DNA of 38,548 bases, from the NCBI GenBank assembly GCA_001563875.1, contig LKMN01000006.1:1-38548 (forward strand), in the 5' to 3' direction. The stretch comes from Nanohaloarchaea archaeon B1-Br10_U2g1. Lineage in GTDB: Archaea; Nanohalarchaeota; Nanosalinia; Nanosalinales; Nanosalinaceae. Position 1 is the first letter of the stretch; every line of letters starts with the position of its first letter. Positions 1 through 38,548 of this stretch are shown piece by piece. The notes beneath the pieces were generated by a model, which did no database searches, was not told the DNA's origin, and was given only the letters and a program-made list of their open reading frames with translations. The position numbers and the translations under genes were made by a program.

Positions 1-148
1 CTGTGAGATAAGAGTCTCTGTCTGACTGCCATATGCCTAGTCCTAAAGCACCTAAACCTCCTGCGACAGCTGCTCCTCCGAGCAGATTTCGTCTTGAAAC
101 TTTATCGGCGTTTTCGTTTATTTCGTTCTTGTCTGTATTGTCTGACAT
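1..148 (-). CDS. Partial (runs off window) protein with twin-arginine-like N-terminal signal/anchor
   Basis: Not in the ORF track. ATG at 148 with GGTGA SD at 160-156, overlapping the upstream gene's TGA. Translates MSDNTDKNEINENADKVSRRNLLGGAAVAGGLGALGLGIWQSDRDSYLT... Confidence 0.8.
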   Translation of the reverse strand, partial: MSDNTDKNEINENADKVSRRNLLGGAAVAGGLGALGLGIWQSDRDSYLT

Positions 149-155
149 TTTTTGT

Positions 156-797
156 TCACCCTTCGTAGTCTTCACTGATTTCTTCGGCTATTCCGAGAGC
201 CTGAGAGTACGTTACAGAATCTAGATCCGAGTATTCTCGTTGGTTGATGCTGTTAGCGTTTAAATGTATGGTGTTGTCAAGAATGGTGTCGCTAAATCCT
301 AGCTGGTAGTCTCTGTCTTCGTTTTCTATTTCCTCTTCTAGGTCAACACCTAGGGATTCAAGGTTTTCGTCTTGAGACATGCTGTATGCGCCAGCTATCT
401 CGTTGATTGCTTCGTTATCGTTCACAGCGAAATCATAATCGTCATTTGCTAGAGCTCTATAGCCTCCGATTGCACCTAGACCTGCGAGTATCGCTCCTCC
501 GCCTGCTATTATTTTCAGAGCTCTTCTTCTGCTTGTATCTTTGTCGAGTTCTCCGAAGTCTTCATCTTCGCTTGTGGAGCGGGAGAATCTTTCTTTTAAG
601 CCTCCGGTCGCGTTTCTGAAGCGAGCTCCAACGGAAGTCTGGTCTCTGTGGGTTTCGTCGGTAAGAGGCTCTTCATCTCTTACTTTTCTGCTTTGCTCGT
701 TTACAGACTCTTCTAGATTATCTGCAACGTGTTCTAGTTCGTTTAAGGACTCTTCAAGATGTAATTTGTCATCATCCGAGTCGTCTGAGTAGCCCAT
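156..797 (-). CDS. Acidic hypothetical protein with one internal hydrophobic segment preceded by SRRRALK
   Basis: 213-aa ORF, AGGTGA SD upstream, acidic composition typical of real genes here, single Gly-rich hydrophobic stretch. Confidence 0.8.
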   Translation of the reverse strand: MGYSDDSDDDKLHLEESLNELEHVADNLEESVNEQSRKVRDEEPLTDETHRDQTSVGARFRNATGGLKERFSRSTSEDEDFGELDKDTSRRRALKIIAGGGAILAGLGAIGGYRALANDDYDFAVNDNEAINEIAGAYSMSQDENLESLGVDLEEEIENEDRDYQLGFSDTILDNTIHLNANSINQREYSDLDSVTYSQALGIAEEISEDYEG

Positions 798-862
798 TGT
801 TAAATTTCACCTATAGTATATATGGATGTTAAATCTGTTTTTTGAGGTCTTATTCATTTCTA

Positions 863-1516
863 TCACATTCTGCGCGTGTTTTCTTCTATTTCTGAGTTAA
901 CTGAGTTGAGTCGACTTGTTATGTTGTTTATCTTCTCTATATCCTCTTCAGTTGCCTCTGTTTTAAGCGGTTTGTTCCGGTCTGTACCATATGCAGAATC
1001 ACCGGGTTCGGATAACGCTCCATCCGCAATCTTGCCGTACTCCTCTTTCAGTGTTTCAACATCGTTTTCAGCGCTGTCTCCGGCTGTATAGATGTCCGAT
1101 ACAAACATCTCTAGCTCTGAAACTAGCTTGCCGTCTTTCTCTTCCACGGGTGTTGCTTTCGATAGCACTGCCTCGTCGTCGAACTCTCCGTCAGAGTAAA
1201 CTTCTCCGATTATCTCGGCGTATACCTCAGAGTGGTGTTCAAAGGCGGAGTCAAGTCCTTCCAGAAAGTCTCCGTATTCCTCCTCTGATTCTCGGAGCGG
1301 CTCCGATCTCTCTTTAAGATAGTCTAGCCACTCTATCTGTTTTGTTAAGTGTGTTTGAGCGTTTACTGCGAACTTTTCGTACATGTTGAAGAAGCTTACT
1401 CCGTCCACTTTGTCGTCGAAGGGAACCTCTTCTTCAAGTTCGTCCTCAACATATTCTGAGAACTCTCTGAATGCTTCTCTTGGACCGTAGTCTCCATTTT
1501 CTGTAACCATTTTCAT
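863..1516 (-). CDS. Acidic helical hypothetical protein
   Basis: 217-aa ORF, AAGGTG SD (second ATG at 1510 has better spacing), no recognisable motif. Confidence 0.75.
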   Translation of the reverse strand: MKMVTENGDYGPREAFREFSEYVEDELEEEVPFDDKVDGVSFFNMYEKFAVNAQTHLTKQIEWLDYLKERSEPLRESEEEYGDFLEGLDSAFEHHSEVYAEIIGEVYSDGEFDDEAVLSKATPVEEKDGKLVSELEMFVSDIYTAGDSAENDVETLKEEYGKIADGALSEPGDSAYGTDRNKPLKTEATEEDIEKINNITSRLNSVNSEIEENTRRM

Positions 1517-1716
1517 TACACCTTGCGATTATCTTAGACTGGGATTTGATGAGTTTGCTTTTAAAGATTTATTTTCTATACAGTATTTCAATTATAAGAC
1601 TTGGAGAACATGGTAAAAATTTAGATAGTTACTTATAGAACGCTGTAATGTTGTAAAACTGTATAATCTACTTTAATTACCAAGACAACTTTATGAAAGA
1701 CTAAGGTGAACTTTAG
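1517..1716. promoter_or_regulatory. AT-rich divergent promoter region
   Basis: 200-bp non-coding gap between divergent genes with TTTAAA/TTATA/TTTAAT boxes and SD motifs at both ends. Confidence 0.5.
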
Positions 1717-3120
1717 ATGATTGACAGGGCAGATGACCCGGACAACACACGGAAAGAAGATAGATCAGTATTCCAAAGAAACGCTGAAAGACTTAGAGCG
1801 GACGGAGGAACAATGGATGAGGGAACAGAAGACCTACCTCAGAAGACAAAAGGTGTAGAAACCACTCATGAAGAAGTAAGCTCTCAAAATGGAGAGTCAA
1901 CCCAGCAAGGGAACGGAAACAGTTCCGGAATAGTTGAGAAAGCGGAGAGAAGTGTCAAAGAGCTTATAGGCTCTAACAGACCGACAAGCATGTTCGGTAA
2001 ACAGACACCTACAGAAGAATCCAGAGAATCACATAAAGAAAGCTATGAATCAGGTCTAGATTTAGACCTGCAGGAAGCAAGTAAAGCAGTAGACAACGTA
2101 GGAGCAGATGTCCAAGACTGGAACAAAGACAGACAGGAACTCGAACTCACAATGCAGAAAGCAAGAATGGAGTTCGAAAGCAAACTCGGAGAGAGAACCA
2201 AAGCATTAGGTAAAGAGATAGGAAAAGTTCAGAGATGGGCGGAGTCGCCTCTAGACCAAGACCTCGCTTATGAAGCAGATCCTAACAGAGGTTCTTTCAG
2301 TTTCGGAGAGTATGAAGATCTTGGACTTTCAGAGTTTGTAGACGTTCTTTCAAACGAAGCAGAAGAAGCAGACCAGCTCTACACACACAGACAGGAACAG
2401 ATCGCTGAACTAGGAAAAGAGCTAGACCAAATGAAAAAGAACGATGTAGGAATCGAAGACTCTGAAGAGCTTGCAGCAAACAAAGGTATAGGAACTGACT
2501 CAAAAGAGATCTCAGACTACGAGAGAAGAGCAGTAAAGAGCAGAAGAAAAGAAGTATCTGACGAAATCGAGATGCACAGAAACAAGAAAGATGAGCACGA
2601 ACAGGACTTCGTTTCATACACAACTGAAGCAGAATCTGTCTACAGAGACCATGCTGCTGAAGTAGGTGACTACATTGCCGATGCTGCAGGAGCACTACAG
2701 GAGACAACAGAAATGCTTGAAGACTTCTCAGAGGTCGAAATACCTGTGATGGAGGATGAAATAGCAGATATAGCGCCTGAAGAAGTATCCGGCAAACTGC
2801 TTGATGATGGAGAACAAGAAGTAAGAGAAGAGTACAGAGACGCAGTCAACGCTTTAGGAGTCAAGGCCGCTCAACAGTACAAACAGGTTGAAAACGCATT
2901 GAACGAGCTTGAAGAAATTGAGGCAGGTATGGAAGATGACTACTTTGGAGATGTCAAGAGAAGCGACAAACTAAGAAGTAAGGTGGATGAAGTCTCAGGC
3001 AACGGAGATGCTTACGAACAACACTTGACAGAAACAGTGAATGAAGCTTTAGGAGATGAGTACGCGGCAAGTGACACAATTAGAAACGTATTCCGAGGTA
3101 TTGAGCCTGAAATAGAATAA
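1717..3120 (+). CDS. Acidic alpha-helical/coiled-coil hypothetical protein, paralogue of 28893..30134
   Basis: 467-aa ORF, AAGGTGA SD, colinear motif matches to the 28893..30134 product. Confidence 0.85.
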   Translation: MIDRADDPDNTRKEDRSVFQRNAERLRADGGTMDEGTEDLPQKTKGVETTHEEVSSQNGESTQQGNGNSSGIVEKAERSVKELIGSNRPTSMFGKQTPTEESRESHKESYESGLDLDLQEASKAVDNVGADVQDWNKDRQELELTMQKARMEFESKLGERTKALGKEIGKVQRWAESPLDQDLAYEADPNRGSFSFGEYEDLGLSEFVDVLSNEAEEADQLYTHRQEQIAELGKELDQMKKNDVGIEDSEELAANKGIGTDSKEISDYERRAVKSRRKEVSDEIEMHRNKKDEHEQDFVSYTTEAESVYRDHAAEVGDYIADAAGALQETTEMLEDFSEVEIPVMEDEIADIAPEEVSGKLLDDGEQEVREEYRDAVNALGVKAAQQYKQVENALNELEEIEAGMEDDYFGDVKRSDKLRSKVDEVSGNGDAYEQHLTETVNEALGDEYAASDTIRNVFRGIEPEIE

Positions 3121-3146
3121 GGGTTCCTCAATAATCTTCTTTTCTT

Positions 3147-4178
3147 TTATTTTAATCTTATATCTAGACAGACACGGTCGATATATGCAGCTCTCTCGCC
3201 ACATACAGTTCTTTCAACAATTTGGTGCTCTCTATCGGCGGCTTCGCTCGCTTTCTCTATCTCGTCTTCAATTATGCTCCAGTTCCTTTCTTCCAAGAAA
3301 CGATAATAGTGAACAATACCGCCTTTTTTTGTATGCTTGAACGCGAGATCAACGTAATCTTGTGAGGAGCCAGGCAGAGGCATTATTATCCGGTCAAAAG
3401 TGTTGAGATTAGGTAAAATATCTTTGACGTCGCCTTCAACTACTTCGACAGTGTCTTCAACGTTGTTTAGACTAATATTTTCCTCCTGGAATCTTACGGC
3501 TTCTGGATTTTTCTCAACTGACACGACCTTATTAGGATTTGATAGTCTGGCTGCCATGATGCTGAAAGGTCCTACTCCTGAAAACATTACAAGGACCTTT
3601 TCGCCATCATTTATCTGGTCGATAACTCTTTTTCTTTCTGTACTGAAACGTTCTGAAAAGTATGTCTTGGTAGGGTCTACTCTATAACGACAGTCGAACT
3701 CGGTGTGAGTGGTTTCTGTCTTTTCGCCGTATAGTTTTTCGTACTCTCCGACTCTGAACTCTCCTTTCAATCCTTCCTTCTTGAGCATAATGGTCTCCAC
3801 ATGAGGATTGTGGTGTAGTATACCTTCCACTGCTTCAGAACTCTTTACGTTGTTGAGATCGTTTATAACAGCTATATCTCCAATCAGTTCGTAAGAAGGC
3901 GTTTTAAACTCTTTCTGTTTTTCATCCTCTTTAATAACTGATATATCGTTCTCTAATTCTTCTTTAATATCGTGGAGTTCTTCATCAACGAAAATTTTCT
4001 CATCAGTCTCTACCTGACCTTTTATCTGTTCTTTAGAGTATTTTTCGGATGAAAAAACCTTTAAAACAAGGTCTGTGGTATCTTTCCCGGCTTTAAACGT
4101 GTTTTCGTCTTTATCTAGTTCAAAGCCTTGTTTACAGAAAAGTTCTTCAACACGGTTCTCAAGTTTCTCCTGTCTCAT
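3147..4178 (-). CDS. trm5: Trm5/Met-10+ family SAM-dependent tRNA (guanine-37-N1) methyltransferase
   Basis: YELIGDIAVI, GEFR, DPTKTYFSERFSTER, SAM motif MFSGVGPF, EKNPEA, DRIIMPLP, GGIVHYY. Distinction from Taw2-type paralogues was not tested. Confidence 0.85.
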   Translation of the reverse strand: MRQEKLENRVEELFCKQGFELDKDENTFKAGKDTTDLVLKVFSSEKYSKEQIKGQVETDEKIFVDEELHDIKEELENDISVIKEDEKQKEFKTPSYELIGDIAVINDLNNVKSSEAVEGILHHNPHVETIMLKKEGLKGEFRVGEYEKLYGEKTETTHTEFDCRYRVDPTKTYFSERFSTERKRVIDQINDGEKVLVMFSGVGPFSIMAARLSNPNKVVSVEKNPEAVRFQEENISLNNVEDTVEVVEGDVKDILPNLNTFDRIIMPLPGSSQDYVDLAFKHTKKGGIVHYYRFLEERNWSIIEDEIEKASEAADREHQIVERTVCGERAAYIDRVCLDIRLK

Positions 4179-4223
4179 AAGGGTTTAGTTAAAGAGTTTT
4201 TACCTGAAAAATACTTTAACAGT

Positions 4224-4928
4224 ATGTTATACTTGATAGGTCTAGGACTAGACAATAATGAAATCACTGTTAAAGGTTTAGAAGCGGTCAAATCCGCTGA
4301 AAAAGTGTATGCAGAGTTCTATACTAATACGGAGAATATAGATCTTGGAAAAATTGAGGAAAAGACAGGGAAAGAGATAGATGTACTCGGCCGTGAGGAT
4401 GTAGAACAAGAAGACCTTGTTCTCGAATCAGCGGAAAAGAGAGACACAGCGTTCCTAGTATCGGGAGACCCGCTTACAGCAACAACTCATTACGGCATAA
4501 AACACCGTGCCGAGGAGAAAGATATAGAAACAGAAGTGGTTCATGCGCCCTCAATCTTTACAGCTATAGCTGAAACCGGTTTAAACGTATACAAGTTTGG
4601 AAGAACAGTTACTCTCCCTAAAAATGCGTCTCCAAGCTCTATCACCGAATATATAGAGAAAAATAACTCTATAGGATTGCATACTTTGATACTTCTGGAT
4701 ATAGACTTTCCGGCCTCAGAAGCTGCGGAAAAACTTAAAGAAATGGATTCAGAACTTACAGAAAGACGGGCCATAGTGCTTGAAAGAGCTAATAGAGAGA
4801 ACCAGAAAGTAACTAAAGGAAAGCTAGGAATGTTATCAGAGAAGGACTTTGGTGAAACACCTCACTCAATAATCATTGTAGGAGAAACCTCTCATATGGA
4901 AGAAGAGTTCTTGGATAGCCATGAATAA
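4224..4928 (+). CDS. dph5: Diphthine synthase (diphthamide biosynthesis methyltransferase)
   Basis: MLYLIGLGL start (ATG 4224 preferred over the track's TTG 4128), EFYT, GDPLTATTH, YKFGRTVT, GLHTLILLD. Confidence 0.95.
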   Translation: MLYLIGLGLDNNEITVKGLEAVKSAEKVYAEFYTNTENIDLGKIEEKTGKEIDVLGREDVEQEDLVLESAEKRDTAFLVSGDPLTATTHYGIKHRAEEKDIETEVVHAPSIFTAIAETGLNVYKFGRTVTLPKNASPSSITEYIEKNNSIGLHTLILLDIDFPASEAAEKLKEMDSELTERRAIVLERANRENQKVTKGKLGMLSEKDFGETPHSIIIVGETSHMEEEFLDSHE

Positions 4929-5157
4929 GACACAGGAACAACTGGAGCAAGAGACCAAGAAGTGGCTGGACAGACTTGAAGAAAGAATAGAGAGAAGAGA
5001 CAGCTCTGTTGAACAGATGGAAAACGTTCTGGCTTATCGGGATGATACATACCATTTTTTAGACGAAAAAGACTTTATCCGGGCCTGGGAAGCCGTAATA
5101 TATGCTTGGGGTATATTAGAAACCTTGGAGAGACTGGGAAAGTTTGAGACCGAATAG
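4921..5157 (+). CDS. DUF357 family protein
   Basis: AYRDDTYHF...AWEAVIYAWGILETLERLG pattern, overlaps dph5 as is common in archaea. Confidence 0.85.
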   Translation: MNKTQEQLEQETKKWLDRLEERIERRDSSVEQMENVLAYRDDTYHFLDEKDFIRAWEAVIYAWGILETLERLGKFETE

Positions 5158-5188
5158 ATAAAAGGAAGAACAGTACAAGATTTTCTTT

Positions 5189-5470
5189 ATGGGCTGGACA
5201 GATGATCCATGGAAGTATCCTGCCTTCACAGTTGCAGGTATAGCAGCTTTCGTTACAGCAGATATTACTGGTCCAATTATATCAACCAATGTAGGACTTG
5301 AAGACTGGATTGGAGAGTATATAGCTGCAGGTTTGGCAGGAATCCTTTTCGGCTTCGTGATTGATGACATGGTCCCGGCATACATAGCACAGAAGAAAGG
5401 AGGCTCCTCCGACTTTGGAGGAGGCGGAGATGACTTTGGAGGAGGCGGAGATGAGTTCGACTTCGAGTAG
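5189..5470 (+). CDS. Small two-TM membrane protein with Gly/Asp/Phe-rich tail
   Basis: 93-aa ORF, two hydrophobic segments, C-terminus GGSSDFGGGGDDFGGGGDEFDFE. Confidence 0.8.
   Translation: MGWTDDPWKYPAFTVAGIAAFVTADITGPIISTNVGLEDWIGEYIAAGLAGILFGFVIDDMVPAYIAQKKGGSSDFGGGGDDFGGGGDEFDFE
5411..5452 (+). repeat. Perfect 21-bp tandem repeat x2 (GACTTTGGAGGAGGCGGAGAT)
   Basis: Read directly at 5411-5431 and 5432-5452; encodes DFGGGGD twice. Confidence 0.95.
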
Positions 5471-5900
5471 GATAGCTCTACTAATGATTTTTACTCTGTT
5501 AGTATCTGGATTAGCGGTCTCCCATAACCATCATACTAGCTCTGTATATGATCAAACAAGTTTCGAACTACCTCAGTACGATACACATGAGGAGGTTCTT
5601 ATAGAGTTTGTTGCTCCTTTTTTGTTTGTATCTATCCTTCTTACTCTGTCTTACGGCAAAGTTCTGCATGCTATCTTTAAAGATAAAGATGAAACTCCTT
5701 ACGCCAGTCCTTACTGGGTTGAAGAGGAGGAAAAGCCGAATGTTAAACGTTATGCTGTTCTACTAGGCTTTTTGACCACGGCGGTAATAGTTCCTACGGA
5801 GTTCTGGGGATGGATTCAGCTAGCTATAAGTTCCATAGGGGTAATAGTTACGGCAGCCTTTGCGCTATTAGTGGTCTACATTATATATTTGATGAGGTAG
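5451..5900 (+). CDS. Membrane protein with signal peptide and about 3 TM segments (member of local paralogous family)
   Basis: ATG 5451 behind GGAGG, signal-like RIALLMIFTLLVSGLAVS, then FVAPFLFVSILL...GKVLH and KRYAVLL hairpin. Confidence 0.8.
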   Translation: MSSTSSRIALLMIFTLLVSGLAVSHNHHTSSVYDQTSFELPQYDTHEEVLIEFVAPFLFVSILLTLSYGKVLHAIFKDKDETPYASPYWVEEEEKPNVKRYAVLLGFLTTAVIVPTEFWGWIQLAISSIGVIVTAAFALLVVYIIYLMR

Positions 5901-5913
5901 CTGTGATAAATTC

Positions 5914-5920
5914 TTATAAA
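5914..5920 (+). promoter_or_regulatory. TATA box of probable leaderless transcript for 5944..7689
   Basis: TTATAAA about 24 nt before ATG 5944, no SD. Confidence 0.5.
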
Positions 5921-5943
5921 ATAAAAAGCATTAATACTGTCCT

Positions 5944-7689
5944 ATGGAATCCGAACTAAGACGTAAGTTTATCTTTTTGAGTTTAACAGTTATTTTCGTA
6001 TCCGGTTTCGTGGCAGCACAGACTCCGGGAGGAGGTGTAGGAGGAGCACCGAGCGTAACAGGTTTCTTAGATGATATAGCTATGGGTGTCAACGATGCCA
6101 TAAGCTGGGATACAGGCAACACCTGGGAAGCAATGCTGTTAAACGTTATATTGCCGGCATTAGGTATTTATGCTGCAGCAAGGTTTGTTATAGGTAAAGG
6201 ATTCCACTATGCTGAAGCAAACTTCCAAGAAAGAACAAGTCTAGGATCAAGCGAACTTGGAGATACTGCCGAATGGTCTGCAAGAATACTTTCTGCCATA
6301 ACAGCTATCTGGGCGGTAGTTGCCTGGGGAGCTTTCATTGCAGTATACTGGTACATAGCGGGACTGCTGTTCCTAATCTTTCTGTTGTGGATACTGATAA
6401 CCGGAGGAATAGGTGTTATGTCTCCGTTCCCCGAACTATCTCTGGGGATTGGACGTTCCGGAGGAAGTAACGGAGACAATATGGCTCCGGAAGTCGAGAA
6501 AGAAATCAGAGAGATAGCGGATGAAAATCAAAGACTCAGAGACGAACTTAACCAAGTTAGAGAGCAGGAAAAAACCGATGAAGAACGTATAAACAGCGGA
6601 GATGAAGGACCGGAAGAAGCCGAGTCTCATATACGTACAGAGCTAAAAGAACTCTCACAGATAGAAAAACAGATATCAGAAGTTGAGAAAGAAGTAGAGA
6701 CTATTGAGGCGCAGATAAAAAGCCAAGAACAAGAGACGGAGCAAGAAGAACAGCACGAGCAACAGCTTCTACAAAAACTCGAAGCTCAACAAAAGAAGTT
6801 CAAAGAGACACTCCAACAGATAGAAGCTTATGAAGAGAAGACTATTGAAAACCAGAACGGCATAGACCAAATGCTGAACAGTTTGAAGCAGTCCAATCAA
6901 GTCAACAAAGACGCTATCCAAGAAGATTTAGCTTACAATCTTGACAATCTGGTCCAGATTGACAATATGCTTGAAAGCTTGAGTGAAATGGAGCAACAAG
7001 AATTTCAAGAGCTGAAAACGGCTTTAGAAGAGGAAAAAGAGGTTCTGTCTAATTTAGAGGCTCAAAAACAGGAAATTTTGGCTTTAGAAGACCAAGTCAA
7101 ACAGTTATTTAAGGAGATAGATATTTTGGAAAGCTGTTTCGAGGCAGAAGAAGATATAATAAGCCAGGCTGAAAGGCTTGCTCAGCAAGTGAAGGACAGA
7201 GAAGACTACCAGAAACTAGAGGAAGATGAGAAGATAATAGAAGACTTAGAGAGCAAATTCAACAGTATTTTAAATGAAGAAAACAAGATTAGAGAAAGAA
7301 TAGAAGAGCTTAAGGAGATAGAGGAGTACGAGAGAAATCAACATCAGCAGATAATTAATGAGCTTCAAGAGCTGGAAAAAAGCTTCGAAAAAACCCGTCA
7401 AATGCTTATCCAAATTGACGAGCTTATTACAGAGTTCCAAGAGGAAGTAAACAGAGAGATTAATGGAGCTAACTTCGAAACTCAGGCAGAATCTGTTTAC
7501 CACAACAAAGCTAACCGGAGAGGCGAGAACGATTTCCAGTTGATACAGCAAAAATTCCAAGACTCTGTAATGCTTTCCAACCAAATAAAGGCGGAGTTGG
7601 AGGGTGATGGAGGACAGGGAATGATTTCTCTAATACAAGATATGGAGACGTATCTTGGTAATTATCTTAAGGAGATAGGATCAAAATAG
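5944..7689 (+). CDS. Membrane-anchored long coiled-coil protein (signal peptide + about 3 TM + about 390-aa Q/E-rich coiled coil)
   Basis: 581-aa ORF, RRKFIFLSLTVIFVSGFVAA-Q signal, VILPALGIY...GKGFH TM, heptad-rich C-terminal two thirds. Confidence 0.9.
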   Translation: MESELRRKFIFLSLTVIFVSGFVAAQTPGGGVGGAPSVTGFLDDIAMGVNDAISWDTGNTWEAMLLNVILPALGIYAAARFVIGKGFHYAEANFQERTSLGSSELGDTAEWSARILSAITAIWAVVAWGAFIAVYWYIAGLLFLIFLLWILITGGIGVMSPFPELSLGIGRSGGSNGDNMAPEVEKEIREIADENQRLRDELNQVREQEKTDEERINSGDEGPEEAESHIRTELKELSQIEKQISEVEKEVETIEAQIKSQEQETEQEEQHEQQLLQKLEAQQKKFKETLQQIEAYEEKTIENQNGIDQMLNSLKQSNQVNKDAIQEDLAYNLDNLVQIDNMLESLSEMEQQEFQELKTALEEEKEVLSNLEAQKQEILALEDQVKQLFKEIDILESCFEAEEDIISQAERLAQQVKDREDYQKLEEDEKIIEDLESKFNSILNEENKIRERIEELKEIEEYERNQHQQIINELQELEKSFEKTRQMLIQIDELITEFQEEVNREINGANFETQAESVYHNKANRRGENDFQLIQQKFQDSVMLSNQIKAELEGDGGQGMISLIQDMETYLGNYLKEIGSK

Positions 7690-7702
7690 AAAAGGAGAAG
7701 AA

Positions 7703-8176
7703 TTAACTAAGGAAGCTTCTTACTTGTCCCCATACTGAGTCGGATCTGCTGAAAGTCTCTTCTAAGGAAGAGGATGTTTTACTGTTCAAAGATGCTCTCC
7801 TTGATTCTGCTGTTCCTTTTGGTGTGTTATCGTCGATTATATCGATGCCAAGTTTTTTGGCTGTTTCTTTGACTCCTCCTATCTTGTAGCCGTTACATTT
7901 GACTGCGGTGGTTGCTCTGGAGGCTGCATCATAGGCTTCAGACACGGTCTCTTCGTAGATGCTTGGTTCTTCTGAAGTTTCTATCTTGTCTACTCCCAGT
8001 CTTTCTGTCACTTCGTCTAGAGTTGTTTCATAGGACTTTCTGTCGGTAACTGCGGTGCCTGTTTCATCGTATACTTCTGATGCGTCGAAGTCCTCTACGG
8101 TTTCGTACTCTCTTTGAGCTTCGGGTTTTATGGTTCCGGCGTCTTCTCTTCCAGCGTGGTTGTATTCGATTATCAT
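7703..8176 (-). CDS. Hypothetical protein
   Basis: 157-aa acidic ORF filling the gap, TTTATAAA box at about 8205-8212. Confidence 0.75.
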   Translation of the reverse strand: MIIEYNHAGREDAGTIKPEAQREYETVEDFDASEVYDETGTAVTDRKSYETTLDEVTERLGVDKIETSEEPSIYEETVSEAYDAASRATTAVKCNGYKIGGVKETAKKLGIDIIDDNTPKGTAESRRASLNSKTSSSLEETFSRSDSVWGQVRSFLS

Positions 8177-8327
8177 TGTTATGTGTAAGTAGTAACACTC
8201 TATATTTATAAATCTTACCTGTGTCTCTGGCTTGAAACAACCGAAAATATACCTTCTACGCAGTTATAACTCCCAATTATTTAAACCAAAAACATGTTAT
8301 TAGGTAGTATAGAGGTATGCCAAAAAG

Positions 8328-8465
8328 ATGATTGAAAGCTTAATCCAAGCTATTATAGACAATCCTGACGTTGCAGGTCTAGCACTGTTAATAGGTTTCT
8401 TTGCAGGTTCTATGTACCAAAAACGTAAGATGAGAAAAAGAGGAATGGGAGGAATGGGCTTCTGA
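8328..8465 (+). CDS. 45-aa single-TM microprotein with basic, Gly/Met-rich tail
   Basis: Not in the ORF track. MIESLIQAIIDNPDVAGLALLIGFFAGSMYQKRKMRKRGMGGMGF; GAGGT upstream; stop abuts the SD of the next gene. Confidence 0.75.
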   Translation: MIESLIQAIIDNPDVAGLALLIGFFAGSMYQKRKMRKRGMGGMGF

Positions 8466-8477
8466 AGGTGTTAAAAA

Positions 8478-8729
8478 ATGAAGAGAGCTAAATTCCACGA
8501 ATACTTATACGAAGTTGAAAACTGGGTCGACGAGTTCGCGATAGCCTTTCTATCGTTCGGAGCTATAGCGGTCATAATCAACGCTATATTCTTTGCTCCA
8601 GGAGATGTCAACTTCCTATCGCTAGGAGAGCTAATCTATCCTTGGATCGTAATGCTTGCATTAATGATTATAGGAAGAGAGCTGTGGCTCCTCAACAGGA
8701 ACTTGAGGGCTTACGCAGAAGGTGAGTAA
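8478..8729 (+). CDS. Small two-TM membrane protein
   Basis: 83-aa ORF, AAGGTG SD, two hydrophobic helices. Confidence 0.8.
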   Translation: MKRAKFHEYLYEVENWVDEFAIAFLSFGAIAVIINAIFFAPGDVNFLSLGELIYPWIVMLALMIIGRELWLLNRNLRAYAEGE

Positions 8730-8734
8730 GTAAA

Positions 8735-9343
8735 GTGGAAGCCTCAGGGTTCAACCAACTGCTACAGAACATGGCGCAGCAGGACTTCTTCACAGGGATT
8801 TTCCCTTTCCTACTATCCTATATAATATTCTTTTTAGCACTACAGAAGACACCTATATTTAGTGAACAGGAGAACAAGAGATACTCTGCTCTAGTAGCGG
8901 TTATATTCGCGTTCTTTGTGTCATATGCTGTAGTAATGAACCCTGTATACCAAGAGTTCTTCCACAGCTACTTGTCTAGTATAGTAATAGGTATGGTAGG
9001 TCTACTAGGTTTCCTAGTGTTCCTAACGTTTATACCTGGCTTTGACCTAGATAACGCAGGAGCCCGAGGACTTGTAGCTCTAGTTGTATTAGGGAGCTTT
9101 GCAGCTTTCATATTTTCTGGAGGCATGTCTGCCTTCATCCCTGTAGATGTAGGTCTGCCAGGACTGGAATATGGACTGGCAGAGGTCCTAGATTATATAT
9201 TTGAGTCGGGACTGATCTATCTAATAATTATAGGAGCAGCTTTGGCCTGGGTAACCTCTGACGGAGGAGACGGAGACTGGGGAAAGAAAGCTAAGGATGC
9301 AGGAGGATACATGATAAGGCCTGTGGGTCACGGCGGTGGTTAA
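8735..9343 (+). CDS. Multi-pass (about 5 TM) membrane protein, paralogue of 9346..9858
   Basis: GTG start after GGTGA; IFPFLLSYIIFFLALQKTPIF...NKRYSALVAVIFAFFV. Confidence 0.85.
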   Translation: MEASGFNQLLQNMAQQDFFTGIFPFLLSYIIFFLALQKTPIFSEQENKRYSALVAVIFAFFVSYAVVMNPVYQEFFHSYLSSIVIGMVGLLGFLVFLTFIPGFDLDNAGARGLVALVVLGSFAAFIFSGGMSAFIPVDVGLPGLEYGLAEVLDYIFESGLIYLIIIGAALAWVTSDGGDGDWGKKAKDAGGYMIRPVGHGGG

Positions 9344-9345
9344 CA

Positions 9346-9858
9346 GTGTTTGAGAATATTGTATTATCTATGCAGGATATGAGTATTTTCCATCTATTCC
9401 TGCCTTGGTTACTTGTTCTAACGGTTACTTATGGAGTACTTCAGAAACAGGAAATATTTGAGGAAGAAGCTGTAACAGCTGCTACATCTCTATCTGTAGC
9501 ATTTCTATCGATAGGAGGCTTCTACTTCTTTGTTCCTCCAGAGATGTTCAGCCATTTCGCCGCAGTGATAGGATTCGCAATTTTCGGTTTCATAGGTCTA
9601 TTCTTACTGCTGGCAGTGGTTGGAGTAGATATAACAGAGTTTGAAGACGTTGAAAGAAGGTTTCCTGCGATAGCAGCAGCAAGTATAGCTGTTCTCGGAG
9701 CTTTAGGAGTTTTAACTTATCAGTATAATCTATTGGGTCTTCTACCGGAGTTAAGCGAGTTGACAACGTTATCGATAGACTTCGATCAACATGTAATGCC
9801 GATTTTAACTCTTCTGTTCCTACTAGCTATAGTAATATTTGTTGCTAGAGGAGAATAG
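9346..9858 (+). CDS. Multi-pass (about 5 TM) membrane protein, paralogue of 8735..9343
   Basis: GTG start after GGTGG; FLPWLLVLTVTYGVLQKQEIF, same helix layout as the upstream gene. Confidence 0.85.
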   Translation: MFENIVLSMQDMSIFHLFLPWLLVLTVTYGVLQKQEIFEEEAVTAATSLSVAFLSIGGFYFFVPPEMFSHFAAVIGFAIFGFIGLFLLLAVVGVDITEFEDVERRFPAIAAASIAVLGALGVLTYQYNLLGLLPELSELTTLSIDFDQHVMPILTLLFLLAIVIFVARGE

Positions 9859-9866
9859 AAACTATT

Positions 9867-10676
9867 TTACCACTCCTCTAGATCTACTTTATCTATATCT
9901 TCTTGGCTAACTTCGGAACTTGTCTCTATACCTCGTTCTTGTTTGATCTCCTGTACAAGGTCTGTTAGTTCTCTAACATTGTCGACAAGTGATGGAAGTA
10001 CTTGCTGGAAAGCCTTTTCAAGTCCTCCTATACGAGACTGGTAAGAGTCTATATTGTCTTCAATCTCGTCCATTTTCTGTATGAACTGTGTCTGATCTTC
10101 GTCATCTCTGACCTCGAGATCATGTACCCTCTGATCCAGCTCTTCAACCTTCTCTTTGACTTCATCTATCTCTCTGTAGACGTTTTCGAACTCGGCTTCT
10201 ACCATCTCAAAGTTCTCCGCTACAATAGTCTCTACAAGCTCTTCTACACCCGTATTTTGTACGTTTTGACCTTGGGGTGCGGCCTGTTGATCTCTCTGCA
10301 TATTCATCTGTGGTTCTTGAGATATATCTTGTCCTGGGTTCATTTCTTCTTGTTCTTGGTTGTTGAAGTCTTCATCCATAGGGCTTACTGCCTCTTCTCC
10401 GCCGCTGTATGGTTCCATAGGTTTAGGTCCTTCTTCGAAGCTATCTCCTGCTGCGGATGAGGTAACCGCTCTATTGATAGCTTGCTGTATCTCTGAACGG
10501 GAGTACTGTCCGTCAAGCTCGTCTTGTATCTCTCCTTCGGAGTAGCCCTGAGAAAACATTCGTTCCACAGTCCTTTCAAGTCCGCTACCCATAGATATAT
10601 CTGCTGTATTACTGTCTTGTGTAGGTTCTTTAGAGGAGTCCTCGTCTTTCAGTCTTCCGAACAGCTGAAATTTCAT
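9867..10676 (-). CDS. Cytoplasmic protein: small helical N-domain, Q-rich linker, C-terminal coiled coil
   Basis: 269-aa ORF with ATGA overlap to 10673..11140; VEELVETIVAENF...LEKAFQQVLPSLVDNVREL. Confidence 0.85.
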   Translation of the reverse strand: MKFQLFGRLKDEDSSKEPTQDSNTADISMGSGLERTVERMFSQGYSEGEIQDELDGQYSRSEIQQAINRAVTSSAAGDSFEEGPKPMEPYSGGEEAVSPMDEDFNNQEQEEMNPGQDISQEPQMNMQRDQQAAPQGQNVQNTGVEELVETIVAENFEMVEAEFENVYREIDEVKEKVEELDQRVHDLEVRDDEDQTQFIQKMDEIEDNIDSYQSRIGGLEKAFQQVLPSLVDNVRELTDLVQEIKQERGIETSSEVSQEDIDKVDLEEW

Positions 10677-11140
10677 AATTTGTTACCTTTCCGTTCTTTT
10701 TCCTTAGTACTGGCTTGGTTTTCCAGCCTTTTTATCTTTCTGTCTATAAGCCTTTTGACTTCACGTTTTGAGACCGTTTTTTCTTCTTCTACAATCTTTT
10801 TTACCTGTTTTTCGGTTACGAAAGAAGATTTTATAGGGTTCATAAGGTCTATGTAGTTCTCCATTTCGTCGAGCTCTTGATTGGTCACAAACTTCTTTTT
10901 CTCCCGGTTAAGCTCTTTTATATCGACCTCCATGTTCGCTATACGGTCTCTAAGCTCGGAAATCTCGTCTTCTAGGTCTTGTATACTTCTGTTAGTGTCT
11001 TTGTTCTTTTTGAGAACTGTATCGTCTAAAGTATTGACTCGGGCGTTGAGGTTACGTATATTCTCTTCAAGATCTCTGACTCTTCTGTTGAAATCGTTGA
11101 CCCTGTTCACAATCCGGTTCAAAAGGTCTTGTTGCGCCAC
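10673..11140 (-). CDS. Coiled-coil protein, loosely reminiscent of archaellum accessory ArlC/FlaC
   Basis: 155-aa heptad-rich ORF ending its coil in ENYIDLMNPI; divergent from the ATPase. ArlC resemblance is tentative. Confidence 0.8.
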   Translation of the reverse strand: MAQQDLLNRIVNRVNDFNRRVRDLEENIRNLNARVNTLDDTVLKKNKDTNRSIQDLEDEISELRDRIANMEVDIKELNREKKKFVTNQELDEMENYIDLMNPIKSSFVTEKQVKKIVEEEKTVSKREVKRLIDRKIKRLENQASTKEKERKGNKL

Positions 11141-11181
11141 ATCTTTTATTCTAGAAAGCCTTGAATAATAATTAACGGGTT

Positions 11182-13443
11182 ATGGCTGTAAGAGAAAAAG
11201 ACGTTTTCGAATACGAGTACGATGATGAGACAGGAACTATAGAGATCAATCTACTTGGATCTGTATACGGAGCATCTATAGAAGACTATCCTGAAGTGAT
11301 GTCTCGGGTAATAAACATTCTTCAGGAGGTGCCGGACGCATCGTCAGTAGTTCTGTCGGAATCCCGAGATTATGAATACAGTGATACTCAGGTAGAGATG
11401 CTTAAAGAGGTCGCAGAAGCCATAAGAGATATATCAAGTCAGGGATATATATCAAAAAACGTTAGAACTGATAAATGTGAGAGCCTTTACCAAGAAAAGC
11501 TTCCTGAGGTCCAAAGAATAGTTATAGACGACCTGAGAAAAGATCCGATAGGCGCATACGTACAGCTTAAACGTATGATACGCCATCTAAACCAGGAAAA
11601 AGAGGATTCATATCCTCAGAGAAAACGCTGTATAAAATACTTTATACAGGATGTTCTGAAACCGGTATCCGGACGTCTAGAGGAGACGCACTTAATACAG
11701 CAGTCTGTAGAGCTTGACTATATAACCGGCCACCATGTAGGAGACAGAGAGGTCTACAGAGAGTTCTTCCATCCTTTAGTAAGACCTAACTTCATGCTTA
11801 CAAAGTTCATGTCGTTGCCTCCTGAGAGAGGGGAGGAGGTTGACAGATACAGGGTTCAGGAAGATGTAGAGGTCTCGGTATACCGGGTCCCGGACCAGGT
11901 ACAGCCTATTTACCACGTGAATCCTCCAGAGTTCAATCTTCCTGAGGAAAAATATCGTTTGCTTGATGCGGCAAGAAGGTTTTTGGCCTCTCACAACCCG
12001 GAGTCAGGAGAGTTCGCTAGGCCCGAGAGAATGCGCCAAGTGTTCCAGAATATAGGAAGAGATATGGTCAGGGATATTTCCGACCAGATGGGTATACAGA
12101 TATCCGGAGAGGAGTTAGAACAGTTAACAGCAATACTTAACCGTTATACTTCAGGGCTCGGCGTGCTTGAACTACTTCTCTCTGATCCAAAGGTTCAGGA
12201 TGTTTATGTAAACTCTCCGATAGGTAATGCACCGATATATATCTCTCATCAGGACTACGAAGAATGTGAAACAAATCTAATCCCTACGAAAGAGGAGGCA
12301 GAGTCATGGGCCACAAGGTTCCGTATACAGTCAGGACGCCCGTTGGATGAAGCAAACCCTGTGCTGGATACGGATACAGAGGTTCCGGGAGGCCGTGCAC
12401 GTGTCGCAATAATACAGGAGAACCTTTCGCCTGAAGGGCTAGCGTTTGCGTTCAGAAGACACCGGTCCCGAGCCTGGACGCTACCATTGTTTGTTGACAG
12501 CGGAATGATTAACCCTCTAGGCGCAGGGCTTCTATCTTTCATTGTTGATGGAAACCGGTCGGTACTGTTTGCAGGTACTCGTGGCGCCGGTAAAACATCG
12601 CTCCTGTCAGCGTCGATGCTGGAGATACTGAAGAAACACAGAATTGTGACTGTTGAAGATACTTTAGAACTTCCTGTTAAACAGATGAAGGACTTAGGGT
12701 ATAACATAGAGAGTATGAAGTCTCGTTCTGTTATTACACAGGTTGAGAACGAGCTTGCTGCTGAAGAAGCAATTAGAACATCCTTGAGGCTTGGAGATTC
12801 TGCACTTGTTATTGGAGAGGTTCGTTCTGATGAGGCAAAAACTCTTTATGAGGCTATGCGTGTCGGAGCGGTCGCAAACTTTGTCGGAGGAACAATACAC
12901 GGTGAAGACGCTTATTCAGTATTCGACAGAGTCGTTAACGACCTAAATGTTCCAAAAACTTCTTTCAAGGCAACAGATATCATTGTAAGCGTAAACAAGA
13001 TCAAGAGTCCTGACGGCCTATCGACCTTTAGAAGGGTCACGGGAATAACAGAGGTTAGAAAAGAGTGGACTGATGACCCGCAGGAAGAAGGAGCGTTTGT
13101 AGATCTCATGCGGTACGACAGTAACGAAGACAAACTTGTGCCTACAGATACGCTGCTGAACGGCGAATCACTAGTTTTGAACAGGATAGCTAGTAATATC
13201 AGAGAATGGAAAAACAACTGGGAGGCAGTATGGGACAATATACAGCTCCGTAAGCAGATAAAACAAGACATTGTCCAAAAAGCAGAGGAAACAGATAATA
13301 AAGAACTTTTAGAGGCAGAATTCACTGTCAAATCAAATCAGAGATTCCATATACTTTCAGAGAGAGTTAGGGAGGAGTACGGCGAACAAAACACCGAAAG
13401 AGTTCTAGTAAGATGGAGAGAATGGCTAGAACAACAATTATAG
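11182..13443 (+). CDS. Type II/IV secretion system (VirB11/PilB/ArlI family) assembly ATPase with long N-terminal extension
   Basis: Walker A GTRGAGKT, Asp box TVEDTLEL, LRLG, Walker B LVIGEVR, His box TIHG, RRVTGITEV. Confidence 0.95.
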   Translation: MAVREKDVFEYEYDDETGTIEINLLGSVYGASIEDYPEVMSRVINILQEVPDASSVVLSESRDYEYSDTQVEMLKEVAEAIRDISSQGYISKNVRTDKCESLYQEKLPEVQRIVIDDLRKDPIGAYVQLKRMIRHLNQEKEDSYPQRKRCIKYFIQDVLKPVSGRLEETHLIQQSVELDYITGHHVGDREVYREFFHPLVRPNFMLTKFMSLPPERGEEVDRYRVQEDVEVSVYRVPDQVQPIYHVNPPEFNLPEEKYRLLDAARRFLASHNPESGEFARPERMRQVFQNIGRDMVRDISDQMGIQISGEELEQLTAILNRYTSGLGVLELLLSDPKVQDVYVNSPIGNAPIYISHQDYEECETNLIPTKEEAESWATRFRIQSGRPLDEANPVLDTDTEVPGGRARVAIIQENLSPEGLAFAFRRHRSRAWTLPLFVDSGMINPLGAGLLSFIVDGNRSVLFAGTRGAGKTSLLSASMLEILKKHRIVTVEDTLELPVKQMKDLGYNIESMKSRSVITQVENELAAEEAIRTSLRLGDSALVIGEVRSDEAKTLYEAMRVGAVANFVGGTIHGEDAYSVFDRVVNDLNVPKTSFKATDIIVSVNKIKSPDGLSTFRRVTGITEVRKEWTDDPQEEGAFVDLMRYDSNEDKLVPTDTLLNGESLVLNRIASNIREWKNNWEAVWDNIQLRKQIKQDIVQKAEETDNKELLEAEFTVKSNQRFHILSERVREEYGEQNTERVLVRWREWLEQQL

Positions 13444-13452
13444 GCGTTAAAA

Positions 13453-15606
13453 ATGGATGAAGATAGAGAGGACAAGATCAAAGACATAGTAGATAAGCTT
13501 GACAGAGATCTTGAGATGCCTCCCTACAATACGTCCTCGAAAGAGGGTTACTCTCGAGAATACCAGAAGTACAGGAAAGAGGAGAGAGAAGAGGTTGAAA
13601 CCTCAAGCTTTGAGGAGCTATGTCTGACTTCGGGAGACCTCCTAAACCTCAAAGCAGGTAAGAAGACCAGAGAACGTCTAGGACCTCCTCTAAGACTGCT
13701 GGGGTGGGATATAACACCTGGCATGGTTCTGTCTGCAGCCGTCATGGTGGGTTTCGTGTCATTCTTTGGATGGTTCTTGCTCTTCGCTTTAAATGCGTTT
13801 TTAGGTTTCTTTATTCCGATCTCTATAATCCTTATTTCAGTATTTATTCCGATAGGAGCCGGTGTTTATACCTATTTCAAGCCAATCTACCAGGCCGAGA
13901 ACAAGGTTATAAGGAGCAGCGGGGAGATGATCCTCACAATACTCTACATGGTCATCTACATGCGTAGCTCTCCAAACCTAGAAGGAGCTATCAGGTTTGC
14001 GGCATTAAATCTTGAAGGTCCTGTTTCAAAAGATCTTAGAGGCGTATTATGGGATTTAGAGGTTGGGAAGTACAATAAAATAGAAGAAGCGTTAGAGAAT
14101 TATACTGTTAGGTGGAAGGGTTACAACGACGACTTTCTTGAATCTTTACAGCTTCTTAAGGCTTCAGTAAACGAGCCAAGTCCTCAAAGAAGAGAAGATC
14201 TTCTACAGGACTCAATAGATCGTATACTTGAGGGCACACAGGAAAATATGAAGCACTATGCGCAGGGTCTCAAGACACCGGTAATGATACTTAACGCTGT
14301 TGGAGCTATGCTTCCGGTCCTAGGTATGATAATGTTGCCTCTTGTTTCTGTATTCCTCGGAGACTCTATCTCAGAGATGCATCTCATACTTCTCTTCAAT
14401 ATAATGCTTCCTGCATTCCTTTACTGGTTTATGCAGCGAATACTTTCTTCTAGACCACCTACAGTATCCTCAGAACCTACGAGTAATGGAAATCTGCCTC
14501 GTCTAGGTTATTATAACCTGGATTTATTTGGAAGAAGTTTTTCCGCACCTGTATGGCCCTTAGGAGTGCTTATATTTTCTATTGTTGGTCTTTATGGGGT
14601 TTTGGGATACGCAATTTTTCCTGAGGTCTATCCGGTCTCTGACGGAGCTGAATCCGCGCCCGCAATGTTTACGGATGGAGACTCTTACAGTCCATTAGCT
14701 ATGCTGATAAGAAGTCTAAGTATCACCGCAGGACTAGGATTAGCCATAGGTGTGGTTCTTTACATTGGAGGATTAGAGAGAAAGAAAGCTGAAGAAGAGA
14801 TAAGGAATATTGAGAAACAGTTCCCCACAGCGTTGTTCCAGTTAGGAAACAAGATTTCGGGCGGAACACCTATAGAATTAGCTCTGAAGCAGGCAAGAGA
14901 GTCGACAGAGGAGATGGAGATCTCAGGCTTATTCAGCTATACTCTCAGAAACATTACGGAGATGGGTATGACCTTTGATGAAGCGGTCTTTGATGAAGAC
15001 TACGGCGCTCTAAGGCACTATCCTAGTCAGATGATCCATACTGTTATGAAGGCGATTATGGAGTCCTCAGAGAAAGGTACTAAGATGGCTTCAATGGCGA
15101 TGATGACTATCTCAAGATACTTAGAGAACATACACCGTACACAAGAGAAACTGAATGATCTGATGGAAGAGACAACGACCACAATACTGATGCTTGGCTA
15201 TCTTTTAGCGCCTATTGTGTCTGGAGTAGCTGTAGGTATGAGCCAGACCATAATCACGGCTATGTTTGAGCTCTCTGAATCTTTCGATGACTCTATAGCA
15301 GGTACTCCTGAGGGCGACGTGGGAGATGCTGATACTGCGGCCGCAGGTGCAGACTTTTCGGGTATACTAGGTGACTTAGACGCTGCCATACCTCCTGAGG
15401 TGCTTCAGTTCGTTGTAGGTATATACTTGATACAGCTTTTATGGATACTAGGAACATTCTATACAAAGATTAGTGTTGGAGAAAACAAGACTGAGCGAAA
15501 TATCTTTGTAGGAAAAATACTTATTTCGGGAGTGTTCTTCTACAGTATAACGCTACTAATAGTAAGCTTGCTGTTTGGAGGCATAGTAACAAGCATAGAA
15601 CCATGA
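13453..15606 (+). CDS. Type IV pilus membrane platform protein (two fused T2SSF/TadB-TadC-like domains)
   Basis: 717 aa, two cytoplasmic domains (SSPNLEGAI; FPTALFQLGNKISGGTPIELAL) each followed by TM bundles, directly after the ATPase. Confidence 0.9.
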   Translation: MDEDREDKIKDIVDKLDRDLEMPPYNTSSKEGYSREYQKYRKEEREEVETSSFEELCLTSGDLLNLKAGKKTRERLGPPLRLLGWDITPGMVLSAAVMVGFVSFFGWFLLFALNAFLGFFIPISIILISVFIPIGAGVYTYFKPIYQAENKVIRSSGEMILTILYMVIYMRSSPNLEGAIRFAALNLEGPVSKDLRGVLWDLEVGKYNKIEEALENYTVRWKGYNDDFLESLQLLKASVNEPSPQRREDLLQDSIDRILEGTQENMKHYAQGLKTPVMILNAVGAMLPVLGMIMLPLVSVFLGDSISEMHLILLFNIMLPAFLYWFMQRILSSRPPTVSSEPTSNGNLPRLGYYNLDLFGRSFSAPVWPLGVLIFSIVGLYGVLGYAIFPEVYPVSDGAESAPAMFTDGDSYSPLAMLIRSLSITAGLGLAIGVVLYIGGLERKKAEEEIRNIEKQFPTALFQLGNKISGGTPIELALKQARESTEEMEISGLFSYTLRNITEMGMTFDEAVFDEDYGALRHYPSQMIHTVMKAIMESSEKGTKMASMAMMTISRYLENIHRTQEKLNDLMEETTTTILMLGYLLAPIVSGVAVGMSQTIITAMFELSESFDDSIAGTPEGDVGDADTAAAGADFSGILGDLDAAIPPEVLQFVVGIYLIQLLWILGTFYTKISVGENKTERNIFVGKILISGVFFYSITLLIVSLLFGGIVTSIEP

Positions 15607-15737
15607 AAGGAGAAAACATGATGATAATAGCTACCGTGTTTGCTGCAGCAACTATAGTAGCAGCTTTGATAGTACTAACCGTAATAGATGGGACGGTACA
15701 AAACATACTGGATGATGTGCTAACAGGACTTGGATAG
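15603..15737 (+). CDS. 44-aa minimal pilin-like protein (class III signal MKG/E)
   Basis: Not in the ORF track. ATGA overlap with the platform gene; MKGENMMIIATVFAAATIVAALIVLTVIDGTVQNILDDVLTGLG. Confidence 0.8.
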   Translation: MKGENMMIIATVFAAATIVAALIVLTVIDGTVQNILDDVLTGLG

Positions 15738-15740
15738 AAA

Positions 15741-15935
15741 ATGAAACGTAGAGGAGAAATGGGGATGCCGGTAAGAATTGTGGTGATGTTGGTGGCAGCT
15801 CTAGCAGTAGTTCTCATATTTTTAGCAGTGTTCATACCTGCAGTAGGTGGAGCAGAGGAGGCAACAGGCTGTGATGGAGCTCTAAGAGCGATATCGTCAG
15901 CAATAAGTAGTGCAATGGGAGAGCAGATATGCTAG
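15741..15935 (+). CDS. Small pilin-like protein
   Basis: MKRRG/EMGMPVRIVVMLVAALAVVLIFL, two Cys in the short C-domain. Confidence 0.85.
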   Translation: MKRRGEMGMPVRIVVMLVAALAVVLIFLAVFIPAVGGAEEATGCDGALRAISSAISSAMGEQIC

Positions 15936-17965
15936 GAGGAACAAATTCTCGGAAAGGTTTGGCACAAACGGCGGTAGTAAAAATAGTGGGAATACTCCTA
16001 ATAGGTGCTATCGTGATCAGCGTAATAGGGTCTATAGGATCTGCTATAGCTGATACAGGCGATGCATTGATGGATTTCACAGGAACAAATGAGCATGTGG
16101 ATGTGGAGGAGAAGCACACGTTCATCTCAGCATCCAGATATGTCTATGATAGAGCGTGGGACTGTGAAGAGGTAGAACAGAACATATATCCTGGCTTGGA
16201 AGATACAGACTTTGGTGAAGAGCCTCGTTGTGCAGGTGTTTCAGGTACTGCGGCCGCATACTTTAGAAACATGGTTCCTGGGGAAGACACAGGAGGAGAT
16301 ATGGAGGGAAGAAACTCCCGTATAACCTTCGAGATATCAGAGGATGTCGAGGACAACATCACGATTAGTTCGGATCAGATATACGGTGACGAAGATAGTT
16401 TGCAGAAAGATGAAAGCTCTTCCACAACACTAGATGACTCTGAAGTCGCCTTCCGCGGTGTTTCAGACGACCGAAGTTTCTACCAAAGGACCGATCCTGA
16501 AAGAGATTGTGGAGGCACCGGCTATGGTAACTGGCACGATCCAGGAAATCCTAGATACTTTGTTGCCTTCGATATAATCGGTGAAACAAACAGGGTTAAC
16601 GAAATTGGAGAAGCAGAAAACCTTGACTCCGATATGCCTGTCTACTGTGAAGAAGCATTTGTAGGCGTTTCCGACTACATATATCGTTCCAGCATACAAT
16701 CTAAGTTGGATGGTGAGGACGGAAGTTTTGAATTAGTTCTATGTCCGGGAGATGAAGGATATATACAGGCCAATAAAGACAGTCCTTGGAATGAGGAAGA
16801 AGCTGCAGAAGACCACAGTATCTTCCCATTCATAGAAATCACCACCTTAGGGGAAGACTGTGTTGGACACGGTTTTGGTGACGTCGATGTTCCTGACAAG
16901 CTTCCTGACGATTTAAAGACTTCAGGAAGACTGCTCCATGTAACAGGAGACTCTTCAGAAGATCATCCTTACGTTAGAGGACCTGGTTTAAGTGGAGGAG
17001 CTACGGATTATGCTTTCGACCTGTTCGAACTCAGTGAGGAAAATACAGAGGTTAGTAGTACCATAAGCTCCAAATCTCGTAACATAGATTTTGGACATAA
17101 TCCTCAGAGAGCGGAGGAATGTGTTCTAGGCTTATGGAACCACCATGGAGTAAACCCTGCGCCAGGCTGGGTTAGTTACGAGCAAGGAACAGCTGTGGAG
17201 AGAGACGGAACTTTCCCGGATCTGGAAAGTGAGGACGTGAAAGGCCAGTCTCTTGAAGACAGAAACTATGGTCCTGATGCAGAAGATCTATATAACCTGT
17301 ATGCTCAAGAGGGATTCGTCGGAGGTAGCTGGGGTAGCGATATCTCAGATAAGATCCTGAATGATTTCACTGGAGAACAGAGATTTGAGACATACGGAGA
17401 CCTTCTATGCGCGCCTGACAAGAGAGATGAGGCTCAGGATTTTGAGAACGACCATGCAACATGGTATATGTGTGGAGGAGATCATGGAGTAAACGAGATT
17501 GAAATTAATGAGAAAAAATGGGTCTGTGATGAGGATTCGGGGGCTTGGCTGGAAGAGAGACCTGAAGATTTTGTAGAAATTAACGTTGTTGAGACCGAGC
17601 CGGAAGAGATAGATGAACTGAACATTGGTGACGAGGCAGTCTTTGAGTTGGAGATCTCTGGTAGCGGTTTTGATATGTCGGACGTAGGATTAAACTACAT
17701 TAGACTTGATGATGAGGGTGATGAGGTAAGAGGCGGTTCTGCGGATGATGCTAACTTTGAGACGTCTTCAGATTCAGGAGTAGACTATGAAGCAACGGTT
17801 GCTGAGACCTTAGAAGGCGATAAAGAAGAAGGAGTTCTTGAATGGCCTACATATAATGTTGACGAGGTGGAGGCTGAAGACTTCGTAGGATTTTATCTGA
17901 ACGTTCAAGAGGAAGAAATGGGCAGAGTTGGTGAAAAAAAGGTTGAGATAGACCTGACAGAGTGA
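15929..17965 (+). CDS. Large pilin-like adhesin candidate (678 aa, acidic, Cys-rich)
   Basis: SRKG/LAQTAVVKIVGILLIGAIVISVIG class III-type N-terminus, large extracellular beta-rich body. Confidence 0.85.
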   Translation: MLGGTNSRKGLAQTAVVKIVGILLIGAIVISVIGSIGSAIADTGDALMDFTGTNEHVDVEEKHTFISASRYVYDRAWDCEEVEQNIYPGLEDTDFGEEPRCAGVSGTAAAYFRNMVPGEDTGGDMEGRNSRITFEISEDVEDNITISSDQIYGDEDSLQKDESSSTTLDDSEVAFRGVSDDRSFYQRTDPERDCGGTGYGNWHDPGNPRYFVAFDIIGETNRVNEIGEAENLDSDMPVYCEEAFVGVSDYIYRSSIQSKLDGEDGSFELVLCPGDEGYIQANKDSPWNEEEAAEDHSIFPFIEITTLGEDCVGHGFGDVDVPDKLPDDLKTSGRLLHVTGDSSEDHPYVRGPGLSGGATDYAFDLFELSEENTEVSSTISSKSRNIDFGHNPQRAEECVLGLWNHHGVNPAPGWVSYEQGTAVERDGTFPDLESEDVKGQSLEDRNYGPDAEDLYNLYAQEGFVGGSWGSDISDKILNDFTGEQRFETYGDLLCAPDKRDEAQDFENDHATWYMCGGDHGVNEIEINEKKWVCDEDSGAWLEERPEDFVEINVVETEPEEIDELNIGDEAVFELEISGSGFDMSDVGLNYIRLDDEGDEVRGGSADDANFETSSDSGVDYEATVAETLEGDKEEGVLEWPTYNVDEVEAEDFVGFYLNVQEEEMGRVGEKKVEIDLTE

Positions 17966-18020
17966 TCTGTGAAACTTAAGGAAAAGAAGTTATAAGAGAA
18001 AAAATACAGTAAGTTCTTGT

Positions 18021-18179
18021 ATGTTAGAAAGGAAGGGCCAGACTATTTCGATAAGTACACTAGCCAAGCTTGTTCTGGCTTTAGTTGTCCTGGCCGTAGT
18101 TGTCTTTATCGCTCAAAGCCAGATTGGGCCTATGGTTGATGATGCTGTATCTTCTATTCTGGCACACCAACCGCAGTAG
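18021..18179 (+). CDS. 52-aa pilin-like protein
   Basis: Not in the ORF track. MLERKG/QTISISTLAKLVLALVVLAVVVFIAQSQIGPMVDDAVSSILAHQPQ; TTATAA at about 17990-17995. Confidence 0.85.
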   Translation: MLERKGQTISISTLAKLVLALVVLAVVVFIAQSQIGPMVDDAVSSILAHQPQ

Positions 18180-18212
18180 GTTATTTCAATCAGATAGAGA
18201 CAATGTTTATCT

Positions 18213-18365
18213 ATGAATCTGTCTATAAACACGCTCATAGTGATACTTCTAGGAGTGATAGTGATCTCTGTGGTAGGATTTTTAGTTACAGACCAAGTAA
18301 TAGATTTCCGTTACTTTGCGTTAGACGAGATAGATGCAGTTAACCTAGTGCCTGGAGGTAGTTAG
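18213..18365 (+). CDS. 50-aa pilin-like protein lacking a basic leader
   Basis: Not in the ORF track. MNLSINTLIVILLGVIVISVVGFLVTDQVIDFRYFALDEIDAVNLVPGGS; in-frame stop at 18195 prevents extension. Confidence 0.75.
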   Translation: MNLSINTLIVILLGVIVISVVGFLVTDQVIDFRYFALDEIDAVNLVPGGS

Positions 18366-18368
18366 CAT

Positions 18369-18572
18369 ATGAAGCCTATTCATGTAGTGGTCATGATTGT
18401 TCTGGCTTTAATTGTAGTATCTGCTTTATCCGCAGTTATGATAGGTGTTGAGTCTCCTCTTACATCAATTTTATCTAACTCTTCTGAGACCCAGACAGGT
18501 GTATCTCAGTGTCTAGACCAAAATCCTGACTACTCGTACCAAGACTGTCTCAGAGAGGTTGAAAACTCATGA
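18369..18572 (+). CDS. Small pilin-like protein lacking K/R-G leader
   Basis: GGAGGT SD, N-terminal hydrophobic helix, Cys pair near the C-terminus. Confidence 0.8.
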   Translation: MKPIHVVVMIVLALIVVSALSAVMIGVESPLTSILSNSSETQTGVSQCLDQNPDYSYQDCLREVENS

Positions 18573-19021
18573 AAAAAGGTATAGCCGTCACTTCCAGCGT
18601 ATTCATACTTGTTACAGGAATAACCGCTATATTCGGGTTTGGGTTCGCCGTAGGTGTTATAGATAACTTTCTAGGTATGGAGTCTGATCTCCAGCAAAGC
18701 GAACAGCTTCATAACCTTCATGATAGTTTAGAAAATGCCTGCAGTAACGCTGAGGAGTTCGGAACCTTTTCAGATACTACTGAGGAGTACGAGTTTCCAT
18801 ATCTTGTCTCTCTAGGCGAAGAGAGCAATAGGTTTAGAGCGGAATTTGAAGAAGATGGTGAAACAGAGATTTGGGGCCCTGAACCGGTTGAAGGAGAGCT
18901 TGTGGAGTGCGACCTAGATATACAAGAGTTAACTGAAGAAGGAGCCTACAGATTTGAAATAGAGTCAAGTAACGGTGAAAATCCTACAGTTCAGGTTGAG
19001 CCGGTTGATGGAGATGCGTAA
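18569..19021 (+). CDS. Minor pilin-like protein
   Basis: MKKG/IAVTSSVFILVTGITAIFGFGF, ATGA overlap, two Cys. Confidence 0.85.
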   Translation: MKKGIAVTSSVFILVTGITAIFGFGFAVGVIDNFLGMESDLQQSEQLHNLHDSLENACSNAEEFGTFSDTTEEYEFPYLVSLGEESNRFRAEFEEDGETEIWGPEPVEGELVECDLDIQELTEEGAYRFEIESSNGENPTVQVEPVDGDA

Positions 19022-19400
19022 GGGAGTAGTAGACGCAGGCGTAATAATACTGGTAGGCTTCGTTATATCGGCTATACTTCTTGCTGTACCCAACCAGTTG
19101 ATAACCTCTTCAGGAGAGTTCATAACTGAAGACGTGGCCGAACACCATCTAGAGCAGATAGGAAACAGCGTAATGGTTGTAGAGGATGAGGAAGAACAGT
19201 ATATTGAGGTCGATCTACCAGAATATGAAATAATTGTTGTGGAGAATAGTGTGGGGTTGAGGAGAGGACAGATAGAGGTTTCAAAAGAAATAGATTACAA
19301 TATACAGGGCCCTGATAGTTATGAGAGAATAGACGACGTTCTATGCGTTAAGCATAAGGGAAGTTACACGGATATAAAGGTTGAGAGGTGTTCAGACTGA
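19014..19400 (+). CDS. Minor pilin-like protein
   Basis: ATG 19014 gives MRKG/VVDAGVIILVGFVISAILL (preferred over the track start 18975); C-terminal Cys pair. Confidence 0.85.
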   Translation: MRKGVVDAGVIILVGFVISAILLAVPNQLITSSGEFITEDVAEHHLEQIGNSVMVVEDEEEQYIEVDLPEYEIIVVENSVGLRRGQIEVSKEIDYNIQGPDSYERIDDVLCVKHKGSYTDIKVERCSD

Positions 19401-19876
19401 CAGAGTTTTATGAGAAGATCGAGTACATAGTTGTAGCATTTACTTTAGCGATCGCACTTTATCTGATTATAGCAGGATCTGTCACAGTTTTTCTAGAGTC
19501 TAGCGAGACCGCGACAGAAACCATTTCGGAGAGGTCGCACAACCATCTAGTTCTTGAAGATCTTCTCAATGCTGAGAAAGATACTCCAAGAGCGGTGTTT
19601 ACATCTGATTTTATACTTGATGAGGATAATATTGACTTTAGAGAGGTCAACGGAGAAGAGCACTGTTATATCGAACAAGTATCCGGTCTTGATGGAGAAC
19701 GGTCTGGCTTCGGCTTTATTGAGCAGGGAGTACCTTCTGGAGAGATATCCGGATCCGAAATCTTCGATAGATGTGCTCGTACTGAGCTTTCAGGTACTGA
19801 TCCTTCATCAAGAGTTCTTCTAAAAGATGGTGAAACAAGTTATCTTCCGGGGGTGGTAGTATATGAGATATCGTAA
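19388..19876 (+). CDS. Single-TM pilin-like/accessory protein lacking K/R-G leader
   Basis: 162 aa, N-terminal hydrophobic helix, overlaps both neighbours, two Cys. Confidence 0.75.
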   Translation: MFRLTEFYEKIEYIVVAFTLAIALYLIIAGSVTVFLESSETATETISERSHNHLVLEDLLNAEKDTPRAVFTSDFILDEDNIDFREVNGEEHCYIEQVSGLDGERSGFGFIEQGVPSGEISGSEIFDRCARTELSGTDPSSRVLLKDGETSYLPGVVVYEIS

Positions 19877-20387
19877 AGGTAAAACTGATATAATAGGATA
19901 CCTGTTCCTTTGGGGTATCACAATTACGTTTACAGTGGTGATAACGCTTTCTCTGCTAGCTGCTGACGGTATTGGCATGGCCGATCTGGGTGCTGAAGTC
20001 GAGTTAGAGTCTGAAAGCCAGAACCACCACTCTATGATGGGCACTTTAATCTACGGCGAACTAGCCCGTACGGAAGGTTTAGAGGATTACGGCGATAAGA
20101 CGTTCGAAGAAGTATTATCTCTGTATCTGTCTTCTGATGAAGACCTTTCAGTGAACGGTCAGAGAATCGATAAGGGAGAGGTCAGAGAAGATCTTGAAAC
20201 ATATTTTGACAACAGAAGAAGCTCCACATTCGCATCTCAGGTCATGGGCTACCGCCTCGATATTCTAGCTGAGAACGATCCGGAGTCTTTCGGTGATGTA
20301 GATTCTGAAGAGACACAGATCGCCACTCATCAACTGAAACTTGAAAACGGTACAGCAACATTAATACTGGTGCAGGGTGGAAGATAA
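19863..20387 (+). CDS. Minor pilin-like protein
   Basis: MRYRKG/KTDIIGYLFLWGITITFTVVITLSLL. Confidence 0.8.
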   Translation: MRYRKGKTDIIGYLFLWGITITFTVVITLSLLAADGIGMADLGAEVELESESQNHHSMMGTLIYGELARTEGLEDYGDKTFEEVLSLYLSSDEDLSVNGQRIDKGEVREDLETYFDNRRSSTFASQVMGYRLDILAENDPESFGDVDSEETQIATHQLKLENGTATLILVQGGR

Positions 20388-21415
20388 TCGGAGGTAAAAG
20401 AGGGCTAGCAACAGTAACTATAGGAATAATACTGCTTTTCACAAGTATAGCAACGCCTGCAATAATGATGGCGTACTCCCAAGAACTTGGAGGAACCTCA
20501 GAGTATATTGCGGATGATGTAAACAGGATAGCGGATACAGAAACAGCTAAATCAAATCATATAGACTCGACAAAACCTTTGGAGCTTAAATATGTTAAAA
20601 ATAACAAGTCGGTAAAACTTTCAGAAGAGGGCGGAAACGCTGAATGGGACAACAGAGGACTACCTGACCTGATAACTGAGAATTATGCGGGAGAAACCGT
20701 AGAGAATCTAAAAAACAGCTCTGAAGAACTCCTAGAAGACGAAGGAGTGTCCACAGATGTAAGGACCTGCAGATCAGATTCTAGGAACATGAGCATAGAC
20801 CTCAGCAATACGCCTCATCTTTCCGGAGAGATGGTTACAGAAAACGTTACGACAAACTGCCGGTTCAACTCTGGAGACGTAGAACTTGTTGAAACAGATA
20901 TTGTAACAGAGTTTGAAACGCACAACCGTTATCCGGAGTTGGCTTACTCCTCAAGAGAGTTATTTGAGGATTTTGCTTCAAATCTAGCGAATAAGGAGTT
21001 CGAAGATATAGGTGAAGGCTCTAACTGTGGGTCGAGGACTGCTGCAGAGAATGAAGCCGAAGATGATGCCGAGGATAAAGGCGATGAACGAGTTAGAGAG
21101 GCTTGGGACAGCGCAGTCGACTCTTGGAACAGCGCTAACAGTGTTGTGGTTAAGGAAGAGGAGATTCTTCAAAAGGTTAGCGATCCTGATTCAACCGCAA
21201 GCAGAGAGAGATGGTGTAACTGTGACTGTGACGAGGACGAGTCTAGAGGCAGTTCCTGCTGCGATCCTTATTATGAAGACGATTCTGCCGATTACAATCC
21301 TCAGAGAACGGACACTCTACTAGAGATGAGGGATGACGATGAGAAGATCTTTTACGACGGAAGGGCTAAAGACCTGAGTTTTCTGGTCGATGAGTACAGT
21401 CATTACTTCGACTGA
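20384..21415 (+). CDS. Large minor pilin-like protein with Cys cluster; probable non-canonical ATA start
   Basis: The frame of track ORF 20465 extends upstream as (I)IGGKRG/LATVTIGIILLFTSIATPAIMM. There is no in-frame ATG/GTG/TTG back to the stop at 20342. Confidence 0.75.
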   Translation: MIGGKRGLATVTIGIILLFTSIATPAIMMAYSQELGGTSEYIADDVNRIADTETAKSNHIDSTKPLELKYVKNNKSVKLSEEGGNAEWDNRGLPDLITENYAGETVENLKNSSEELLEDEGVSTDVRTCRSDSRNMSIDLSNTPHLSGEMVTENVTTNCRFNSGDVELVETDIVTEFETHNRYPELAYSSRELFEDFASNLANKEFEDIGEGSNCGSRTAAENEAEDDAEDKGDERVREAWDSAVDSWNSANSVVVKEEEILQKVSDPDSTASRERWCNCDCDEDESRGSSCCDPYYEDDSADYNPQRTDTLLEMRDDDEKIFYDGRAKDLSFLVDEYSHYFD

Positions 21416-21508
21416 TATCTACGCCTAACTTGGTTATAGAGCCTGAGAGCGTATCAAAGGTAATGTTAAAAGTCTTCAGTTCTTTTCTTAGAACAGGTGA
21501 ACAACACA

Positions 21509-21790
21509 GTGGCAGAACAAGAAGACGATAACACAGTATACGTAGGTTCAAAACCTGCAATGAGCTATGTATTAGCTGTAGTAACGCAGTTTAGTGAAGG
21601 ACAGGAGACAGTACACATTAAAGCTAGAGGAAAAGCAATTAGCCGTGCAGTTGACGTAGCTGAAATGGTTCAAAGAAAGTTTGTAGAAGATTCTGAAGTC
21701 GAAGATATAACGATCGACACGGACCAGATAGAGACTGATGAAGGAGAAGAGTTAGACGTCTCAAGCATCCAAATCGATATGGCTAAGTAG
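21509..21790 (+). CDS. albA: DNA/RNA-binding chromatin protein Alba
   Basis: VYVGSKPAMSYVLAV, IKARGKAISRAVDVAE, VSSIQI; GTG 21509 behind AGGTGA SD. Confidence 0.95.
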   Translation: MAEQEDDNTVYVGSKPAMSYVLAVVTQFSEGQETVHIKARGKAISRAVDVAEMVQRKFVEDSEVEDITIDTDQIETDEGEELDVSSIQIDMAK

Positions 21791-21800
21791 AACCTTAACG

Positions 21801-21820
21801 GTTCTTCTTCCACTATTTTT
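21801..21820 (+). terminator. Pyrimidine/T-tract terminator candidate after alba
   Basis: GTTCTTCTTCCACTATTTTT immediately downstream of the stop. Confidence 0.35.
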
Positions 21821-21860
21821 CTACACCATATTTTTATACAGAGGTAAACAAGAGAATCTT

Positions 21861-22169
21861 GTGAAAAGAAAAGGGGTATCACAAGTACTTTCATTGATAG
21901 TTGCTGCAGCAGTACTGATGATGGCTGCACTTACACTGATAATACTGGTAACCGGAGGCCTAGGAGACTTCGGAGCAGACCTATTTGGAGGAACATGCTC
22001 AGGAGCAATAGAGTCATCATGTCAGGCTCAAGGCGGAGGAACCGTTTCGATACCGTCCTCTTGTTTGACCGGAGGAGAACTAACAGAAGAGGCCAATCAG
22101 TTTGATATGACCAGCAATTACAATATAGATCTTGATGATGGAGAAGTAGCTTGCGCGCCACAAGAGTAA
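21861..22169 (+). CDS. Pilin (major-pilin candidate)
   Basis: MKRKG/VSQVLSLIVAAAVLMMAALTLII, four Cys, TTTATA at 21833-21838. Confidence 0.9.
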   Translation: MKRKGVSQVLSLIVAAAVLMMAALTLIILVTGGLGDFGADLFGGTCSGAIESSCQAQGGGTVSIPSSCLTGGELTEEANQFDMTSNYNIDLDDGEVACAPQE

Positions 22170-22187
22170 GGAGATCAGGTTTCAAAA

Positions 22188-22481
22188 ATGGACAAAACTG
22201 TAGAGATACTTGTTGTAGTTGTTGTAGCGTTGATAGCGGCAACAATTGTAATATTTCTCTTAACAGATCAGACTGATGGGTTCGCAGAGTTTGTAGGAGA
22301 TTCAACGGAAGACTCTGAATGCAGGATAGCTGAAGCACAGTTCGGACAATCTCTCACATGTGACGGAACTGATTTTGAGACAGGAGAATATCAGGAGATA
22401 TACGAAGAACACGATCACTGTGACTGGGCTCAGGACTTCCAAGGAGCTGTTGAAGCAAGAGACAGCTACTGCGGCGAATAA
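22188..22481 (+). CDS. Pilin-like protein lacking K/R-G leader
   Basis: MDKTVEILVVVVVALIAATIVIFLL, four Cys, CxWA motif shared with 22534..22779. Confidence 0.8.
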   Translation: MDKTVEILVVVVVALIAATIVIFLLTDQTDGFAEFVGDSTEDSECRIAEAQFGQSLTCDGTDFETGEYQEIYEEHDHCDWAQDFQGAVEARDSYCGE

Positions 22482-22533
22482 GATCTCAGCTCTAGAGAAT
22501 TTATATGTAGGCAGTCCAATTAACTAAATTACA

Positions 22534-22779
22534 ATGCCAACAAAAGGGATGTCAGCAACACTTGCTGTCGTGGTGGCCGCTGCAGTAATACTTGTAACCG
22601 CGGCAGGCGTGATAATGATGTTCCAGACAAGTGCAGGAGAGCTTGGAGAATGGATCGATACAGAAACAGGTGAGGCCGACTGTTATGGCCTTCAGACGCA
22701 GTACCAAGGCGGAAACGATGAGGCCTTAGCAGAGGCTGAGTCCGAAGGCTGCCAATGGGCCGACGAAGTAGACGACTAG
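22534..22779 (+). CDS. Pilin
   Basis: MPTKG/MSATLAVVVAAAVILVTAAGVIMM, Cys pair, TTTATA at 22500-22505. Confidence 0.88.
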   Translation: MPTKGMSATLAVVVAAAVILVTAAGVIMMFQTSAGELGEWIDTETGEADCYGLQTQYQGGNDEALAEAESEGCQWADEVDD

Positions 22780-22822
22780 CTAAAATCATTTTATATGGGT
22801 ATTTAACCATTAATAGAATACA

Positions 22823-23047
22823 ATGGTCTATTCAAGACTGATGAAACTGATTCTACAGAGATGCGTTCTGGTTCTTGAGACAAGGAAAGGTGTCTCTCAG
22901 ACCCTGGCTATACTAGTGGCTGCGGCTGTACTGCTTATGACGGCAACTACTATGATAGTGGTTATACAGGGAGGTTTCGGAGATCTAGGTGACTGGCTGA
23001 ACCCTGTATTTGATGATCCTGAAGCCCAAACCGGTTTAGACGATTAA
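22823..23047 (+). CDS. Pilin with long leader and very short C-domain
   Basis: ...ETRKG/VSQTLAILVAAAVLLMTATTMIVV; TTTATA at 22790-22795. Confidence 0.85.
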   Translation: MVYSRLMKLILQRCVLVLETRKGVSQTLAILVAAAVLLMTATTMIVVIQGGFGDLGDWLNPVFDDPEAQTGLDD

Positions 23048-24496
23048 TCACTCTTCCATCAGGTTTCTCTCTACAATTTCTCTGATATCCGCTAACTTGT
23101 CTACGTCCTGTTCTTCAACATTTATCGATATTAAAGGAACCTTGTTTAGAGTGTGAGATGTGTTAGGTTGCTGATTTTCTCCCATGTTCTCACAGTTTCC
23201 ATGGTCTGCGGTGATAAACGCTCCATACCCTGTTTCCTCCAGTTTGTCGATTATCCTGCCTACATTCCTGTCTACTGTCTCAACCGCTTTAATGGCTGCA
23301 TCCAGATCTCCTGTATGCCCTACAAGGTCGCAGTTTGCATAGTTTAGAAGTATAAAGTCATGTTCCTGTTCTTCCATAGACTCAAGAACTATGTCGGTTA
23401 TTTCTTTGGCGTGCATCTCCGGTTTCTCGTTGAAAGCCTTTATCTTATCAGACTCAATAAATCTTCTTGTTTCATTTTCAAACTCGAGTTCTCTTTGACC
23501 GTTGAAGAAGTAGGTTACATGAGGTCTTTTCTGTGACTCCGCTACTCTCAACTGTTTCAGTCCGGCCTCCTCTATCTTTTCACCTAAAGTATTTTCCACA
23601 ACTTGTTTTTCGAATATAACAGGGTTTTCAAAGTCTCTCCTGTAAGGAAACATCGATACGAAGTTTGGTCTTACCGGGTTTTCAAACTCTCCAAAATCAT
23701 TTTTCAGAAATGCTTCAGCTATCTGTCTCTCACGGTCCGCCCTGAAGTTGTAGAAGATCAGCTCGTCCTCACTCTTCATTCCTTCAAAGTCTTCACTGGC
23801 TGAAGGCACAGTAAAGTAGTCGTAGTCTCCATCGCTGTATGTCTTTTCAAGGGCTTCCCGCGGATCACTGAAACTGAAACCCTCTGCGTTTACCATTGCG
23901 TCATATGCCTTCCGAGTCCTTTCCCAGTTCTTATCCCTGTCCATAGAATAGAAACGGCCGGTAACCGTTGCAATCTCTCCTCCATATTCAGAGGTCCAGC
24001 CCTCTATCATAGAGATGTATCTCTCTCCTGATTTAGGTGAGACGTCTCTTCCATCGGTAAAGCAGTGGATAAAGACATCTACATCATAATCTGAACAGAT
24101 CTCGAGCAGCCTTTTTAGATGGTTTATATGGCCGTGTATACCGCCGTCGCTTATAATTCCGGCTAGATGTATGTTAGTACCGTTTCTCTCAGCTGTTTCC
24201 AGAGAATTTTTCAGAGCTTTTTTCTTTTTCAGACTGTTTCCGTCTACCGCTTTATCGATTCTTGTAAGTCGCTGAGGTATAGTTCGGCCGGCGCCTAGAT
24301 GCAGATGTCCTACCTCTGAGTTGCCTGTAAACCCTTCGGGAAGTCCTACAGCAGGTCCGGATGCCTCTAGTTTCTGGTAACTGTGTTCATCCATCAGTCT
24401 ATCGAGATTAGGTGTGCATGCTTGTTTGAAACTGTTTCCTTCCTCGGCATCTCTCAAACCAACGCCGTCCATCACGATAAGTAGTACCGGCCTCAT
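23048..24496 (-). CDS. gpmI: 2,3-bisphosphoglycerate-independent phosphoglycerate mutase
   Basis: MDGVG, GNSEVGH (phospho-Ser), TDGRDV, GRFYSMDRD, NFRADR, DLVGH, TADHGN. Confidence 0.95.
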   Translation of the reverse strand: MRPVLLIVMDGVGLRDAEEGNSFKQACTPNLDRLMDEHSYQKLEASGPAVGLPEGFTGNSEVGHLHLGAGRTIPQRLTRIDKAVDGNSLKKKKALKNSLETAERNGTNIHLAGIISDGGIHGHINHLKRLLEICSDYDVDVFIHCFTDGRDVSPKSGERYISMIEGWTSEYGGEIATVTGRFYSMDRDKNWERTRKAYDAMVNAEGFSFSDPREALEKTYSDGDYDYFTVPSASEDFEGMKSEDELIFYNFRADRERQIAEAFLKNDFGEFENPVRPNFVSMFPYRRDFENPVIFEKQVVENTLGEKIEEAGLKQLRVAESQKRPHVTYFFNGQRELEFENETRRFIESDKIKAFNEKPEMHAKEITDIVLESMEEQEHDFILLNYANCDLVGHTGDLDAAIKAVETVDRNVGRIIDKLEETGYGAFITADHGNCENMGENQQPNTSHTLNKVPLISINVEEQDVDKLADIREIVERNLMEE

Positions 24497-24551
24497 AACA
24501 CCGGTTATACTGGACGAAGTTTATTAACTAATCTTCTCTATCTTTTAAACA

Positions 24552-25538
24552 ATGTCCATGTCTTTAAGAGAGAAGGTCCGGAAAGCGGCTGAAGAACTGA
24601 ACACGGTTCTAGACACTGAAGAAGTGAAAGTAGCCGCTGAAACAGTTGATGAGGCAGACGCAGAAAAAGTCAAACAGGTTGTTAACAATCTTCAACAGAG
24701 AGAGGATGCTTCAACTGAGGATGAAGTAAAGGACCAGAGTAGCGAGCTTTCCACTACACACCAACAGCTTTTAGATGAGCTCGAAAAAGTTGAGGAAGAG
24801 ACACAGGAAGGTGAAGAGGCTTTAAAAAACGAGTTAAAGGCTCTTGAAGACAATGTTGAACAAGACTCTGATAACGGATACAAAACCAATACTCGGACAG
24901 AAAAAACTGAGAAACATAGTTTGGAGACTGAAGGCCACGCAAGAACAGTCAAAGAAAGAATAGATAGGCTACAAGACAGAATTAATAGTCTGGAACATAA
25001 GACTGTGTCAGAAAACTCTGAAGAGCTAGGCAGAATCTCGGAGCTAGAAAAACGCATAGAGAGACTTGAACTAGAGAAAAATAATGGTTTAGAAGAAAGA
25101 ATAGATTCTCTAGAAAATAAAATAGAGTCCATAAAATCGTCTGAACCGCTTGAAAACAGTATACAAGAGGTCCGTCAAGAGCTTAAAGCAGAGTCGAAAT
25201 CTTCACAGGAACTAACAGAAAAAGTTGAAGAACTGGACAGCAAGATAGAAAGACTTTGGGAAGCAATGGATGAAGAAACGGAGAAGCTGGAGAAAAGTAT
25301 TTCTGGATCAATGGACGAAGATAAAGTTCGGAAGCTAGTAAAAGAAGAGACTAAATCAATTGAGGACAAGATTAAAGATGACAGCTCCGAAGATGTTGAC
25401 AAGCTTTGGGAGGCCATGGATGAGCAGATAGCCTCTCTGGAAACACGTATTCACAGGAATGAAGAGGATATGGAAGAGGCTCTGATGAAGGTAGTTGATC
25501 TATCCGATCTGGTTAAACAGCATTTAAAAGACCACTAG
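24552..25538 (+). CDS. Acidic coiled-coil protein with duplicated LWEAMDE motif
   Basis: 328-aa heptad-rich ORF, no TM, no Walker motifs. Confidence 0.85.
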   Translation: MSMSLREKVRKAAEELNTVLDTEEVKVAAETVDEADAEKVKQVVNNLQQREDASTEDEVKDQSSELSTTHQQLLDELEKVEEETQEGEEALKNELKALEDNVEQDSDNGYKTNTRTEKTEKHSLETEGHARTVKERIDRLQDRINSLEHKTVSENSEELGRISELEKRIERLELEKNNGLEERIDSLENKIESIKSSEPLENSIQEVRQELKAESKSSQELTEKVEELDSKIERLWEAMDEETEKLEKSISGSMDEDKVRKLVKEETKSIEDKIKDDSSEDVDKLWEAMDEQIASLETRIHRNEEDMEEALMKVVDLSDLVKQHLKDH

Positions 25539-25587
25539 AGTTTTAACTTTTTGATTACTTCTAAGTATTAAAGAAGAGGTTCAACTA

Positions 25588-26976
25588 ATGGCAGAAGATG
25601 TAATATTCGGGGAAGATGAGGAAGAAACTGAACAAGAAACCCTTTTTAGTGCAGAAGAGAAAGAAGAGACGAAGGATGAAGACACACTCTTCGAAGAAGA
25701 CGAAGAAAAGGATGAAGACGAAAGTTTAGATAACGAAACTGAAGAGGAAGATGTGCTGTTCGGCGAGGAAGACGAAGAGCTGCCAGATGAACAAGAAGAT
25801 ATTGAATATGAAACAGAGGATTCTGAAGAAAGCCAAAATATTAGTGAAGAATCAACAGCGGACGAAGAGGTTCCAGAAGCGTCCGAAGATAGAATAAGCG
25901 ATATAGAAGATAAAATAAAAGAACTTGAAGAAAACCATTCTATAGAAAACATATCATCTCGTTTAAACAAAATGGAGGAAAGATTAGATGATTTGAACGA
26001 TTCTTCAGAGGCCGGAGAGACGGAAGAGCTAAAAGAAGATGTTAATGATCTTAAAACGCTTACAAACGATTTGGAGAACGAGATTAAGGAGCTAGATGTA
26101 GAAAAAGAGGTAGAACAGGTTAAAGAGCGTCTAGCTGAGAAATCCTCTCTCATAAAGGATATCAAACAGAGTCATGAAGAAAAGCTGTCACATACAGAAG
26201 AAAAAATAGACGAAATTGCTCAAGAGGACTCAGAACAACTTCAACAAAGAATCAAGGAACTCGAAGAAGATATCGAGTCTCTTGAAAACAGAGGTGCAGA
26301 AGACGTAGACGACCTAGAAAAGAGGTTTGAAGAGCTCGAAGAAAGTATAGATGCCTTAGAAGACAGTGAAGAAGGGAGTCGGGAAGAAATAGAAAACAGA
26401 GTAGCAGAGCTTCAAAAAGATATTGACTCTCTGAAAGACGATAAGGAAAAAGTTGAGGAGCTAGAGGGTCGTGTTGAAGAGATCGAAGAAGATAAACTGG
26501 GAGAGCTCAAAATAGAGATACAGAACCTTGAGAACCGGTTAGAAGCGATGGAGGAACAAAGAGAGGAAGAAGATCTAACAAAGCTTAAGGAGCAGGTCGA
26601 ACACCTCAAGGGAATGGTCTCTGACTTCCAATGGATATTCAATGATTTCGATGATCTTGTAAACCTCAAACTCCTTACAAAAGAAGAGTATGAACAGTTA
26701 AAAGACGGTGGAGAAGACCAGGAAGACGTCCTAGAGCAGATTAATACCAATCTTCAAAGACTGGTAACCGAAATCGGTACTGAAAACGAACTCGAAAAAA
26801 GGTTACGGAAACTTGAGGAACAAGGTCTAAAGGAGAAGGAGTCTCAGGATCAAGACTTACAGATGGTTCTTGATGAAATAGAGAGGCAGGAAGAAGAGAT
26901 ACAGGAAATCCGAGAAGGTTACCAAGAGCTTGGCGAGATGATGAAGCTAGTTCTAGAAGAGCTTAGATCTCGCTAA
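25588..26976 (+). CDS. Hyper-acidic coiled-coil protein with N-terminal low-complexity repeats
   Basis: 462-aa ORF, GAGGT SD, E/D-rich head then long heptad region. Confidence 0.85.
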   Translation: MAEDVIFGEDEEETEQETLFSAEEKEETKDEDTLFEEDEEKDEDESLDNETEEEDVLFGEEDEELPDEQEDIEYETEDSEESQNISEESTADEEVPEASEDRISDIEDKIKELEENHSIENISSRLNKMEERLDDLNDSSEAGETEELKEDVNDLKTLTNDLENEIKELDVEKEVEQVKERLAEKSSLIKDIKQSHEEKLSHTEEKIDEIAQEDSEQLQQRIKELEEDIESLENRGAEDVDDLEKRFEELEESIDALEDSEEGSREEIENRVAELQKDIDSLKDDKEKVEELEGRVEEIEEDKLGELKIEIQNLENRLEAMEEQREEEDLTKLKEQVEHLKGMVSDFQWIFNDFDDLVNLKLLTKEEYEQLKDGGEDQEDVLEQINTNLQRLVTEIGTENELEKRLRKLEEQGLKEKESQDQDLQMVLDEIERQEEEIQEIREGYQELGEMMKLVLEELRSR

Positions 26977-26979
26977 ACT

Positions 26980-28002
26980 TCACATAAAGCTTTCAAGACC
27001 GGATTGACGGCTTTTAAGCGCTTTCTCAAGTTTATTGATGCCTGAGTTGACACGGTCCTCTGAAAAGTCGTGGTCGTCAACCAAAACCTTTCTTATCTGA
27101 TCCTTATCTGGTTCTCCAAAGCTGTAATCTTCTTCCACGACCGGAGGGTCTGTGAAGAATTCTAGAATTGTTTCGGGATCATTCTCTGAATCCCAGCTTA
27201 CTTTCTCGTCTTCAAGCAGCTTGTCGAACTCATCATATTCTCTGACTAGTTTCAAGCCGGTTTTAGGACCTATACCGTGTACTCCGTCCGGATTGAAGTC
27301 TGTACCCACCAGTATTCCGAGCCATATAAGCTTCTCTTGTGATATGTCCAGTTCTTCCAGAACAGCTTCTTTCTCAATTTTCTCTGTAGAAATCTGTTTC
27401 TCTCCGCCTCCAGAAGTTTTACGTTTTTTTCTTGAAGTAAGATTTCTTACCATTCTATCGGCTCCGAAAAGCAGACAGTCCCAGTCTTGGCTACCAACAG
27501 CGTAAACATCTTCATTGGAGCTCATGTATGCAGCTTGAGCTTCTCCTTCGCTTGGAGCCTCGATGAAAGGTATGCCCATAGCATCCAATAGTTTTTTTGA
27601 CTCTACAAGCATTTCGGAAGTGACTTTAGAGCTTTGTGTGGCTTTTGAATATGCTTCGGAAATTTTTCCTTCTTCTTTCAGTTTCTCCCATTCCTTACGG
27701 GCTTCTTCGCGTTTTTTACGTCTTCTGGAGCTTTCTTTCTCTTTTAAATCTGGTACGCTACCGTCGAAAATATATATAGGGCGGATGTTGTTCTCCAGAA
27801 GGTTTATGTTTCTATAGAAAAGACCTGAAAGATGAGAGGTCACCTGTCCGGAAGAGTCTTTTAACGGGGTTCCGTCTCTTTGTCTTATTATCGATATGAA
27901 CTGGTAGATGGTATTCATGGCGTCTACAGCAATTTCTTTATCGTTTAGATCACCAAAACTTATTTCTTCAGGCTCTACAAGGTCACCGAAGTTGACTCCC
28001 AT
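26980..28002 (-). CDS. fen: Flap endonuclease 1
   Basis: MGV start (ATG 28002), DAMNTIYQF, TSHLSGLFYR, EGEAQAA, SQDWD, GTDFN..GIGPKTG, C-terminal PIP box QSGLESF. Confidence 0.97.
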   Translation of the reverse strand: MGVNFGDLVEPEEISFGDLNDKEIAVDAMNTIYQFISIIRQRDGTPLKDSSGQVTSHLSGLFYRNINLLENNIRPIYIFDGSVPDLKEKESSRRRKKREEARKEWEKLKEEGKISEAYSKATQSSKVTSEMLVESKKLLDAMGIPFIEAPSEGEAQAAYMSSNEDVYAVGSQDWDCLLFGADRMVRNLTSRKKRKTSGGGEKQISTEKIEKEAVLEELDISQEKLIWLGILVGTDFNPDGVHGIGPKTGLKLVREYDEFDKLLEDEKVSWDSENDPETILEFFTDPPVVEEDYSFGEPDKDQIRKVLVDDHDFSEDRVNSGINKLEKALKSRQSGLESFM

Positions 28003-28078
28003 AGAGGACACTTTGACGTGCCAGCTTTAAATCCGGTCTTGGTTAAGAGGGATAAAAAAGGGCTGATAAATTAGTACT

Positions 28079-28216
28079 ATGAATACGTTCTGTGAGTTCT
28101 GCCAAGAGAGAAAAGCGGTTACTTCATGTAATGTGTGCGGTAGTAATGTATGTAGAGAGGATAAACTGGATTATGGGTGCAGGGTTTGTGGAGGAGGAAA
28201 AAAGAGTTTTGAATAA
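28079..28216 (+). CDS. 45-aa Cys-rich zinc-finger microprotein
   Basis: Not in the ORF track. MNTFCEFCQERKAVTSCNVCGSNVCREDKLDYGCRVCGGGKKSFE; three CxxC plus one extra Cys. Confidence 0.85.
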   Translation: MNTFCEFCQERKAVTSCNVCGSNVCREDKLDYGCRVCGGGKKSFE

Positions 28217-28220
28217 GTAA

Positions 28221-28475
28221 TCAAAGCTTGTCGAAGTGCTCGAGCTCAATGCTTTGAATATTGTCTAGCTGCTCTAGCTTCTCCTCAACTGCGTCAGTTC
28301 CTCCTTCCTCGTCAGTTGTGATTGTAGATACTTTGACTGCTTTAAGTCCGAAGGCAACGTTCTCCTCACCGATGTCTTCTACATCTATAAGCTCGTTTAT
28401 TTGATCTTTAACTTCTCCTAAATCGGTTTCAGCATCTTCTGGCATTATCTTGTAAACGCATGAAATCTTTCCCAT
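28221..28475 (-). CDS. ef1b: Translation elongation factor 1-beta (aEF-1B)
   Basis: KIMPEDAETDL, ENVAFGLKAV, DEEGGTDAVEE. Confidence 0.95.
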   Translation of the reverse strand: MGKISCVYKIMPEDAETDLGEVKDQINELIDVEDIGEENVAFGLKAVKVSTITTDEEGGTDAVEEKLEQLDNIQSIELEHFDKL

Positions 28476-28560
28476 TTTTTGTTCAACCTCGATATAGAAC
28501 CGAGTTATATTTGAAGATTTAAAAACAGACCTCTAATCTTTGAAGGAGAAAAGAGAGGTT

Positions 28561-28579
28561 GTGAGGAAAACTTCCTCAC
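28561..28579. terminator. 8-bp hairpin GTGAGGAA-AAC-TTCCTCAC flanked by minus-strand T tracts
   Basis: Perfect inverted repeat downstream of the minus-strand micro-ORF 28617..28670. Confidence 0.5.
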
Positions 28580-28616
28580 TAAAAACTATAGTAAAAAAGT
28601 TAATTCTAATAGATTT

Positions 28617-28670
28617 CTAGAATGGTAGTTTTTCTCTGATGTTTGCCCATGCTTCTTTTAACTTCTCCAT
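28617..28670 (-). CDS. 17-aa amphipathic micro-peptide MEKLKEAWANIREKLPF
   Basis: Not in the ORF track. GGAGGTGA SD 5 nt before ATG, TATA-like boxes at about 28733-28757, downstream hairpin. Confidence 0.6.
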   Translation of the reverse strand: MEKLKEAWANIREKLPF

Positions 28671-28809
28671 ATTGTTCACCTCCTAGTTAATTTGAACTGT
28701 TTTAATGGTTTTCTGGAAGGACTCTATATTAGATATAAAACGACCTTATATAAATAAAAGCCACTACCAAGACAGTTTATATCCAAGAAGAGTTTTTTAC
28801 TTGGTTGAT

Positions 28810-28882
28810 GCCCCCTTGGTCTAGCTGGAAAGACGTCACCTTGCGGAGGTGAAGATCCTGGGTTCAAATCCCAGAGGGGGCG
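28810..28882 (+). tRNA. tRNA-Arg(GCG), intronless, CCA not encoded
   Basis: Acceptor GCCCCCT/AGGGGGC, anticodon arm TCACC-TTGCGGA-GGTGA, T arm CTGGG-TTCAAAT-CCCAG, TTTATA at about 28776. Confidence 0.97.
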
Positions 28883-28892
28883 AGAGATTTGT

Positions 28893-30134
28893 TCATGCCT
28901 GAACGGCGTTTCTTACGGTCTCCTGTATATAATCGTCATAGTCTTCTCCTATTGAAGTGTCTAAGACATCTCTCAGCTTATCTGAACGACTTAAGCCGGT
29001 AAAGTATCTTTCAGGCAGCTCCTCTTCAATCTGCTCTAGATGCTGTATAGGCTTTTCAAGTGTTCTGTACTGGTCGGTAGCTGTTTCGCCAAGCGCCTGA
29101 ATAGTCTCTTGATACTGGTCTCTTATATGGTCTTCAGCGTCGTCTAGAAGCCGTTTATCGATATTGTAGGAAGCATTCAGCTCTGTAAGGAGGTCTCTTG
29201 GACTGTCGTCTGCAAGTTTTTCAAGTAAAGTTACGGTTCTCTTGAGGTCTCGAGACATCTCTACAGTATATGTCTCAAGTTCATTGGCTTGAACGTCATA
29301 GAAATCTTCTAAAGTATCTCTCAGCTCTATGAAACGGCTCTCTAATCTGTTTCTCTTCGTAACGTTATCGTTTATGCTTTCATAGAGCTCTTCATCCACT
29401 ACATAGTTTACTGCTTTCGATTCGTATTTCTTTATTTCTTCGGAGTCTGATCCCAGCCCTTTCACAGTTCTTTCAGGTGCGGGCTCCTTTTCCCTGCCTA
29501 GTTTTTCTACCTGTTTTCCCTGTTTTGCAAGTGCTTCCTGTATCTGGGCGAACTTCCTGTCTATATTCTGTAATGGAAATGAAACGGCTCTTACAAACTC
29601 TAAGGAGCTGAGTCCGTCTTCATCTCTAAAGCTGTACGTCTCATTCAGTATTTCAGGTTCCTCTAGCGAGGTATCTTCTGCCCATCTCTTGGTCTGACCT
29701 AGCTCCCTACTTATTTCACGAGTCTTCGCGGCTATACTACTTTCCAGTTCTGTTCTGACTCCCTGCATCTTAAGTTCGGATTCTTCACGCTCTCTTTCCC
29801 AGTCTTTCAGATGGAAGCGCCCTCTCTCTACTGATCTGCTAGCGTCCGTAAAGCTTAACCTCTCTTCAGTGGCTAGAGCGTTATCAAACGATTCTTGAGC
29901 AGTATCTGAGGCTTTCTGTCTCCCGAAACGAGAGGTAGGTCGCATGTTGTCAAAGAATCTTTCAAGACTGTTCTCTACACGTTCCTCGGTGTCTTTTGAG
30001 GCTTTGAGCCTCTCCAGGTCTTCGCCAGGCGTTCTATCTGGTTTTTCTGAGCCGTCTCCTAAAACCTGGTCTGACTCGTCTAGTTCGCTCGTTGTATGGC
30101 TGGCTACTGAAGGTCTGTCGGCTCTTTCAATCAT
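28893..30134 (-). CDS. Alpha-helical hypothetical protein, paralogue of 1717..3120
   Basis: 413-aa ORF, colinear shared motifs (MIERAD, RPTSRFG, RWAE, KGLGSDS, RSDKLR). Confidence 0.85.
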   Translation of the reverse strand: MIERADRPSVASHTTSELDESDQVLGDGSEKPDRTPGEDLERLKASKDTEERVENSLERFFDNMRPTSRFGRQKASDTAQESFDNALATEERLSFTDASRSVERGRFHLKDWEREREESELKMQGVRTELESSIAAKTREISRELGQTKRWAEDTSLEEPEILNETYSFRDEDGLSSLEFVRAVSFPLQNIDRKFAQIQEALAKQGKQVEKLGREKEPAPERTVKGLGSDSEEIKKYESKAVNYVVDEELYESINDNVTKRNRLESRFIELRDTLEDFYDVQANELETYTVEMSRDLKRTVTLLEKLADDSPRDLLTELNASYNIDKRLLDDAEDHIRDQYQETIQALGETATDQYRTLEKPIQHLEQIEEELPERYFTGLSRSDKLRDVLDTSIGEDYDDYIQETVRNAVQA

Positions 30135-30220
30135 CTTTCCTCACGGCCAAGAACTCCAAATCAGGACTATTAAACAATGTTGTCTCGGATAACAGTATGT
30201 CCGGATTTTGCTTCTGTTTT

Positions 30221-30697
30221 TCAAATCTTCTCCGCTATCTCCTCTCCAATATCTAAACCTGTCTGCTCATACTTTTTCGAAGCCTCCAAAACAGCTATGT
30301 AAGCAACTATAGATAGTACTGAGGCAAGAAACAGATTGCCTATAATCATGGTCTGTGTCGCGTCTACAGCCTGACTGGCTAGAGCGACCTCTAGAGCTTC
30401 TTCTGGAGGTGAAGATCTGGTTAGCACGGTACCTATACTGTAACTCACTATATAGATGGGGTACTTGACCACAGGGTTAAAGACTACAACACAGGCGAAG
30501 AGAGCAAGTTTGTTTATTCTGTCAAATATTCTCGATATAACCAAAAAGAATACTACACCTAACCCTAACGAAGGGATAACCGTTACAAAAGTGCCTAATG
30601 CGGCGCTGAAGGCGGTTTCTCTAGGTGTGTGCTCTTCTTTCAACGCTTTCTCTAACTCGTTTTTCACTCTTTCCTGGTACTCTCCGAATCTGCCCAT
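30221..30697 (-). CDS. DUF2062 family membrane protein
   Basis: TPRETAFSAALGTFVTVIPSLG, NKLALFACVVVFNPVVKYPIY. Confidence 0.85.
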   Translation of the reverse strand: MGRFGEYQERVKNELEKALKEEHTPRETAFSAALGTFVTVIPSLGLGVVFFLVISRIFDRINKLALFACVVVFNPVVKYPIYIVSYSIGTVLTRSSPPEEALEVALASQAVDATQTMIIGNLFLASVLSIVAYIAVLEASKKYEQTGLDIGEEIAEKI

Positions 30698-30756
30698 GAA
30701 CTAGTATTGTTTTTGTCTACATTCTTTTTGAGTATGGAGTCTAAAAACAGGATGTT

Positions 30757-31467
30757 ATGGAAGAAGGTCTTAGTCTGAAGATTGATCCTCATGTACACTC
30801 TCAAGCCTCTTTTGATGGTAAAGAACCGGTAGAACTTATACTTGAACATGCAAGTGATATAGGTCTAGACGGAGTAGTCATAACTGATCATGACGAGATA
30901 GATGCGTCTCTCAAGGCTGCGGAATTGGCGGAGGACTATGGTTTAATAGGTGTTCCTGGAGTAGAGGTCTCCACGAAAGCAGGACATCTACTTGCTATAG
31001 GTGTTGAACAGAGACCTGAAGAAAGGAAACCTCTCCGGGAAACTATCGCGGAAGTAAGAGAAGAGGGCGGTGCGGCCGTCATACCACATCCCTTCCAGAG
31101 AACCAGACACGGTGTAAAGAAACGTAAAATTCGGAAACCAGACGCTATAGAAATATACAACTCTTGGCTTTTCACTGGTTATAGAAACAGGAGGGCTAAA
31201 ACCTTTGCAGAAAAAAGAGATATACCTGGTGTTGCTGCAAGTGATGCCCACTCGGTAGGAACTGTCGGAAGAGCGTATACTGAGATAGTTTTTGAAGAGA
31301 AACGGTCCAAGGAGGAAATTGGTTGCGAAGATATTGTGGAGGCTATCAAAGCAGATAAAGGGAATGTTTACGGCTGTAGAGTGCCTATATACAAGAGCGC
31401 AGGCCACTACGTCAAAGGCAGTGCCCGTAGAATAGGCTATGCTGTCAGAAGAGCAAAGTTTTTCTAG
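30757..31467 (+). CDS. PHP-domain metal-dependent phosphoesterase
   Basis: DPHVHS, ITDHD, GVEVST..GHLL, PHPF, SDAH metal-ligand motifs. Confidence 0.92.
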   Translation: MEEGLSLKIDPHVHSQASFDGKEPVELILEHASDIGLDGVVITDHDEIDASLKAAELAEDYGLIGVPGVEVSTKAGHLLAIGVEQRPEERKPLRETIAEVREEGGAAVIPHPFQRTRHGVKKRKIRKPDAIEIYNSWLFTGYRNRRAKTFAEKRDIPGVAASDAHSVGTVGRAYTEIVFEEKRSKEEIGCEDIVEAIKADKGNVYGCRVPIYKSAGHYVKGSARRIGYAVRRAKFF

Positions 31468-31682
31468 TGGCTAAAAAACTTCCGATCTGTTTTAATTAAC
31501 TTTTAGGATTAAAAACGGATTTTAGATAACTCTGTATTGCATATTATATTAATAAGGATTTCTTTGTAGTTTGTTTAATCATATTCAGGTTTAAATCTTA
31601 ATGCGTCGTCTTTTTGGGTTCAGGAAAACAATTGCGGAAAGGCATAATAATCGTTAATATAGGGAGCAGCGCTAAGATTACT

Positions 31683-32138
31683 ATGTCAGAAGATAAGGTA
31701 CAGAACCTACATTTCGATGTTAAAGCATCCAGTAAAACACCTGTAGAAACAGTGGTGGAGACACCGGGCTCGGAAATCATTATAAGAGATCCTGAAGCCT
31801 ACAACAAATTTGATAGATTGGTTAACCCTGAAGAATATCTCCTAGGGTCTCTTGCAGGATGTATAAGTCGTATTGCTCACATAGTTGCTTATGAAAAAGA
31901 TTTGGAGCTTGAAGAGCTCAATATAGATATAGGTGGAGAGATTAATCCTTCAAAATTTTTAGGTGAAGAAAGTAAAGAAGGCTCAAAATTCCGGGAAATC
32001 GATGTAAAAATAAAAGCAGATATTGAAGCTGACGAGGAAGAATTCAGAGAATGGATCAGACAGATCCGTGAAAGATCACAGATAGTTGACACGGTCGAGA
32101 ACAGTGTATCGGTAAACATTGGGATGAGCCGGCTATAA
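31683..32138 (+). CDS. OsmC/Ohr-fold protein with only one Cys
   Basis: NPEEYLLGSLAGC motif and OsmC-like layout; ATG 31683 preferred over the track's TTG 31614. Confidence 0.8.
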   Translation: MSEDKVQNLHFDVKASSKTPVETVVETPGSEIIIRDPEAYNKFDRLVNPEEYLLGSLAGCISRIAHIVAYEKDLELEELNIDIGGEINPSKFLGEESKEGSKFREIDVKIKADIEADEEEFREWIRQIRERSQIVDTVENSVSVNIGMSRL

Positions 32139-32163
32139 AAGCTGTATAAGTCCATATATAACT

Positions 32164-32517
32164 GTGAAGTACAGGAAAACCGAGGTAAGGGTGGGAGAAG
32201 AAAAGTTTGAAAGCTACCTGGCAGACAGCTTCTTAAGCAGATTCTGGGGTCTAAGCCTGAAAAAAACAGGTAAGATGCTGTTTGTACTACCTTGGGACAC
32301 AAAGGCAGGAATAGACATGATGCTGCTATCTCGACCGCTGCATCTGTACTTCATAGATTCTGAGAAAAAAGTGGTTGATATAAAGAAGGCTGAGCCCTGG
32401 ACATGGAATCCGAAAACATGGAGAATATACCGTCCAGAAACCAAACATCGTTATCTGCTTGAGTCTTTCGAAAAACTAGATATCCAAGAAGGAGATAAAG
32501 TCGGTTTCGAGATTTAA
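32164..32517 (+). CDS. DUF192 family protein
   Basis: LADSFLSRFWGL, MLF, FIDSEKKVV, YLLE, IQEGDKV. Confidence 0.85.
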   Translation: MKYRKTEVRVGEEKFESYLADSFLSRFWGLSLKKTGKMLFVLPWDTKAGIDMMLLSRPLHLYFIDSEKKVVDIKKAEPWTWNPKTWRIYRPETKHRYLLESFEKLDIQEGDKVGFEI

Positions 32518-32542
32518 AGGTTTCAGTTAAAATACTAGAGGT

Positions 32543-33223
32543 ATGGAGCTCACAAAGTTCTGTCCGCGATGCGGAGAAGAAACAGAACGCCTTTACGGAA
32601 ACAAGAAGAAGCTATGTCCTGACTGTTATCCGGATGTAAACACTCTTATTGAGATTCCGGACACTGTCGAACTTGATATATGCAGCATCTGCGGCAGAAT
32701 GAGGAAACAAGGAGTCTGGATAGAAGAATATACTTTGGAAGAGCAGCTTGCAGCAAAGTTCGAAGAGTTCTCTGAACCTGGTATAGAGTTAGAGCTACAG
32801 TACTGGGAGGAAAACGAAAGAATGTTCGTGAGGGTACACGCCTTCAAAGATGAGATGAAAGCGGAGTACGACACCGAGATAAAGATAAACCAAGAACAGT
32901 GTAAGACGTGCTCACAGTTCCACGGAGGATTCTACAAGGTAAAAATGCAGCTTCGAGGCGAAAAAAACCTTAACAAGATTTCAAACCAGGTAGTTGACAA
33001 AGCTGCTGAGGTAACTAATGAAGGCCGTAAAAACTTTCTTGCAAACGTTGAGAAGATGGAGCACGGCTACGACTTCTACTTCTCAACCGAAAAAATAGCT
33101 GGAGAGATACTCAGGATGCTGAAAAACCGGTATGATACCGAAGTGAAAAGAAGCTATGAGCTTATAGGAGAGGACGACGGGCAAAGAGTCTACAGAAACG
33201 TTATCTCGGTAAGAGTGGAATAA
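32543..33223 (+). CDS. nmd3: NMD3 family ribosome biogenesis protein
   Basis: FCPRCG, LCPDC, CSICG, CKTC...GGFYKVKMQLR, YRNVISVR. Confidence 0.9.
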   Translation: MELTKFCPRCGEETERLYGNKKKLCPDCYPDVNTLIEIPDTVELDICSICGRMRKQGVWIEEYTLEEQLAAKFEEFSEPGIELELQYWEENERMFVRVHAFKDEMKAEYDTEIKINQEQCKTCSQFHGGFYKVKMQLRGEKNLNKISNQVVDKAAEVTNEGRKNFLANVEKMEHGYDFYFSTEKIAGEILRMLKNRYDTEVKRSYELIGEDDGQRVYRNVISVRVE

Positions 33224-33257
33224 TTGGTTTAAAAAACTGTTTCTATAAAACCGTATT

Positions 33258-33569
33258 ATGGCAGAGGAACAAGAAGAAGGAATAGGCCGTGTACGTGAAC
33301 CGGAAGGGGAAGAAGTACTCGGCATAGTACTGAGGAAAGAAGGTGGAGGAAAATACCGTGTATACTGTACAGACGGAAGAAAAAGAATCTGCCGGATACC
33401 AGGAAGCAAGAAGAGAGGAATATGGGTAAAAAGAGACTCAGTAGTACTAGTTGATCCTTGGGATATACAGGGCGACGAAAAAGGAGACATAGTAAAGAGC
33501 TACTCTCAGGCAGAGACAGACTGGCTTGAAGGCCGGGACTATCTGGACGAAATCTCAGAGTTCCTATAA
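33258..33569 (+). CDS. eif1a: Translation initiation factor aIF-1A
   Basis: EVLGIV...VYCTDGRKRICRIPG..KRGIWV...PWDIQGDEKGDI. Confidence 0.96.
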   Translation: MAEEQEEGIGRVREPEGEEVLGIVLRKEGGGKYRVYCTDGRKRICRIPGSKKRGIWVKRDSVVLVDPWDIQGDEKGDIVKSYSQAETDWLEGRDYLDEISEFL

Positions 33570-33579
33570 ACCTGTGAAA

Positions 33580-33828
33580 ATGATCTCAAAACATAAAGAC
33601 GTTTTAGCAGTATTTGTAGCTGTATTTCTAGCAACTGCGCTTATACTGAATGTTCTTTGGGCTACAGGTATCTTGATGTGGGGAGGATACATAAACGGTC
33701 CAGAAGGATTTTTGGAGCTATATGTTCCGGTAATATTTGCTACAAACTATGGACCTATACTGATATCTTTTGTTACAGGAGCTTTAGCATCCGGAATCTA
33801 CAAGGTATACAGCCGGTACAAGGGATAG
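33580..33828 (+). CDS. Small two-TM membrane protein
   Basis: ATG 33580 gives 82 aa with two hydrophobic helices and fills the gap between aIF-1A and RIO1. Confidence 0.7.
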   Translation: MISKHKDVLAVFVAVFLATALILNVLWATGILMWGGYINGPEGFLELYVPVIFATNYGPILISFVTGALASGIYKVYSRYKG

Positions 33829-33861
33829 ACTTGTTTAATCTTTCTAAACCAGTTCATAGAT

Positions 33862-34626
33862 ATGAAGGATGAAAACTTTGACTTTGAGGAAAGGTGGAAA
33901 GAAGAGTCCCGTAGAATGTTTGACTCCTCAGAGGCGAGAAAAGCTTTCGAAAATGTTTTCGATCACAGTACGTCGATGGCATTACTCAAATTATCGGAAC
34001 AAGGAATAATAGATACATTATATGGCACTATAGAGTCAGGGAAAGAGTCCGTAGTGTTTCTAGCTGATACTGCGGAAGAAGAAAGGGTTATAGTCAAGAT
34101 CTATATGACTCGGGCAGGAAACTTTAGGGAGATGAAGAGGTATCTTAGAGGAGACAAAAGGTTTAGAAACGTCAAAGATGATAGAAGAGCCGTAGTACAG
34201 GAATGGTGTAAAAAAGAGTACAGAAACCTGAAAAAAGCTCTGAACGTGGTGAAATGTCCAGGGCCTATAGCGTTCAGAAGAAATATTGTAGTAATGGAGT
34301 TTGCGGGAGAGGAGTTCTCGCCCTACCCTAAGATGAAGAACGTTGAGATACAGAACCCTCAAGAAGGCTATAAACAGGTTTTAAACGGTATTAAACGGTT
34401 GTGGCATAAGGAAGAGCTTGTGCATGGCGATCTATCAGAGTACAATCTCTTGGTAGGTAGAGAAGGTGTTACATGGTGGATAGACTTCTCTCACGGCGTA
34501 CACTACAACCATCCGGAGGCTGAAGAGCTCCTGAAAAGAGACGTAAAGAACATCGCAAACTTTTTCTCGAGACAGGGTGCAGACACTGATCCAGAGAAAG
34601 ACTATAAACGTGTTATTTCAGGGTGA
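33862..34626 (+). CDS. rio1: RIO1 family serine/threonine kinase
   Basis: SGKESVV, VKIY, KEYRNL, VHGDLSEYNLL, IDFS. Confidence 0.95.
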   Translation: MKDENFDFEERWKEESRRMFDSSEARKAFENVFDHSTSMALLKLSEQGIIDTLYGTIESGKESVVFLADTAEEERVIVKIYMTRAGNFREMKRYLRGDKRFRNVKDDRRAVVQEWCKKEYRNLKKALNVVKCPGPIAFRRNIVVMEFAGEEFSPYPKMKNVEIQNPQEGYKQVLNGIKRLWHKEELVHGDLSEYNLLVGREGVTWWIDFSHGVHYNHPEAEELLKRDVKNIANFFSRQGADTDPEKDYKRVISG

Positions 34627-34685
34627 CAAGCTCTAAACTCCTTGTTCAAGGTATAAAAAGCTTGGCCGACTCAGTTCTATTATAG

Positions 34686-35189
34686 ATGAAGGAAGTAAGA
34701 GTACCGGAAGAGAGAGTAGGAGTACTTATAGGAGAGAGCGGCGAGACTAAGAAAGATATTGAAGAACTTCTTGATATAGATCTTGAGATTAAGGATAATC
34801 TCGCGGTTATTAAGGGAGATGCACTAGATGAAAGAACAGCCCATAGAGTTGTAAAAGCTATAGGAAGAGGTTTTAATCCCGAAAAAGCATTAAGGCTTGT
34901 AGAAAAAGATGTCACATTTCATATGCTTGATATAACAAAGTTTGCTGATACCAAAAACTCTGAAGAAAGACTTAAGGGTCGTGTAATAGGTAGAAACGGA
35001 GAAACCAGAAGACATCTAGAAAAAGAAGGTAATGTAGAGATATCAGTTTACGGAAAGACCATAGGAGTTATAGGCTATGCAGAGAATATTCATATAGTAA
35101 CAGAATCAATAAAGATGCTGTTAAAAGGAAGTACGCATTCAACGGCGTACCAGTACCTGGAGAAAAACCAGGAAAAGATAAGGAGGTAA
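34686..35189 (+). CDS. KH-domain pre-rRNA processing protein (Dim2/Pno1/Krr1 family)
   Basis: RVGVLIGESG, KAIGRGFNPEKA, GRVIGRNG, GSTHSTAY. Confidence 0.93.
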   Translation: MKEVRVPEERVGVLIGESGETKKDIEELLDIDLEIKDNLAVIKGDALDERTAHRVVKAIGRGFNPEKALRLVEKDVTFHMLDITKFADTKNSEERLKGRVIGRNGETRRHLEKEGNVEISVYGKTIGVIGYAENIHIVTESIKMLLKGSTHSTAYQYLEKNQEKIRR

Positions 35190-35199
35190 AGACTATACT

Positions 35200-36789
35200 A
35201 TGCCAAACGGAATGGAAGAAACAGTTCAACAGGAATCAGACCACCGCGAAATCTCGGTGGCAGAGTTCTTCGAGAAAAACAAGCACCTACTAGGTTTCGA
35301 AAACCCACAGAAATCAATTATAACCGTTATAAAAGAAGCTATAGACAACTCGCTCGACGCATGTGAAGAAGACGATATACTACCAGAGCTTCACGTACTG
35401 ATCGATGAAATAGACGATAAAAAATGCAGAGTAGAGGTAAGAGACAACGCAATCGGTTTATCGCGAGAAAATATTCCGAAGGTATTCGGTAAACTTCTGT
35501 ACGGATCCAAGTTCCACAAACTACAGCAGAGCCGCGGGCAGCAAGGAATAGGTATCTCTGCATCCGCGATGTATGCGCAGCTGACGACAGGAGAGCCTGT
35601 AACAGTATACTCCAAACAGAAAGGAGAGCCATGCCATAAATTCATAGTAAGAATCGATACAGAGAAAAACGAGCCAGAAATTATAGAGGACGAAGTAATT
35701 GAGCCTGGTACAGACGAGTTCCCGGGTGACAAAGACTACTACTTCGACCACGGAACCACAATCGAGATGGATATCGAGGCCAAGTATACTAAAGGCCACC
35801 ACTCAATTAGAAACTATCTGAAACACACTGCGGTCATGAACCCGTACGCAAGAATAGTTCTAAGAGAGCCTGACGGGAACAAGATAGAGTATCCAAGGGT
35901 CTCCAAGACTCTTCCTGATAGACCGGAAGAGATCAAGCCGCATCTACACGGAGTAGAACTTGGAGTCGTTATAAGGATGATGGAGAACAGTAACGCAAGA
36001 ACAGTATCCTCATTCTTGCAGAAAGAGTTCACAAGGGTAGGAAGAACATCTGCTGAGGAAATACTCGACAAAGCAGATATAGATGAAGGAAGAAGGCCTA
36101 ACACGCTTGACAAAGATGAGATAGAAGAGATTCTGAAAGCGGCAGAGAACACAAATCTTCAAAGCCCACCAACAGACTGTTTATCTCCGATAGGAGAGGA
36201 TCTGGTTCTGAAAGGTCTTAAGAAAGAGCTGAACCCTGAGTTCACTACAGCAATCACTAGAAAACCGACAGTATACAAGGGAAACCCTTTCCAGGTAGAA
36301 GTCGGTCTTGCATGGGGAGGAGACATTAAAGAGGACGGAAGCTTCGACGAACTCCGTTTCGCGAACAAGGTGCCTCTTCTCTACAAAAAATCGGCTTGTG
36401 TAACTACCAAGGCGATAGAAGAGGTTGACTGGAGCCGTTACAACATAAGCCAGACAGGAGGAAGACCACAGGGACCACTGTACATCTTAGTACATATCGC
36501 CTCCGTATGGGTGCCTTTCACATCTGAAGGTAAAGAAGCGGTAGCAAACTACGATCCTATCCGTAAAGAGATGAAGCTAGCTCTTCAAGAAGCAGGAAGA
36601 AAACTAGGAAGATACATTAAGAGAAAACAGAGAGCAGAGATTCAGGAAAAGAAGAAGAGAAAACTCACGAGCTACGCAAAAGAGATGGGTCCGGCGATAG
36701 CAGATCTTGCAGGAGAAGGAGATCCTGCAGAGATTGAAAACCTCATACAAGCAATGGTCGAAGCCGACTACAACCCAGAACAGCTATAG
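35200..36789 (+). CDS. top6B: DNA topoisomerase VI subunit B
   Basis: SVAEFFEKN, KEAIDNSLDA, GSKFH, SRGQQGIGIS, RFANKVPL, VPFTSEGKE. Confidence 0.98.
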   Translation: MPNGMEETVQQESDHREISVAEFFEKNKHLLGFENPQKSIITVIKEAIDNSLDACEEDDILPELHVLIDEIDDKKCRVEVRDNAIGLSRENIPKVFGKLLYGSKFHKLQQSRGQQGIGISASAMYAQLTTGEPVTVYSKQKGEPCHKFIVRIDTEKNEPEIIEDEVIEPGTDEFPGDKDYYFDHGTTIEMDIEAKYTKGHHSIRNYLKHTAVMNPYARIVLREPDGNKIEYPRVSKTLPDRPEEIKPHLHGVELGVVIRMMENSNARTVSSFLQKEFTRVGRTSAEEILDKADIDEGRRPNTLDKDEIEEILKAAENTNLQSPPTDCLSPIGEDLVLKGLKKELNPEFTTAITRKPTVYKGNPFQVEVGLAWGGDIKEDGSFDELRFANKVPLLYKKSACVTTKAIEEVDWSRYNISQTGGRPQGPLYILVHIASVWVPFTSEGKEAVANYDPIRKEMKLALQEAGRKLGRYIKRKQRAEIQEKKKRKLTSYAKEMGPAIADLAGEGDPAEIENLIQAMVEADYNPEQL

Positions 36790-36799
36790 GTGATAATTA

Positions 36800-37930
36800 A
36801 TGCCAAAGAAGAGTTTTGAAAACGATGAGAAGACAGTAGACAGACTAACACATCTAGGAAAGAAAATCAAGAACCAGTTAAAGGATCCGGAAGAGGACAA
36901 CCTGACGATAGAGACACAGGTACGTTCTCGAAGCAACGTTGAGTTTGACGAAGAGGACGGGAGACTTTCTTTAGGAGACAGTTATTCCACAAGAAAGTTC
37001 CTTAACATCAGCCATGCACGGAAATTCATGCAAACACTGATGGTTGCCTCAAAGACCAAAGAGCTTGTTCAACAAGGACGTACAGCATCGATCAGAGAGG
37101 TATACTACCAGTTGAAACACTCCGTACCGGGACTGGACGAGAACACGTTCGATGACCAAGACGAGTCAAACAACGTTGTTGTCGATATAGAGACCGCGAC
37201 AGGAGCTATTAGAGAAGATCTGCACCTATTTGCAGAGCCTAAAGGAAGGCTTTTCGGACCGATAAAGATCGATGACTCGGGAGACATAATCGACGGGATG
37301 AGCATGGGAACATCAGGAATGGCAATCAACTCTATCGTAGACCATTTTGAGTTCGTAGAATGTGAAGCCGACTTTGTTCTCGTAGTCGAGACCTCGGCGA
37401 TGGTTAACAGACTCGTGGAGGAAGATTTCCACAAGGACCACAATGCCGTCATCATAGGTACGGGAGGACAGCCTGCAAGAGGAGCAAGAAGGCTGATCAA
37501 CATGCTTAACGACGAGCTAGATCTTCCTGTATACGTCTTTACTGACGGCGACCCATGGGGATACTATATCTACTCTGTAATCAAATCAGGATCTATGAGT
37601 CTAGCTTTCCAGTCCGACCGTTTAGCAACACCGGAAGCAAGGCTCGTAGGTATGACCATGGAAGATATAGAGGAGTACGGGTTAGAACACGTAACTGAGA
37701 ACCTGAAAGGAAAGTCCGGAGACAACGGCGGACCAACAAAAGACTACAAACGTATCAACGACGTTATGGACTATCCTTGGATGGAAACAGAGGAGTGGCA
37801 GAACCAGCTCCAGAAAATGATCGACAAAGGGGTCAGAATAGAACAGCAGGCTCTAGCAAGTCAGAGCCTAGAGTTCGTGGCTAACGAGTATCTACCTCAG
37901 AAGATAGAGAACAGGAACTTTTTGGACTAG
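36800..37930 (+). CDS. top6A: DNA topoisomerase VI subunit A
   Basis: IREVYY catalytic Tyr, DQDES, TOPRIM LVVE and TDGDPWG, EQQAL. Confidence 0.98.
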   Translation: MPKKSFENDEKTVDRLTHLGKKIKNQLKDPEEDNLTIETQVRSRSNVEFDEEDGRLSLGDSYSTRKFLNISHARKFMQTLMVASKTKELVQQGRTASIREVYYQLKHSVPGLDENTFDDQDESNNVVVDIETATGAIREDLHLFAEPKGRLFGPIKIDDSGDIIDGMSMGTSGMAINSIVDHFEFVECEADFVLVVETSAMVNRLVEEDFHKDHNAVIIGTGGQPARGARRLINMLNDELDLPVYVFTDGDPWGYYIYSVIKSGSMSLAFQSDRLATPEARLVGMTMEDIEEYGLEHVTENLKGKSGDNGGPTKDYKRINDVMDYPWMETEEWQNQLQKMIDKGVRIEQQALASQSLEFVANEYLPQKIENRNFLD

Positions 37931-38538
37931 GATATGGTCACTCTATAGTTTCCATATCCGTTTTTCCAGCCTCTAACTGCTTCTTTTTCTAATTTATCTC
38001 TTTCTCCTTGTAGTTTTCCTTGTCTTAGTATTGTTCCTGCTGTCAGTAGGGCTGAAGGAAGACCTATTGTTCTTGAACCTGTTTGCCAGCCTGTGGTGGT
38101 TCCTAGTAAACCGGCACTCATCGCTGCTTCGTTTACTTTCACGGATTTTTCTTTACCTCTGGCTTTATCTCTTATTCTGTCCCAGGCGTCGTCGGGAAGA
38201 AGACGGTCGTTTAGCTCTTGTACTTTTCTTTCTCCGGATGAGATTCCGGCTTCGTAGTTTGTGCTTGATACTTCTTTCCATCCGTTCTCTAGATATCTTA
38301 AAAAGGTTGAGCCTAGATCTTTTACCTGGTCTTTAGTGTCTAGAGCGCCGTAAATCTTGTCGTTAGCGTAATTGGAGTCTACTACTATTTCTCCGGCAGT
38401 ATTGTCTACGTGTGAGTGGTTTAACAGTTCTACTACTTCACGATAGTTTCCTCTGCCGTTTGCTACAGTGTCGCATACATCCTCGAGTGTCCGGTTGTAT
38501 CCGTTGTTTATGTTTTCTAACTCATCTCCAATTTTCAT
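37927..38538 (-). CDS. Hypothetical protein with a Gly/Thr-rich moderately hydrophobic C-terminal hairpin
   Basis: 203-aa ORF converging on top6A with a 4-bp overlap. Confidence 0.7.
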   Translation of the reverse strand: MKIGDELENINNGYNRTLEDVCDTVANGRGNYREVVELLNHSHVDNTAGEIVVDSNYANDKIYGALDTKDQVKDLGSTFLRYLENGWKEVSSTNYEAGISSGERKVQELNDRLLPDDAWDRIRDKARGKEKSVKVNEAAMSAGLLGTTTGWQTGSRTIGLPSALLTAGTILRQGKLQGERDKLEKEAVRGWKNGYGNYRVTIS

Positions 38539-38548
38539 AGTTACTTAA

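What the first reader, a model, noticed from the sequence alone, without database searches (positions are those of the whole stretch)
5189..23047. Candidate undescribed envelope machine: type IV filament core plus paralogous membrane proteins and coiled-coil scaffolds
Seen: about 18 kb in which a VirB11/PilB-type ATPase with a roughly 200-aa N-extension, a fused platform and 15 pilin-like genes adjoin two coiled-coil genes that share a 41-bp divergent promoter gap with the ATPase. Next to these are seven unknown membrane proteins, one bearing a roughly 390-aa coiled coil. No archaellin, ArlH, ArlF/G, chemotaxis or relaxase/VirD4 genes are visible. Known: ordinary archaeal pili need only ATPase, platform, pilins and PibD; DPANN cells attach to hosts by poorly understood structures. 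Inference: the extra parts could form a channel and cytoplasmic scaffold, making this a host-attachment, secretion or uptake apparatus, conceptually like Ced/Ted or T2SS rather than a plain adhesive pilus.
Basis: partly seen in the sequence, partly recalled or inferred. Interest (0 to 1): 0.9.

Follow-up and report, generated by a model that had tools for sequence, protein, structure and literature searches.

The report
Conserved DPANN pilus machine with extras
This is a type IV filament (pilus-like) gene cluster found in nearly every nanohaloarchaeal and aenigmatarchaeal genome sampled, carrying unusual extra coiled-coil and membrane proteins; its core has been noted in print, but the membrane-protein family appears to be undescribed.

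Summary
The locus encodes a T2SSE-type ATPase of 753 aa with an N-extension of about 200 aa, one 717-aa platform protein and 14 prepilin-like ORFs. A divergent pair of cytosolic coiled-coil genes sits across a 41-nt gap from the ATPase, and seven membrane ORFs lie upstream.

The block is not a chance neighbourhood. ATPase orthologues of 49-89% identity occur in Nanohaloarchaeota and Aenigmatarchaeota. The coiled-coil pair lies directly upstream in 83-84 of 92 testable loci. Tandem paralogues of the 8735/9346 membrane family lie within 4.5 kb in 56 of 66 testable loci.

The membrane family has 3082 representatives, no Pfam match and no PDB fold match. The ATPase N-domain also has no PDB fold match.

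"Undescribed" is only partly right. Hamm et al. 2024 (PMC11291902) reported type IV pilus loci with coiled-coil proteins across cluster-2 DPANN archaea.

Two caveats limit the functional inference:
- Housekeeping genes (DphB, DUF357) are syntenic too.
- Both the ATPase and the membrane family are near-universal, so co-distribution says little.

Binding of the accessory proteins to the core is not shown. My verdict is a new variant of a known kind, of moderate to high interest.

The parts
5189..5470 (+). 93-aa protein with 2 hydrophobic segments and an acidic Gly/Asp tail. Its relation to the machine is uncertain.
   Evidence: ORF. Hydrophobic segments. No Pfam family. tblastn hits at the same position in 21 of 47 loci.
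5415..5900 (+). 161-aa protein with 4 hydrophobic segments. The ORF as listed overlaps the previous one, so the true start is probably later.
   Evidence: tblastn hits in 25 of 47 loci. hhalign to the 8735 family is weak only: 64% probability, E 6.5e-5.
5944..7689 (+). 581-aa protein with an N-terminal membrane anchor (4 hydrophobic segments) and a coiled-coil-like tail of about 330-390 aa. It is a candidate membrane-anchored scaffold.
   Evidence: SMC-coil hits over 183-538. The sequence is poorly conserved, but a protein of about 490-560 aa with N-terminal TMs and a charged tail, or a split TM gene plus charged gene (L014, L016; L002's 375-aa ORF has no TM segment by my criterion), follows the 4-TM gene in the 20 Nanohaloarchaeota loci listed.
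7703..8176 (-). 157-aa acidic protein with no TM segment and unknown role. It is poorly conserved.
   Evidence: A hit in 1 of 47 loci.
8328..8465 (+). 45-aa ORF with one hydrophobic segment. Whether it is a real gene is uncertain.
   Evidence: Small ORFs of 43-47 aa lie in front of the 83-aa homologue in 7 of the 20 loci listed (4 of these with a hydrophobic segment).
8478..8729 (+). 83-aa protein with 2 hydrophobic segments, conserved in Nanohaloarchaeota.
   Evidence: tblastn hits at 41-83% identity in 32 of 47 loci, always just upstream of the paralogue pair.
8735..9343 (+). Membrane paralogue 1 (202 aa, 5 hydrophobic segments), a member of an unannotated family.
   Evidence: hhalign to paralogue 2 gives 98.7% probability and to the Aenigmatarchaeota arrays 98.3%. 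AF2 model has pLDDT 78 and is all-helical. No PDB fold hit, best E 2.0. 0 of 89 members match Pfam. 3082 representatives at E<=1e-3.
9346..9858 (+). Membrane paralogue 2 (170 aa, 5 hydrophobic segments).
   Evidence: In the Nanohaloarchaeota sample, 47 of the 53 genomes that have the family list exactly two matches.
9867..10676 (-). Cytosolic coiled-coil protein A (269 aa). It has a small N-terminal helical domain with a repeated G-[YF]-S-x-x-E-I motif, a low-complexity linker and a conserved C-terminal coiled coil.
   Evidence: Alignment A4 of 58 sequences. No TM segment. FlaC_arch 28.9 bits against a cut-off of 27.8. Across the family, DUF7310 hits 19 of 58 and FlaC_arch 11 of 58 members. 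A homologue lies within 2 kb upstream of the ATPase in 84 of 92 loci.
10673..11140 (-). Cytosolic coiled-coil protein B (155 aa, net basic) with conserved N- and C-terminal motifs.
   Evidence: Alignment A3: invariant R20, E25 and P102. A homologue lies within 1.5 kb upstream in 83 of 92 loci, always on the strand opposite the ATPase.
11141..11181 (.). 41-nt AT-rich divergent intergenic region, presumed to be a shared promoter region.
   Evidence: Sequence read. Promoter function is inferred, not tested.
11182..13443 (+). Type IV filament assembly ATPase with a clade-specific N-terminal domain of about 200 aa and a C-terminal extension.
   Evidence: Alignment A2 shows conserved P-loop (GAGK[TS]), EDTLE, GE[VI]RS and GT[VI]HG blocks and conservation along the whole length. 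AF2 of residues 1-300 gives pLDDT 83. No PDB fold match, best E 0.9.
13453..15606 (+). Platform protein (717 aa, polytopic).
   Evidence: T2SSF 28.7 bits. Found directly downstream of the ATPase in 68 of 93 loci with enough flank.
15603..20387 (+). Run of ten ORFs with an N-terminal hydrophobic helix (44-678 aa). They are candidate minor pilins, including one 678-aa acidic giant at 15929-17965.
   Evidence: No Pfam or NCBIfam families. 41 of 57 loci with at least 8 kb downstream carry an ORF of at least 450 aa with an N-terminal TM segment.
20465..21415 (+). 316-aa acidic, Cys-containing protein with no TM segment in the ORF as called. Role unknown.
21861..23047 (+). Four small prepilin-like genes (74-102 aa). 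Two (21861 and 22823) share the N-terminal signature RKG-VSQ followed by a hydrophobic run, one (22534) has TKG-MSA, and one (22188) has no such motif. They are candidate major pilins.
   Evidence: blastp hits in 10-18 related loci.

Best explanation
The locus encodes a lineage-specific type IV filament (TFF) machine that is a near-universal, single-copy core feature of Nanohaloarchaeota and Aenigmatarchaeota.

Shown:
- A PilB/GspE-class ATPase with intact nucleotide-binding motifs.
- A polytopic platform protein.
- A large set of class-III-signal-peptide-like proteins.
- One prepilin peptidase encoded elsewhere in the genome.

Inferred mechanism: the peptidase trims the prepilins. The ATPase hexamer drives the platform to assemble a filament from the small pilins (21861-23047), with the upstream ten acting as minor or tip subunits. 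The 678-aa protein would be a distal adhesin.

Inferred and not shown: the two cytosolic coiled-coil proteins, transcribed divergently from the ATPase, and the membrane-anchored 581-aa coiled coil form a cytoplasmic, membrane-proximal scaffold. That scaffold would dock on the clade-specific N-domain of the ATPase. It would be functionally analogous to ArlX/ArlCDE of the archaellum or GspL/M and PilM/N/O of bacterial systems. The tandem 5-TM paralogues would surround or stabilise the platform in the membrane.

The most likely biological role is contact with the host cell, meaning adhesion and possibly exchange.
For: Core identity:
- Pfam T2SSE and T2SSF score above their cut-offs.
- PDB relatives are GspE, CpaF and FlaI.
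- Catalytic motifs are conserved in alignment A2.
- There are 14 N-terminal-helix ORFs.
- PibD-like Peptidase_A24 lies on contig C23.

Conservation of the ATPase:
- It is 73-89% identical within Nanohaloarchaeota, apart from two divergent loci at 61%. In the same loci DphB is 56-69% and iPGM 64-71% identical.
- It is 51-54% identical to Aenigmatarchaeota over the full length, including the N-extension.
- It forms a tight clade far from the genome's four other paralogues.
- It is present in 54 of 61 sampled Nanohaloarchaeota genomes and 60 of 61 sampled Aenigmatarchaeota genomes, with no sign of a second copy: one match per genome, or two halves where the gene carries an intein or is split by a contig end.

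Accessory genes:
- A coiled-coil B homologue lies directly upstream and divergent in 83 of 92 loci, and a coiled-coil A homologue in 84 of 92.
- Both have family-specific invariant residues, so they are not merely generic coils.
- The membrane paralogue family lies within 4.5 kb in 56 of 66 loci, on either strand. Adjacency therefore survived rearrangement.
- In Nanohaloarchaeota, 53 genomes have both the ATPase and the membrane family, 7 have neither, 1 has the ATPase only on a contig fragment and 0 have the family only. The two are adjacent on one contig in 46 of the 53, by my reading of the tables.
- Where the membrane arrays are separated from the ATPase, a coiled-coil A homologue stays with the array in 2 of 10 regions examined, L133 and L134. 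This hints that the coils link the two modules.

Published support: Hamm et al. 2024 report proteomic detection of coiled-coil proteins of such loci in Ca. Nanohaloarchaeum antarcticus (PMC11291902, section 8).
Against: - No physical link between the extras and the core was demonstrated.
- Housekeeping genes (DphB, DUF357) are also syntenic with the ATPase in both phyla, so ancient collinearity can mimic functional linkage.
- Both the ATPase and the membrane family are near-universal in the two phyla, so their phyletic co-occurrence is uninformative there.
- In the Aenigmatarchaeota sample many arrays lie on contigs other than the ATPase's. Of the 10 such regions examined, at least 5 have the array at or near a contig end, so linkage there is untested. 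The ATPase gene was found in none of the 10. In 3 the array is flanked on both sides by other genes and there is no DphB, DUF357, coiled-coil or ATPase hit, and in 4 a DphB- or DUF357-side gene is present.
- One subclade (L058, L060, L061) lacks the coiled-coil pair next to the ATPase.
- No filament, expression or localisation data exist for this organism.
- Which pilin is the major one is a guess.
Confidence: 0.6

Rival explanations
1. Only the ATPase, platform, pilins and perhaps the coiled-coil pair form a system. The 5-TM paralogues and the other membrane ORFs (5189-9858) would be unrelated core membrane proteins, such as a transporter or lipid-handling factor, kept next to the locus by ancient collinearity of small DPANN genomes.
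For: - DphB and DUF357, which are clearly unrelated to pili, are syntenic with the ATPase in both phyla.
- Alba and iPGM are syntenic with it within Nanohaloarchaeota.
- The membrane family is present in 61 of 61 sampled Aenigmatarchaeota genomes and 53 of 61 sampled Nanohaloarchaeota genomes, like a housekeeping gene.
- In unlinked cases the arrays keep their DphB-side neighbours rather than the ATPase (L131, L134, L135).
- In L022 and L027 the family lies on other contigs or about 8 kb away.
Against: - The arrays lie directly beside the coiled-coil pair in most loci and keep that adjacency when their orientation is inverted (L045, L070, L100, L103 and others).
- A coiled-coil A homologue travels with the array in L133 and L134.
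- No transporter or enzyme family is detectable.
- Several 'unlinked' cases sit at contig ends.
Confidence: 0.3
2. The machine is not an adhesive pilus. It would be a pseudopilus-type transport device for secretion, or for uptake of DNA or other host material. This is the reader's T2SS-like or Ced/Ted-like idea, with the many minor pilins forming a short piston and the membrane paralogues forming a conduit.
For: - It is a near-universal single-copy gene with unusually strong conservation, stronger than the neighbouring enzymes.
- Inteins occur in many orthologues.
- The genome has three further ATPase/platform loci that could make ordinary pili.
- Ten heterogeneous pilin-like genes resemble minor-pilin sets.
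- From general knowledge rather than from any call here, DPANN archaea depend on their hosts for building blocks.
Against: - The Pfam and NCBIfam scans of the locus proteins returned no match to a channel, secretin, DNA-binding or translocase family.
- The 5-TM model resembles no known channel.
- There is no functional data of any kind.
Confidence: 0.25
3. It is a degenerate or highly diverged archaellum.
For: - The best NCBIfam model for the ATPase is FlaI.
- Coiled-coil A reaches the FlaC_arch Pfam cut-off, 28.9 against 27.8 bits.
- JGI labels several orthologues 'flagellar protein FlaI'.
Against: - The FlaI equivalog scores 138 bits against a cut-off of 550.
- No archaellin (PF01917) is found in the 96.75%-complete genome.
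- No KaiC/ArlH or ArlF/G families are found in the locus.
- FlaC_arch is matched by only 11 of 58 family members, alongside many generic coiled-coil families.
Confidence: 0.04

Closest known systems
Coiled-coil-protein (CCP) type IV pilus loci of cluster-2 DPANN (Hamm et al. 2024, Nat Commun, PMC11291902)
   Same: - Both have a CpaF/VirB11-type ATPase, a TadC-type platform and adjacent coiled-coil proteins, conserved in Nanohaloarchaeota and Aenigmarchaeota.
- The two coiled-coil families here give the kind of hits that paper cites: sigma-1 6GAO at E 4.3e-5 and 3.3e-6, and nucleoporin Pfam families in 1-3 members.
   Different: - I could not confirm by locus tag that this is their Locus 1 or Locus 2, because figures and supplements were not available. 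The Locus 1 markers GroEL, GatE and Mpg are not in this window.
- The paper's main text reads the coils as resembling viral attachment fibres. Here they lack any signal peptide or TM segment, and the sigma-1 hit is no better than hits to GCN4 constructs, keratin or HA2. A cytosolic role is therefore more likely.
- The main-text passages I read do not mention the 5-TM paralogue family, the ATPase N-domain or the TM-anchored coiled coil.
Archaeal type IV pili (Aap, Ups, PilA/PilB-C systems; Makarova, Koonin & Albers 2016, PMC4858521)
   Same: Both have an ATPase, a TadC/ArlJ-like platform, class III signal peptide pilins and a PibD peptidase encoded elsewhere. That paper's subclade 4F also has ATPases with extra N-terminal domains and an intracellular coiled-coil protein, arCOG07564 (passages read).
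   Different: - The paper contains no Nanohaloarchaeota, DPANN or Aenigmarchaeota terms.
- The N-domain here is not Cys-rich and has no fold match.
- The tandem 5-TM paralogues have no counterpart described there.
- Membership of subclade 4F could not be tested because no arCOG profiles were available.
Archaellum motor scaffold (ArlX in Crenarchaeota, ArlC/D/E in Euryarchaeota)
   Same: Both involve coiled-coil proteins, some membrane-anchored, encoded next to the ATPase. There is a marginal FlaC_arch match. That ArlX/ArlCDE form a cytoplasmic scaffold around the motor ATPase is recalled knowledge, not shown by any search.
   Different: There is no archaellin, ArlH or ArlF/G. The ATPase is far below the FlaI cut-off. 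Homology of the coils is not established.
Bacterial T2SS/T4P alignment and assembly subcomplexes (GspL/M, PilM/N/O)
   Same: The concept is the same: accessory membrane and cytoplasmic proteins that bind the N-terminal domain of the ATPase and hold it on the platform. This is recalled knowledge.
   Different: No sequence or fold similarity was found. Archaea have no outer membrane and no secretin.

Membership tests
Type IV filament (TFF) superfamily | PilB/GspE/ArlI-family secretion ATPase with Walker A, Asp box, Walker B and His box | tested here: met
   PF00437 scores 56.1 bits against a cut-off of 24.9. GspE, CpaF and FlaI are the top PDB relatives. The motif blocks are conserved in A2; the motif names are recalled.
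Type IV filament (TFF) superfamily | Polytopic platform protein with T2SSF domain(s) | tested here: met
   PF00482 scores 28.7 bits against a cut-off of 25.2 over residues 462-588. Only one repeat was detected.
Type IV filament (TFF) superfamily | Substrates with class III signal peptides (short basic leader, cleavage motif, hydrophobic helix) | tested here: met
   14 ORFs have an N-terminal hydrophobic helix. 9 show [KR]G before it, by my reading. No dedicated predictor such as FlaFind was available.
Type IV filament (TFF) superfamily | Prepilin peptidase (Peptidase_A24) in the genome | tested here: met
   One hit on contig C23, 25.5 bits, or 28.6 with neighbouring stretches in the frame, against a cut-off of 26.5. 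It is not in this locus.
Archaellum | Archaellin (PF01917) | tested here: not met
   0 matches in the own genome, which is 96.75% complete. The family rang in the 4 archaeal control genomes.
Archaellum | ArlI (FlaI) equivalog | tested here: not met
   NF058587 scores 138.1 bits against a cut-off of 550.
Archaellum | ArlH (KaiC-like) and ArlF/G next to the ATPase | tested here: not met
   No such Pfam families were found in any locus protein.
Archaellum | ArlC/D/E or ArlX scaffold protein | tested here: inconclusive
   FlaC_arch scores 28.9 against a cut-off of 27.8 bits in the window protein. Only 11 of 58 family members match at E<=1e-3, among many generic coiled-coil hits.
DPANN CCP-type IV pilus locus (Hamm et al. 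2024) | CpaF-like ATPase and TadC next to coiled-coil proteins with nucleoporin-like or sigma-1-like similarity, conserved across cluster-2 DPANN | tested here: met
   Synteny in Nanohaloarchaeota and Aenigmatarchaeota. 6GAO hits. Nup54, Nup49_C and TPR_MLP1_2 Pfam hits in 1-3 members. Identity with their numbered loci was not verifiable because the supplements are closed.
Ced/Ted DNA import systems | HerA/VirB4-like ATPase (CedB) with CedA-type membrane proteins | tested here: not met
   The only ATPase in the locus is of the T2SSE type. The membrane proteins have no Pfam or NCBIfam family. CedA-specific profiles were not available, so the CedA part is untested.
Makarova 2016 subclade 4F archaeal T4P | ATPase placement in subclade 4F and the arCOG07564 coiled-coil protein | not testable with these tools
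   No arCOG profiles or reference sequences were at hand. The resemblance comes only from passages read.

The most novel reading that the evidence does not exclude
The locus would be the genetic basis of the still anonymous DPANN host-contact organelle. In this reading a TFF-derived motor carries a clade-specific N-domain that is clamped by a dedicated coiled-coil scaffold. The tandem 5-TM paralogues, a family of more than 3000 representatives with no Pfam family or PDB fold match found here, would form a membrane conduit next to the platform. The machine would then both attach to the host and move material (lipids, nucleotides or DNA) across the contact site. It would be an essential uptake device and not an optional adhesin.
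Probability: 0.15. Interest if true: 0.9.

Novelty: new variant of a known kind. Interest (0 to 1): 0.6.

Why it matters
Cultivated DPANN archaea need cell contact with a host. Cryo-ET studies show nanotubes, attachment organelles and pilus-like links, but no gene is assigned to them in the passages I read of PMC11329633, PMC11420986 and PMC11803251.

This locus offers a concrete candidate. It is a single, near-universal and exceptionally conserved TFF machine in two DPANN phyla, and it has three well-defined unknown parts:
- the ATPase N-domain;
- the coiled-coil pair;
- the 5-TM paralogue family.

That gives specific targets for tagging, subtomogram averaging and depletion in existing co-cultures. 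It also defines a large protein family with no Pfam, NCBIfam or PDB match in the searches made here.

Tried and rejected
Structure and complex prediction:
- Complex prediction with ATPase residues 1-300, the coiled-coil A C-terminus and coiled-coil B (collected) gave 'no answer' with a score of 0.00. It is not evidence either way.

Expression:
- The look-up of sequencing runs listed no RNA holder, so expression could not be examined.

Searches for a known family or fold:
- Pfam, NCBIfam and PDB-profile searches of the 5-TM family found nothing significant. The best PDB sequence hits were a designed binder and NuoJ at E about 1e-3.
- The ESM Atlas returned only unnamed archaeal clusters, commonest in Nanobdellota and Woesearchaeota, at scores of 0.89-0.90. 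These are a lead only.
- The word-indexed search with A1 found 31 proteins. One is labelled Nanopusillaceae and one Aenigmatarchaeota.
- I could not obtain a genome handle for Nanobdellota, Woesearchaeota or Undinarchaeota. Synteny of the 5-TM family outside the two phyla is therefore untested.

Literature leads that did not apply:
- Makarova 2015 (PMC5898192, section 3.2) describes an unrelated predicted secretion complex. I rejected it as a match.
- The sigma-1 'viral attachment' resemblance of the coils is not specific, because GCN4 constructs, keratin, HA2 and trimeric autotransporter adhesins score alike.

Other:
- tblastn of the locus proteins against the own genome found no paralogues of the coils or membrane proteins elsewhere.
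- The hhalign link of 5415 to the 8735 family is too weak to claim, at 64% probability.
- Supplements of Hamm et al. 2024 (Datasets 5, 12 and 13; Supplementary Figs 15-23) could not be seen. They may already list the neighbouring membrane genes.

Full report
**What is there**

The window is contig C10 of a 0.71-Mb genome that is 96.75% complete. Source names of close homologues place it in Nanohaloarchaeota. ORF lists and Pfam scans give the following order:
- Housekeeping genes: Trm5-like, DphB-like at 4128-4928, and DUF357.
- Seven ORFs with hydrophobic segments between 5189 and 9858.
- Two minus-strand coiled-coil genes at 9867-11140.
- The ATPase at 11182-13443.
- The platform at 13453-15606.
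- Ten ORFs with an N-terminal hydrophobic helix at 15603-20387.
- A 316-aa acidic ORF.
- Alba at 21497-21790.
- Four small prepilin-like genes at 21861-23047.
- iPGM on the minus strand, followed by further housekeeping genes (FEN1, aEF-1beta, NMD3, aIF-1A, RIO, Topo VI).

- The divergent gap is 41 nt.
- The ATPase N-extension is about 200 aa relative to A. fulgidus GspE and FlaI.
- The 581-aa protein combines 4 hydrophobic segments with a proline-free, heptad-like tail.

**The genome's other TFF genes**

The genome has five T2SSE hits and seven T2SSF hits. That amounts to three other ATPase loci with split platform genes, this locus with a single long platform, and one orphan ATPase. One Peptidase_A24 gene lies on C23. 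No archaellin was found. The thermosome gene is on C22, not near any of these loci.

**How conserved is the ATPase**

The word-indexed protein search found 3485 relatives at E<=0.001 among the 8000 candidates scored. The best 120 are 75-100% identical (68% for one intein-bearing form). Those with names come from several Nanohaloarchaeota genera: Nanohalobium, Nanohalovita, Nanohalococcus, Nanosalina and Haloredivivus. Some carry inteins.

A scan of species-representative genomes gave 47 loci:
- Nanohaloarchaea orthologues are 61-89% identical.
- Aenigmatarchaeota-type orthologues, five of them so labelled, are 51-54% identical over residues about 8-753, which includes the N-extension.

A metagenome scan with an ATPase alignment gave 80 more loci at 49-87% identity. 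A search from one unlabelled clade returned only Aenigmatarchaeota/Aenigmarchaeota names. In a FastTree tree these ATPases form a tight clade on a long branch away from the four paralogues of the same genome.

Alignment A2 shows conservation along the entire length, including the nucleotide-binding blocks. Within the same loci the ATPase (mostly 73-89% identical) is more conserved than DphB (56-69%) or iPGM (64-71%). It is below every curated NCBIfam cut-off: FlaI 138 against 550 bits, and TadA 130 against 373 bits.

An AF2 model of residues 1-300, built from 83 sequences, has pLDDT 83 with most of residues 11-200 above 90. It shows a small alpha/beta unit and a helical bundle. Foldseek finds no PDB match, best E 0.9.

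**Synteny**

tblastn of 33 window proteins against the 47 genome loci gave these counts:

| Protein | Loci with a hit (of 47) |
|---|---|
| Coiled-coil B | 43 |
| Coiled-coil A | 42 |
| Platform | 42 |
| 83-aa TM protein | 32 |
| Membrane paralogue 8735 | 32 |
| Membrane paralogue 9346 | 34 |
| DphB | 23 |
| DUF357 | 24 |
| Alba | 23 |
| iPGM | 14 |

Many misses are loci cut by contig ends.

In Aenigmatarchaeota loci the order is as follows:
- DphB.
- DUF357.
- A cytosolic protein of about 300 aa.
- A 2-TM protein of about 190 aa.
- Three or four tandem 5-6-TM proteins of 157-223 aa.
- Two minus-strand coiled-coil genes.
- The ATPase.
- The platform.
- Genes for proteins with an N-terminal hydrophobic helix, including giants of 600-990 aa.

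With HMMs over 122 loci that hold an ATPase ORF:
- Of 92 loci with at least 1.5 kb upstream, 83 have a coiled-coil B homologue within 1.5 kb and 84 have a coiled-coil A homologue within 2 kb. These are always on the opposite strand.
- Of 66 loci with at least 4.5 kb upstream, 56 have at least one membrane paralogue within 4.5 kb. The distribution is 0 copies in 10 loci, 1 in 6, 2 in 33, 3 in 15 and 4 in 2. The copies occur on either strand.
- Of 93 loci with at least 2.5 kb downstream, 68 have the platform within 1.5 kb.
- Of 57 loci with at least 8 kb downstream, 41 have an ORF of at least 450 aa with an N-terminal hydrophobic helix. Most have 5-11 such ORFs of any size.

Exceptions exist. 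L058, L060 and L061 have a 420-430-aa non-coiled protein in place of the pair.

**The membrane paralogue family**

- BLASTP between 8735 and 9346 is weak, E 9e-4.
- hhalign of family alignments gives 98.7% probability (E 2.7e-16) between them. Each scores 98.3-98.5% against the Aenigmatarchaeota arrays.
- Unrelated TM families from the same loci give 0.2-64%.
- 0 of 89 members match Pfam at E<=0.001, and there is no NCBIfam hit.
- The AF2 model (pLDDT 78) is an all-helical bundle with no Foldseek hit in the PDB, best E 2.0.
- An exhaustive HMM search finds 3082 cluster representatives at E<=1e-3 and 1512 at E<=1e-10. Among the best 150 listed, nearly all are 147-226 aa and match full-length.
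- Leads to Nanobdellota, Woesearchaeota and Nanopusillaceae come only.

**Co-distribution**

In 61 sampled genomes of the window's phylum, the family is found in 53 and the ATPase in 54:
- 53 genomes have both.
- 7 have neither. Their completeness is 73-91%.
- 1 has only an ATPase fragment at a contig end.
- By my reading of the two tables, 46 of the 53 have them adjacent on one contig. The other 7 are on different contigs, several at contig ends.

In 61 sampled genomes of the phylum of L032, the family is found in 61 (1-5 copies each) and the ATPase in 60. Many are adjacent, but a sizeable share are on different contigs.

I fetched ten such regions:
- Several arrays lie at contig ends.
- Some arrays keep their DphB/DUF357-side neighbours without the ATPase: L131, L134 and L135.
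- Two keep a coiled-coil A homologue beside the array: L133 and L134.

Both genes are therefore core genes, which makes presence/absence uninformative. Linkage is frequent but not obligatory.

**The coiled-coil pair**

Coiled-coil B has family-specific conserved blocks and invariant R20, E25 and P102.

Coiled-coil A has three parts:
- a small N-terminal helical domain with a repeated G-[YF]-S-x-x-E-I motif;
- a variable P/Q-rich linker;
- a conserved C-terminal coiled coil.

Neither protein has a hydrophobic segment, so both are most simply cytosolic.

Pfam hits are generic. For A the counts are DUF7310 in 19 of 58 members, FlaC_arch in 11 of 58 and Nup54 in 1. For B there are many coiled-coil families, including Nup49_C in 1 member and TPR_MLP1_2 in 3. 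PDB profile searches hit GCN4 constructs, trimeric autotransporter adhesins, keratin, HA2 and reovirus sigma-1 6GAO at similar levels.

**Literature**

Hamm et al. 2024 (PMC11291902; I read section 8 with the Fig. 4 legend and passages from the methods) report the following:
- Two conserved type IV pilus loci (CpaF, TadC) with coiled-coil proteins across Nanohaloarchaeota, Woesearchaeota, Pacearchaeota, Nanoarchaeota, Aenigmarchaeota and Undinarchaeota.
- The coiled-coil proteins were first seen as 'putative nucleopore domains' and are said to resemble sigma-1 (6GAO).
- Some of the proteins were detected by proteomics.

The hits match that description, so the core of this finding is in print. 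I could not map their locus numbers. Their Locus 1 markers (GroEL, GatE, Mpg) are not in this window.

Other papers:
- Makarova et al. 2016 (PMC4858521; passages) contains no DPANN or Nanohaloarchaeota terms. It describes subclade 4F with N-extended ATPases and a cytosolic coiled-coil protein.
- Makarova et al. 2019 (PMC6393860; passages) notes that components of DPANN T4P loci can be unrecognisable.
- A 2022 paper on Ca. Nanohaloarchaeota (PMC9563170; passages) mentions Tad-like clusters.
- Cryo-ET papers (PMC11329633 and PMC11420986; passages) describe contact structures and name no type IV pilus or ATPase genes in the passages found by my terms.
- My two full-text searches, and the passages and sections I read in the nine papers opened, turned up no description of the 5-TM paralogue family or of the ATPase N-domain.
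- Supplements were not readable.

**Interpretation**

The TFF core is secure. The extras are conserved, specific and unexplained. Their most economical reading is as accessory parts of the same machine:
- a cytosolic scaffold, formed by the coil pair and possibly the TM-anchored coil, docking on the clade-specific N-domain;
- a membrane module formed by the 5-TM paralogues.

This rests on gene neighbourhood only. It is weakened by the co-synteny of unrelated housekeeping genes and by unlinked arrangements in part of Aenigmatarchaeota. The one complex prediction returned no answer, and no RNA data were available. Whether the output is an adhesive pilus or a pseudopilus-type transport device cannot be decided from sequence.

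**Verdict**

- This is a new variant of a known kind and is partly published.
- The 5-TM family and the ATPase N-domain are the pieces for which my searches and reading found no description.

Noticed in passing
Orthologues of window 11182-13443 (e.g. P0017, P0022; G011, G015, G021, G025, G027, G033, G043, G053; Aenigmatarchaeota G079, G086, G096, G098, G112): Many orthologous ATPase genes are about 1250-2000 aa and carry intein/LAGLIDADG domains (PF14528, PF14890). The match to the window protein breaks at about residues 491-508, close to the conserved EDTLE block. The insertion is seen in both phyla, while the window's own copy is intein-free.
   Followed up: partly
window 4128-5157; L030, L032, L037, L041, L070, L100, L115 and other loci: DphB (diphthine synthase-like) and DUF357 lie 3-10 kb upstream of this ATPase in both Nanohaloarchaeota and Aenigmatarchaeota. 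This is an unexpectedly old piece of synteny between a translation-factor modification gene and a pilus-like locus. It warns against reading function from neighbourhood here.
   Followed up: partly
window 21497-21790: An Alba chromatin/RNA-binding gene (PF01918, 78 bits) sits between the ten upstream pilin-like genes and the four small prepilin genes. It is found downstream of the ATPase in 23 of 47 related loci.
   Followed up: partly
window 24552-25538 and 25588-26976: Two further very acidic coiled-coil proteins (328 and 462 aa) lie just beyond iPGM and have only weak generic Pfam hits. The fetched loci do not reach this far, so their conservation and any relation to the published CCPs are unknown.
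   Followed up: no
own genome G000: C23:11193-12692, C2:12495-14417, C13:1808-3517, C16:111271-113064: A 0.71-Mb genome carries five T2SSE-family ATPases. Three of the others have split TadB/TadC-like platform genes, and one of those lies next to the only prepilin peptidase. This is a heavy investment in type IV filament systems.
   Followed up: partly
window 10673-11140: Coiled-coil B is net basic (36 K+R against 32 D+E), whereas the neighbouring proteins are strongly acidic. Nanohaloarchaeota copies carry a Lys/Arg-rich C-terminal tail that Aenigmatarchaeota copies lack.
   Followed up: no
L058, L060, L061 (metagenome loci), about 1.3 kb upstream of the ATPase: In one Aenigmatarchaeota-type subclade the divergent coiled-coil pair is replaced by a single 420-430-aa protein. 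It has no TM segment, is not coil-like and belongs to no identified family.
   Followed up: no
window 156-797, 863-1516, 1717-3120, 28893-30134, 37927-38538: Five sizeable ORFs (203-467 aa) outside the locus have no Pfam family at E<=0.001.
   Followed up: no
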